Origin: Circinaria calcarea
Lineage: Eukaryota
Assembly (NCBI GenBank): GCA_051942165.1
Contig: JAVECS010000009.1
Span: 1-49,788 of the forward strand
DNA: 49,788 nucleotides
Direction: 5' to 3'
The position numbers and the translations under genes were made by a program. Numbering within the stretch: position 1 is the first letter of the stretch; the number at the start of each line of letters is the position of its first letter. This document shows positions 1 through 49,788 of the stretch, in pieces. Under the pieces are notes generated by a model. It saw only the letters and a list, made by a program, of their open reading frames with translations. It was not told where the DNA came from and ran no database searches.

Positions 1-1
1 A

Positions 2-1066
2 GAAGTTCTCGCACTGGCATACGAGCTGGAATGCGAGAGAAATCATGGTGATTGGAGGCTACGAAGGGTACCTGGCCAGAAAGGGCTGAACGGTACGCCG
101 CCTCCAAAGCAGGAAGATATCTCTGTGCCTCTGGACCCAACTGTACCAAGTGACTTGCAGGATACCCAAGAGGTTGCTCGGCTTTCCGCTTTGACGGACC
201 CTATACTTGAAAAATATGTCGAAGCAAAGAAGCGTCTCGTTGATGAGGCCGCTAGCCCGCAACAAATGCCAGAAACCTCCCAGGACTTGAATACTATTAT
301 ATCAGCTGAAATGGCTGTCCTCGACATTGGTTCAGGCCCCCATGAATCTACAAAACCTGAACCCCATGCCTCGACATCACTGAGCCAGATGACGGAAGAT
401 ACTACAGCCACAGACTCGGACTCATCTGGCTCCGAAGGTTGGATTACCCCTTCTAACTTGAGGAAGCAGCAAGCCCGAGACCAAAACGGAGATGTTTTAC
501 CCGGCAAGGAGAACAAAGTAATGCAGGTGGCTACCATCACAAGCGATTTCGCAATGCAGAATGTACTTTTACAAATGAATCTAAATCTACTCTCGCCTTC
601 AATGCTTCGGGTGACACACCTCAAGAATTACATCTTACGTTGTCATGCATGCTTTGAGAAGACTAAAGATATGACCAAGCAGTTTTGCCCGCGGTGTGGC
701 AAGCCCACGCTGACGAGGGTGGCTTGCTCGACAAGTGCAAATGGTGAATTCAAGATACACCTTAAAAAGAACATGCAATGGAATACCCGAGGGGACCGGT
801 TCAGCATTCCAAAGCCAGTGCCAGGAGCTTCTAACGGGAAGGTTGGAACGGGTAAGGGAGGCGGGAAAGGTGGTTGGGGACAAGAGTTGATACTCGCAGA
901 GGATCAGAAGGAGTACGTGCAGGCGATGCAAGGCCGGAATCGGAAGAAGGAGAGAAACCTGATGGACGAAGATTACCTTCCAGGTATCCTAACAGGGGAA
1001 AGGGGAAGGGCCGGGGGACGCCCGAAGATTGGAGGAGGGAGGAACGTGAATTCAAAGAAGCGGTGA
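2..1066 (+). CDS. NOB1: 20S pre-rRNA D-site endonuclease Nob1 (5'-truncated by window edge)
   Basis: Frame is open from base 2 (EVLALAYELECERNHGDWRLR, end of PIN domain). It contains GWITPSN, TSDFAMQNVLLQMNL and the zinc ribbon RCHACF...FCPRCG, and stops at 1066. Confidence 0.95.
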   Translation, partial: EVLALAYELECERNHGDWRLRRVPGQKGLNGTPPPKQEDISVPLDPTVPSDLQDTQEVARLSALTDPILEKYVEAKKRLVDEAASPQQMPETSQDLNTIISAEMAVLDIGSGPHESTKPEPHASTSLSQMTEDTTATDSDSSGSEGWITPSNLRKQQARDQNGDVLPGKENKVMQVATITSDFAMQNVLLQMNLNLLSPSMLRVTHLKNYILRCHACFEKTKDMTKQFCPRCGKPTLTRVACSTSANGEFKIHLKKNMQWNTRGDRFSIPKPVPGASNGKVGTGKGGGKGGWGQELILAEDQKEYVQAMQGRNRKKERNLMDEDYLPGILTGERGRAGGRPKIGGGRNVNSKKR

Positions 1067-1353
1067 TAACGTAGCTCATAAAGACCAGACGAAATGATTG
1101 CCAGAAAAAAGCTGAAATTCCGGTCGACGTGGCACGTTGTTTTGTACTGAAGAATCCATGTGAACTGAGCTCGCAGCAGAGGGCTCACACCAATCACATA
1201 TATGAATATCCTTGCACCTTGCTCCACCTTTAGGTTATCTGCGAACCCAGCCACCACCCCAGCTTCAGTATTCACCTCCTCATCCTCTCGGGGTCCCCGC
1301 CCACTCTGCTCCTTAACGTCTTGCCACCCGAATTGTAGAAAAATCCTTGGTCC

Positions 1354-1709
1354 CTACTGTCCCAGCACCTTCTCATTCTCTAAGCACCTACTCAGCACTT
1401 GCTTTCTCCTCAACTCATAAATCACTCACTCTGCTGCGTAATCAGCAACCCGTATCTCTTCTTCAACGTAACCCGATGCCTATTTTCCCGCGTAAATCAG
1501 CCCCCAGCATTCCTAAATCCCCGTTCCCAGAATACCCCCAGTTCCTTCTCAGTTCCATGGGTGTATGGCGTGCCTCTGACATACCGCGAATATTTATCGT
1601 CGGGTGAGAACCGAGCGGGATGTGCGCTTTTTGTGACCTCGCTCCCTTGGACTTTTTTGAGCGTGTAGAGGCGCTGGCCCGTGGGCGAGAGGGTGTACAT
1701 GAGATGCAT
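1354..1709 (-). CDS. NOP10: H/ACA snoRNP subunit Nop10 (3 coding exons)
   Basis: Spliced protein MHLMYTL...YTLKK...[41 protein letters not shown] with two GT-AG introns. Stop TAG at 1354-1356. Confidence 0.95.
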
Positions 1710-1710
1710 A

Positions 1711-1768
1711 CTATTTGGGATGAGGGTTAGTAAGAAGACTCAAGGAGAGAACGTAGGAGGGGACGTAC
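1711..1768 (-). other. 5'-UTR intron of NOP10
   Basis: Minus strand reads GTACGT...TACTAAC...AAATAG (58 nt) and ends 1 nt before the NOP10 ATG. Confidence 0.75.
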
Positions 1769-3189
1769 ATAGTATTGCTGATTTGAGTGGTGGATGCTCG
1801 GGAGATTAGAAGATTGAAGTGCAGACTCACCACTTCGTATGGTGAAAATAAAAGATTTTGGGAACAAAAGGATTGACGAATCATACTGCATGGATTGTTC
1901 GGACGGACTACTTTCGTAAGGCTTGGCGCGATTAACTGATGTTTGTAAAGCGACAACAAAGCTGAAGCGAAGCTCCACCAGATCAGGGATCATCATCCAC
2001 AATTAAATTAGTACACTATACTAACTTCGAAGAGTCCGCCTTCGAAGACGTCCAGCCAATGTGAGACCCTCAGCAGAGGAGTTTACGTACAGAAACTCCT
2101 CCGACTAATTCTACATGAACTCCATACCAAGCCGGTTGAAATGGTGTCTGGTTCTGTGACCATATGTAAAGTGAGCCAGCCAGCAATCAGGTTAGACCAG
2201 AGTGCAGACCACTGCTCCTAGCTGTGGCTCCTGCTTCTATCGTGGGTCGCGCGGACAATGGCTATCGACTCATAGAGGTGATTTGCCAGCTCATTGGTGA
2301 CACGGCCTAATAGACTCTCTGAGCACGGGAATCCAAAAGTTAGGGGAGTTCTCCTATCTTCACCTCTCACGCCATCAAATTATTCACTGCTTCTGCTTTG
2401 CTTCCCGCGAGCTTTACTCCCATTTCCTTTTTCTGTTGAAGTATCTAATATCATTCACTACAACATGAGACTCTCCCATCCAAACCCCGATGAGTCCATG
2501 GACAAGGATCCCAAGGACATACAAAGGGGAGTGATCGGGAGACCCAGCTTAAGTACCGTACATGGCGCCCCGGCTAATAGAGATAGACCATTAATACTGA
2601 CACCTTGTATCTAGAAGAGAATCATTAGGAGAGGGAAGCTAGAGAGGTCGATGAGGTACGTATTGTAGAAATACTTTACCTAAACAAAGACGCTGTAACG
2701 CCGGAAGACGGCACGCTGTCAATTCTAACCTCTATGCCTTACCGACATGATCCCACCTCGAGCAAACCGCTGGAGGTAGAGAAGACTCAGTCCGAAGAGG
2801 GCATAGGGAATGGCCTTCCTTGGGGCAATATAGATAATACTGATCTACCGACTGCGAATTTAAAGGAAAAGATATATCTTATAAAGCCTCAGTTGATGAA
2901 GCATAATTCATGAGCGGCTCTGCAACGACCTGCGGCAATACAGACTTGCGACTATGCATTCGCTGCATGGGTGCACGATGTGAGGGGAAGCGAGCTCGAT
3001 TCATTAACATGGTGTCCTTTTCGTCGTTGCCTTTTTGCAATTTACTTCACTATGCCACGTAGGTATACTACGATTCTTTTGCATAACGTTCGTTTAGTGT
3101 TTGCGTTATTCCCACTAGTGCATGCTCGTATTACAAGAGGCAACGGCTAGATTACTCTACAAATCAGTCCTTAGAACAGAAGTCCTACT

Positions 3190-6100
3190 ATGTCACCAGT
3201 TGATGTACCCCCGCGCCATCCTCCACGTCGGCTTTCACGAGGTTTAGAACTGTCTGTTGGTTCCACGGATATGACCAAGTTGAGGACGGTGTTCCAGCGC
3301 GGGAGTACAATAAGCCCAAAACCATTTACGGGGGTCCTTATAGACAAAACCACTGGGATGAGTTCAAGGAGAGAGTCGCTGGATCCAATGACTTCACATA
3401 GACCCAGACCCCGAGTGTGGTCGAGAATCGAATTGGAACCATTCCGAGCTCAGTTTGACGAATGGTATGTTAAAGGTAGAACATTATTGGAAATTCAACA
3501 ACTCTTCACCGCCTGTGGCCTTAATGTGAGGTGGGTTTTGTTGCTCCCCCCACATTATATCTTAATGACTGGTTTATGTTTTAGCATCTCGCAGCTCATG
3601 TGCTTTGTGAAACCCAACTCTGAGATCGACGTTATTCGAGAGAGTCCGACAACGTCACACGCAGGATTAGAGCAATCTAAGTTCCGCCCAGAGGAGTCAT
3701 TCAACAACTTTCATCCAATTGGACAAAATATAGATAACCTTGACGGGCAAAACACCGAAGAAGATGAAGGTATCTCCATGGATCATACGCATTTAGCAGC
3801 GACACAGTTATCGATTCAAGATGTCCCCGCGGAGCGAGTCACAGACAAGGGATGGTCTAACCAGGTCATTGACTCAGCGAGTAGTAGTAAAACCAGAGCT
3901 CAACAGAATAAGGGTCTGGGAAGCTACAATATCCAACCTGGCCATCTCTCTGATTCACTTACCGCAAGACATGAAGAAACAGGCAGATTGGAGCAAGAAG
4001 TAGACAGGGAAATCCCCGTCAACCCATCAGCCGAAGAGATATCCCATGCTAAGCTAAAGCAATATCACCATGTTCTTACGCAGCCTCTGAATAGACAACG
4101 CGGTAGAGAAAAGGGGCCTCTTGTCTCTAGCGAGAACGAGGAAGAGTTGGAAACAGGTCGCTATTTGCATAGCTTACAACGTCTAGGACCTAGAGGAGAG
4201 AGCTTCTTGACATCGGGCGAGCTGGTAGCCGCCGAGGGACAAATAGGGGGTGTCAAGAGTGCGAGTGAAAAGTTGGTGATTGAAGGATGCCAAAGGGGCT
4301 GGGGCATACAGGACCTACTAGAACGAATTCGACCTTCGAGTCTACAACGGCAAATAAAGTGGGTAACTAATGATAGTTCCGGCGCTAAGAAGAATACGGA
4401 GTTTATCCTCAGGAACGTTACCTCATCCTTGAGTCTCTCGAATATCTCGTCCTCTAAAGGCAAAGAAGCTCTAGGAGGTTTTCGGTACAATCATGCGGAA
4501 GCTCTTGACGCTGCTAGAAGTCATCAATCTGAAGCCTACCAATTAATTGGCCATCAGACCGAGCACTCTATGGTCCTTGTTAATGAACTTAAGTACCACA
4601 TGCTAGCTCGCATTAGACTTCTAATATATAAGTGGGAGGTTCCACGTGGTCTCGGATTATCAAACACAGAAATACGAAGTATCGAGAGATTACAGAAGCT
4701 CCTCCAGCGTCTCGAAATCTGGCCTAAAGTCCTAGAGTCAAGCGGGGTTGATACTAACAGAAGTCAAGCTAGACATAATTCAACGTCGAATATACCCTCC
4801 ATCGTCTTCTTTTTGTTTAACGTCTGTCACATAAAGTCGATAAGATGGCGTTTAGTGGATTTGACTGAAGGTGGCCGAGGGCCTCGTCGAAGGAGGCCTC
4901 TCACGTCAGTAAAGAGAGATCTGTTAAGTCTACCAATGATCAAGAGACAGAATCACGCCATACCTAGAAGGAACTTACCAGAAGCGAATGTGCTTTCACG
5001 AATCAGCGGTGGCCCTGATAACTCACTAGCTCTGCAATCACGTAAAACATGTTGGAAATGGGCTTGTCTGGACGCATTTACGCTTTACGTTTGCAATATG
5101 GTCCAAGCCTGGCAGGTCTATCTCCGGCCACGTTTGCAATCCGGGTATCGAAGAATTGAATGGGTTTGTGTCTGTACCCCGTCCTGAACAACAATTAACA
5201 CAAGAAATCTATGTCCGTACGCTAACGACGATGTAGGATTGTGGGAAGAATATGTACGGAGACTTTGATGACAGTTGTCCAGAAGACACTAATGCGCTGG
5301 CCGGAACCCTGCAACAATCTAATCCTGGTACGACTCCTCGAGGTCAAGGTGATTTTTCTGCCCCTATATCAATATTGCCTGTTGGCCACATACTTCAAAA
5401 AACTAGTTCGACAGATATTCAAGGAACGCCTAGCAGCACCCAAAATCTGGGTGCTCGGAACCAGTTGCACGCAGCAGGAAATAATGTTTCCGGTGTCATT
5501 GCTATGAAAAAGTATCTAGAGCTCTGTGTCAATACCGGCGAGTTCCACAAGTCCCTTGGCGAAATTGAAATAACTGGAGTGTGTTCGGACGGACTGCTCT
5601 TCCGAAAGATTAAGAAGAAGTATCTCGACCTTCGGAGCTACCGCGCTAGGTATTTTCTTTTGCAGCCCACCGCGGTTCAATTTGTACAGGTCAGCTCCAG
5701 AGAGATTCCGACGGTAATATGGATTCCAGCTGATCGTATGTAGTTCTCTCTGGAAAATGGACACAGTGTTGGGATACTTGATTCTCCATGTTCCCTCCCT
5801 CCCGAAGATGAAGTGACGTCCAAGCGATATTATTACAATCCTTGCCCGCTTAAGCCGCCTCCAATACCGTCACACGTTTTTCTCCACTACCTAAGCTCCT
5901 CTCGGGACCATCCTCGGAGTGTTTGGCTCGATCGACTCCCGCAGAAGCTGGAAGGCAGCATGATGCAAAGCACCGAGCCCCTGCCCGTCGGATGGGGAAT
6001 ATACATTATCGAAGGCCCTAACAGAATAGCGATGTTCTGGACGATTGTAGGTATCGTGATTGTAAGCATCATTGTAAGTACAACATGGACTGTTGTAAAG

Positions 6101-6196
6101 GGGGATATCCAAGGGGGATTTGGAGTGGGCGCGTGGATGGTCTCCGTTCCAAATGTTCTAATGGTGGCATTCTTCCTCAAATGGAGTGGGGAGTGA
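3190..6196 (+). CDS. Uncharacterised fungal protein with two C-terminal TM helices and a possible Clr5-like N-terminal domain (start codon uncertain: 3190, 3358 or 3388)
   Basis: Three ORFs are joined by GT-AG introns (about 3530-3583, 5170-5236 and 5690-5743). Splicing yields RIEWVC|DCGKNMYGDF, YLELCVNTG...LGEI, YYYNPCPLKPPPIPSHVFLHYL and GWGIYIIEGPNR followed by two hydrophobic helices. Confidence 0.65.
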
Positions 6197-7111
6197 AGTA
6201 GATGAGACAGACACGATACTCGTTGTAATTTGAGGACCTCCGGAAGTTGTTGGCTTTTGAGAATGTACCCCTATCTGCTACTGTCAAGGCTCGGAGTGAT
6301 GACAATCTTCCTGATAGCAGAAATACATTTTTGAGACCTTTGAGACCTATTACTACCTGAGATCCGCAGACACCCTATCGTTATTAAGGGAAATCTAGAT
6401 TAATTGATGGGCACCTGCTTCCTAAACCGTGCAGTGGCTCAACGAGATGGAGGGGCTCCTGTCCTGTATGCGGTGGCGGGAACGGAAATATCCAAGACTT
6501 GGAATGTCAGGTCGGCTTTCACCGATGAGCTCCTCAGAGGTTAATGTCGTAACAGTATTTTCAGAACGTACTCCCTTGATCTATTGGTCTCGTCGAGATT
6601 TTTCATTCTTTTCTGGTTATCCAGGGAAAATATGTATTACGGTCGGAGCATTTCCGTATTTACCTTTGGTTATCGGAGAATAACTCAGAGCCGGAGTACT
6701 GAGGCACGCGCTACCAAATCTCTTAACGGACCCATGACTAAGCAGCTTTAGCTTTGTCCACCAAATTTGCAGTCAGCCCCCCACCATTTTCAAATTTATG
6801 GTTGTCAGCAAAATTCTGGACTGTGACCTGGCCGTCTTAAGCTGGATGACTGCGTTCAATCGGTAAGTCTAAATTATTTCCCCTAAGACCTACTTAAATA
6901 TGGCGGGGATGACACCATTAGATGCCTAGGGAATGACTCTGACTTTATGTTGTTTTCAATGAGGGCTCTATTTTCTCTCCGAGAAGACTACAACGGTATC
7001 TGAGCTATATTATACATAGAACTGCTGCTTCTACAGGTGCTCGGTTTTTCACTTACTGATCGGCTTTGTAGTAACAAGATTTTCGAGCGAGTTCTCAAGC
7101 AATGAGGAAAT

Positions 7112-8476
7112 ATGGGAGCTGTCATGGACCTCAATGGGATTGGAACAGATGAGAAAAAGCGAAGTCAACCTGCGAGGCAGAAAAGGCCAAACTATAACGT
7201 TCTCCATGCACATCCACTACCACTCCGAGTGCACCCTTTGCCGCCGTTGATACCCCACAATCCGCTCTCGCTCCTGCAGATTGCATATACGTATATTTCC
7301 CACCTACTCTCTCCTCCATCCTCACATCCTCCTGTCAAGTATCAAGGTTATTGGTCCCCGGAAACACGGTCTGTTCATATTATCGACGAAGCCGACGGTC
7401 GTGCGCTTTGGGAAAATGGATTCTTTGGAAAAGGTAGCTTAAGCAGGAGTGAGCCTAGCTGGCTAGATCGGGAAAAGAGAAAGAAAGGCCTCATAGCGGG
7501 CGAGACTAGTGAGGAGATTACACGTAAAAGGAGGGAGGAGAGGAGAGAGTTTAAGAAAGAGAGGGCTAGGAAAGAAAGGGAAGTTATCGAAGCGAAAATG
7601 CGAGAGGAGACGAGGTCAGACATAAACGACACCACCAACATTGTGGCAATCGAAAATCTCGGGCACAGTGGAGTTGAATCGTTACCTACAAATGGAGAAA
7701 CTGATGGTATCCCAAGTACAGGTACAGAGGAGCCAAAGAGAGGTTGCAATAGAAACAGGCAAGACAGCGCATCAAAAGCTGACGTTAGAGACACGGTCCA
7801 CCTGGAAATCGTTGCGAATGGCAGTACTCAAGCCCTCAAAGACATTGGAAACCAAGAACACTTACAATTGACTTCTGAGGAAGCCTTCTTCCTCGCTTAT
7901 GGACTTGGTGTACTTAACGTTAGTGATTCAAGTACAGTTAATTCTATGCCTACCGATCAACTTTTCAATGTATTCAGGACAAACTCTTACTTTCCGCCTT
8001 GTGAAGTTGAGGAACTACAGCCAGATGATCCTTTCCTTATGTCGTACATCGTGTACCACCATTTTCGGTCTCTCGGCTGGGTGGTTAGACCAGGTGTTAA
8101 GTTTGCGGTCGACTATCTGCTTTACAACCGTGGACCAGTATTCTCTCATGCTGAATTCGCAGTCATGATTTTGCCCTCGTACACTCATCAATATTGGCAT
8201 GACACGGAAGAACGGGCTACAAAGATTAGGAAGAAGGAAAGAAAAAGCTGGTGGTGGCTTCATTGCGTCAATCGGGTTCAAAGTCAAGTCCGGAAAAGCC
8301 TGGTGTTAGTCTATGTCGAGGTACCCCCTCCACTGTACGAAATAGAAATACCATTGGAACCTCCGAAGAGTGCTAGAGAAGACCATGGTGTCTTAGATAT
8401 CACTGCGATTCTAAGGAGGTACAAGGTCCGAGAATTGACTTTAAAGAGATGGATCCCGAATCGGAGCAGAGACTGA
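7112..8476 (+). CDS. SEN2: tRNA-splicing endonuclease catalytic subunit Sen2
   Basis: Motifs LWENGFFGKGSLSRSEPSW, EHLQLTSEEAFFL, YHHFRSLGWVVRPGVKFAVDYLLYNRGPVFSHAEFAV and the C-terminal RWIPNRSRD. Single 454-aa ORF. Confidence 0.95.
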   Translation: MGAVMDLNGIGTDEKKRSQPARQKRPNYNVLHAHPLPLRVHPLPPLIPHNPLSLLQIAYTYISHLLSPPSSHPPVKYQGYWSPETRSVHIIDEADGRALWENGFFGKGSLSRSEPSWLDREKRKKGLIAGETSEEITRKRREERREFKKERARKEREVIEAKMREETRSDINDTTNIVAIENLGHSGVESLPTNGETDGIPSTGTEEPKRGCNRNRQDSASKADVRDTVHLEIVANGSTQALKDIGNQEHLQLTSEEAFFLAYGLGVLNVSDSSTVNSMPTDQLFNVFRTNSYFPPCEVEELQPDDPFLMSYIVYHHFRSLGWVVRPGVKFAVDYLLYNRGPVFSHAEFAVMILPSYTHQYWHDTEERATKIRKKERKSWWWLHCVNRVQSQVRKSLVLVYVEVPPPLYEIEIPLEPPKSAREDHGVLDITAILRRYKVRELTLKRWIPNRSRD

Positions 8477-8887
8477 ATGGGCGGCAAGAATCTAGGGGAA
8501 TTCAATCTTGATGCTTTCACGGTGACAACCAAGGAGAGGCAGCGGAGGTGCTGATTTGGGCCTGGCTTCGCCTAATCTCTGGTTTGGACATGAACACGAG
8601 CAAAGTCCAAGCGATGGACACGATATTATGGTTAAGATACACGGCCTCGGATCCCGTTGGCCGTTGGCCCTTGGAGGTGAGGTGTTGTCTCCGACATTAA
8701 CAGGGAACCAGGTAAGTACCGAGGAAGCGGACATAGTGTTCAATCCAACTTACTAATGGCACTTATTAGGTTGTCATTATTTAGGACAGGAACACTAGAA
8801 AGGTAACGGGTCTGGCCATAGGCCAATGACTTTTTCTAGGCTCATAGGACGTAGAGTACCTCATACGACAACGTCAGGACTGCACTT

Positions 8888-8901
8888 GGGGGGGGGGGGG
8901 G
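8888..8901 (+). repeat. Poly-G tract (G14)
   Basis: 14 consecutive G in the SEN2-RAD9 intergenic region. Confidence 0.9.
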
Positions 8902-9293
8902 AAGGAATCTCTCACACCTGGCACAATACCATAGTACTTGTAGTCTGTGGATGTTTACTAGTTAGAGGCTAGATTCTGCATCTTCCTTTCCGTGTTTGTT
9001 CAAGATGTGATGGAGGGGTTTTAAGTTTAAACTGTAATGGCCGTCCTTTTGATAGTCACATTGTAGGGCGTGTGTAACCATCCGATACTCAGCAAAGAAA
9101 GATTAGTCTCGCTTAGATTGCCGAAAGCTACGTAAAGTGATTCATCACGGGTGTTCGCGAGTCGCCATGCCTAGTGTTAGTCGCGGGACGAGAAAGAACA
9201 CTCTCTGCAGAGCATCTTAGACCGGTAATCCTGTTTCTACCCTGCATCTCTGCAACATTTGTATGCCCTATTGAATATGTTCCGGTTGCAAAA

Positions 9294-12200
9294 ATGGCTG
9301 CTGAAATCGACAGCCAAGAAGCCTCCCAGCTAAGGGCGTTACTCTTGGGATATCGAAATAATGAGGTAAGCAACTACGAAAATGCAATTCGGTTATGCAC
9401 GTAGTTGACGCAAGCAACCCTGCAGTCTCACAGTCATGGCGCGCTGCCACACTTCCACGCGACGACATCGAAGGCCGGAAAAGATGATGCCTCGTGGGAA
9501 GAAACGGCACGCGACAAACGACAACACCGTGCGCACGATGTTATATCACCCCAAATTGCTAGGAACGCTACGGCTGAACCACCCAGATACTCTACTTCCC
9601 GGGCAGAACCTCCCACCATTATCCTCGACTCTTCCGCCAAGAAAATGACTTCTGATGAGAGTCAGGGAGGCGGCGACACTCAGCCGCTTTCTCAATCGGT
9701 TTACGACCAACACATGAGCAGGAGCAATGAATCCAAGAGAAAAACAGACAGCCATAGCAATGGGATAAACGCTGGAACTCCACATACGTATCGTTCGGGA
9801 GAGACAGGTCACATCGACCTGCTTGGTGTGTTTGAGCAACCTGACAACTCCGAGAACGCGGGAGAGAACGGAGATGACGTTGGCGGAAATACCCAAGTCG
9901 ACGTTCGGGCTGAGATTTACCCCGAGTCGAAACGATTCCAGGTCCCAAAAACACCCGCTACGAACGGCAAAAAGCGTGATTACCGAGGGGTGGTGGTTGA
10001 CTCGGTGGGTAAGACACCTGGTCTACCGATCAATCCGTTTGTCGGCTATGCAAAGGAAAACACTGGGGTTATGGCCCTGAGCCAGGTTTTTCGAGCTACT
10101 CAAGCTGCCTCTTCGCCATCTGCAAACTTGCTGCCTTCGGATGCTCCATCAGAACGACCTTCACCCGCTATGTATAGCGCCCAGCGTCCCTCCACATCTG
10201 CATCTCTGTCATCACCAGCGAAGATGACTCGAACGGGCATGAAACGTGCAGTGACTGAACCACAAACTACGTACATCTCGATGCAGCAATCTCAAGCCGA
10301 ACGAGAAAGGCGGGCCAAAGCTCAGGCTACCTCTTCTCCTGCATACAAGGTGGGTCCGGTAGAGAATTTCTCAGACGATGAGTTCGAATTACAAGACGAT
10401 TTATTTCGAAGGCGCGCCAACTACAAAAAGATAAAGCTCGAGGTAGAAAAGCAATTCGCTGCGGTCACCGCACGCCCTCGACCTGGTTCTCGAATTGCAG
10501 CATCTAATAACATCAAAGGTGTCAAGAAAAGTTTAAAGTCATCATCAACTATGGCTCCGCGAGTTGCTGCTACCGTAATCATTTCAGACGATGAAAAAGA
10601 GAACCTGGTGGACGTTGGTAGTGGCAATGATAGCGAGGATGAAACACAACATGAGGAAGAACCTGAGACACCGGGAGCTGGGTCTGTTGATGAGCTGGCA
10701 GAAGACAACAAGGAGAATTTTGACGTCCGCAACGGCCTTAACCCGATGAGAACCCCCAAAATTGGAAGAGTCCAGACGCCTGCCGTAACATTGCAGACTA
10801 GCCCAGCACGGCAACAACATATCATGTTGTCTCCGCATGAGCATGAGGTCGATGAACTTGCCGGTGGTAATGAGACGATTGACAGAACTAAATTTACAAC
10901 GCGGGACGACCTTGGCAGTCGAGGGACGCAACCTATCGCTATTGTGGATTCGCAGCCGTCTCAATTTCAGAAGCGGGCACAGGAAGCACTGCCGTCCCAA
11001 GAACCTTATCTATCAACAATGATTTCTCCCCCGAAACCCCGAAGGCATAGGCCATATTCCCCGACTCGTCCGCTTCCTCATACTTCACAGATCGACTCTT
11101 CCATGGCAAGACGGGTTATGGATGAGTTTCCCCTTGAACATGCTCCATCGAATCTACCTCGGGGCCAGTATAGTGATAGCCATAAGGTGCAATTAAGCTG
11201 GTCGCCCCTTTCTGCTAAGTCAGGCAATCCAGCACCTTTACGCATCAACTCCGATGATAACCAAAATGCGGAGGCCAATAAGAATCTCAGTTCAAGTCCT
11301 CCGCCAATCCTCAGGGAACCCAAATCTCTAGATTCTATTCGAGTCATATCAGCGAGTGCTCAGAACCAAGAATTCGCCGCTGACGAAAGTACTACAGGAC
11401 CCCCAAGTCAAAGTACTTCTGAAAGGCTGCCAACACTAAGAAGGAGAAAGGGAAAAGGAAAAGAGCAGAAATCGCATGAGTCAAGCTCTGCGAGTAATAG
11501 TTCCGGAACCCCTTACAACCGGACAGCCACATTACGGAGCACGATCCCTGAGACAAGCTCGGTAGTAAGACAGACTACAGTTTTCAGTTCTTCGCACCCT
11601 ACGACACACACAGAAGAGCCCGAGGCGTATATTGCAGAATCTAGCGTAAAGCATTCATCTGGTGCAGCGGAACAACAGTATCAATCCAAATCCTCTACCC
11701 TCTTCGAGACGGCTCGCACACATCTCGTAGAATCACCTACGAAGCCACGAACGCAACGTGTACTTCCATCACCAAATGCTAACGCATCGTCCTCGCGTCG
11801 TTCAAAGGTCAGTAAAGTACGAAAATTCACCGATATTGCAGCAAATCCTTCTCCACTTGATGAAGTTGATGAAGTTGATATGGATATCGGCCTTATGACT
11901 GGTGAAGACCTCAACTTCCAATCTCTCATGGAAGGTTCAAGCCCTGTCAGACCCGCAAAAAGGCGTCGAAGAGCATATGATGGGCAGTTGCATCGGATAC
12001 GGGAGCCAATTTCAGACCGGCGATCGCCGCCTTTGAATGAGCAATGCACAAGGACCAGTCAGCATGGAACGTCCGTAATTGTTGCTACTAGCATACCCTG
12101 TGTGATTTCTGAGGAACCGAATGCTCCTCTAGAGAACCGTCAATCATGTCCTAGAAGTCCTGAAGTTGAGAAGCTGCCGGAATTGGTCCCGACGGAGCCA

Positions 12201-13886
12201 GCTGCAAACATTACGAATTTGGGCACGAAATCGTTTAGGAAACAACATAAACGTCCGGCGGCACTAAAATCTTCTGATGAGCAGTCTCGTCCTGGAGACT
12301 CTGATGGAGCTACAGCGGCCGATGCAGTACCTTTGAAGCATCCAGTGGTCGAAGTACATAGGCATAAGGACTCCGCTGCATTGCGTACCAATTCATCAGT
12401 TGTCGCCCCGAACCGTGTCCTTGCACAGTTCAAAGGTAATTATCCAGGTTATTATCCGGCTACCTGTCTAGCAGTCATCAATGGAGGCCCAGAGCCTCAG
12501 TATAAAGTGCGCTTTGACGATGGGACCATTGACATTGTCACTGCTTATTGTGTGAAGCGACTGGAGTTGCAGATTGGCGACGGTGTGAAGGTCGATGTGC
12601 CAGGTGAGCGTACACATAATTATACGGTGCGAGGCTTCCGGGATAAGGAGACGCCTATACCTCTCGAAGTAGACACTCCTTCCCGGAGTAACAGAGGTGC
12701 ACAGTCTAGTGGTTCAAAGTTTCCTCCAACGGACATCTATGGTCACAAAACTATCATGTTGGCACCAAAGCAGTTGGGTGGAGTCGAAGAAAAGCTGGAG
12801 GCGATCCCTCTGACCCAGATATATCTCACCCAAGGAATGTGGAAACACCTCAAGGACCGCGAGTTTTCATATCAACCCTCGTTTGTAAACCGTGTATCAG
12901 GACTTCAGACGCCATCGGACCAACCTTCAACGCCGTCAAGCCCTGGATCTAGGATGCGACGGGTTAAGGTAGCTGCGCATTCGCTTTCTTCCCTTGCACG
13001 GCCAGTGAACCTATCTCGGAATGTCTCGCGTCTTTTCGAAAATATGGTTTTTAGTATTACAAACGTTGAAGAGCCCACTGTTCGAGAAAAGGTGGTACGG
13101 CAGATATGCTCATATGGCGGGAACATCCTTGATTCAGACCAGGGGTTTGCAGAACTTTTTGATGTACCAGCTCTCGAAATGGCCTCACCACGTAAAGGAG
13201 GTCGCACTAATGACAATGGCCATTTTCAACTGACAGCAACAGCTGTTAATCGTGGGTTTACCTGCCTCCTTGCCGACAGACACTGCCGTAACGCGAAGTA
13301 CATCCAGGCACTTGCGCTTGGGATCCCATGTCTAGCTACACGATGGGTCAAGGATTGCATCAGCAAAGGGCGAGTTTTGCCTTGGGAGCCTTATCTATTA
13401 CCCTCGGGTGAATCAGCCTTCTTGGGTGGCGCTACTCGAGCACGCCTCTTACCTCCCTCCGATCCGGAAGTCGTGCTACTCTCAACTATGGTAGAGAGCC
13501 GACCTAATTTCCTCGCCGACTGCTCCATCCTCCTCATCATCGGCAAAGGCAAAGGAGCCGAGTCGATGAAAGCATACCCCTTTATTGCGCACGCCCTCGG
13601 CGCCCGAAAGGTATCACGGGCTTTGAACCTTGAGGTGGCACGGCAGTCATTGTTAGAAGCTGAGGCTGCGGGTGAGGCATGGGATTGGGTTTACTACTAC
13701 GAGGGTGAGAACCGGGGGGAGAAGATCAGTCAGAGACAGGCGGAGAATACTCTCTTTGGAGGAGGGGGGAGTACGGGGAAGAAGAGAAAGAGGGGAGAGG
13801 GAACGGGAAAGAGGAAGACGAGAGTGGCGGTTACAGAATATGTGATTCAGAGTTTGATACTAGGACAGTTGATGGATGATGAGTGA
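9294..13886 (+). CDS. RAD9: DNA-damage checkpoint mediator Rad9/Crb2 (53BP1-like; Tudor + BRCT)
   Basis: Long S/T-Q- and S/T-P-rich disordered N-terminus, Tudor-like segment (VAPNRVLAQFKGNYPGYYPATC...YKVRFDDG) and tandem BRCT (LFENMVFSIT...KYIQALALGIPCLATRWVKDC). Exon 1 is 9294-9365; the intron starts at 9366 GTAAGC with its acceptor at 9425 (or 9404). Confidence 0.88.
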
Positions 13887-14574
13887 GTGGTTGCTGAGTT
13901 GGAAGTTGGATAGGGATTCAACATGTCATAGGATTGGATAGGAGATATTGAATCAATTGACAAGTTTCTCCACCGCTTGCAATGAAAGTGCGTGTGCCGT
14001 TGAGTTGGATCAGTCCATCAAAACCCCCTTTCCGAGTATTATCGTTTCAAATCCACAAATCCTGGAACCGAATACCCGGCCTCATACTTTTTTGGCTCGA
14101 TAACTTATATTCCCTCTCCCTACTCTCCCGATTCCCCCACTGGTGGACAATAGGGAGCTCCTAATCCCCCCCATTTCGAGCCTCACATGACCTTAATATG
14201 GCATGGCGCCAATAGCAATAGACGTCGAGAACTCTTCGGGCACTTCGACTTATAATTCAACCGTTATATATCTAAAAGAGGAAAATTTCCAATATGTCTA
14301 GACAGGATTCTAAAGCAAGAACAAATGCTGACGAAACGCGATAATGGAACGGATAGATAAATAATGGTGGCGACTGGCCGACATCATAAAAGACCGTACA
14401 TTTACTATCTTCTACCCCTGTGGGATGACTCCCGCCCCTTGGATACCGCGAAATATTCAGCAGACAGTACAGTAGATGTTGTTATATCTTATGGCCCACC
14501 GGCATTTAGCCCTCTTTAGATATGGTGACCTCTAAAATGTAATAGTATAGCGCTTTTCTCTTCCCACGTAAGCT

Positions 14575-17500
14575 CTAAATCTTCGCGCCCTTATGCTTCT
14601 TTGGCAATCGCACCAGCCAATAAATCCCCAGTGCCGCAAAGACGTTAAACACCGTGAACGCGGCCATGATGCCCAGGTTTCGCCAGCGGTCCGCATACGA
14701 GCTGCTCACGCTGGCTAGAAATGTGTTGGTATCTGCCACCGCACAAAACCGGCAGTCGCTCGAAGCGTTGGCGTTCGTGAGATACCCCCCGGTGGACGAA
14801 ATATAAGATTGCATGTACTCACCGCAGCTGTTTCCTGGAGTGGGTTGCAGCGTTAGCAGCTCGATGTCCGAACAGGTGGCGATGGTGTTGGCGATGCCCG
14901 TGCTAAGCATTGCGGAGATGAGGTAGGTGAATGGCGAGACTCGGTACATGAAGATCCAGAAGCCGGGTAGCGCGGTTGGGGTTGCGAGCACGCCGTTGAA
15001 TATGAGCATCAGCGAGAAGATTAAGTTAGCTATATTGCCACCTGTTTCGGCGAGCTCGATACCAGCAATTATCATGTGCGCGAAGGTCGAGCTGAAGAGC
15101 AGGAAGGACAAGATCAAGAGGAACATGAGGCCGCCGCGCTCCATGACAGCGTCGGTGGGCTCCGCGTTGCGGTAGAGGCCGCTAAGAGGAAGTTAGATGT
15201 GAGATTTCGTTATATTGGGGAGACGAGGTGGACATACATTGGGTAGTACCAACAGTAAAACATGAAGACTGCCATGAGGGTGTTCCAGCAAGCTTCGACG
15301 ATAATATTGACGCACATGAACGCTTGCCATGAGTAGATTTTGGCGGGACGCTCACGAGACTCGTAAAGGGCGCGTTGAGTAACAAAGTTAGGCATGATCT
15401 GCTGCACAAAATTGCCAAAAATGGTCAACAATATGAAAATCGAGAAAAGCTGGTTTTGGAGGCCTTGCTGGCTATTCTCCGATTTGAAGAAGGAAAAACC
15501 GATATACAATGCCTGCATAGCGTTAGTGGGGAGACTATCAGAAGATAAGGCATTACGAACTGTAAAGGTCGATAAAGCAAACTTGGAGTAAATATACGAA
15601 GGAGTACGCCAGTACTGGGAGAAGATCCTTCGTCCGCATTCCCAAATCTGCACCGAGAATGGCGCCCCATATTCTTCGTATCCGTCCTTATGCGTGTGGG
15701 AAGTTGCCAACGTATCCTGCCCGGACAGTTCCGAGATGAGATCCGCAAGATGCCTGTGAACTTCTTTGATTTCAGGGCTATCACGCCAGACTTGACGCCA
15801 GTCAACATCAGTAGAAGAGCCCGGTGCAGCGCCAATAACCTTCAATATCCATTCGGCGGGATTGGCCTCGATGGGACATAGCGGGCCACCGTTTCGTTCA
15901 AAGTAGCTAATCAGCGTCGAGGATTTCTCCCCAATATCGCCAAAATACACAGTCTTGCCGCCCTTAGAAAGGAACAAGAGACGATCAAATCGCTGGAAGA
16001 GCGTGGCAGAGGGTTGATGAATGGTACAGAGAATCGCCTGGCCATGTTTTGTCAAAGTCTCCAAGAGATTAAGAATCGACCAGGACGTCTGGCTGTCCAG
16101 ACCAGAGGTGGGTTCATCAAGGAAAAGAAGCAATTGCGGCTTAGCAACTAATTCCACGCCGATCGTGAGACGCTTCCGTTGCTCGACGTTCAGCCCTTCA
16201 CCTGGTACACCCACGATAGCATCGGCATACAGTTCCATATCTAGGAGCTCAATGACTTCTTCGACGTAGGCCATCTTTTCGTTGCGTGACGTGCTGGCTG
16301 GCTGCCGCAGAACGGCACTAAACCGAAGAGCTTCTCTGACTGTTGTAGTTGCAAGATGGAGGTCTTGCTGTTGGACGTATCCTGTCTTTCGCTGGAAAGA
16401 AGAATCCCTTTGACGGCCATCAACAAGCATATCTCCAGAGACCACGCCTGTTGTGACTCGGGCTGCGAGCACGTCCAGCAGTGTAGTTTTCCCGGCACCT
16501 GAAACACCCTATGCCAATAGTCAGTTGCCAGGTCTGAACTCAATCCGGCTTTAAACATTACCATGAGCGCTGTGCAAGTGCCAGGCTTCACCCATCCGTC
16601 AACGTGGTCCAGAATTCGCCTATCCTTGCGCTTGATCTTGATATCATAGCAAACATCCTTCCAATGGAAGACTGCGGTCTGCCGATGCATTACCGCACCG
16701 GCTTCCTCGTGTTTCGTGCTCTGTACCGGTTTAAGGTCTGCCGGGCCTTTGCTACCCTTTTCCTCATCAGGAGGGCGTTTGATAACCGTGATGGGAGCAT
16801 GGCCACGTCGGAACAGAAGAACTTCGCCTTTGGACTTGGCTTCCGAGATATATTCTGTTGCGAGAAGGTAAGTAGCACAGAAAAATATCATGAAGGCAAA
16901 GACGATGCCGAGATTCCTACTGTGAGTCAGCAGGGGAGCCTCGACACGAGTCTCAATTAACACAAGCCTACCTCCAAAGATGTGATTGGTAATACTGAAA
17001 GCTCTGGTTGATATACATATCACCGTCGATAACCGCCGCACCAGTAACTGCACCAACCGTGGAGCAAATCTTGTTCAGGCCAGACACGTCGTATCCAGGT
17101 CCCATGGGAACAAATCTTGAACAAGTGAAGATACGACCGGAAAATTCATTAATCATGAGAGCCTCAAAGGCATAGCTGATGGGATCGACATAATTCATCC
17201 ATCGAGACCATCCGAGCATGTCTCTAATCGGAATGGAGAAGCCAGTGTAGATAATAAGACCCAAGACGAGAAGCGCTGCTGGCGCCTGGGCCTGTGCAAG
17301 GGTCCTCGATAATGCACCAATAGTCCGAAAGATCATGGACATGGCCAATGTCGTTACAATTGAGAAAAGGAAGAAAGTAAAGAAGGCACCAGGAGTCCGT
17401 CGCAGATTCGTCAAGAAATATAGCGTCACATTGAATAATATAGCGTTAGTAAACTTGTAAGGTAGATCGCAAAGCATAGATGCCACGGCTTCGGCAAAGG

Positions 17501-19506
17501 GGTGGTAAAGTGCGTATCGAGAATGCTTTTCCACTATAGGTCGTTGGGCGTACAGAGTGAGGATCTGAAAATTGAATTGATAAGCTGGACTTCCATAGGG
17601 TTCAAAGATTCACATACCTCTAGAGCACTTGAAAACGCGTTGAGCAAGACGGCGAAGAAAAGGAGGGCACCTCTGCTATAGAACGAATTTGTATCTGGCT
17701 GGAGATTGTAAAAAACACTGCCAATGATCAAAGCCATCACGGTGTTGCCAATAAGTCCGGAGAGCGCGAGACTCATATCCCCACGTAATCTGTCAAAGCC
17801 ACGGCTAACACAAAGGCCGATTTGTTTCCCGATAGAAAGTGTGTATGGCGATTTAGCTCGTCTATCAGATTATCAGCTTTATCACTTTGAGATATCTCTG
17901 GAGCATATACTGTCCTCTAGATTGCTGCGCTCTGCGAGAAGTAAGAAACTGGCCCACCGACTCGCCTCCGATCGGAAATTGTGTCTCATAAGCTGTAATA
18001 TCCTTTTTGAGCTGAGCATAAGTACTACTCTTCTTCCAAGCTGCGGCGAACTCGTCCGGAGAGCGAGGAACCTTGTTTTCAAAGCCTGTTTTGACTATAC
18101 GTTCCTCGTCACTAGTTAAAGAGGTCAGAAAGTCAGGGGTAGTTTTTCGATTAGGACAGAGGAAGCCCATATCCAGGAAATATTTCTTGGCGTCCTCAGT
18201 CCGCCCGAAATAAATCTGTCGCCCTTCATAAAGAACAACGACCTTGTCAAAGATCTCAACCACAATTAGCCTGCTGCATGTGCCACTTGGGGTACTAGAG
18301 CTTACGTCATATGCACTCTGGGGTGCCTGGTAAATAGCCACACAGGCAGTGACGCCCATGAGGTCAGTCTGCGTCCTTAGAGTCTCACAAAACTCAATCG
18401 CGTTAGCGCTGTCCAGGCCACGAGTGCTGTTGTCCCAGCACTGAAGGGGACTTCCACTAAGGGCAGCTTCTGCAATTGAGACCCGCTTCCGCTCGCCACC
18501 AGAAACCCCACGGACAAAGTCGTTGCCAACCTTTGTGTTGACTGTATGAGAGAGACCGAACAAGGCCAGGGCAACATCTTTCATGTGCTCTGCATATCGT
18601 CCGCGGGATACACCGGGGATACGATTCCGTGGAGCCCTTGCCCGCGCGGCGAAAGCCAGGGTTTGGCCGACAGTGAGCTGTGGGAAGTGGACATCGACTT
18701 CTGCTGTGTAGATGGCTTCGCCACGGAATTGCCCGCGCATCTGGTTCGCTGATATACCTGTGAAATACTAAGAAATAGCCAAGGGATAAGGGAGCACTTC
18801 TACCTTGATAATTAATATAGGACTCAGGCTCGACGTAAGTGCCATTGTTCTCTCCAGAAATGGTTCTCAAGAGCGTTGTACAGCCACTGTGATGAGCATC
18901 AGCTTCAGCCTCGCCAACACTAGTATAGTCTCACCTCCCAGGGCGTCCCAGTACCACCAGCATCTCCCCACTTTTTACAAGCCCATCGAAGCTATCCAGA
19001 ATCTGTAGTTTATTCTTCCCTGACCCCGCGAGACGCCGTACCAAGGACCCGATCGAGAGGATAGAGTTGAAGACGTCCTTTTGGTAATCTGTCGGTGACC
19101 CAAACCCATGCACGCTCAGGTTCCGGAAGGCGATCCCCGCTGTACGCTGCGGATACCTATCCGGATCCCGCGAACGGATAGCCAATGCGTTCTTAATCCA
19201 TGCCCTTGCACTGAAGTTCGGCCCTCGTGGATTAAGCAGCGAGTCCTCACTTAGGCCGGTGAACGGGTTCTCGAGGGTTTCTTCACTGGAGAAGGAGGCG
19301 GATTGCCGCGTCAATCTTATCGCCAATCTGTTGACTTGCTCGTTGAGATCAACGGGGCGTTCATGGTCGTACTCGGGGTTGGAGGAGTTGGAAGAAACGC
19401 CATCAGGTGTTAGCGGAGCGATTTGCTCCCCCATTTGCATGCGAAAGCTTGTTTGCGGGCCATGACCGTGGGTGATGTTAGGGGTTATATTGTCCGGAAG
19501 AGACAT
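14575..19506 (-). CDS. Full-size PDR (ABCG) transporter, multi-exon
   Basis: NBD1 [21 protein letters not shown] and [13 protein letters not shown]2 [27 protein letters not shown] and [13 protein letters not shown]; two TMDs. About 9 GT-AG introns restore a continuous frame. Confidence 0.95.
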
Positions 19507-20118
19507 CAAACTAGCAGGGCAGGCTACCCGGCTACGACTTAACGTAGTGGAAGGAGAGTTGACAGACTGTAAGTCACGAATTGGGAATTATCGAATTCCC
19601 AGGGAGGGGGAATACATGGAAGTGGGAGGTAGAGTGATAGCCCATAGAATGTAGGAAAAGAAGACACCGAAAGTTCATGGAGATATATATAGGGAGAGAA
19701 GTACAGGATTGAGCGGAAGCACAGTTGCGTTTGTCAGATAACACTAGCAAAAGGGCGACGTGGACGGGGGCCTGGTCGGGTAGGACAGAAATTCCAGTTT
19801 TGAGAGTCGGGGTCCGTTTCTAAATTAGTATAATGTAACCGCGTCTTTCTTGTTGAGATTACCAGTCACTACCTACTAATTCTAAGACGTGTACATAACC
19901 TTTCTCCCTTTTCAACCCAAGCGACAATCTAAAGTCAACTTAAAGTAAATTCCCCGCTATTCTACCGGCTCTAGCTAGTTTACTTAAGACAGCGGGTGAA
20001 ATAGCTATTCTACACGATCTTATCAAGCTCCACAATCTCAGGATACAGACTTCAACTATTGCACATTTAAGGTAATACTCTAGAGGCAAGATATACACGC
20101 TAGAACAGTGCTTCAAGC

Positions 20119-20766
20119 TCAGTGCTTTTGGATGTCGGCGTACTCGCTCGCTAGATCCCCTAGATCTTCCCTGATTTCCTTTCCCTCCACAAACAGTGGC
20201 TTGCAATCCAATAGCACGAATAACATCCTTCCACTCTTGTCAGGGCTGGCGTTACGCCATTTGTGCATTGTTCCTCGGTTCACGCTCATGTCACCCGGAT
20301 ACATCATCTTACTGTCGCCGCTGTCAAGGGTGAACTCGAACACACCTTCAATAACGACCCCGTAATCGATTGACATGGCACGGTGCAGTGGCGACTCCAC
20401 TCCCGGTGCAAAGTCGATCAGGCGTGCGACGGTCCCATTTGGGACATGGATGCCTGGCTTTCAACATCGACATGATTATTAGCAGTTGTAAGCAGGGCGC
20501 TCGGAATATATAAAGATGGGAGTCACCTCATTATCGCGTGCATAAGTAATGTCCGCTTCGTTGTTCATGTCGACTGGGTTTGATGAGGTACTGTAGATTA
20601 TGTTGGCCACGCCTTTGCCGCGGACCATAACCCGATGGTGGCTGCCCTCATCATCACCGACAAAGATACCTTGCCCGGATTCGTTATGAGAGGTGACAAA
20701 ACGTCTCGCAGGCCGCAAGTCATCGGCAGGAAACTTGGTGATGGGACCTGTGTCCGAATTGGCCAT
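20119..20766 (-). CDS. Cupin-domain protein (FogC/VirC/SrdD-like aromatisation partner)
   Basis: [15 protein letters not shown]...[41 protein letters not shown]...[16 protein letters not shown]. Intron 20458-20526. Confidence 0.88.
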
Positions 20767-21062
20767 GCTCAGATGGCAAGGAGAGACGGAGAATGTGGGA
20801 GAAGGTTGGATAGGTATGATAGGGAAGAAGTTATGGTCAAAAATGGGAGGAACAATAAAAGGATACTACTCAGGATCAATGGAAATAGGCCCTTTCAACT
20901 GCTAAGTTGTTGGATTGTTCGTTTCAGGCTTATAGCTTATAGGATCACTTGGATGGCGCAAACGATGTGCGAACTGTGGTCATTACTGAGCGAGCATTTA
21001 TCTAATCCATTCCCGAAGATCTGCGGGCCCCTTTCCCCCAAACGAAGACACCGCCCCGTCAC

Positions 21063-22078
21063 TCACGTCTGCATTTGCAACGTTGCTCCACCATCTACTA
21101 GCCATCCCACACCTGTCACGTAGCTTGCTCTCGGGCTACTCAGAAACATAATGATATCCGATATTTCCTCGGTCTTGGCAATCCTCCCGAGAGGCACGAC
21201 TCGCTCCATTACCCGACCAAGTTCTGGATTGCCTGCCACTGCTGCCTCGATCATCGGTGTCTCGACCCATGAGGGGCATATGGCATTAACTCTAATGCCA
21301 TGTACGGCATTGTCTAGAGCTAAATACGGCTGGCATTAGCTTGCCGCTTCTAGGATGGGACCGCGTCCACGGATTATACTAACCGGCGTTACGTGTCAAG
21401 CCCAGCACCGCGTGTTTTGAGGTAGTGTATTGTACGATATGGTGAGTAGCAACGTACGAGTTGCAGGAGCCGAGATTGATGATCACTCCCCGACCAACAT
21501 CTCGGGGTCCATTACGTCCGGCTATGGTGATTGGAGACTGCTGCTTCATCACCTTACTCACGGCTTGAACGCAATGCAACACCCCACGCACGTTCACTCT
21601 CCAAAAGAGATCAAACTCTTCAATCGAGGCTTCGGCGACCTCTCGGGGTTCTCGGACACCTACCTGCAGGCATAGTGCTTATGTCAGCTTTTCTTCCGCC
21701 GAAGGAGCGAGAAATGAAAAGTTGTATCGTACTCCAGCACTGTTGACGCTGTAATCGATACGTCCAAACGTGGCCACAGCCTTGGCGACCATTTCTTCCA
21801 CGCTCTTGAGATCGGCCACATCAACCCGCAAGGCCAGAGCGCTATATTGAGGATTCGTGGCGAAGGCTATGCTGGAACTCGCAGCTGCTTGAGCCGATTC
21901 CAGATTGAGGTCAGCGAACACAACGCCTTGGGCGCCCTCAGCCGCATAGGCCAAGGCACAGTCCCGGCCAATCCCGCTGCCTGATTCATCAGTCTAATAA
22001 AAGAGGGGATGAGAAATCCAGTGCGGAACACTTACCAGCTCCCGTAACAAGCGCAATCCCGTTGATAATCAGAGACAT
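21063..22078 (-). CDS. Short-chain dehydrogenase/reductase SDR1 (FogB/VirB-like), 4 exons
   Basis: Spliced motifs ALVTGAGSGIG, RIDYSVNSAG, catalytic YTTSK, GIRVNAICPSWVETPM and ASYVTGVGWLVDGG. Confidence 0.9.
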
Positions 22079-22325
22079 TATGTGCAGAGTGATGTACAAG
22101 AACAAGCAGCTTCAGTGGATGTAGTCAAGTTGCGATATATTCAGTTCAATCTTGCTCGACGGAGAAGGTTATATTTATATTACGTTAAGCAGAAACTATG
22201 TCTGCCCCTGCAGGTTGTTATCTAGGGATAGCGATCGAGGCTGGTTGCCTGAAATATATCCGCCACTTCCAGCTTATTTTCTGGAAATCGTCACGAGGCG
22301 ATCCCAACATTCTTATCGAATCTCC

Positions 22326-22418
22326 TTCGGCTTTATAATGGCTTGCAGTTGCTTCTAGGTTTTCGGCTTTATATTAGCTCGCAATTGCTTCTAGTTTCTC
22401 GGCTTTTACAAATTGCTT
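22326..22418. repeat. Imperfect 36-bp tandem repeat (about 2.5 units)
   Basis: TTCGGCTTTATAATGGCTTGCAGTTGCTTCTAGGTT / TTCGGCTTTATATTAGCTCGCAATTGCTTCTAGTTT / CTCGGCTTTTACAAATTGCTT. CGG falls at 22328, 22364 and 22400. Confidence 0.8.
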
Positions 22419-22449
22419 ATAAAACTGCTCTCAATTTTGTAGTTTTGGA

Positions 22450-22470
22450 AAATCAGAAATCAGAAATCAG
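22450..22470. repeat. (AAATCAG)3 short tandem repeat
   Basis: Three exact copies of AAATCAG. Confidence 0.8.
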
Positions 22471-22494
22471 AATAATACGTCAAACGCTATATCT

Positions 22495-23770
22495 TCAAGC
22501 TTTATTTAATTTCGCGTAGCTGTTAACCAGCTGGTCTAGACGAAACATCCTCGTAAACAGCCAATCCTATCATCGTTATGCATTAGAGAACACAACCACT
22601 CCTGGAAAGGATTTTGTACTTACCCAGAATGTCCGCGGTAAGAATGCATCACACCAGCGTACTGTAAAGGTCGTGGCACCGTACCAAAACCATGCACTCG
22701 GTTTGGTCTTGGTAACTTCGTGCACAACTGCAGAAGCATATTGATGAGGGGTAATAGTCACTGAGTGGCGTTAGAGTTGGAGATTCGCAGGGCAACAGCT
22801 ATCACATACCAGGTGTTCTCCGTACATGGGAAACGAAGGTGTCCTCAATTGGGATATAAAGCGAGTCTACGGGTAGTCTGCGATTGAGATCGCTTTTGAG
22901 GATGTTGGTCCCTACTTCTCCGGATATGACATTTACAACGCGAACACTATCATTTTATGAGCAGGCTGTCTTTTGAGCGGCGATACGGTTAAAACAAACC
23001 CAAATGGCTTTACCTCAACTCGGAGCGTATTTCCGTAATGGTGAAGTGCCGCTTTGCTTGCATTATAGCTCGCTGCTGAGAGTCAGCATTTGGTCATGGT
23101 ATGCTAAACATGCTGCTTTACCTCCGTATACGTATGGAACAATGCCTCCCACAGACCCAATGTTGACAACTACACCCTTCGACTCCACCAGCATTCGGTG
23201 GAAGAATCGAAACATCCGCATAGGTCCAAACACATTGACTGCAAACATCTTCTCCACTTCCCGAATCTCTGTATCCGCCGCTGTCATAGTGTAGCCTGAG
23301 AATCAGCCAGTGACTTCTTTCAAGTCGTGCTGCTAACAGTCTTACATATACCACTAAATACACAGGAGCAGATTGTCAATTCCAGGTCTCCTAATTAGCG
23401 CGCCCTTTTCTTACGCATTGTTCACCAGGAAATCAAGCCGTCCGTTTGTGATATCTTCAACCTGCTTCCTCAGCGCATTGGTATCTTCGTCCTTGGTGAC
23501 ATCTGCGTCAAAGATATGGATATTCCGTTGTGTGAGATGGTCGCGAGGTTCATGGGGAAGCAAGGTCGCGATAACTGTGAGTCCTGAGCGACTTATTAGG
23601 GCTAGATTCCCTCTCGCTGCTAGAAGAAGCGAGTACCCTTTGCTCTGAATGCTTGAGCCAAAGCATCTCCAATGCCACCCTTTCCACAACTTGAGATGGA
23701 TTAGCTTACGACAGTATGTCGACGGTTGGTATGCTTACCCAGTGATTAGGGCAAATCTTTCATCAGTCAT
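22495..23770 (-). CDS. Short-chain dehydrogenase/reductase SDR2 (Ayr1-type fold; FogD/VirD-like), highly fragmented into exons
   Basis: Spliced: MTDERFALITG|CGKGGIG...GRLDFLVNNA|GI|CYTMTAADT...FAVNVFGPMRM...YNASKAALHHYGNTLRVEVKPFG|VRVVNVISGEVGTNILK. Stop TGA at 22495-22497. Confidence 0.88.
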
Positions 23771-24022
23771 GGCGTCTAGTATGGCAATAACATTCAACAT
23801 ACAAGAAGCATTGACGCACTGTGAAAATGATTATGCCTGTGGACATATTGGCTGTGGATTGCGGCACTACTATTCCACATATTGATACTAGGTACATCGG
23901 TTAACAAGCCAGTGAGAGTCGGAGGAGATGGATATCGAGTGCTGTCTTTCAGTAACGGAATCCTGCGGCAAGTCGTGCATTTTCGAACGCCTATTGGCTC
24001 AATTATCAGATTATGCTGTACC

Positions 24023-24033
24023 TCGATGATCGA
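24023..24033. promoter_or_regulatory. TCG-N5-CGA palindrome (TCGATGATCGA), SDR2/PKS divergent promoter
   Basis: Exact AflR-type inverted triplet site; a second copy lies 6 nt away. Confidence 0.6.
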
Positions 24034-24039
24034 GTTCGC

Positions 24040-24050
24040 TCGATTACCGA
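24040..24050. promoter_or_regulatory. TCG-N5-CGA palindrome (TCGATTACCGA), SDR2/PKS divergent promoter
   Basis: Exact match to the shared consensus TCGAYNAYCGA. Confidence 0.6.
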
Positions 24051-24383
24051 TGTCCTGCCTGACCCTATTGCGTTGCCGTAGGGCTGTCATTATAGTAATG
24101 AGGCAAAGGAGGCAAAACATTGAATATCGGAAATTGAGTGGCATCGCTCGGGGAAGTCAACGGTCTGACACAGCTCGATGTTGAGACTTTTTGGTAAATG
24201 GCATAAAAGTTACGAAGGCCTAAAATAAGTAGTAAATTAATCGATATCCTCTACAAGTACTTCAACCTGCTAAATACTGTTCGTTATAGCACAATCAACA
24301 CGCTTGATTTTACTACACCAACCAATTGTGCTGTACTTCAATGCCTATCAAGATCCCATGTGACCGAGCCTCAGCTACGTTTC

Positions 24384-27300
24384 ATGCCCTCAATGTCTCC
24401 ACACCACGTATCTAAATCCAATAGCGGGGCTTCAACTCCACAGTCGGAGCTAGAAGACGTCCTGCCAAGGTCAAGTGGGAGCCATGCTGGCCAGCCAATT
24501 GCCATCGTTGGCCTGTGTAAGTTCAGCTGTATCAAAAAGGATCAAGACAGTCTGCTAAACACGTTAAATGTCAGCCTGCAAGTTACCTGGGGACAGCACA
24601 TCGCCATCTAAGTTTTGGGATCTAATGGCCAACACTCGCTCTGGACAGTGCGATGTTCCAGGCTCTCGATTCAATGCTGACGCCTTCTACCATCCACACG
24701 GGGTGGAACGACCAGGCAGTATGAATACCACGGGTGGCTATTTTCTCGACGAGGACATTCGAACCTTTGAAAATAGCTTCTTTGGCATTAACAACCTCGA
24801 GGCAACGTACATGGATCCGCAACAGCGCAAACTCCTCGAAGTCGTCTTTGAGTGCCTTGAAGGCGCCGGAGCCCCACTTGATAAAATTTCGGGTTCTAAC
24901 ACAGGCTGCTATGTTGGAAATTTCACTGTGGATTACCAGGTAATGCAAACCCGGGACGCAGAATACCTCAGTCGCTATAGCGCCACTGGTATGGGAACAA
25001 CGATCCTGGGAAACAGGATTAGCCACGCGTTCAATCTAATAGGACCAAGGTAAGCTAGGAGCATCCGACTGTACAGTATTGAAAAGCTCATGGGACTGTA
25101 CCAACAGTCTTGTTCTGGATACAGCGTGTTCCTCTTCACTATATTGTCTGCATGTGGCTTGTACGGCGTTGGAGAATGGCGAGTGCGACGGAGCAATTGT
25201 TGCTGGAGCCAACCTGATACAGTCCCCAGAGCAACATCTTGGTACAATGAAGGCAGGTGTTCTATCAGGAACATCAACATGCCATACGTTCGACTCCTCC
25301 GCTGACGGTTACGGACGAGGAGACGGAATTGGAGCGTTATATCTTAAGAGACTGAATGATGCCATTCGGGATGGTGATCCTATTAGATCGGTAATCCGAG
25401 CATCGGCCATCAATGCGTGAGTAATGTTTTCTGAATCTCCTTACTCTTCGGGGAACAACGATTGCTAAAAGATCAACAGAAATGGGAAAACGCCCGGCAT
25501 TACGCTACCCAGTGCAAACGGACAAGAAGCAGTTATTCGGAAAGCATATGCCAAAGCAGGTATTGGTTTTTCTGAGACGGCTTATGTGGAATGCCACGGG
25601 ACAGGAACAAAAGTTGGAGATGTAATCGAAGGTAAGTTATAGGCACTCACGGCATTTTATATCCCCGAACCTCCGGTCATCAAACTTCATTTGTTGCTTC
25701 TCTGACCCCGCTGACACTGATATACCTACTGAATAGTCGAAGCATTATCACGCGTTTTCAAGCGTCCTGCGCACTCTCCCCTCCTGATCGGCTCTGTAAG
25801 TTCCTATTCGTTAGTGTATAAAACCGCCACAGTAAAACTGACAACTGGTAGGTCAAGACAAATGTCGGCCATTCCGAGGCGGCAAGCGGAATCTCCAGTG
25901 TCATCAAAACGACATTGGCTTTGGAAAAGTCGTTGATCCCGGGTACTGTCGGACTGAATCAGATCAATCCCAAGCTGAAGACCACGGAATGGAACATTAG
26001 TATTCCGACAACATTGACACCTTGGCCAGCCGTTGCTGAATTCAAGGACCACAAACCGATACGGCGTGCCAGTATCAACTCTTTTGGATATGGTGGTGCT
26101 AATGCGCATGTGATTCTTGAGAATGCGGATGCACATGTGCCGTTGGACTATGATGTAGCGAGTAAAGCACAACATACGTTATGCCAGCAAAGCTTCTTGT
26201 TGCTGCCATTCTCCGCTGCTACTCGCGAGTCGCTTGATGCCCGCGTCAAGGATTTCGTTGACTTCGACTTTCACGATGTGAGCGCGCTAGATCTTGCCCA
26301 TACGCTGGGATCCCGACGAACACACTTCGCCAAACGGGGATATATGCTTCTCCAACGCAACGTGCCAATAAATGATGGTCTTTCTACCCAGACACTTCGC
26401 ACTCTACCTAGCGCAGTCAGTAATGGGACTTCCCGCTATGCCTTTGTTTTCACTGGACAGGGATCACAATGGCCGGAGATGTGTAAGGAGCTGTTCTCGG
26501 AGTTCCCGGTGTTCCGTGATGCAGTATCAGATATGGATTGCATTCTACAGTCACTCCCTCACCCTCCTACCTGGACTCTACGGGAAGCTATTCTTGAAAA
26601 TTCAGCTACAAGCTTAATACATCATCCGACGCGTTCACAGCCTGCATGCACAGCAATTCAGGTAGCACTTGTTCAGCTTTTTGCGTCTTGGGGTATCTCG
26701 CCATCGGCCACAATTGGACACTCATCTGGGGAAATTGCTGCTGCTTTTGCCGCGGGGTATTTGTCTACCGCAGCAGCCATTACAATAGCCTACTACCGCG
26801 GCTATGTTGTGGGAAAGCATGTTTCAAACGGTGCAATGATAGCCGCTGGTCTCTCTGAAAATACGGCAACAGCAGAAATTCTTCTAGCAGGTCTCCATAA
26901 CAAGATCCAAGTTGCCTGTATCAACTCTCCCGAAAGTGTAACAATCTCGGGTGATAAATCAGCGATAGATACTTTATTCGGAATCCTTCAGGAAAGGAAT
27001 ATATTCGTTAGGAAGCTAAGAACTGGTGGACAAGCCTATCACTCACATCACATGAGAGCTTTGGGACAAGAATACCAAGATTTGTTGGAACGAGCATTTC
27101 CATATCTCGATGTTTCCAAGAAACTTCCCACTACAGCAATATTTATCTCTTCTGTGACAGCCGAGCTGCAAACTTCAGATCTTGACTCTGCTTATTGGCG
27201 ATCTAACCTGGAAAGTCCAGTTCTGTTCGCAAATGCATTGGAACGGCTGGATAGAGAAGAAGGCCATTTCCACCTGATTGAACTTGGTCCTCACTCTGCA

Positions 27301-30300
27301 CTTGAGCTACCAATCAAACAGATACGCTCTAAGTTGGGAACAGCCGCGGATACGAGGCAATATTCCGCTGCCATCAAACGGAACACAGACTCACTTAAAT
27401 CCGTGCTCAGCCTTGCAGGCTCGCTCTGGCTCCACGGTCATGACGTGTCATTTGAGAGGATCAACGGCATGCATTCTGGTGGAAAAATGGAAATTCCGGG
27501 CCAGAAGTACAAAGTTCTTCACAACTTACCATCGTACAGATGGCATTATGATGACGTGCTCTGGAATGAGTGCCGAACAAGCGTTGAATTCCGACAACGT
27601 AAGTACCCACGGCACGAGCTCTTAGGATCCCAGATGCCCGGAGCGAATGGCTTAGACACCGTTTGGAGAAACGTTCTTAGAGTTGATGACATCTCTTGGT
27701 TAAAGGACCACAAGCTCGAGGAGACGGTAGTTTTTCCTGGGGCAGGTTATGTCTCTATGGCCATGGAAGCAGTTCTGCAGTCCTCTGGGTCTAAACTTGC
27801 CGATCGACCCACTTTTCGCCTCGAGAATGTCAATATATTAACAGCGCTTGCCCTCTCCGTAGAACCAGCTGCGCAAGTTGAACTTTTTACTATTATACGT
27901 CGTTCTCCCATTACATATACATCCAACTCTGACAGCTGGTGGGAGTTTAATATTTCCTCGTTTCAAGGTCGTGTGCCCGTTGCTCACGCTAGTGGATCCA
28001 TCAGCATCAGACCCACTCCTGAAGCTCTGGTATCAAAGTATCAGGCTCCGGCGGATTGCCTGGAACCATCCGCGCCCAAAATGTGGTACGAAAAGCTCGC
28101 AAAACAAGGTCTGAACTTCGGACCTACTTTCCAATCTATTCAGGAATTTCAGGTCTCGCGTATGAAGTCGGTACGTTATTGCACCACAAAAGCGCCGCTC
28201 CTCCAAACTTGTGGCGATGACTGGTCGCCCTATGCTATTCACCCCATAACTCTTGATGCAATGCTCCAGACATCTATCGTTGCGACAACCGCCGGAAACA
28301 GCAAAGATCTCCGTGCCAAGGTACCTACCAGAATTGGCGTTGCGGTTATCGAGACACCAGAGACCTCTATTTGTCCAGCGTCAATTCACTCGCTTGCTGA
28401 AAGCGTTGGATTCGGGACGGTAGAGATAGGTGCCGAGCTTATCAACTCAAATGGTCGCGTGAATGTACAGATTGAGAATGTCAGGCTGGCCCCTTATGAA
28501 GTTACTAACCAGGTAAGAGATGCTGAAATTCGTCACCCGATGTTACGAGTATTGTGGAAGCCCGACATCTATGGGCTCGGACTGATTGGCTCTAATGAGC
28601 TGTCAGATTACCTCGATCAGTTTGCTCAGGAGGCATCTTCAGAAGTTACTGATAAAGGTCTACTCAAACTCGGAGCTGTTCTGAGTCTACTCGCACACAA
28701 GAACCCAGGAATGCGGATTCTTGAGCTAGGAAACGATATTACTGAGATCACCAAAGCAACTCTGGATCTCCTTCATGCAAATACTGCCTTTAGATGGCTT
28801 CGTTCATACACCGTTGGATCAATTTTGGAAAATGGCGAACTCGTTGGAGCAAACATTACCGTAGAGAACGGTGAACGCCAAGCGATTTCGCCAATTATAG
28901 GGCAAACTTTTGACTTGATACTTCTGCCATTTTTTCCTACTGCTGACGTTTATCTCAAAACTCGATTCGAAAGTCTCAGAAATCTTATGCATTCAGAAAG
29001 CCTTGTACTGGCGCTTTCTAGTTCTCCGTTCAGAACATTCCATAGCATCCAGGAGATGGACGTCGTTCAATGCGGTCTTTCCAATAATACGGGCGAGGTT
29101 ATCTTGGCTCGAATGTCTAAAGCAATCGAGAATCACAATGCGTCGATCGGGCATCATTTTGTTGTTATCGATCAAGGATCAAATCCGTTGAGCGAAGCAA
29201 TTATGAAAGAGCTTTCGAAAGTTACTAGCCAGCCTATCACTCGACTCGCTATGAATGAAGTCGAAGAGAAAAACATTATTGCAGGAGCTACGGTCTTTTC
29301 CCTTATCGAATGCCAACAACCTATACTCGTCACAGCCACCGATGATGAGATGCATCGTATTAAGCTGATTACAGACAATGCGTCAACTATCGTTTGGGTT
29401 ACAGGAGGCAATTTTCTCGAGGGTGCTAATCCAAACTTTGCTCTTATATCTGGCATTGCACGAGCACTGGTGTTAGAACAGCCGTCACTCCAATTCTTCA
29501 CATTCGATATCGATGATGTCTACTCTCAAGTGCAGCAAACGGCAGAGCATCTAATATCGGTGCTAAGCCAACGAGACGTACTCGACATGGAGTTCGTTCA
29601 ACGCCGGGGCGTCGTCCATGTAAGCCGTTTCGTACCAGATCATGCACTCAATGATTCTTTCAGACAAAAGCAAGGCACCGAGACAGTTACTATACCTCTT
29701 CAGGAAGCCAAACCTGCTAGACTTTCAATTGAGAGAACTAGGCAATTTGATACCATATTCTTCAAACAAATGGAGCCTCAGAAGCATCTCGATGCGACAG
29801 CTGTTCAAGTTCAAGTAATGTCCGTGGGTCTGAACGCGAAAGACTTTTACGTGCTTGCTGGCAAGGTCGATACAAAGAATGCAACTTGTTCACTGGAGTT
29901 CTGTGGCGTGGTGGAGAAAGTTGGCTCCGCAGTCTCTTCTCTTGCTCCCGGTGATAGGGTTGTAGTCATGGCACCCGGACACTTTGAAACTTTACAGGTT
30001 GTCCCTGAATGGGCTTGCCAAAAGTTAAAAGATCACGAGGACTTCAACACTCTATCAACGCTTCCCGTGGTGTATGCGACGGCTCTTTATGCACTTCAAG
30101 ATCGAGCCAATCTTCGACCTGGTGAAACGGTTCTAATACATTCGGGGGCTGGTGGAGTTGGTATTGCCGCAATCCAAATTGCACAGCTATCCGGCGCCAA
30201 GGTATGGCCTTCTCGCTACGGGTCAATATAGAGATTATAAACTAATATATTTAGGTATTCACTACAGTCTCAACTGAGGCAAAGAAGGATTACCTTGTCA

Positions 30301-32007
30301 AAACCTTTGGTATCAACGCCGCAAATATCTTCAGCTCGCGGGACGATTCGTTTGTGCCCGGTATTTTGAAAGCCACTAGTGGAAAAGGAGTGGATGTCGT
30401 TCTTAACTCGCTAACCGGCGATCTTCTACATGCCGGTTGGCGTTGTTGCGCCTCGTTTGGCCGCTTCGTGGAAATCGGTAAGCTTGACTTGACCAGTGCG
30501 GGCAAGTTAGAAATGGACCAGTTTCTTAAAAATGGCACCTTTACCGCCTTTGATATGAGCAATCTTTACAACTCTAACAACCCAGTTCATCATGCATTGT
30601 GGTCTAAACTACTTACTGAGGTCCTTCGACTTTACAGAGCGAACAAGATCATGAAGATTGAGCCGCTTCAGGTATTTGACGTTTCAGAATTCACCCAGGC
30701 ACTTCGGTACTTTTCCTCAAGAAATCGAATGGGAAAGGTGGCTATTAACTTGGAAAACAATGCTTCAGTACTGCGAGTACAGCCTTTTAAATACAACACT
30801 ACATTCAGCCCTGGCAAGAGCTATATAATGATTGGATGCCTCGGAGGCTTGGGTCGAAGCTTGTCTAAGTGGATGCTAACCAGAGGAGCCCGAAAATTCA
30901 TTTTCTTGGGTCGATCAGGTCTAGATAAGGCACCTGCTCGCCGCCTTATCGAGGACCTAGAACACAACGGTGCTGACTGTAAAGTTGTACGTGGGAACGT
31001 CTGCAACCAAGAGCATGTCAAGGCGGTTATCGACCAAGTCGATGGTCTTGTGGGTGGCGTGATTCAGGCTGCAATGGGGCTTAACGTTGGTCTTAAATAT
31101 GACCTATCCCTTTTCTGATTGGCTGACATAACTCTAGGAATCTTTATTCACCACGATGTCCAATGAACATTGGCACACAGGTATCGACCCTAAGGTTATC
31201 GGGACCTGGAATCTCCATAATAGTATCAGAGGCAAAGACTCCGAGCTCGAGTTCTTCCTAATGACTAGTTCTATTTCTGGGACTGTAGGTACTGCGACAG
31301 AATCTAATTATTGCTCTGCAAATTATTTTCTAGATGTGTTCGCGCGATATAGACGCACTCTCGGTCTTCCTGCAACATCCATTGGCCTCGGGATGATCTC
31401 TGAAGTTGGCTATTTACATGAGAATCCCGAGATTGAAGCGCTGTTATTGCGGAAAGGGATTCAAGCTATCAATGAAGACGAACTTCTCCAAATTGTTGAT
31501 ATCGCTCTCTCAAGCCATACAACTATTCCGCACGCCTATGACGGGCATGCCCACGCCCACATTCTGACTGGTTTGGAGCCATTTGGACTGAAGGAGTTGC
31601 GCAAAAAGGGGTTTGAGGGCACGAATCCTACGCTAAATGACCCTCGCGCCGCAGTTCTCGCCGCCGCTCTAGACGGTCAGGCAGATGTTGCATATAAAAA
31701 CCAAGATGGAAATCTGCCAGCCGAGGTTGCTGATGCCTTGGAGAAAGGTATGCTACTTGCCGACGCCGTTTCAGCTCACGTCTCCAAACGCTTCGGAAAC
31801 CTGGTGCTCCTACCTCTTGCGCAAGTTGACGTGTCAAAGCCGTTGGCCGATTATGGGATGGACAGTATGATCGCGGCGGAGTTTAGGACATGGTTTTTCA
31901 AGTCCTTCCGTGTTGACATTCCGTTTTTGACTTTACTGAGCAAGACCAGTACGGTACGTAGCCTCAGCGAGGCTGCTTTGGAACTTATATCAATAGACTG
32001 TGCATAG
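24384..32007 (+). CDS. Iterative highly reducing type I polyketide synthase, KS-AT-DH-(psi MT)-ER-KR-ACP, 8 exons
   Basis: [69 protein letters not shown] remnant [54 protein letters not shown]. Introns 24517-24574, 25050-25107, 25417-25479, 25632-25736, 25796-25851, 30202-30254 and 31086-31137. Confidence 0.96.
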
Positions 32008-32821
32008 CGCAACTCGCATTTGGGGTTCCATATTTCTTTGGTAAATAATACCCTTTAGAGATAGAGCTTTCATAAATATATCCAATCTGGGGCTATTTTG
32101 TTTTATTTATCTAATTAATTCATTATGTCATAAAAATCCCTAACTTCATCTCTGTATTGAATACATAGCGGGGAAGAGACTTAAGCAATGCATTTCGGCG
32201 GTATTCAATATGTACGCAATAGTCGAATATATTGTGTAACATGTATGGTTCGCAAAGTGCGAAGCCAAGGGGAAAAACCTTGCAACCCACGCTACTACTA
32301 ATATGGGTGGTACAGAACCTTCTGCATACAGAAGTTCGGCATAGAGTTCGGCATACAATATGCTTGGCTCTCTATTCAACACTCTGAGCTCGACATATGT
32401 CGTTGGAACAGGAAATTAAGATCTCAATGGATGCTTCGGCTTGTTCCGGTCTAATCCCCGGGCAAGCGGGAAATGCAGGTAGGGTCCACAAACTGGCTGC
32501 ATGAATTATCGTAGCCCTGGGGCTGGGGTTCACTTTGGATTTACAGATGGTAAGAAGCCGCAGCGTTCATTCAATTGAATTTAGTCTACCTAAAAGCCCT
32601 CGAGATTACCGGCAAAACAGAAAGTCAGACGTGCTTGCACTTTCAGAAGCATCACCCGAGATCCTTACTTTGTCCTGTCAAAGTAGCCGTGGTAGATACA
32701 TAAAACTAACCTTCCTCCCCCTCCCTCCCCCTTGAGTCTCCCCGGCGATCAGGGCAGAGGCAAACCGTGTGGAGTAAGCCGAGATTCCCTGTTCGCAAGG
32801 CAGATCGTAGGGCTCACCAGG

Positions 32822-34263
32822 CTAGTCCGCCAGCTTCGACAGCCTCTGTGGGTGATACGCCTCGGGACCCATGTATGTCGTGATGGAGAGCTCTCCCTTT
32901 TGGAAAGCGCAGGAGATATATGTCTGCACGCCGACGGCGCTATCGAGCGTCCGGTGTGTAGCCAAACTCTCTAGGATACGCATATAGTTGTCGTTGAAGC
33001 GGCCTCTACCGCGCGATTCCATCCACCGAGTTAGTCCGCGTGCAATCTGAAGGTCATCTTTCCCGTAACGGCGGATGGGTATGTAGAATTTAATGTCGGG
33101 CACGGAAGATCCGGGTGCCACATCGAAATAGTACAGATAACCGGACAACAGGATTGGGAGGTCTTTGAAGTTGGCCAAGGCGGCTGGCGCGTACGCGGTG
33201 GAGGCCGGAATCTCCCGCGATGAGGGAAAGTCCTTATCCAAACCAACAGTTAGCTTGATCAGCTCGTTAAGTTCCTCGAGTGCATGATCCATTCCGTGGA
33301 TCTGGCCGCCCATGGTCATGATAGTTCGTACGCTGTCAAAGCTTGTATGTGGGCTCTGGACGTAGAGCTTCATGCGTGACTTGCTAGGCTTGACGCAATC
33401 GATGGCGAGCATGAACGGTTGAAGCAAGGAGCCCTCGACATCCGTCTTGATGAAACTAAATACTTTGTCTAAAGAAGCATTGGCTGGTGCAATGCCTCGT
33501 ACTGCATTTTCCCAAATGTCGAGTCCAACCGGACCTTTCTGACCGAGTTTCTTGGGTGCAAAATACGTCTTGACCGTAAGGCCTTTTTCCAGAAACTCGA
33601 AAGCCAAGGACATGGTAGTAGTTAGGTGTGCGTCAGGTTCGGTGGCGTATTTCTGCTTGTCGGAATCGTAAAAGGCAGCTGCGAAGTGATGAAACCATGT
33701 CAAGTCCAGACTCGGCATTGCCAGACTGAGTTTGTAGAGGAGATCCTTTGTTGAGTCTTGGTTGAGAGGGTCGATGCTCGTGCCCGTGAGTGATCCAATA
33801 GGCTCCATTGTATAGCGGACATCTGGTACTCCATACACAGTATTCCATTTCCAGCTATACTCGATTGGGGTGCCATCGACGGTCAGAAGGCTCTTCCATT
33901 TTGGGGTCTGGCTGGGCGAAGCGCAAGGGCCAAGCCGCGGTACCACGGTGTGATAGTGGAAGAGCATGCCCTCGTATTGATCATGAACGCTGTATCCGGC
34001 TTCGAAAAGCATTACTGCCAGATGTGGACCAGTCAACTGCCACCAATAGTCGCAGTCTGCGTTGCGGGAAGGAAGCCATCGCGAGACCATACTCCATATA
34101 GAAGTAAGGCTGGTGACAGGAACATCATTCCGAGCACAGATTTCGCTACTTGTTGGCTGATAATCACGAGCAACATAAGCGTAGAAAGGGGACTTGTTTT
34201 TGGTCACAGTACCTTTATCGAGCCCGCCTCATTTGGGCTCAAGCCTCGCACTACTTCAGTCAT
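32822..34263 (-). CDS. DMATS-superfamily aromatic prenyltransferase (FogH/AnuH-like)
   Basis: YWWQLTGPHLAVML, WKSLLTVDGTPIEYSWKW, VRYTMEPIG, DPLNQ, MLAIDCVKPSKSRMKLY, YYFDVAPG...PDIKFYIPIRRYG and QTYIS. Exon 1 is 34263-34213, intron 34212-34157. Confidence 0.93.
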
Positions 34264-34477
34264 TGTGTAAGTTTTTCGAGATTGGACTTTGAAAGAATCC
34301 ACATTCTCCTTTCAAAACGAAGAACATAGCAAATATGAGTACAATAAGGTATATTCTTCCCTCCTCCCTACCTACTAACCATAACCCGGCATCGTCTCCC
34401 CCAGTAGTTCAACATTGCCCAAAATAGATCAGGGCGGTTATTTCCAAGCAGTAATGCTCGAAAGTTGTCGACGATAG

Positions 34478-34488
34478 TCGGTGATCGA
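34478..34488. promoter_or_regulatory. TCG-N5-CGA palindrome (TCGGTGATCGA), prenyltransferase promoter
   Basis: The reverse complement TCGATCACCGA fits the shared consensus; about 215 nt upstream of the ATG. Confidence 0.6.
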
Positions 34489-34553
34489 TGATTATGGATA
34501 GTGATAGGCTGAGTGAGACGGCGTTATTGACAAGCTTATCTCCGTTGGCAACG

Positions 34554-34564
34554 TCGACCACCGA
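34554..34564. promoter_or_regulatory. TCG-N5-CGA palindrome (TCGACCACCGA), prenyltransferase promoter
   Basis: Fits TCGAYNAYCGA; about 290 nt upstream of the ATG. Confidence 0.55.
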
Positions 34565-34788
34565 TCTTCCTTGGCCTCGGAGCTATAGAACGCAGCCCCG
34601 AAGACGCCTTAGCCCCGGCGATAGTGCATCCTTACTCTTCGGCGAGGACGGTGAAGGTTGCGGCGTGTCTAAACCCGACGTGCTGCGGGATTTGAGAGAT
34701 TTGTGAGTCTGTTGGCGATGCTCGATTCTCTCGACGCTGGTCCCAGCGCGTGCCACGGTGCTTGTATGGAATTGCGAGGCAGCGAAGC

Positions 34789-34822
34789 ACCCCACCCCAC
34801 CCCGGGGTATATGGGGTGGGGT
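34789..34822. repeat. Perfect 11-bp inverted repeat
   Basis: ACCCCACCCCA - CCCCGGGGTATA - TGGGGTGGGGT. Confidence 0.8.
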
Positions 34823-35654
34823 ATTGAGAACCTTGCCAGTGATTTGAGGATGAAGGAACAGTGGCCAGTTTTCAAGATGTCTTGGCCTCGCATATCCCTA
34901 GCCAGCACGTTTGGAAGGCACGAGATTTAGGCATGGCTGGCGCTTTGAGCAAACAGGTGGCGTTACGACACGCGACGAGAAGTATCAATTGAGCTTACGC
35001 ACCTCTAATACTTTACAGTGATAATACGAATGTAACTATGAAAAGCTCGCTAGGCGTATCCTTGAATGAGCCGGTTTCAGTGCAGTCGGACTGGACCCTA
35101 CAACGGGCAGTAGGTAGCTACCCTGGTATAGGATTAATTACGAAGTCGGATTTTGGTGATGCGGGTATGTGACAGAGGAAATAGAATATAATAGAGATAA
35201 TGAGTTTGGTGAGTATGGCGGTCATCTATATATAGAATCGATGGAGCTTAGTAAAGATACGAACCTTGGGGTGCTCAGACACATGAGGTAGCATGTTAAT
35301 ATACATATTTTGGCTATATAGAATATGGCGGCGCGTAAGCTACCACTGTAGTACATTCATAGAAAACGGCATACCATAGTATATATAAATAACAGAATGC
35401 AGGGATGATTTCTTTTTGGCCTTCTCTTCCCAGCTTCGAAGTTTACAGGACTCTATATCTCAAGTTAAGTGTCATGTCGTCAGGGTAAATGCCGCACAAG
35501 TTGAGGCAAGAACGGATCTGACCTATGCTGTAGAATCTATATATCTGACTAACCTGCCTTTGTGCTCAGCTCCAACTCATCCCATTCATTCTTTCTTCTC
35601 TCTGTCCGTATGCTTCTGCGAGCTTGGTGTTAACCACCACAGATATCTCTTTAC

Positions 35655-38284
35655 CTATGTGCTATCTCCTATCATCTTGCCCGACACGATAGCTGCCTTA
35701 TGCCTCCTCGTCGCTAATATCTCTTCCCTCCAGAGCCATGCTAGAGCAGTGGTAGCACCGGATCCCAACAGCAGTGTCCCAGCACCCAATAGAACCAAAA
35801 GCGTAATCCATCTCTGCTGCATCATGCCCGCAATCTTGAGATCTGCAAACATATAAAGAACCCACGTGATCGAGCTCAGGACAAAGAACACCTGGTCCCA
35901 TTGTAGCAATGCTCGTGCGCCGCCGATAAACGTATCCAAGCCCTGTTCATATGGGACAAAGATGGTCTCTAAGGAGAAAGGAGCCGTAAATACCAAGTGA
36001 ATCCACACGGTGGCGGATAGCGCAGCGAGCGAGCCCACTGTGATGCGGATTGGCCATATATCTCGCGTCACACCATGGATACGGTTATTCTGCATCGTGT
36101 TCGGCATGACTGTGCATCCAAGTATCCATTGGCCAAGACTCACCCAGACAGGGTACAGATGCCAGACCCACATGCCGTAGTGGCGGATGTTGAAGTCCGG
36201 ATAGAGGAAGGCGACTAAATAAGGGATGTAGTTGCCAAGTACCATGACGGGGAGGACAGAGAGTGTGTATCTAAGGTCCGTGAGACGCATGTCCGACGCG
36301 GAGAAGTTGGAGATGGGTGAGAGGATATAGTGGAGAAAACACCAGAATGGCGTGACGATGCCGATACCGTGCATGGATGCTATGCCAAAGAGAAAAGGGC
36401 TGACGATTCGAGTTAGAGATATATAAGATCAGTATCGGCTGAGGGTCTGTACGTGGGTACCGAGGATACTTACTATCGTAGGGGGGTGAATACATTAGCC
36501 CGCCGAGCTGATTCGATAAGGATAATTGTGTACACAAGGCTCCAGTCGGGGAAGAAAGAAAAGTTCTGGTAAGAGCTTGCAAGGTCGAAACCCATAGTCG
36601 AAGGAGCAAGAACAACGGTAGGGCCGCGGACAAAATCGTCAAAAAACTTCATCGGGTAAAACTTCTCCGGAATGAGGATAGATGATGATACACCCCATGA
36701 AATCTTTCCAGCCTGCAATACCACAGCTCCTGTCTCATATGGAATGACGGACGTCATGGTGCGGAAGGCCCATATGGATAAGAGTAGAATAGGAAGCGCT
36801 CTCAAGGCTCGATACAATTTAACGTCTTTCTTGCTAAGCCCTTGCTCTGAGTTGAATGGCATGGTACTGTTCAGAGACCGTACTGGCGGAGGAAGGTAGT
36901 TTAGTAACGGAGCTCCGATCCACCCATCGCAACTCATATCAACTATACGATCTCCGGCATATGGGAGGACGTAGTGTACCAAGATGTATTCTTTCATGCC
37001 TTTAAGAGCTTGGAGTCGGGTGAGGTCGTTAGCTGCTTTAATCGCTTCAGAGCATCGGGGTTTTCTATTCCGCTGATATTCATTCAAAGCTCGGCGAACA
37101 TCTTCAAAGCTTGGAGGGCTTCCATCATTATGGATGCTCAAAGCTTGGATTGTGTTGGCCAAGGCAGCTGCGCTCTCAATCGCTGCCATCCCACCAACAC
37201 CCATATTTGGTGTCACCTTGTGAACACTGTCACCCAAACAAGCAAACCTTCCCCAGACCCAGTGGTCGTAGTCAGCTTCTTCAGTAGCGACCAAAGTATA
37301 GGACTCTCTATGTTTCCATATGTCACCGAACTTCACGAGACCTTGTGGTAGAATGGCCAGATTGAGGTTTTGCTGTACAAGCTCTTCTGTGTCTGCCTCT
37401 GTAAATCGGGGTATTTCACCGCTCTTATAACGTCGAGCCATTTTAGAAAATAAGAACCAGAACACCCTACCACCTTTACCGGTTATAACCATCGTAGAGA
37501 CGTCTTTCTTGTAGGTGATATCGTAATTGCCACTTGGAAGCTCAGCGACTGGAGATGATATCCCATAGAGACACTTGTATTCTGCAGTCATAGCTAATAA
37601 ATATAATCAGTATCCAGCAAGAGTAGGTCGAGAGCCACTTACAATTCTTTTCTTCTTCAGATATCTTCCCAGGCTCTTCAGCGTCTGCAGCGCGCCACAT
37701 TTCCTGCCGCACCTTACTAAAGACCCCGTCGGCCCCGGCGATAGTATCCCCATGATATGAAGATCCGTCGGCGCAATAAGCTGTTACACCGTTCGCGGAG
37801 TGGTCAACCTTTACCAGACGCTTATTAAGAAGTATTTTGCTCTGATCTAATACATGTTCTGCAAGAATGCGGAGAACTATCTGGCGGTCAAGAAAGCAAA
37901 GTGGATAATGTGTGCTAACGTGCGATACACCGTCAATCAAAGAACAACACCGAGCAGCGTTTCTATTTCTTACCGAGTATGGACGAGCTGAAATCCGTCG
38001 TATCTAGGGAAAATATCATCTCCATTCTCAGCATGGTTCCCAGCGGACACCAGAGGTTCTGTTAGCTTCTCCAGCTCCCCATAACAAGACAACTGTTCAA
38101 GGATACGACATCCATTTGGAGCCAAGCCGATAGAAGCACCAAGTTGTGGCGCAATAACAGACCTCGATTCGAGGAGAACATAATCGATGTCTGCGTGCTG
38201 TAATGCGTTCGCGAGAGTCAGGCCTGCGACTCCTCCGCCTACAATAATGACTCGCAAACCGGTTGACTTTGGAATATCTGCCAT
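35655..38284 (-). CDS. FAD-dependent monooxygenase (PaxM-like epoxidase family) fused to a C-terminal polytopic membrane domain, 815 aa, 4 exons
   Basis: GxGxx[11 protein letters not shown] motif [12 protein letters not shown] and GD motif [17 protein letters not shown]. Exons 38284-37974, 37914-37643, 37593-36474 and 36399-35655 total 2448 nt in frame. The C-terminal ~340 aa is multi-TM with [14 protein letters not shown] and LQWDQ. Confidence 0.88.
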
Positions 38285-38609
38285 GTTCTCGTCCAAAAAG
38301 GAAAAAAAATAACGAATGGAAAGAAACGTGATAGGTAGAAAATAGAATGTCCGTCGACCTATAAAATATTTAATACCCAGGGATAATATATTAAATAAAT
38401 CAGAAAAATTCTTGATTTGTTTTTATATAATAAAACTATATCCTTGACGCATTTTGCCGCCAATATAAGGTCAAGAGTTAATGGAAGCCGTATATGTTAA
38501 TTCTTTCTGTCGCGACCAAAAATACCCCGTAATAATTTAATCTGGTTTTTAAACTTTCCATACGTGTACTAAAGCAGGGTGAAGTAGGCGGATGGCGATT
38601 ATCAAGTCC

Positions 38610-38620
38610 TCGATCATCGA
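38610..38620. promoter_or_regulatory. TCG-N5-CGA palindrome (TCGATCATCGA), FMO/P450 divergent promoter
   Basis: Lies within the extended palindrome CCTCGATCATCGAGG; it is the exact reverse complement of the site at 24023. Confidence 0.6.
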
Positions 38621-39172
38621 GGGATCCGAGCCGTCTCCGGATAGTACGCTTTGACCAAAGCTTCGTATTATTCACTCTAATCAGCGCAGGGATGGAGCGT
38701 GCACTAATCACTAAATTCAAAGGCTTACAGGGTATGTGGGTAAGGGTCCAGCAAGCACCTTTAGGCTGGGGCGTAGGCTCTGCCTCTAGAAAAGAGGAGC
38801 ATCACAGAAAGGATATTACGTCTTCTATGGAACTGCTATAAAATACTGCGTGTGAAATGTATATGCGACATATCTACAGGAATACTCGGGGATCGTTGAG
38901 ATATGGAAAGAAAGGCGCGCTTAATTAACGCTGTTTCCTTGCGTCCTTCTCCACGCACTCCGATTACAACATTTATTTCTTTTTGGCTATTTCGGCGAAG
39001 CCGGTATACCACAGCTCGCCGGCCGCACCCACTAATATTAAGAATACCAACTAAAATCGGGGCGTATATATTTAAGCTTTGGATACCTAGTTTAGTGCCC
39101 GCTCCACCCCTGCGCTGATTAGAGCGGATAATACGAAATTTTAGTCAACTATCCGGACACGGCTCGGAGGGA

Positions 39173-39183
39173 TCGATAACCGA
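39173..39183. promoter_or_regulatory. TCG-N5-CGA palindrome (TCGATAACCGA), P450 promoter
   Basis: Fits the consensus; a one-mismatch copy GCGATCACCGA lies at 39220-39230. Confidence 0.6.
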
Positions 39184-39427
39184 GAAAAATATATTCTACG
39201 AGTTTCGAAATAAGTGGACGCGATCACCGATGATTAATTAACTGCCGAATAATCTACTACGAGGTACTGTAATCTGGAGGCGGGAGTAGGTTTAACGGGT
39301 ATGCTTTGCATATTGAGCTTATATATAGGGTAAATTTTTATATATATAAGTCAAACTGGTGCTGAGTATCGTTCATAATAATTAATAACTTCTAGCCCCT
39401 ATTTATTTATTTTTGCAGAAATTATAA

Positions 39428-41349
39428 ATGTTGTCACTTCAAGGGCTTTATATTTGCGTAAAGCATCCTCTATTATTATTGATAAGTTTTTTTATCGTGA
39501 TTATCGCTACCATTGCTCTTCTCGTAAACGCTATTTATAATCGTTATTTTCATCCACTTCGTCATATCCCGGGTCCCTTCTGGGCTAGCGTGACAGATTT
39601 TTGGAAGTTATATATTTGTATTACGAAAGAGTCCCATACCAGAGGCATAGAGCTCCATAGAATATATGGTTTATATATTTAGAAAGTTCTCTTTTGTCGG
39701 TATAATAACTAATTCTGCAATCAGGACCCACCGTTCGCGTAGCGCCAAATCTGCTAGCATTCAACGACCCGAAACTTCTTCCGAAAGTCTATCATAGATA
39801 TGTGGACAAAACGGATTTCTATAGCACAGGTATACTGGGTGATATTGCCCCGCCCTTTCAAACCCTAGACCACAGGGAGCATGCAGCGAAGAGGAAGAGA
39901 ATCGCTCCCTCGGTAACTTTGCAGTGGACCGCTTACATTCACGCAAGTCTAACCTACACAGTTTTCCATGACCAATTTGAGAAAACTGGAAAGCGAAATC
40001 GATGAGTCCATTACTGAATTCATCGACATTCTCAGGGATCGATATGCAAAGACAGGGGTAAGACTCGATTTCGCAGAATGGATAAAGTAACTTAAACCCT
40101 TTCATTAAAATTATAATCGAGAAGTTTAATCCAGCTTTATCTAATCCGAGACTTTCCACGCCAGGTGGTTTGTCTATGATACGGTCTCGCACATGGCGTT
40201 CGGTAAAGCCATCGGTTTTGTACGACAGGGCAAAGATGTGGGCGGCTTGATACAAGCTTTTCATAGCATGGCACCTCTAGCGGGACTTGTCGCCGCACTG
40301 CCCTGGCTGATGAATCCTATACTTAAGAGTCCATTAGTAGGTAAGTTCTTCATGCCTAAGGCTGGTGATGGAACAGGGACTGGGAAAATCATGCTGGTGA
40401 GCATATGCTAAAGAGTATAATTTGTAAACATGGTATATACTAAAACCTTTTAGTACCGTGACAACATGTTGAAACATCGTTTGGAGAATCGCCATTCCGA
40501 GCACCATGGTGACTTCCTGGGCAGGTGAGTCCCGATTGCATTAAATTTAAACGGCTGGATTCTTATTCGAACTCTAAATAGCATTCTGGCTGCTACTAAT
40601 GCCGATGGTACTCTTATGAGTATCGAAGAAGTGAAAACAGAGGCTTTCGTTCTCATGGTCGCCGCAGCAGACACAAGTTCAGCGTTCCTAGGCCCGTTCG
40701 TAAACCATGTTATCCAGGATCCAACGGTGTATGAAAAACTAGTACAGGAAATTCAATCCTTCGAATTAGCTGGAAAACTGTCATCCCCAGTCCCCACAGT
40801 CGACGAGACGAATAACATGCCGTATTTTACTGCTTGCGTCAAAGAGACCCTACGCTTCTCTCCCTCAACTCCATTCATCTTGCCTCGGTACGTATCACGG
40901 GGAGGTATTGACCTCAACGGGACCTGGGTACCAGAGGGAGCCGAAATTGGCGCGAATCCATATATCGTTCATCGGGATTCGGTTACGTTCGGGGAGGACG
41001 CGCACCTATTTTGTCCGGAACGATGGTTGGAATCCGAAGAAAGAGCAAAGGAGATGGACAAGTACATTCTTAGCTGGGGATACGGCACACGGGTTTGCCT
41101 GGGTAAAAACATTGCGCAGATGATGATTCAAAAGCTGTGTTTGCAGGTAAGATCTGACGGATCATTCCCCAGCGTAAGCAGTACTAACCAGATGGCACTG
41201 TGCAGTTGTTTCGGAGCTTCCGCTTTCAGTCGGCCAGTCCCGGGAAACCCTGGCGATGCGCGAATATGGCCATCATGCTGTATTGGGACCAGTGGATCAC
41301 CATTCAAGACCGTCCTCAGGCATTGGGCCTCGAGAAGGGAGAAAAGTAG
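39428..41349 (+). CDS. Cytochrome P450 monooxygenase, 7 exons
   Basis: N-terminal TM plus HPLRHIPGPFWAS, YG|PTVRVAPN, I-helix AAADT, KETLR, PERW and heme ligand WGYGTRVCLG. The last exon (41206-41349) ends in TAG. Confidence 0.94.
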
Positions 41350-42147
41350 GATGTACCCCGTAAGCTTGGAATGGTGGGTAATCCTTCAGTCTCGAAGGAA
41401 GCGAGGAATCGAGGATGATGTGGAACAATAGTAAATTCGTAGCGAGCCAACAAAGCCATTTCCCATAGTAAACTGGAAACATCGCAACCTCTCCAATGAT
41501 ATCCTGTCTGTCTTGACGTCGGGAAATAAGTAAAACGTTGAAGACGCTGCGCTATGAGAGCATACACAGTATGCCATATCGGGTGCTGGATCGTGCTCAA
41601 CCCTGTCACACCACGTGGATCACTCCAGCGTCATCGGGCCAGTCAGCTTTCAGTGTCAGGCATCAGCTCACAGCCTCGTTCCCATATTAGCAACCGAAAG
41701 CTGTTTACAGTAACACCGCCGAGGATGCAAGATTTGAACCTAGGGACACGCTCAGTTCCCTGGATCGATGGAACGATGCTACCCTCCAGAAGACATACGC
41801 CGTAAGGATTAAAGAGGCTTCAGTGGCTTTACACGCTTATGGGTACTCCATATCGATATCCAGTCCACATCCTCTAAGGTCTAGATCTCCCTCGTTCTCT
41901 CCACTGCCTCATGACACATCTTCCTCGCTGTCCGATCTCCAGCTCATACCAGGCATCCGGTCGATTGTCTCCCGTCATCTGGCTGTGCCGCCGGGGGCCA
42001 TGATTCTGCCTACAGGCAACAAGAGCCCAGCCCAGCCCAGCCATGGCCATCCCTTCTCGTAGTATAAAGAATGTTGTGAATTCCCTCTGTTAAGCTCGTT
42101 ATCTTTTGGCAGCCACTCTAAACACTCCATTCGTTGTTGCCCCAATC

Positions 42148-43911
42148 ATGCATTCCTTCTTTACCACAGCATGCGTTGCCGTGGTGGCAATGCTATCAAG
42201 CGTTCAAGCAGCTCCTTACCCACTCAATCTCGGCCGAGACGATTTTACTTCTCTCTCCCTACGTTCTGCTGACATCGCCACTGAACTAGGCCCGCAGCTC
42301 TCCCGGAATGCCTCCATCTTCACGCAATCAGATCCCCGGTTTGCAAACGCCACGGATCGTTTTCAAGCTTACAGTCCCCCTCAGTTCAGCGTGGTGGTAG
42401 AACCTGGCATTGAGGCAGATGTGGCAACTGTCGTGAGTAGCTCTCACAGTTGATGTTTAGTATTTCCCAGATTGACCGGTTCTCTCTAGGTCAAATACGC
42501 AAACTCTCGCAAGATTCCATTTCTTGCGGTCAACAGAGCGCATGGTTCTACGGAGACCTTGGGTCGATTTACCCAAGGTATTGAGATTCACATGACTACG
42601 CTCAACAAAATCATCCCCAGTGCCGACAAAACTTCTGCGTTTATGCAAGGTGGAGTCTACGGTGATGAAGTGATCCAAACTCTATGGGATATGGGCTACG
42701 TTGCGAGTAAGTTACGACGAATCTTACAGTTTGGGAGTTGTTGCTCACTAGAGTACTCTAGCCACCGGTAGCTGCGGGTGCGTTGGTATGCTCGGACCCG
42801 CTCTCGGCGGCGGCCTTGGTCGTTACGAAGGGTTTTACGGCTTGATCGCTGATAACCTGATCTCTTTGAATGTCGTCCTTGCCAATGGCAGCGCCATCAC
42901 AGTCTCTGACAGGTCATACCCGGATCTATGGTGGGCTATGCGTGGTGCTGGCCATAACTTTGGTATTGTGACCAGCTTTGACATCAAAATTTACAAACGG
43001 ACTGTCGACTCATGGTTCTACGCCGTATACATCTACACCCAGGACAAACTAGAAGCTCTTACCGAAGCAGTCAACAAGCAGATGAACAACGGCACTCAGC
43101 CGAAAGAGCTGATGAATTATGGCGTGTATACCCTTGTTCCCCAAATAGACCCAAAGGAGGTTAGTTGTTTTAATTCTGATATTGATATGTTCCGCCTAAC
43201 ACTCCAACGTGAATAGCCCGTGCTTATCTGGACCTTTTACTACGTCGGTACGGCTCAGCAAGCAGCACCATACATGGCCGCTTTCGTAGAGCTGGGCCCA
43301 GTCTCCATCAGCAATGGGTCAATACCTTACCCAGAGATCCCTGATGCAACCGGAACTGGCTCTAACACTCCTCTATGTGATCACGGGCTCGTTCATATCT
43401 CTTATCCCATCGGTCTCCTCACGTATAACGTCAGCACCAACCGCGCGGTTTATAACCGCCTCCGAACTCTGATATCCGAGGTCCCCGCATATAACATGTC
43501 GGCCATCATCTTCGAAGGCTACTCGCTCGAGGGGGTGAAAGCCGTCGATTCCGACTCAACTGCCTATCCGCATCGCAGTGACAACATCCTCGTGTAAGTA
43601 CATCTCGCCTCAAAGCGGTATGCCCAATCATGGTATGGCTAACAGTCGGAAGTGATGTTGCTGTACTTTATTCCCCAGACAGCTCACTGGATGCTGCAGC
43701 CATCTCATGGGCCAAAGAAACAAAGGAGGTATTCCATGCCGGTGACGAGCCTGGCCGCAAGGAGACGGCGTATGTCAACTATGCGTTTGGCGATGAGCCA
43801 ATTGAGCAGATTTATGGCTACGAGCCGTGGCGGTTGCAGAGACTGAGCGCGCTCAAAAAGAAATACGACAGTAAGAACCGGTTTAGATATTATAACCCGA
43901 TTCCCTTTTAA
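42148..43911 (+). CDS. Secreted BBE-like (VAO/PCMH) FAD-linked oxidoreductase (FogF/AnuG-like), 5 exons
   Basis: Signal peptide MHSFFTTACVAVVAMLSSVQA, flavin-attachment region VNRAHG, GSCGCVGMLGPALGGGLG, PDLWWAMRGAGHNFGIVTS and BBE tail AYVNYA...RLSALKKKYDSKNRF. TATAAA at about 42063. Confidence 0.92.
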
Positions 43912-44611
43912 AGGGTGAGGGATAGATCTCCGCCTGTATAGAATAGAGAGGGAAGGAGAAATGGCAGTGTTTGAAAGATCAAGTGTATTCGGCGTGTTTA
44001 TAGGAGGGAATGGATGGAGATTACCTGTTTTTTCTTTGCGATAATCTCAACGCAAAGGCGTGGACCTGCAGGGACTCGTTTCCTTTGAACCTATTGTTAT
44101 TGTTTCTCACTATTTCTTTGGCGGATGCTTTAACAGTTATGTACAATTAGACATGTTTTGACTTTATTACTCATTAATGATTATAATATTGCAAAAGAGA
44201 AACTACTGCGGCGAATTATTTACATCATCGCTTACAATCTTGGAAACAAGGCCTGATTGCAAAGTCCATGTATATTTTATTAGTGATTTGGATCAATTAG
44301 GATTCCTAACAGCGCTGGGATGGACAAATTTGAAGAATAGCCTTGTTTAGAATTAGTATCCATCAATAGAAATAGTAATCAAAAAGGCGATATCAGCCAA
44401 GGTAAGGAGTCTTCCAATTTGTGACTCCAAGATAATAACTAATTTAAAAGAAATAGCTATCTATTGGACTCGATGAAACGGCAATTGAAGAATGGTATAG
44501 TTTTCTTTACTAGTTCTCAAACCCCACTCCGGAAGCATTGAAGACGGGTATTTATATGGCCTCCCAATCCGAGTAAAGGACCTTGTCGCTACTCCCACCC
44601 TTCCCCCCAAG

Positions 44612-45725
44612 TTAAAGCTCGGTTGTCAAACCCGGTTGGATAGCCTCTAGCTTCTCCACAAGCTCCCCCCAAACCTTCTTCTGCGCACTCTGGCCCTCGG
44701 GGCTGCTAACGTTCTTCCCAAGCGCTTTGCTGTATTAGAGGTTAGCTCTCGCCCCCTCTCGGCTTGTCCTATCGGATTGTGCGCTTACTTTACAATCAGG
44801 GCGTTGCTAAGGAAAATCCCATGCGACTCTGGTCCGGCAACTGTGGCATGGACAAGCGTCCGGCTACCTTCTTCAGCGGTCCACGCCATCAGCGCGCGCA
44901 TGATCTTCATGACCACGAATGTGCTACCGGTTGCGCTGCGCGTCAGTGCCGTGTGGCAGAGCCCCGGATTCATCGTGTTGACGATGACAAAGGGTTTCCG
45001 ACTCGCCGTTCGGTCGGCGATTTCTCGCACGGCGAAGAGCTGGAGGAGTTTGGAGACCAGGTAGCTGTGTGCAAGATCAAAGTAAGCTTGCGATAACAGG
45101 CAAGGGAGAACCGATGCTAGAGGAGGATGAGAACGTACCGGTCTTTCATCTTTGCCGTCTTCTCGTCGTTCAGGGTGTCAAACGAATTGGGCGAGTTCCG
45201 CTCGGTGAATGGTGTGTAAGCGTGTACGCCCGAACCGACAACGGTGAGGACAGGCTCGATGTTCCATTTAACTGAAGACGCGCGGAGTGTCGGGAGGAGA
45301 AGCAACATGAGTAAGGTAGTGCTGACCACGTTTACCGTAATGGTACTTTCGTTGTCTTCGAAAACCTCATACTTCTCCGTGGCAATCCCAGCGTTCAAGA
45401 CGGCAGCGTCAACGCGGGGCAAGGTCGCAACCTTTGCGGCGAACGCCTTGATCGAGTCATAACTAGCGTAATCGATGTTCCAGACCTCAACGACTCCAGT
45501 CCGCTTCGTATCTCTCTCGATCTCTCTCTTGGCCTCCTCACCCTTGGAAACGGAGCGGACGGCAACGATGACTTTCTCGGCTCCCATACGAACAAAGTGC
45601 TTAGACGCTTCCAATCCTAGACCGACATTCGCACCAGTGACGATGATGGCTTGACGTGAGAAATCATTTTGAGGGTAAGGAGGCTTCTGGAACAGCTGGG
45701 TGTAAATGTCATTGAATACGGACAT
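44612..45725 (-). CDS. Short-chain dehydrogenase/reductase SDR3 (retinol-dehydrogenase/WWOX-like), 3 exons
   Basis: IIVTGANVGLG, VDAAVLNAG, R|YLVSK, NTMNPGLCHTAL, TAEEGSRTLVHA and QKKVWGELVEKLEAIQPG. Stop TAA at 44612-44614. Confidence 0.9.
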
Positions 45726-45784
45726 AATGACTGACAGCCTTGAATGAGGTAAGTATGGCTTCGACTAGGGTCTTGACAGTTTGT

Positions 45785-45795
45785 TCGACTTCCGA
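45785..45795. promoter_or_regulatory. TCG-N5-CGA palindrome (TCGACTTCCGA) upstream of SDR3
   Basis: Exact TCG-N5-CGA with one deviation from the spacer consensus; 60 nt from the ATG. Confidence 0.4.
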
Positions 45796-47707
45796 GGCGA
45801 GTGAGCGATACTATGTAGGCATGAGTGTAGGAGGTGAGGCCACAGGAAGGTTCACACGGCGTACTTGGTGATTGTACCTAAGAAGAGGGAGGGAAAAGTG
45901 GATGGCTGCAAACGCTTAGAGCTCGTTAGATGCGAGGGATTTCTAATTAGGCAAGGAAGCCTATGCCTCTGAGGCTGAGCCGGGGTGCGACCAAGGCTGT
46001 CAGACAATATCGGAGTTTATGGAATTAACAAACACTAACAGCGGGAAATTGACGGAGCTACCGGTGAGCGTCTTGGGTGCAGCCTGTGTATGGGATGATT
46101 TGGTATTAAATTGTTACACGACAGTTTGTGGTTGATACAAAGGCGACAGGAAGCGGCGAGTCAGGGCTAATCATTCTTCGGCCCACGAAGATAGAATTAG
46201 TGCTGATCGCTAGTGTCGGCCGCCTGAGGGACCCTGGGCTTATATACTATGGCGCCGAAGGATCTAAGGCCGAGGCGATCTAGAGTGCAGCATTTCGGTG
46301 CAGCAGGGTCCAAAGCTACCGTTCCGAGAGGAAGGCCAATCCCGGCGGGCCGCGCGGTATCCCTGCATAAGCCCCTGTGAGTTTAAGGAGCTATTAGTAC
46401 GATCTGTAAGTGGGAAGTTGAATGGTATGCATATACAAGGTATACCTTGCTCTGCTAAGCCTCCTAACATCACTTCCCCATCTAGCCACGGTAGACGGAG
46501 CTGCGCCTAAGGTTACAGGTGGGGGCCGCTTTTTAGCGCATTCTCAGCGTCTAGAGCGAGTGGAAACGCATGTTTGTAACACCCGAGAGCCTGACCACCT
46601 AGGCGCGCTCAAGCTGTCGCACTTGTCGTATCCCAGTAGATCAAGCCTGATAACAGAGGTATGTTGACGCGTCAGCAGGGTATACGGATGACGGTGTCAG
46701 GGACTAAATATTGGTTCTGTAGTATTATTAAGATGTAAGTGGTGGGATGCAGTAATCTTCACGTGCGAGCAAAGCTATGCGAAGCAGGGTCATACCGTGA
46801 CCTACTGTGGTTTCCCAAGCCCACGAGGACAAACGCCTGTGATGAGTACTATCGGGGAAATATCAGCAAGCGCCTTTTGTAGATAAGCGGAGACATATAC
46901 TAAACCTGTCTCCATCAAAACTAAAACCACGCACGGTTGAATTCGCCTGTGACACGGAGCAAATGCTTATTTCCTAAACGGCGGGTTCAAGGCTGAGAAC
47001 ATCAAAACAAGGTCTAGACTTCGCCTGGTATAGCGAAATTTGGCAGGACCATCTTGCTGATTTAAGGGTCTATACCCACAGTCTTCGTGATATCCCCCTA
47101 ACGTGGCGTGTGTGGCAGGTTCAGGCACACACTTCAGACTATTCTATAGTCCGTGCAAGGGCTTATTGGAAGGCTCTCTAGGAGAGGACTAGGTTTTGTA
47201 CATTGCATATGCTGGTTTTGCGGCGATCCTGCCACAAAAATGCGAAATATCAGGTAGATATCCTCGTTATAGACCGTATATCATGCATTAGTGTGGGACT
47301 CTAGCCCGAGCCGTCTGTACTCTGTGCGTACTAGGACCTTACTCTGAGAGACAGAAACCCTTCCGCTGGTATCCATACCCATTAAAGGCTTACGCTGCAT
47401 TCAACAAGTGGTGCAATAGCCACTGGCCAGTGGTTGATCGGTGGAGATTAAAAGCGGTGAGCTCCTTCGTACAAAGTGATGAGAGCGCCTTTTAAATATA
47501 CTTTCGGCAGGTTCTCGGCAGTGTGCTGTCTTCATACAGGATGGACAATAATTTATACTTATATGTATCAAAGGCTCCGTTGTTCCATTAGAAAGAACCA
47601 GTCAAGTCTGGTGAAGAGAAACTTCTGAGGCCCTTTTCAAGTGTATCGATTGGACATTTGAAAAGGATACTGCATATTTGGTCTATCTGTCGAACATCAC
47701 CCTCCAA

Positions 47708-48997
47708 ATGCCGGACGTCACTCCGATGCGGAACTCGAACAAACCAACACACAAATACCGGGCATCGTGTGACTCCTGCCACGAAGCCAAAGTACGTTGC
47801 TCTCAAACACGACCTGGCTGTGCGCGATGTCTGAAGCATGGTATTTGCTGTGTATATGGCATATCCCAAAGATCCGGCAAGCATAGTGCGGAGACTTACA
47901 ATGCCATGAAGAGAAATTCAACTGTCGTTTCCGGACCCCCAACACCACCAGCGACAACAGGTACAGAGATTCTAAACTCTTTCGACGATACAGAAGATCC
48001 AACAGATTTTTTCTTATCATCTCCAATCTTCCCAGATCACACCTCAGATCCCCCTGATATATTAGGGCAAAAGCGCAGGCAATGGACCTTTGACAGCAAT
48101 ATCGTGCTCGATGAATGTATCGTTCCTCAATGGGCGCGAACCAACTATAACAGTCATTCCATGCTCGGAAAAGATGAGATCCAGAAGAGCAGCTTCCAAC
48201 AACACCCATCACGGCCTTCCTCGCGCCAATGTTCAGAAGATGCCTTGCAGTCCGCAAGGCATGAATCTATTTATTCCCCACCTCCGGTCTCAACGTCCTG
48301 CGGACCGAATGAGAAAGCTTCAAGCCTTTTCCAAGCAGGACTTATGCCTTACGGTCAAAATAATAAAGATGAAAATCTCTCTTCCAGTCAAGCAAGCACC
48401 CCCTGTACCTCTTGCGCAGCCAATAGTCACGCCCATTTTTCACTTCCCTCTGGAACTTGCCGCTGCAACGAGGTTATTATCGCTCAACTATCTTTACTAC
48501 CCGTGCTGCTCCAGAATGAGCGTCGTGCTTTCGATGTCGAGCTCGTCCAATTTCAGCAAGCGATCAGGCTCTGTGCGAGTGTTCTAGCCTGTTCATGTTC
48601 TGGCAAGGACTACACAACCGTTTTGACTATAAGTATGCTCATTGCTCGAATCGTTGCGGTCTTTGAGCGTGGTGGTGGCAACGCGTATAAAGACGATGTG
48701 ATGTCCAGCGATATAGCAGGCAGGGGCAGTATTAATCGGTCACCAAAGTTTTCCCTCGGCACGTATCAGATCGATGGGGAAGACGAGAGGAGACTTAAGC
48801 AAGAAGTTTGGTGGTTGCAGCTCAGGAAAGTGGAGTCCCTTGTTGCAGGATTTAAGGAAATGTTTAGGAGAGCAGAACAACAGCAAGTGCACCAAGACAT
48901 GCTTCAAGCAGCCGCATGGGAGAAACTATATCTCCTACTTGACCAGAAAGCTCAGGCCGTGAAAAGAGACTGGGTAGCAGCCCGTGGTAATATTTAA
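47708..48997 (+). CDS. Zn(II)2Cys6 transcription factor, AflR-like pathway-specific regulator
   Basis: KYRASCDSCHEAKVRCSQTRPGCARCLKHGICCVYGISQRSGK, plus a C-terminal CRC...LACSCS...FSLGTYQIDGEDE segment typical of AflR-like cluster regulators. No introns. Confidence 0.9.
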   Translation: MPDVTPMRNSNKPTHKYRASCDSCHEAKVRCSQTRPGCARCLKHGICCVYGISQRSGKHSAETYNAMKRNSTVVSGPPTPPATTGTEILNSFDDTEDPTDFFLSSPIFPDHTSDPPDILGQKRRQWTFDSNIVLDECIVPQWARTNYNSHSMLGKDEIQKSSFQQHPSRPSSRQCSEDALQSARHESIYSPPPVSTSCGPNEKASSLFQAGLMPYGQNNKDENLSSSQASTPCTSCAANSHAHFSLPSGTCRCNEVIIAQLSLLPVLLQNERRAFDVELVQFQQAIRLCASVLACSCSGKDYTTVLTISMLIARIVAVFERGGGNAYKDDVMSSDIAGRGSINRSPKFSLGTYQIDGEDERRLKQEVWWLQLRKVESLVAGFKEMFRRAEQQQVHQDMLQAAAWEKLYLLLDQKAQAVKRDWVAARGNI

Positions 48998-49136
48998 TAT
49001 TCCGGTATTTGATCAGCGAGATAGTTTTAGCATCGCTGGTTAATAATAGGTGGTAAAATCCTTAAGAGGGAATAGCGTATCATACAAGGAGTAAAAGTAA
49101 GATGCCTTGTCGTTACTCAATTCAAAGTATGAGATA

Positions 49137-49788
49137 CTACTTCCTTCTCAACCCTCTCTTCTCTGCGTTCCTCGCTTTCCTGGCATTTGCTTTCCTCCAC
49201 GCCAAGAATCGATCTCCGGCCTTGTATTCTCGTACCTTGACTTTCGCCCTCTCTGCTGCCCGACCAATCTGCCAATTAGATTCTCGATACATGTAACCCT
49301 CCTTTAATGCTAGCTTCTGCTTTGGTTCTGATGCTTTTGCTCTTGCACAGATTGCCATGTCTGCGCTTGCTGCCTCCACCTCGTTCGATCCCTCATTTGC
49401 CCCTTGTTCAGCCATGGCTTCAGTAAAGGCTCCTCCTATAGTCTCCACTCCAACTGCTTCTGTACTCATGTCCCTTGCCTCTAATCCCAACCTCCTCCTC
49501 CTAGCCGCCCCTCTTCCCCTCGGTAGACTCCATCCACTATCAAACACTATTCCGATGTATTTCCTGTCCTTGTGTTTGTCGGGGTCCCGATAGTATCTCA
49601 CATACCCCTTTTCGAGCGCAAATATCGTATGGTCGCGTCCCATGCCGCAATTCTCCCCCGGAAACCAATGCGTACCCCGTTGGCGGAAGATGATGTTACC
49701 GGGGACAACGAGTTCGGAGTCGGATTTCTTGGCTCCGAGACGTTTTCCAGGACCGGGTGCGGCTTTGTTCGCACGACCTTGACTTGCA
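49137..49788 (-). CDS. MRP7: Mitochondrial large-subunit ribosomal protein bL27m (5'-truncated by window edge)
   Basis: ASQGRANK...PGKRLGAKK...[42 protein letters not shown]...[12 protein letters not shown]. Confidence 0.92.

Follow-up and report, generated by a model that had tools for sequence, protein, structure and literature searches.

Gene organization of the locus

The window (the whole stretch of DNA analysed, 49,788 bp) is an entire contig from a MAG of the lichen mycobiont Circinaria calcarea, and carries an 11-gene cluster that is apparently intact in this lichen-forming fungus. The genes and flanking features are as follows.

2–1066: NOB1 (Pfam), left flank
7106–8476: tRNA-intron endonuclease (Pfam), left flank
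9405–13886 (+): Crb2/Rad9-type DNA-damage checkpoint gene (Tudor_3, Rad9_Rad53_bind, BRCT); left boundary, outside the cluster
14575–19506 (−): PDR-type (ABC-G) transporter, ~1487 aa, 9 introns (spliced model); left edge of the cluster
20119–20766 (−): cupin, 192 aa, 1 intron (Cupin_2, E 2e-06, 20119–20460); core ASD set
21063–22078 (−): SDR1, classical, 275 aa, 3 introns (adh_short and adh_short_C2); core set
22495–23770 (−): SDR2, 285 aa, 8 introns (adh_short, 23411–23734); core set
24384–32007 (+): HR-PKS, 2392 aa, 7 introns (Pfam and spliced model)
32822–34263 (−): DMATS-type aromatic prenyltransferase (Trp_DMAT, E 7.8e-109, 32822–34228)
35655–38284 (−): 815-aa fusion protein, 3 introns (FAD_binding_3, 36473–38422, and membrane domain)
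39428–41349 (+): cytochrome P450, 523 aa, 6 introns (p450, E 2.1e-39; spliced model)
42148–43911 (+): BBE-like FAD-linked oxidase, 511 aa, 4 introns (FAD_binding_4 and BBE, 42490–43911)
44612–45725 (−): SDR3, 326 aa, 2 introns (adh_short, E 2.5e-16, 45117–45764); putative tailoring reductase/dehydrogenase
47708–48997 (+): Zn2Cys6 transcription factor, 429 aa, intronless (Zn_clus, E 2.6e-07, residues 20–55); right edge of the cluster
49137–49787 (−): mitochondrial ribosomal L27 gene (Ribosomal_L27, E 2e-28); right boundary, outside the cluster

Pfam scans, run on stop-to-stop ORF fragments of the window, bore out the gene inventory of the initial annotation, with every listed family found where it had been placed. 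All 11 genes splice into uninterrupted frames with GT...AG introns of 46–105 nt, as had also been claimed, and the housekeeping genes proposed as flanks are indeed present, Crb2/Rad9-like on the left and mitochondrial L27 on the right; the latter is cut by the contig end, which lies 650 bp past the inner edge of this right boundary gene and is where the visible right flank stops. The models were checked for the fusion protein (against NCBI P0241), the HR-PKS (against homologues), and the DMATS enzyme (against P0001), and Pfam continuity and family motifs in the translations were the sole basis of the other eight. On sequence grounds, the locus is likely a biosynthetic gene cluster for an alkyl-salicylaldehyde derivative (ASD) and looks functional.

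Core set of HR-PKS, SDR1, SDR2, and cupin

The cupin, SDR1, SDR2, and HR-PKS genes are contiguous at 20119–32007; the literature gives these four proteins as the defining core and puts the identity between characterised members at 43% or more (PMC13463297, PMC11915489). The HR-PKS has the domain order KS-AT-DH-(degenerate C-MeT-like spacer)-ER-KR-ACP (ketoacyl-synt, Acyl_transf_1, PS-DH, ADH_N/ADH_zinc_N, KR, and PP-binding at 24568–32007, +), and the Pfam scan found no thioesterase (TE) or reductase (R) domain after the ACP, in agreement with the initial description of a PKS without a release domain. The Cys/His/His of the KS, GHSxG of the AT, His of the DH, GGVG of the ER, Tyr of the KR, and Ser of the ACP can all be read in the translation.

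Compared with 11 other homologues, the HR-PKS model aligned end to end with 10 (identity, 54–66%); P0137, a shorter PKS record, begins at model residue 199. The identity was 54–58% end to end with nine full-length named homologues (12 subjects compared), and a Trichoderma PKS is 58.4% identical to the full model. The large exon is 100% identical to the NCBI model P0121, a deposited PKS model that is without the first 249 residues, the KS active-site region included. All 120 matches listed in a search with the 1450-aa exon were reducing PKSs (46–100% identity), most of them containing PF23114 (sdrA-like HR-PKS domain). The 'highly reducing polyketide synthase srdA' showed 48% identity over the 1450-aa exon and 55.6% to the full model, and the P. 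roqueforti PKS P0152 showed 51% and 57.0% (model residues 36–2389), respectively.

SDR1 has its adh_short match at 21679–21993 (−) and shows TGxxxGxG and YxxxK in the translation. The frame of SDR2 is kept only via an unusual 8-nt micro-exon (23346–23353), there being no single-intron alternative that keeps it, and the choice of its C-terminal exon is uncertain. This dependence would be consistent with partial decay, and silence in the lichen with a noisy full-text literature search that turned up no prenylated alkyl-salicyl lichen compound and with the anu cluster of P. roqueforti, which is reported to be silent in its own host (PMC10144355). However, none of the 11 frames is interrupted and the catalytic motifs are in place; moreover, the databases contain sequences with 70–79% identity to the PKS and to the prenyltransferase, as well as a partial Peltigera PKS with 71% identity to the window PKS, which argues for a gene set maintained in related fungi. 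It appears quite improbable that the cluster is silent or partly decayed, or that it is smaller, with the PDR pump and possibly the fusion gene being neighbours.

Prenyltransferase and other tailoring genes

The DMATS enzyme comprises 461 aa according to the deposited model (exon 1 at 34213–34263), or 422 aa from an alternative start at the first ATG of the main ORF (34090); the ORF is 100% identical to P0001, and 9iia is a solved relative (E 5.6e-118). It is 53% identical to the 451-aa, AnuH-sized P0025 of P. roqueforti; based on organism, size, and apparent shared contig, P0025 and P0152 are candidates for AnuH and AnuA, respectively. In the prenyltransferase tree, the window protein is placed among metagenome sequences, in a clade apart from the AnuH/Xylaria clade.

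The best named prenyltransferase matches are from Xylariales (52–55% identity), and the very similar px gene inventory is described as giving xylasporins and cytosporins (PMC11161606). The end product might thus be dearomatised, being either an epoxycyclohexenol/hexahydrobenzopyran of the cytosporin–xylasporin or trichoxide type or a never-aromatic, palitantin-like cyclohexanone, with the FMO and the BBE-like oxidase participating in ring oxidation. The nearest solved relatives of the flavin domain of the fusion protein include the dearomatising hydroxylases TropB and SorC, and the four core enzymes are reported to be capable of yielding a non-aromatic ring, palitantin (PMC13463297). Nevertheless, we regard such a product as unlikely: the DMATS enzyme requires an aromatic acceptor, so that the pathway should pass at least through an aromatic intermediate; the cupin epoxidases described for epoxyquinoid pathways (PMC12720273) would call for a second cupin, as in px, whereas a single cupin gene was found in the window by the Pfam scans; and no PaltF-like ene-reductase was found in the window. 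A prenylated alkyl-salicyl polyketide is retained as the preferred product type.

The P450 (Pfam region 40529–41431, +; E 4.7e-39 on the trimmed exon) shows the haem-Cys loop and EXXR in its translation, the start codon and the last intron being the less certain parts of the model. In the BBE-like oxidase, FAD_binding_4 spans the exon 2/3 junction (profile positions 17–87 and then 93–139), and the hydrophobic N-terminus resembles a signal peptide. The PDR transporter contains ABC_trans_N, two ABC_tran, ABC2_membrane, and PDR_CDR (14575–19587, −), and the Zn_clus-bearing ORF fragment extends over 47615–48997 (+).

Fusion of a flavin monooxygenase and a membrane domain

The fusion model is identical, letter for letter, to the 815-aa NCBI P0241. 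Residues 1 to ~430 form a class A flavin monooxygenase, of which FAD_binding_3 covers residues 11–345 only, and residues ~450 to 815 a multi-pass membrane domain of the CtvD/AurD/AscI/PaxA type. Exon 4, encoding the membrane domain, matches no Pfam family, and the domain has no solved relative; the exon has 461 homologues at E ≤ 1e-3, fused as well as free-standing. One cluster of the free-standing homologues (match E 3.1e-26) carries the names 'Citreoviridin biosynthesis protein' and 'Paxilline synthesis protein A', and it is through these automatic names on a single homologue cluster that the domain is tied to the CtvD family. In the literature, AscI, CtvD, and AurD are multi-pass membrane enzymes outside Pfam, which act downstream of an oxygenase by opening epoxides (PMC6486709, PMC12312803), and the fusion architecture fits a predicted role in epoxidation and ring closure. 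The epoxidation and ring closure proposed initially are made somewhat more plausible: the CtvD/AurD/AscI-type partner of the FMO points indirectly to something being epoxidised and ring-closed. The prenyl group as the substrate, and a dihydrobenzofuran or chromanol as the product, which the initial annotation suggested, are candidates.

The FAD-binding domain is present in all 47 fusion matches of at least 652 aa (most with 740–860 aa), and none of these matches is from P. roqueforti. In a tree of 60 fused proteins, the window member belongs to an 18-member clade (SH-aLRT, 98) together with fused homologues from A. cavernicola, A. terricola, and A. insuetus and StrN of Stachybotrys. The A. terricola fused protein has a locus tag next to that of the prenyltransferase, and in three Aspergillus species the fused FMO is apparently on the same contig as a PKS relative.

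The flavin domain is at least as similar to aromatic hydroxylases as to epoxidases, its top sequence and fold matches being HpxO, NicC, TrlE, VibMO1, 3-hydroxybenzoate 6-hydroxylase, and salicylate hydroxylase. The fused FMO could accordingly be a mere aromatic-ring (or decarboxylative) hydroxylase, with the membrane domain serving as an anchor or in a non-epoxide role, or the gene could be a bystander like anuJ, whose deletion is reported to leave annullatin formation unaffected (818 aa; PMC10144355). Furthermore, none of five metagenome loci with fused homologues (33–40% identity) has a PKS or DMATS gene beside them among ORFs of at least 110 aa, indicating that fused proteins of this family also occur outside such clusters. 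On the other hand, a ten-helix domain of ~365 residues far exceeds an anchor; eight conserved charged residues, four of them acidic, are all kept in the window fusion (E555, R558, R606, R640, D736, D754, R792, and E793), and the domain also occurs free-standing, including under the CtvD/PaxA names. The two-domain AF2 model is confident as a single body (pLDDT, 92.9; pTM, 0.90), and those fused proteins that have a link to ASD clusters fall together in a single supported clade. We consider the plain hydroxylase or bystander unlikely and favour a role in epoxidation and epoxide opening.

Proposed pathway

For this locus, the analysis established which genes are present, that they are intact, what they are homologous to, and which domains make up the fusion protein. 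The chemistry of each step, the length of the chain, and the structure of the end product are inferred, with characterised relatives as the guide. The HR-PKS would produce a partly reduced linear chain; since it has no TE or R domain, release is probably reductive, through the KR domain, as in the str pathway, an ASD cluster of Stachybotrys in which the HR-PKS is reported to release the chain via its KR (title of Yang et al. 2023; PMC11915489). SDR1, SDR2, and the cupin would then bring about oxidation and aldol cyclisation to an alkyl salicylaldehyde or salicyl alcohol. SDR3 may adjust the aldehyde/alcohol state, the P450 may add a hydroxyl to the ring or side chain, and the DMATS enzyme would C-prenylate the phenol. 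The BBE-like oxidase may re-oxidise the benzylic alcohol to the aldehyde, or onward to an acid or lactone. In the fusion protein, it is most likely that the flavin domain epoxidises an olefin and the CtvD/AurD/AscI-type membrane domain opens the epoxide, so that either the prenyl group would be turned into an O-heterocycle or the polyketide side chain would receive a diol or cyclic ether. The Zn2Cys6 factor presumably activates the cluster, and the PDR pump could export the product.

Comparison with known clusters

The initial placement of the locus in the sordarial/trichoxide/flavoglaucin/annullatin (alkyl-salicylaldehyde) cluster family holds. Clusters for prenylated alkyl-salicyl polyketides are well known and widespread: at least 493 homologous four-gene cores are reported in 401 strains (PMC11915489), and relatives of the PKS and prenyltransferase apparently share a contig in 19 named organisms plus one further contig. 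The novelty originally suggested survives in that the PKS (57%) and prenyltransferase (53%) identities to P. roqueforti leave the locus without a one-to-one counterpart among characterised clusters, but was overstated for a kind so common; so was that of the gene combination, given the fused FMO apparently beside a PKS relative in three Aspergillus and the existence of StrN.

The anu cluster resembles the window in its HR-PKS, SDRs, P450, BBE-like oxidase, DMATS enzyme, and Zn2Cys6 factor (PMC10144355, Table 6), and has an 818-aa 'aromatic ring hydroxylating' protein, AnuJ, at one end (PMC10144355). The window fusion is likened to AnuJ by size alone. With 51–57% identity only, the window cluster is not an orthologous copy of anu; its prenyltransferase falls in a separate clade, and it has a PDR pump.

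As claimed initially, nine window genes match the fog inventory of Aspergillus ruber by family, when compared through descriptions and with FogG taken to be the third SDR. The published descriptions agree, giving fogA as the PKS, fogB/D as SDRs, fogC as the cupin, FogE as the P450, FogF as an FAD oxidoreductase, FogH as the prenyltransferase (PMC11669671), and FogI as the transcription factor (PMC10144355). In contrast to the window, fog has neither the FMO–membrane fusion nor an ABC pump, and no A. ruber protein is among the PKS and prenyltransferase matches listed, which suggests a more distant relation than that to anu-like and Xylaria-like clusters.

The px cluster of termite-associated Xylaria shares, by inventory descriptions, an HR-PKS (KS-AT-DH-ER-KR-ACP), an ABBA prenyltransferase, three SDRs, a cupin, a P450, and a transcription factor, along with two FAD-dependent oxidoreductases, but also encodes a second cupin, an MFS transporter, a PPTase, and a TE-domain protein (PMC11161606). 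For px, the prenyl group is proposed to be epoxidised and a chromene ring to close spontaneously (PMC11161606).

StrN ('FAD-dependent monooxygenase', P0258, 836 aa) shows the same domain fusion as the window protein, to which it is 38% identical in exon 3 and 44% identical in the membrane exon. CtvD, AurD, AstD, and AscI are likewise described as Pfam-less and multi-pass, with separate partner oxygenases (CtvC, AurC, and AscH) and, in AscI, essential conserved acidic residues (PMC6486709, PMC12312803, PMC11109268). Their pathways lead to α-pyrone polyenes or farnesyl meroterpenoids, whereas that of the window is of the HR-PKS salicylaldehyde type, and in the window a single polypeptide carries both the oxygenase and the membrane domain. 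Judged from its sequence, this uncharacterised oxygenase joined to a putative epoxide-opening-type membrane domain is the least ordinary part of the cluster.

Gene content and boundaries of the cluster

Pfam searches of 55 stop-to-stop ORF fragments and of trimmed exons recovered every gene family named in the initial annotation, each at its predicted place, and gene models were spliced by a script anchored at chosen in-frame positions. An ab initio procedure (minimum-cost, codon-usage dynamic programming) was rejected; it lost real coding sequence, such as the YxxxK region of SDR1, or entered wrong frames. The spliced models bear out the earlier claim of intact frames, all eleven genes being open with GT...AG introns of 46–105 nt.

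Spliced models of the eleven cluster genes (coordinates, strand, gene, introns, length of the product)
19506..14575, minus strand: PDR transporter, 9 introns, 1487 aa
20766..20119, minus strand: cupin, 1 intron, 192 aa
22078..21063, minus strand: SDR1, 3 introns, 275 aa
23770..22495, minus strand: SDR2, 8 introns, 285 aa
24384..32007, plus strand: HR-PKS, 7 introns, 2392 aa
34263..32822, minus strand: DMATS prenyltransferase, 1 intron (deposited model), 461 aa
38284..35655, minus strand: flavin monooxygenase (FMO) fusion, 3 introns, 815 aa
39428..41349, plus strand: P450, 6 introns, 523 aa
42148..43911, plus strand: BBE-like oxidase, 4 introns, 511 aa
45725..44612, minus strand: SDR3, 2 introns, 326 aa
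47708..48997, plus strand: Zn2Cys6 factor, 0 introns, 429 aa

Housekeeping genes bound the cluster, as had been proposed: to its left come NOB1, a tRNA-intron endonuclease, and a Crb2/Rad9 homologue, and to its right mitochondrial L27; a scan of the window found no tRNA genes. Within the housekeeping flank, three ORFs of 670, 168, and 150 aa at 3175–6196 (plus strand), all without a Pfam family, are probably one intron-containing gene.

Three of the eleven models (fusion, PKS, and DMATS) were validated. The fusion model is the deposited 815-aa protein, the DMATS model matches its database counterpart P0001, and the PKS model aligns over its whole length, at 54–66% identity with few gaps, with all but one of the 11 other homologues compared, the exception being a shorter record. 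Database proteins 100% identical to the large PKS exon (Q9187_000159), the DMATS ORF (Q9187_000160), and the FMO exon (Q9187_000161) are all annotated as hypothetical. The other eight models are based on Pfam continuity and on motifs read in the translations. In the BBE-like oxidase, the FAD_binding_4 profile runs over positions 17–87 and then 93–139 across one intron, and one SDR1 exon, compared by sequence with solved structures, matches only generic SDRs. The PDR transporter is of the full-size PDR (ABC-G) type, with the reverse (NBD–TMD)x2 topology and the ABC_trans_N and PDR_CDR families read from the Pfam order along its fragments. SDR2 contains an 8-nt micro-exon (23346–23353, in the region 23296–23414) flanked by a 61-nt and a 50-nt intron that each begin with GTAAGA; no single-intron alternative that keeps the frame exists, and the sequence of the NNAG region with the micro-exon included looks normal for the family. 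The element may be a genuine micro-exon or may signal decay; that the cluster as a whole is silent, or smaller than the eleven genes listed, is judged quite improbable.

Three intergenic gaps were also observed. The divergent FMO-fusion and P450 genes are separated by 1.1 kb of AT-rich sequence (38285–39427; GC 0.416 for 38001–40000 vs 0.45–0.51 elsewhere), which is likely to be their shared promoter. SDR3 and the transcription factor are 1.9 kb apart (45726–47707), again with no gene in the gap. The 1.4 kb separating the DMATS and fusion genes (34264–35654) show no evident gene; they contain just two ORFs, one of 104 aa (34583–34897, minus strand) and one of 155 aa (35389–35856, plus strand), neither with a Pfam family, and the latter extends past 35654 to overlap the end of the fusion gene by ~200 bp.

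The HR-PKS and the alkyl-salicylaldehyde core

The cupin, SDR1, and SDR2 genes (20119–20766, 21063–22078, and 22495–23770) stand directly upstream of the PKS gene (24384–32007) and form a contiguous core with it. The same four proteins are described as the defining set of alkyl-salicylaldehyde derivative (ASD) clusters, namely those for sordarial (srd), trichoxide (vir), flavoglaucin (fog), annullatin (anu), stachysalicyloids (str), and roquesalins, and characterised core members are at least 43% identical to one another (PMC13463297, PMC11915489); at least 493 homologous four-gene cores have been reported in 401 strains (PMC11915489). The window PKS has the domain order KS-AT-DH-ER-KR-ACP. 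Consistent with the earlier observation that no release domain is present, Pfam found nothing after the ACP in the spliced model, neither thioesterase nor reductase, and the model stops ~45 residues past the ACP serine; chain release by the KR domain, as stated in the title of Yang et al. 2023 (as cited in PMC11915489), would explain this absence. The spacer between DH and ER is degenerate and methyltransferase-like; it has probably lost catalytic activity and serves as a structural C-MeT-like region, in keeping with an unmethylated chain. At 27900–28700, this spacer shows a remnant of the SAM-binding motif of a methyltransferase with its glycines replaced.

All 120 matches listed for the 1450-aa PKS exon are reducing PKSs; among them, identities are 61–74% to proteins from metagenome and read-archive assemblies and a partial Peltigera PKS, and 46–53% to named proteins (among them those from P. 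roqueforti, P. vulpinum, Trichoderma arundinaceum, and many Xylariales, and one named srdA). For the full PKS model, the values are 57.0% to P. roqueforti P0152, 58.4% to the Trichoderma protein, and 55.6% to the srdA-named protein, which is named by similarity. The deposited PKS model (P0121, 2141 aa) begins within the KS and misses 249 N-terminal residues including the region of the active-site cysteine; our 2392-aa model further departs from it in two residues where an intron ends at 25851 (first five exons, 24384–25851). The 249 restored residues are covered by homologues, and full-length homologues align from about residue 30.

The locus is assigned to the ASD family with good confidence, and the genes of the prenylated sub-type are present as well (Trp_DMAT, E 7.8e-109; p450; FAD_binding_4 with BBE; adh_short). 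An end product that is dearomatised (cytosporin- or trichoxide-like) or never aromatic (palitantin-like) is an unlikely outcome for this cluster.

Relationship to characterised clusters and occurrence in other fungi

Relatives of the PKS and the prenyltransferase appear on one contig in at least 19 named organisms and on one further contig; the combination is a conserved and widespread cluster type. The P. roqueforti proteins P0152 (PKS) and P0025 (prenyltransferase; 451 aa, 53% identical to that of the window) are probably AnuA and AnuH, on the basis of organism, size (451 aa for AnuH in Table 6 of PMC10144355), and apparent location on the same contig. In a FastTree phylogeny of 111 of the 120 prenyltransferase matches listed (nine below 380 aa were dropped), the window enzyme groups with ~20 unnamed sequences, the best of them 79% identical, apart from a well-supported clade comprising the AnuH candidate and Xylaria prenyltransferases; the cluster is thus not orthologous to any that has been characterised. 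The gene combination had initially been suggested to be new, and the comparison with anu, made for the prenyltransferase (best identity, 53%) and the PKS (51–57%), gave no one-to-one match of high identity.

Unnamed relatives 60–79% identical to the window proteins come from metagenome and read-archive assemblies (~20 prenyltransferases, P0002–P0020, and ~15 PKS fragments, P0122–P0137). The partial Peltigera PKS is 71% identical to the window PKS, and one 57,877-bp contig apparently carries both a prenyltransferase (73%) and a PKS (72%). Together these hint that the cluster is common to lichen-forming fungi, and it probably has close relatives in other lichen fungi.

Architecture of the fused flavin monooxygenase

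The 815-aa fusion (deposited as P0241) is the least ordinary part of the cluster. Its N-terminal half matches FAD_binding_3 (PF01494; E 3.7e-19, residues 11–345) with visible GxGxxG, DG, and GD motifs, and in a Foldseek comparison the protein resembles HpxO (E 2.3e-20; target-normalised TM-score, 0.85). By sequence and fold, likenesses of the flavin domain extend to HpxO, NicC, TrlE, VibMO1, 3-hydroxybenzoate 6-hydroxylase, TropB, SorC, PhqK, and FqzB, and the N-terminal half is classed, from motifs and predicted fold, as a class A flavoprotein monooxygenase. The remainder (residues ~450 to 815) is hydrophobic. One exon encodes both the last part of the flavin domain and the first hydrophobic helices, so faulty splicing does not account for the fusion. 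The search with exon 3 for longer proteins returned 47 matches of 687–861 aa; every one carries the FAD-binding domain, and apart from a single Mycena protein they come from many classes of Ascomycota. AlphaFold modelled the whole window protein as one body (pLDDT, 92.9; pTM, 0.90).

The membrane exon matches no Pfam family at E<=1, and 19 free-standing homologues gave only weak, chance-level Pfam matches (best E, 0.025). Among 1.84 billion representatives, this exon has 461 homologues at E<=1e-3, 59 of which reach E<=1e-30; both fused (~720–840 aa) and free-standing (~340–410 aa) forms are among them. One of them, P0365, matches exon 4 at E 3.1e-26, and members of its 90% cluster bear the automatic names 'Citreoviridin biosynthesis protein' and 'Paxilline synthesis protein A'. 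Of the 20 free-standing clusters whose names were consulted, the other 19 are nameless or 'hypothetical'. Across 34 aligned members, both fused and free-standing, eight charged residues are conserved, and the window domain keeps all of them (Glu555, Arg558, Arg606, Arg640, Asp736, Asp754, Arg792, and Glu793); Glu555, Asp736, Asp754, and Glu793 are kept in 32–34 of the 34 sequences. The AF2 model of the free-standing homologue P0292 is all-helical (pLDDT, 91; pTM, 0.91). The membrane domain has no match in the PDB at E<=0.001 by Foldseek, and its best VIA-align hit among 48,161 chains is an unrelated coiled protein (Z-score, 5.5; root-mean-squared deviation, 6.9 over 144 residues); the absence of a solved relative is no proof of a new fold. 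The ESM Atlas, queried with residues 440–815, returned only unnamed ascomycete clusters with a score of 0.82, below the lead level.

Several membrane proteins of fungal pathways provide a possible functional context. CtvD, AurD, and AstD are described as membrane-bound epoxide hydrolases that produce tetrahydrofurans from the bis-epoxides of their partner FMOs CtvC, AurC, and AstC (PMC12312803), and CtvD is counted among representative 'domainless' enzymes (PMC11109268). AscI, described as a multi-pass membrane protein of ~350–400 residues without a Pfam domain, cyclises an epoxide in ascofuranone biosynthesis and needs conserved acidic residues, with Asp61, Asp296, and Glu353 given for epoxide protonation (PMC6486709). 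The window domain resembles CtvD, AurD, AscI, and PaxA in being multi-pass, in size, and in having no Pfam family, and is tentatively linked to them by homology through the automatic names in the P0365 cluster.

Association of the fusion with ASD clusters

Fused homologues apparently lie on the contig of the PKS relative in A. cavernicola, A. terricola, and A. insuetus; the prenyltransferase relative appears to be on that contig also in A. cavernicola, and the locus tag of the fused protein is adjacent to that of the prenyltransferase in A. terricola. StrN (P0258) of the Stachybotrys str cluster has the same fused architecture. In an IQ-TREE phylogeny of 60 fused proteins, the window protein, those from the three Aspergillus species, and StrN fall in one 18-member clade (SH-aLRT, 98).

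A scan of metagenome loci with a single protein found no relative, and a scan with an alignment gave 80 loci; neither PKS nor DMATS was found near the fused homologues at the five of these loci examined (33–40% identity, flanks of <=10 kb, ORFs of >=110 aa). Neighbours at two of the loci (L010:7742-8780 and L003:18153-20036) include a CFEM/fungal-rhodopsin-domain membrane protein and a Tle1-like phospholipase-domain protein, with no obvious link to secondary metabolism. No P. roqueforti protein is among the 47 exon 3 matches, and no Penicillium member that might represent AnuJ is among ten fused representatives. Deletion of anuJ (818 aa) is described as leaving annullatin formation unchanged (PMC10144355). 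From the five loci, the lack of a P. roqueforti member, and the anuJ result, the wider fusion family is not specific to ASD clusters. It is of low probability that the fusion is a plain ring hydroxylase or a bystander. Full-text searches of the literature found no published report of such a fusion or of ASD clusters in lichens.

We tentatively suggest that the fusion and its relatives in the StrN-type clade may be natural single-chain epoxidase-cyclases, in which the epoxide is handed over directly to the membrane domain. The flavin monooxygenase would act on an alkyl-salicyl intermediate associated with the membrane, epoxidising its prenyl or polyene chain, and the CtvD/AurD/AscI-type domain would open the epoxide regioselectively to give a dihydrobenzofuran, chromanol, or tetrahydrofuran.

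Proposed pathway and comparison with known systems

In the proposed pathway, the HR-PKS would build a partly reduced chain that is released reductively, and SDR1, SDR2, and the cupin would convert it to an alkyl salicylaldehyde or salicyl alcohol; the roles of VirA–D are summarised in PMC12720273. SDR3, P450, DMATS, and the BBE-like oxidase could then follow the sequence of reduction, decoration, and reoxidation described for flavoglaucin (PMC11669671), or the hydroxylation and lactonisation described for annullatin (PMC10144355, PMC11375781); the BBE-like enzymes AnuG and FogF are only 27–28% identical (PMC11375781), and the window enzyme could be of either subtype. The P450 may hydroxylate either the ring or the side chain. 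Finally, the fusion would epoxidise an olefin, located in the prenyl group, as initially proposed, or in the side chain of the polyketide, and the epoxide would be opened in the membrane domain. The account of annullatin in PMC10144355 assigns no gene to dihydrobenzofuran closure.

What lifts this cluster above routine is the lichen host, which belongs to the Lecanoromycetes, together with the fused oxygenase-membrane enzyme. Lichen mycobionts are slow-growing, and most of their clusters are without a known product. Because the present cluster can be placed with good confidence in a family of pathways that has been studied well, it is a practical target for heterologous expression. If the single-chain proposal is true, it would supply an enzyme for a ring closure that published schemes leave unassigned (anu) or call spontaneous (the xylasporin/cytosporin cluster, px), and the lichen cluster would make a prenylated, O-cyclised alkyl-salicyl compound that lichens have not been reported to contain; if the fusion is a plain hydroxylase, the cluster is ordinary. 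Enzymes of the CtvD/AurD/AscI type tend to escape genome mining, because no Pfam family covers them and the structure searches gave no solved relative, and they are described in the literature as hard to study in vitro. The fusion with a presumed partner oxygenase, recurring in one ASD-linked clade, offers a defined pair for studying epoxide transfer from a flavoenzyme to a membrane cyclase, and could settle which enzyme forms the O-heterocycle of prenylated salicyl metabolites. Among characterised systems, the anu, fog, str, and px clusters come closest to the locus, and CtvD, AurD, and AscI to its membrane domain.

Follow-up and report, generated by a model that had tools for sequence, protein, structure and literature searches.

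A single gene of the lichen fungus Circinaria calcarea encodes a group-A flavin monooxygenase joined, in one polypeptide chain, to an integral membrane domain that can be assigned, with partial support, to the family of the fungal membrane cyclases PaxA/IdtA, AscI and AurD/CtvD. The gene occupies positions 35655..38284 (minus strand) of the window, that is, the whole 49,788-nucleotide stretch analyzed here (GenBank assembly GCA_051942165.1, contig JAVECS010000009.1, positions 1 to 49,788), and it lies within a gene cluster of the flavoglaucin type. The reading that we prefer, with slightly better than even confidence and on the basis of sequence, is that the 815-residue protein carries two catalytic domains that perform consecutive steps, epoxidation and then ring closure.

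Structure of the fusion gene

Reading the minus strand by hand gave four exons and three introns. Exon 1 (38284-37974) begins with an ATG at 38284-38282 and is followed by a 59-nt intron (37973-37915), exon 2 (37914-37643), a 49-nt intron (37642-37594) and exon 3 (37593-36474). A third intron of 74 nt (36473-36400), with the canonical signals GTAAGT...CTAAC...CAG, leads into exon 4 (36399-35655), which closes with a TAG at 35657-35655. The spliced product of 815 residues is identical in every letter (100% identity) to an NCBI protein (P0020) entitled 'MAG: hypothetical protein Q9187_000161 [Circinaria calcarea]', and it contains all of the strings that the first-pass annotation had quoted ([43 protein letters not shown]).

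The junction between the two domains falls inside exon 3, at about residues 442-455 ([14 protein letters not shown]), and one unbroken ORF (window 36476-37591) holds both the C-terminal half of the monooxygenase and the first ~125 residues of the membrane domain. The fusion is therefore independent of any predicted splice, and RT-PCR over exons 3-4 would be uninformative about it; splicing of intron 3 matters only for the last 247 residues. Could two adjacent genes, one for a monooxygenase and one for a membrane protein, nevertheless have been merged by mistake in the gene model? Standalone relatives of the tail do exist (~350-400 aa; 348-398 aa as measured), and retention of intron 3 would bring an in-frame TAG after exon 3. 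Against a merger stand the uninterrupted ORF across the junction, the canonical signals of intron 3, a structured linker (YLPxPxRSLxxTMPFNxxQG) that is conserved and joins the domains in fused homologs, and the identical architecture of 36 of the 38 long homologs. We regard such an artifact as highly improbable, and the in-frame passage from monooxygenase into membrane tail, as claimed at first pass, is real. Furthermore, the Stachybotrys homolog StrN (see below) aligns without gaps over all three exon junctions, with 41% identity over residues 10-806.

The flavin monooxygenase domain

The N-terminal domain (residues 1 to ~441; 36854..38284, minus strand) is a group-A flavin monooxygenase with the PHBH fold. 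PF01494 (FAD_binding_3) matches residues 11-345 with an E value of 3.7e-19 and a score of 69.6 bits, well above the gathering threshold of 22. The fingerprint of group-A enzymes is made up of GxGxxG, DG and GD motifs, and the domain carries GGGVAG (16-21), GADG (in [13 protein letters not shown]) and GDSVHK (315-320). The best Foldseek match is 3rp8 (E 7.5e-20, TM(target) 0.86 over 423 columns); at least 500 matches were obtained at E<=0.001, and among the matches listed all are flavoprotein monooxygenases. The ESM Atlas placed this head of the protein in generic FAD-binding clusters.

Which kind of monooxygenase is this? The PDB sequence matches are HpxO, NicC, TropB, salicylate hydroxylase and PhqK. 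The closest solved relatives are aromatic or decarboxylating hydroxylases (HpxO, NicC, 3HB6H, TropB and salicylate hydroxylase), and the indole epoxidases PhqK and CtdE rank below them in sequence and in fold, so the sequence does not indicate an epoxidase. Perhaps, then, the domain works as an aromatic hydroxylase, or else as an oxidative decarboxylase, on a salicyl or hydroquinone core. The tail would in that case have no epoxide chemistry, and its main role would be that of an anchor, a module for substrate delivery or a partner resembling a transporter. The ranking of the PDB matches, in sequence as in fold, favors this alternative, and its other consequences are considered as the evidence arises below.

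The membrane domain

Residues ~442-815 (35658..36853, minus strand, containing intron 3) form a domain of about eight transmembrane helices and a short beta hairpin, as judged from hydropathy and from the helices of the AF2 model (residues 453-798); the hmmsearch envelope covers residues 442-803. Pfam scanning of the tail matched no family. The tail had been taken at first pass for a multi-spanning membrane sequence, which it is. The ESM Atlas assigned it to unnamed ascomycete clusters at 0.93; a weaker ESM Atlas suggestion, DUF2834 (0.79), was rejected as its identity, since Pfam scanning gave no support. To our knowledge, there is neither a Pfam model nor a solved structure for the membrane cyclases of the PaxA/AscI/AurD type.

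The family to which the tail belongs is large in fungi, with 1566 representatives at E<=0.001, 797 at <=1e-10 and 255 at <=1e-30. One member (P0071) and its 90%-identity cluster bear the names 'Citreoviridin biosynthesis protein' and 'Paxilline synthesis protein A' (NCBI/UniRef, given by similarity). Its alignment with the window tail covers 310 residues at 27% identity (E 1e-36) and places three motifs in register: IESARR/VEGVRR, QWDQ/KYDQ and WLWREE/WAWREE. Thirty family clusters that were looked up carried only by-similarity names, plus StrN, and a word search of the profile matches returned 16 hits, none with the name of a characterized enzyme.

Further evidence comes from acidic residues. 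AscI has eight transmembrane helices, lacks a Pfam motif and resembles CtvD and AurD; its activity requires D61, E103, D296, E353 and D355, and the first, third and fourth of these are common to AurD and CtvD (PMC6486709, PMC12312803). Four acidic residues of the window protein are conserved, counting the family alignment rows that hold any residue at the given column: D513 (FFDDF; codon 36638..36640, minus strand) in 75 of 86 aligned rows, E555 (IESARR; 36512..36514, minus) in 103 of 104, D736 (LQWDQ; 35895..35897, minus) in 154 of 179, and E793 (WLWREE; 35724..35726, minus) in 179 of 181. R558 is invariant (104 of 104 rows). The D513-E555 spacing of 42 residues equals that of D61-E103 in AscI, and the D736-E793 spacing of 57 equals that of D296-E353. 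From these spacings and the names transferred by annotators, we propose D513, E555, D736 and E793 as the equivalents of AscI D61, E103, D296 and E353, with D736 also corresponding to PaxA D279. The earlier assignment of the tail to the CtvD/AscI/IdtA type is thus supported in part, by relatives named after CtvD and PaxA and by AscI-like spacings. The same observations weigh against the aromatic-hydroxylase alternative: a stretch of about 370 residues, in which four buried acidic positions hardly vary and one arginine never does, seems excessive for an anchor, and the acidic residues fit the catalytic pattern published for AscI.

AF2, given a 68-sequence alignment, modeled all 815 residues, including the linker, with a mean pLDDT of 94.7 and a pTM of 0.92. 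The model indicates that the two domains are held in a fixed arrangement as one rigid body, and it offers a confident starting point for structural work.

Known pairs of monooxygenases and membrane cyclases

A close parallel to the proposed reaction is found in paxilline biosynthesis, where PaxA cyclizes 3',4'-epoxyemindole SB, the product of the flavin monooxygenase PaxM, to a tetrahydropyran ring (PMC12038925). A monooxygenase and a membrane cyclase are thus known consecutive partners. In the D279A mutant of PaxA, cyclization is abolished and the epoxide substrate accumulates; D279 is regarded there as the counterpart of the AscI aspartate (PMC12038925). Ring closures of this type also proceed slowly without enzyme (PMC12038925), and so the window tail may merely accelerate or steer a reaction. 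The likeness lies in the order of events, with PaxM and PaxA (IdtM and IdtA) supplying first a flavin-made epoxide and then a helical membrane protein without a Pfam family that closes the ring. The differences are that PaxM and PaxA are two proteins from two genes, whereas the window encodes a single chain, and that their substrate is an indole diterpene, whereas the Pfam hits in the window include no GGPP synthase and no IdtB/IdtC-type gene.

AscI (ascofuranone), AurD (aurovertin), CtvD (citreoviridin) and AstD open epoxides to form tetrahydrofuran rings (PMC6486709, PMC12312803). These are standalone proteins, unlike the fused tail of the window. The epoxide for AscI comes from a P450 fusion, AscE, rather than from a flavin monooxygenase domain as proposed here, and for AurD and CtvD the published description is that of hydrolases whose substrates are the bisepoxides of polyene pyrones. 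A further comparison is the xiamenmycin pathway of Streptomyces xiamenensis, which turns a prenylated phenol into a benzopyran (PMC4053376). That pathway is bacterial, unlike the fungal gene of the window. Reportedly, it relies first on XimD, a flavin epoxidase, and then on XimE, a dedicated cyclase; the two are said to be separate soluble proteins, XimE having a SnoaL-like fold unrelated to the membrane family of the window.

The gene cluster and the likely substrate

The next gene downstream of the fusion gene, on the same strand, encodes a DMATS-type aromatic prenyltransferase (32825..34228, minus; PF11991 Trp_DMAT, E 7.8e-109), which bears out the adjacency reported at first pass. A multi-exon HR-PKS with the domain order KS-AT-DH-ER-KR-ACP (approximately 24207..32004, plus; Pfam hits on ORFs 24568-32004) lies 3.6 kb from the fusion gene. 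Transcribed divergently from the fusion gene is a cytochrome P450 (approximately 39428..41428, plus; PF00067, E 2.1e-39, on ORF 40529-41428, with an N-terminal anchor on ORF 39428-39682), and beyond it is a BBE-like FAD-linked oxidase (approximately 42094..43908, plus; PF08031 BBE on ORF 43582-43908). The set is extended by a cupin (20122-20460, minus; PF07883) and two short-chain dehydrogenases (21066-21993, minus; PF00106 and PF13561; and 45120..45764, minus; PF00106, E 2.5e-16). A Zn2Cys6 transcription factor (47615..48994, plus; PF00172) is the probable cluster regulator, and a PDR-type ABC transporter (14578..19587, minus; PF00005, PF01061, PF06422, PF14510) marks the other edge.

By its gene types, this cluster is a flavoglaucin-type (fog-like) alkyl-salicylaldehyde gene set, with the HR-PKS, short-chain dehydrogenases, cupin, P450, FAD oxidase and aromatic prenyltransferase all within 20.1-45.8 kb. 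The fog cluster of Aspergillus ruber comprises the HR-PKS FogA, the short-chain dehydrogenases FogB and FogD, the cupin FogC, the P450 FogE, the oxidoreductase FogF and the prenyltransferase FogH (PMC11161606, PMC11669671). The same gene types, with an HR-PKS of the order KS-AT-DH-ER-KR-ACP, recur in the related px cluster for xylasporins and cytosporins of Xylaria sp. X802. The pathway proposed for px involves epoxidation of the prenyl group and then a chroman closure judged 'likely spontaneous' (PMC11161606). The description of this proposal names no membrane cyclase. The px gene table includes PxG, a 729-aa 'FAD-dependent monooxygenase' for which it gives no Fog counterpart, with 28% identity to the sordarial monooxygenase SrdH (PMC11161606). 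Our guess is that PxG is a fused form; its length would fit.

A prenylated phenol is a plausible substrate, given these flavoglaucin-type neighbors. The first-pass idea of prenyl-phenol ring closure thereby gains a real basis, in that the gene set is one for prenylated salicylaldehydes. For the aromatic-hydroxylase alternative the cluster cuts both ways: the identity of PxG to SrdH is in its favor, but the cluster already has a P450 of the kind that hydroxylates the ring in fog biosynthesis. Overall, we consider that alternative quite unlikely.

A different possibility keeps the same two-domain logic but changes the substrate or the chemistry. The monooxygenase might epoxidize an olefin in the alkenyl chain of the polyketide, or the tail might be a regioselective hydrolase of the AurD/CtvD type, in which case the product would be a hydroxylated tetrahydrofuran or a diol rather than a chroman or benzofuran. 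The pairs AurC/AurD, CtvC/CtvD and AstC/AstD do act on HR-PKS-derived polyenes (PMC6486709, PMC12312803), an HR-PKS is close at hand in the window, and the annotations of the tail family include that of citreoviridin biosynthesis. On the other side, the PKS of the window has an ER domain, the cluster fits a salicylaldehyde-forming rather than a pyrone-polyene set, the window ORFs of >=90 aa revealed no O-methyltransferase, and the immediate neighbor is a prenyltransferase. This variant seems to us unlikely, but worth keeping in mind.

A model for consecutive epoxidation and ring closure

How might the two domains of the preferred epoxidation and ring-closure scheme work together? The cytosolic monooxygenase domain, dependent on FAD and NAD(P)H, would epoxidize an olefinic bond in a lipophilic intermediate of the pathway. 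Considering that the cluster is of the flavoglaucin type, the substrate is most likely the dimethylallyl side chain of a prenylated alkyl-salicyl or hydroquinone intermediate. The membrane domain would then take the epoxide, which the intramembrane D736, together with E793, E555 and D513, would protonate, and a neighboring hydroxyl would attack the opened epoxide to give an oxygen heterocycle. The product would most likely be a 3-hydroxy-2,2-dimethylchroman or a hydroxyisopropyl-dihydrobenzofuran, with a ring of the kind that cytosporins and xylasporins contain. The epoxidase and cyclase activities, the substrate, the ring size and the hand-over of the epoxide between domains are what we infer from the evidence above.

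A stronger version of this model is that the fused protein is a dedicated machine for epoxide hand-over and the missing ring-forming enzyme of prenylated salicylaldehyde and hydroquinone pathways. The labile epoxide made by the flavin would stay within the protein and pass directly to the membrane-embedded acid site. We advance this version tentatively, as a possibility somewhat short of an even chance. If true, it would provide an enzymatic closure for chromans of the cytosporin/xylasporin type and their relatives, which has hitherto been assumed to be spontaneous, and other closures deemed spontaneous in fog-type pathways may likewise be enzymatic. It would, moreover, supply natural 'Rosetta-stone' evidence for physical complexes in pairs of the PaxM-PaxA type; the fusion itself predicts an interaction between separately encoded monooxygenase and cyclase.

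Membrane cyclases of the PaxA/AscI/AurD type have been recognized only recently, and PaxA itself had escaped notice from 2001 onward, when the paxilline cluster was identified (PMC12038925). Fusion to the upstream monooxygenase would provide a handle for finding such cyclases in genomes and for matching each with its partner. As the gene clusters of lichen fungi are difficult to work on, a clear functional prediction for one gene is of practical value. The gene might also serve, on its own, to epoxidize and cyclize prenylated aromatics with control of stereochemistry.

Recurrence of the fusion

The first-pass annotation implied that the fusion is rare, an impression that did not survive: of 38 long family representatives (>=541 aa), 36 have PF01494 N-terminal to the tail. 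The named fused examples come from Sordariomycetes, Dothideomycetes, Leotiomycetes and the present Lecanoromycete. A search of the openly accessible literature found nothing relevant on such fusions, and the architecture is recurrent but apparently undescribed.

The fused and unfused forms are interspersed on a tree of the tail (FastTree, 79 rows, of which 15 of 'mid' length were left unlabelled). At least 12 changes between the fused and standalone states are needed among the 64 labelled rows, and a single origin of the fusion was accordingly rejected. Either the coupling is not obligatory or the gene models are noisy. The standalone forms show no sign of being truncated models of fused genes, since the PFNP..G linker motif was found upstream of the tail in 0 of 50 standalone proteins.

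In metagenomic DNA, a monooxygenase ORF lies directly upstream of the tail at 3 of the 10 loci examined (L005, L007 and L008). The two best covered of these, L005 and L007, have as neighbors genes for an amidase, a polysaccharide deacetylase, an M16 peptidase, a DNA polymerase subunit and a patatin; PKS, prenyltransferase and P450 genes are all absent around them. The family is thus not restricted to recognizable biosynthetic clusters, and the presence of some members among housekeeping-type genes is a further point for the aromatic-hydroxylase alternative.

Among the fused members looked up, the only one with a biosynthetic gene name is StrN, 'FAD-dependent monooxygenase StrN [Stachybotrys sp.]' (BDX35614.1; P0046), a protein of 836 aa that, like the window protein, is a full-length fusion. 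The literature search returned no paper that pairs 'StrN' with 'Stachybotrys'. If the second domain of StrN has already been recognized or assayed, the window gene is simply another member of its kind. On the tail tree, StrN and the window protein fall together in one clade of four rows, with a support of 97.

Gene structure and reality of the fusion

The DNA of the window is fungal. Its minus strand, read from 38500 to 35500, holds a gene of four exons: exon 1 (38284-37974), intron 1 (37973-37915), exon 2 (37914-37643), intron 2 (37642-37594), exon 3 (37593-36474), intron 3 (36473-36400, with a GTAAGT donor, a CTAAC branch site and a CAG acceptor) and exon 4 (36399-35655, closing with TAG). 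The 815-residue product has the same sequence as P0020, entered at NCBI as 'MAG: hypothetical protein Q9187_000161 [Circinaria calcarea]' and encoded on a contig of 49788 bases. The first-pass annotation had described a flavin monooxygenase fused to a membrane domain, and both the gene reading and the identity to P0020 bear this out; all of the peptide strings that it cited are found in the protein.

The boundary between the monooxygenase head and the membrane tail lies at about residues 442-455, within exon 3, in an open frame shared with the C-terminal half of the monooxygenase. Because a single frame crosses the boundary inside one exon, the fusion is independent of any predicted splice, and a merging of gene models is a very improbable source of it. 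The RT-PCR across exons 3 and 4 that had been proposed to check the fusion would, given this position of the boundary, probe only the integrity of the tail.

A homologue called as a 687-aa ORF in ENA (P0021) carries an insertion of about 20 residues exactly at the site of intron 3 (after ESARRAN). Probably a prokaryote-style gene caller translated an in-frame intron there, in which case the position of intron 3 is conserved.

An AlphaFold2 model, built from an alignment of 68 fused and standalone family members, has a mean pLDDT of 94.7 and a pTM of 0.92 over all 815 residues, with pLDDT above 90 in the linker region (420-455). For a two-domain chain, a pTM this high makes the predicted position of the head relative to the tail a confident one. 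Fused members share a conserved linker motif, YLPxPxRSLxxTMPFNxxQG. The model of a standalone homologue, P0026, has the same pattern of helices as the window tail, including a small beta hairpin after helix 2.

The flavin monooxygenase head

The head matches PF01494 over residues 11-345 (69.6 bits) and contains the motifs customary for such enzymes, GGGVAG, GADG and GDSVHK. A sequence search of the PDB returned 36 distinct sequences at E<=0.001, every one a flavoprotein monooxygenase, led by HpxO (5.5e-19) and followed by NicC, TrlE, VibMO1, salicylate hydroxylase, TropB, SorC, PhqK, AfoD and CtdE. Foldseek, given the model of the whole protein, points the same way (3rp8, E 7.5e-20, TM on target 0.86). 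On these sequence and structural matches, the head is a group A flavin monooxygenase.

The membrane tail and its relatives

No Pfam family was matched by exon pieces of the tail, by standalone homologues or by the tail of StrN, a fused homologue (P0046). When a profile of 14 tails was run against 1.84 billion representative sequences, 1566 proteins matched at E<=0.001, of which 797 reached <=1e-10 and 255 reached <=1e-30; the source names seen were fungal throughout, and the family comprises standalone forms of about 350-400 aa as well as long forms.

What kind of protein is the tail? One homologue, P0071, sits in a 90%-identity cluster named both 'Citreoviridin biosynthesis protein' and 'Paxilline synthesis protein A' (NCBI/UniRef), and an alignment of the window tail with P0071 covers 310 residues, 27% of them identical (E 1e-36), and keeps conserved motifs in register. 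According to PMC6486709 and PMC12312803, AscI spans the membrane eight times, has no Pfam motif and shares 27-29% identity with CtvD and AurD; by hydropathy and in the AlphaFold2 model, about eight hydrophobic or helical segments can likewise be counted in the window tail. Alanine mutants of AscI at D61, E103, D296, E353 and D355 had lowered activity, and D61, D296 and E353 are common to AurD and CtvD (same sources); PaxA D279 is reported to be essential, and its authors equate it with the AscI Asp (PMC12038925).

The family-conserved acidic residues of the window protein include D513, E555, D736 and E793. The D513-E555 interval of 42 equals that of AscI D61-E103, and the D736-E793 interval of 57 equals that of D296-E353, a match of spacing rather than of alignment. 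All fetched family members were aligned by hmmsearch (206 rows); among the rows that have a residue at the given column, D513 is conserved in 75/86, E555 in 103/104, D736 in 154/179 and E793 in 179/181, as are R558 (104/104) and D754 (170/183). A solved structure for an enzyme of the PaxA/AscI/AurD/CtvD type was looked for, and none exists.

The cluster names, the roughly eight transmembrane segments, the acidic residues needed in AscI and PaxA and the identical spacings are indirect but consistent signs, and the tail probably belongs to the PaxA/AscI/AurD/CtvD type. Group A flavoenzymes comprise aromatic hydroxylases as well as epoxidases of olefins or indoles, and the head could instead be one of the hydroxylases, with a tail that is no epoxide enzyme; set beside the likeness of the tail to AscI, this is unlikely.

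Fused and standalone forms

The long forms scanned were every listed match of at least 541 aa (36 proteins; those of 428-513 aa were left out) together with P0020 and P0023. Among these, 36 of 38 carry PF01494, with named examples in Phialocephala, Thermothielavioides, Achaetomium, Myriangium, Lasiosphaeria, Rhizodiscina, Patellaria, Aureobasidium, Aplosporella, Podospora, Mytilinidion, Clonostachys, Rhexocercosporidium and Stachybotrys. The fused architecture is therefore common in Pezizomycotina and not peculiar to this lichen fungus.

Of 79 near-complete tails placed on a FastTree tree, 14 are fused and 50 standalone, and 15 of intermediate length carry no label. Fused and standalone tails are mixed across the tree, which requires at least 12 changes of state; the window tail groups with P0032, StrN and P0028 (support 97). 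All 50 standalone proteins lack the linker motif upstream of their tail, so these sequences give no sign of being truncated gene models. The interspersed pattern reflects either repeated fusion or fission, or gene-calling noise.

One standalone tail without a flavin domain (P0102, 361 aa, Penicillium verhagenii) is labelled 'Monooxygenase FAD-binding', likely an annotation error and presumably carried over from fused relatives.

Both domain families, and their sequential partnership, were already known. The searchable open literature, outside which most subscription papers lie, yielded no description of the two families fused. StrN was deposited as the 836-aa 'FAD-dependent monooxygenase StrN [Stachybotrys sp.]' (BDX35614.1), and its name implies a 'str' cluster of at least 14 named genes; no open paper containing both 'StrN' and 'Stachybotrys' was found. 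If the work behind StrN describes a two-domain enzyme, the window gene is a further example; otherwise it is a naturally fused form of a two-enzyme system already known. The fusion is clearly widespread and not a new principle, and offers a neat, useful Rosetta-stone case with a testable prediction for the lichen cluster.

Gene neighbourhood and a proposed mechanism

Pfam was run on 111 of the 118 six-frame ORFs of at least 90 aa in the window, the other seven lying within the fusion gene. Housekeeping genes occupy the two ends: those for NOB1, a tRNA-intron endonuclease and a Crb2/Rad9-like protein at one, and that for ribosomal L27 at the opposite end. From about 14.5 to 49 kb lie genes for a PDR-type ABC transporter, a cupin, an SDR, an HR-PKS (KS-AT-DH-ER-KR-ACP), a DMATS prenyltransferase (E 7.8e-109), the fusion protein, a P450, a BBE-like oxidase, a second SDR and a Zn2Cys6 regulator. 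The whole region, 14578-48994, is by its gene content a fog-like (flavoglaucin-type) cluster in a lichen-forming fungus, with housekeeping genes bounding it. The 1.1-kb AT-rich intergenic region at 38285-39427 (GC about 0.41-0.43), between the divergent fusion and P450 genes, is likely their shared promoter.

The products of HR-PKS clusters of the fog type are aromatic salicyl compounds that undergo hydroxylation and, adjacent to the phenol, C-prenylation. Matched by gene type, the window set equals that described for fog (HR-PKS FogA, SDRs FogB/D, cupin FogC, P450 FogE, prenyltransferase FogH and oxidoreductase FogF; PMC11669671) and also that of the px cluster for xylasporins and cytosporins (PMC11161606). 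The earlier suggestion of a prenyl-phenol substrate thus has real footing in the cluster context. The chemistry proposed here is inference at every step; the anatomy, conservation, recurrence and context are observed.

How might the two domains work together? The flavin domain, at the cytosolic face, would, with NAD(P)H and O2, form an epoxide at the dimethylallyl olefin of a prenyl-phenol that partitions into the membrane; this epoxide would then move into the helical bundle. There D736, aided by E793, E555 and D513, may protonate the epoxide as the ortho phenolic oxygen attacks, at the tertiary carbon to give a 3-hydroxy-2,2-dimethylchroman or at the secondary carbon to give a hydroxyisopropyl-dihydrobenzofuran; the pocket would determine which. 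Closures of the PaxA type are reported to happen slowly without enzyme (PMC12038925), and fusion would shield the labile epoxide from water and uncatalysed closure. Perhaps the same two-domain logic acts on an olefin of the polyketide side chain, or with water as nucleophile in the style of AurD and CtvD; this is rather improbable, though less so than the hydroxylase alternative.

For the px cluster, the authors propose epoxidation of the prenyl double bond and formation of the chroman core 'likely by spontaneous ring closure' (PMC11161606). In the supplementary table of that paper, the 'FAD-dependent monooxygenase' PxG is 729 aa long and has neither a Fog nor a Vir counterpart. At that length, PxG has about 270 residues beyond an ordinary group A enzyme and, as a guess from length, may be the same fusion, possibly overlooked.

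Metagenome loci

A metagenome scan gave 17 related loci, of which ten were examined by Pfam scanning of 63 of 100 ORFs of at least 160 aa (those dropped were mostly overlapping antisense frames). A PF01494 ORF lies directly upstream on the same strand at L005 (8166-10825), where it continues into the tail, at L007 (8493-11120) and at L008 (7804-10292); no upstream PF01494 ORF was found among the scanned ORFs at L001, L003 and L012-L016. The neighbours at L005 and L007 are an amidase, a polysaccharide deacetylase, DUF7492, an M16 peptidase, a DNA polymerase subunit and a patatin, with no typical cluster genes among the scanned ORFs. With such ordinary neighbours, the tail family is not confined to recognisable clusters; the AscI gene itself is placed in a three-gene mini-cluster (PMC6486709, PMC12312803).

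Distant tail relatives (24-26% identity) occur in ORFs of 477-577 aa at L013:2311-4041, L014:1554-3284, L015:6402-7832 and L016:1020-2450. Their N-terminal parts had no Pfam match at E<=1e-6, and may represent a different N-terminal partner or GC-rich read-through.
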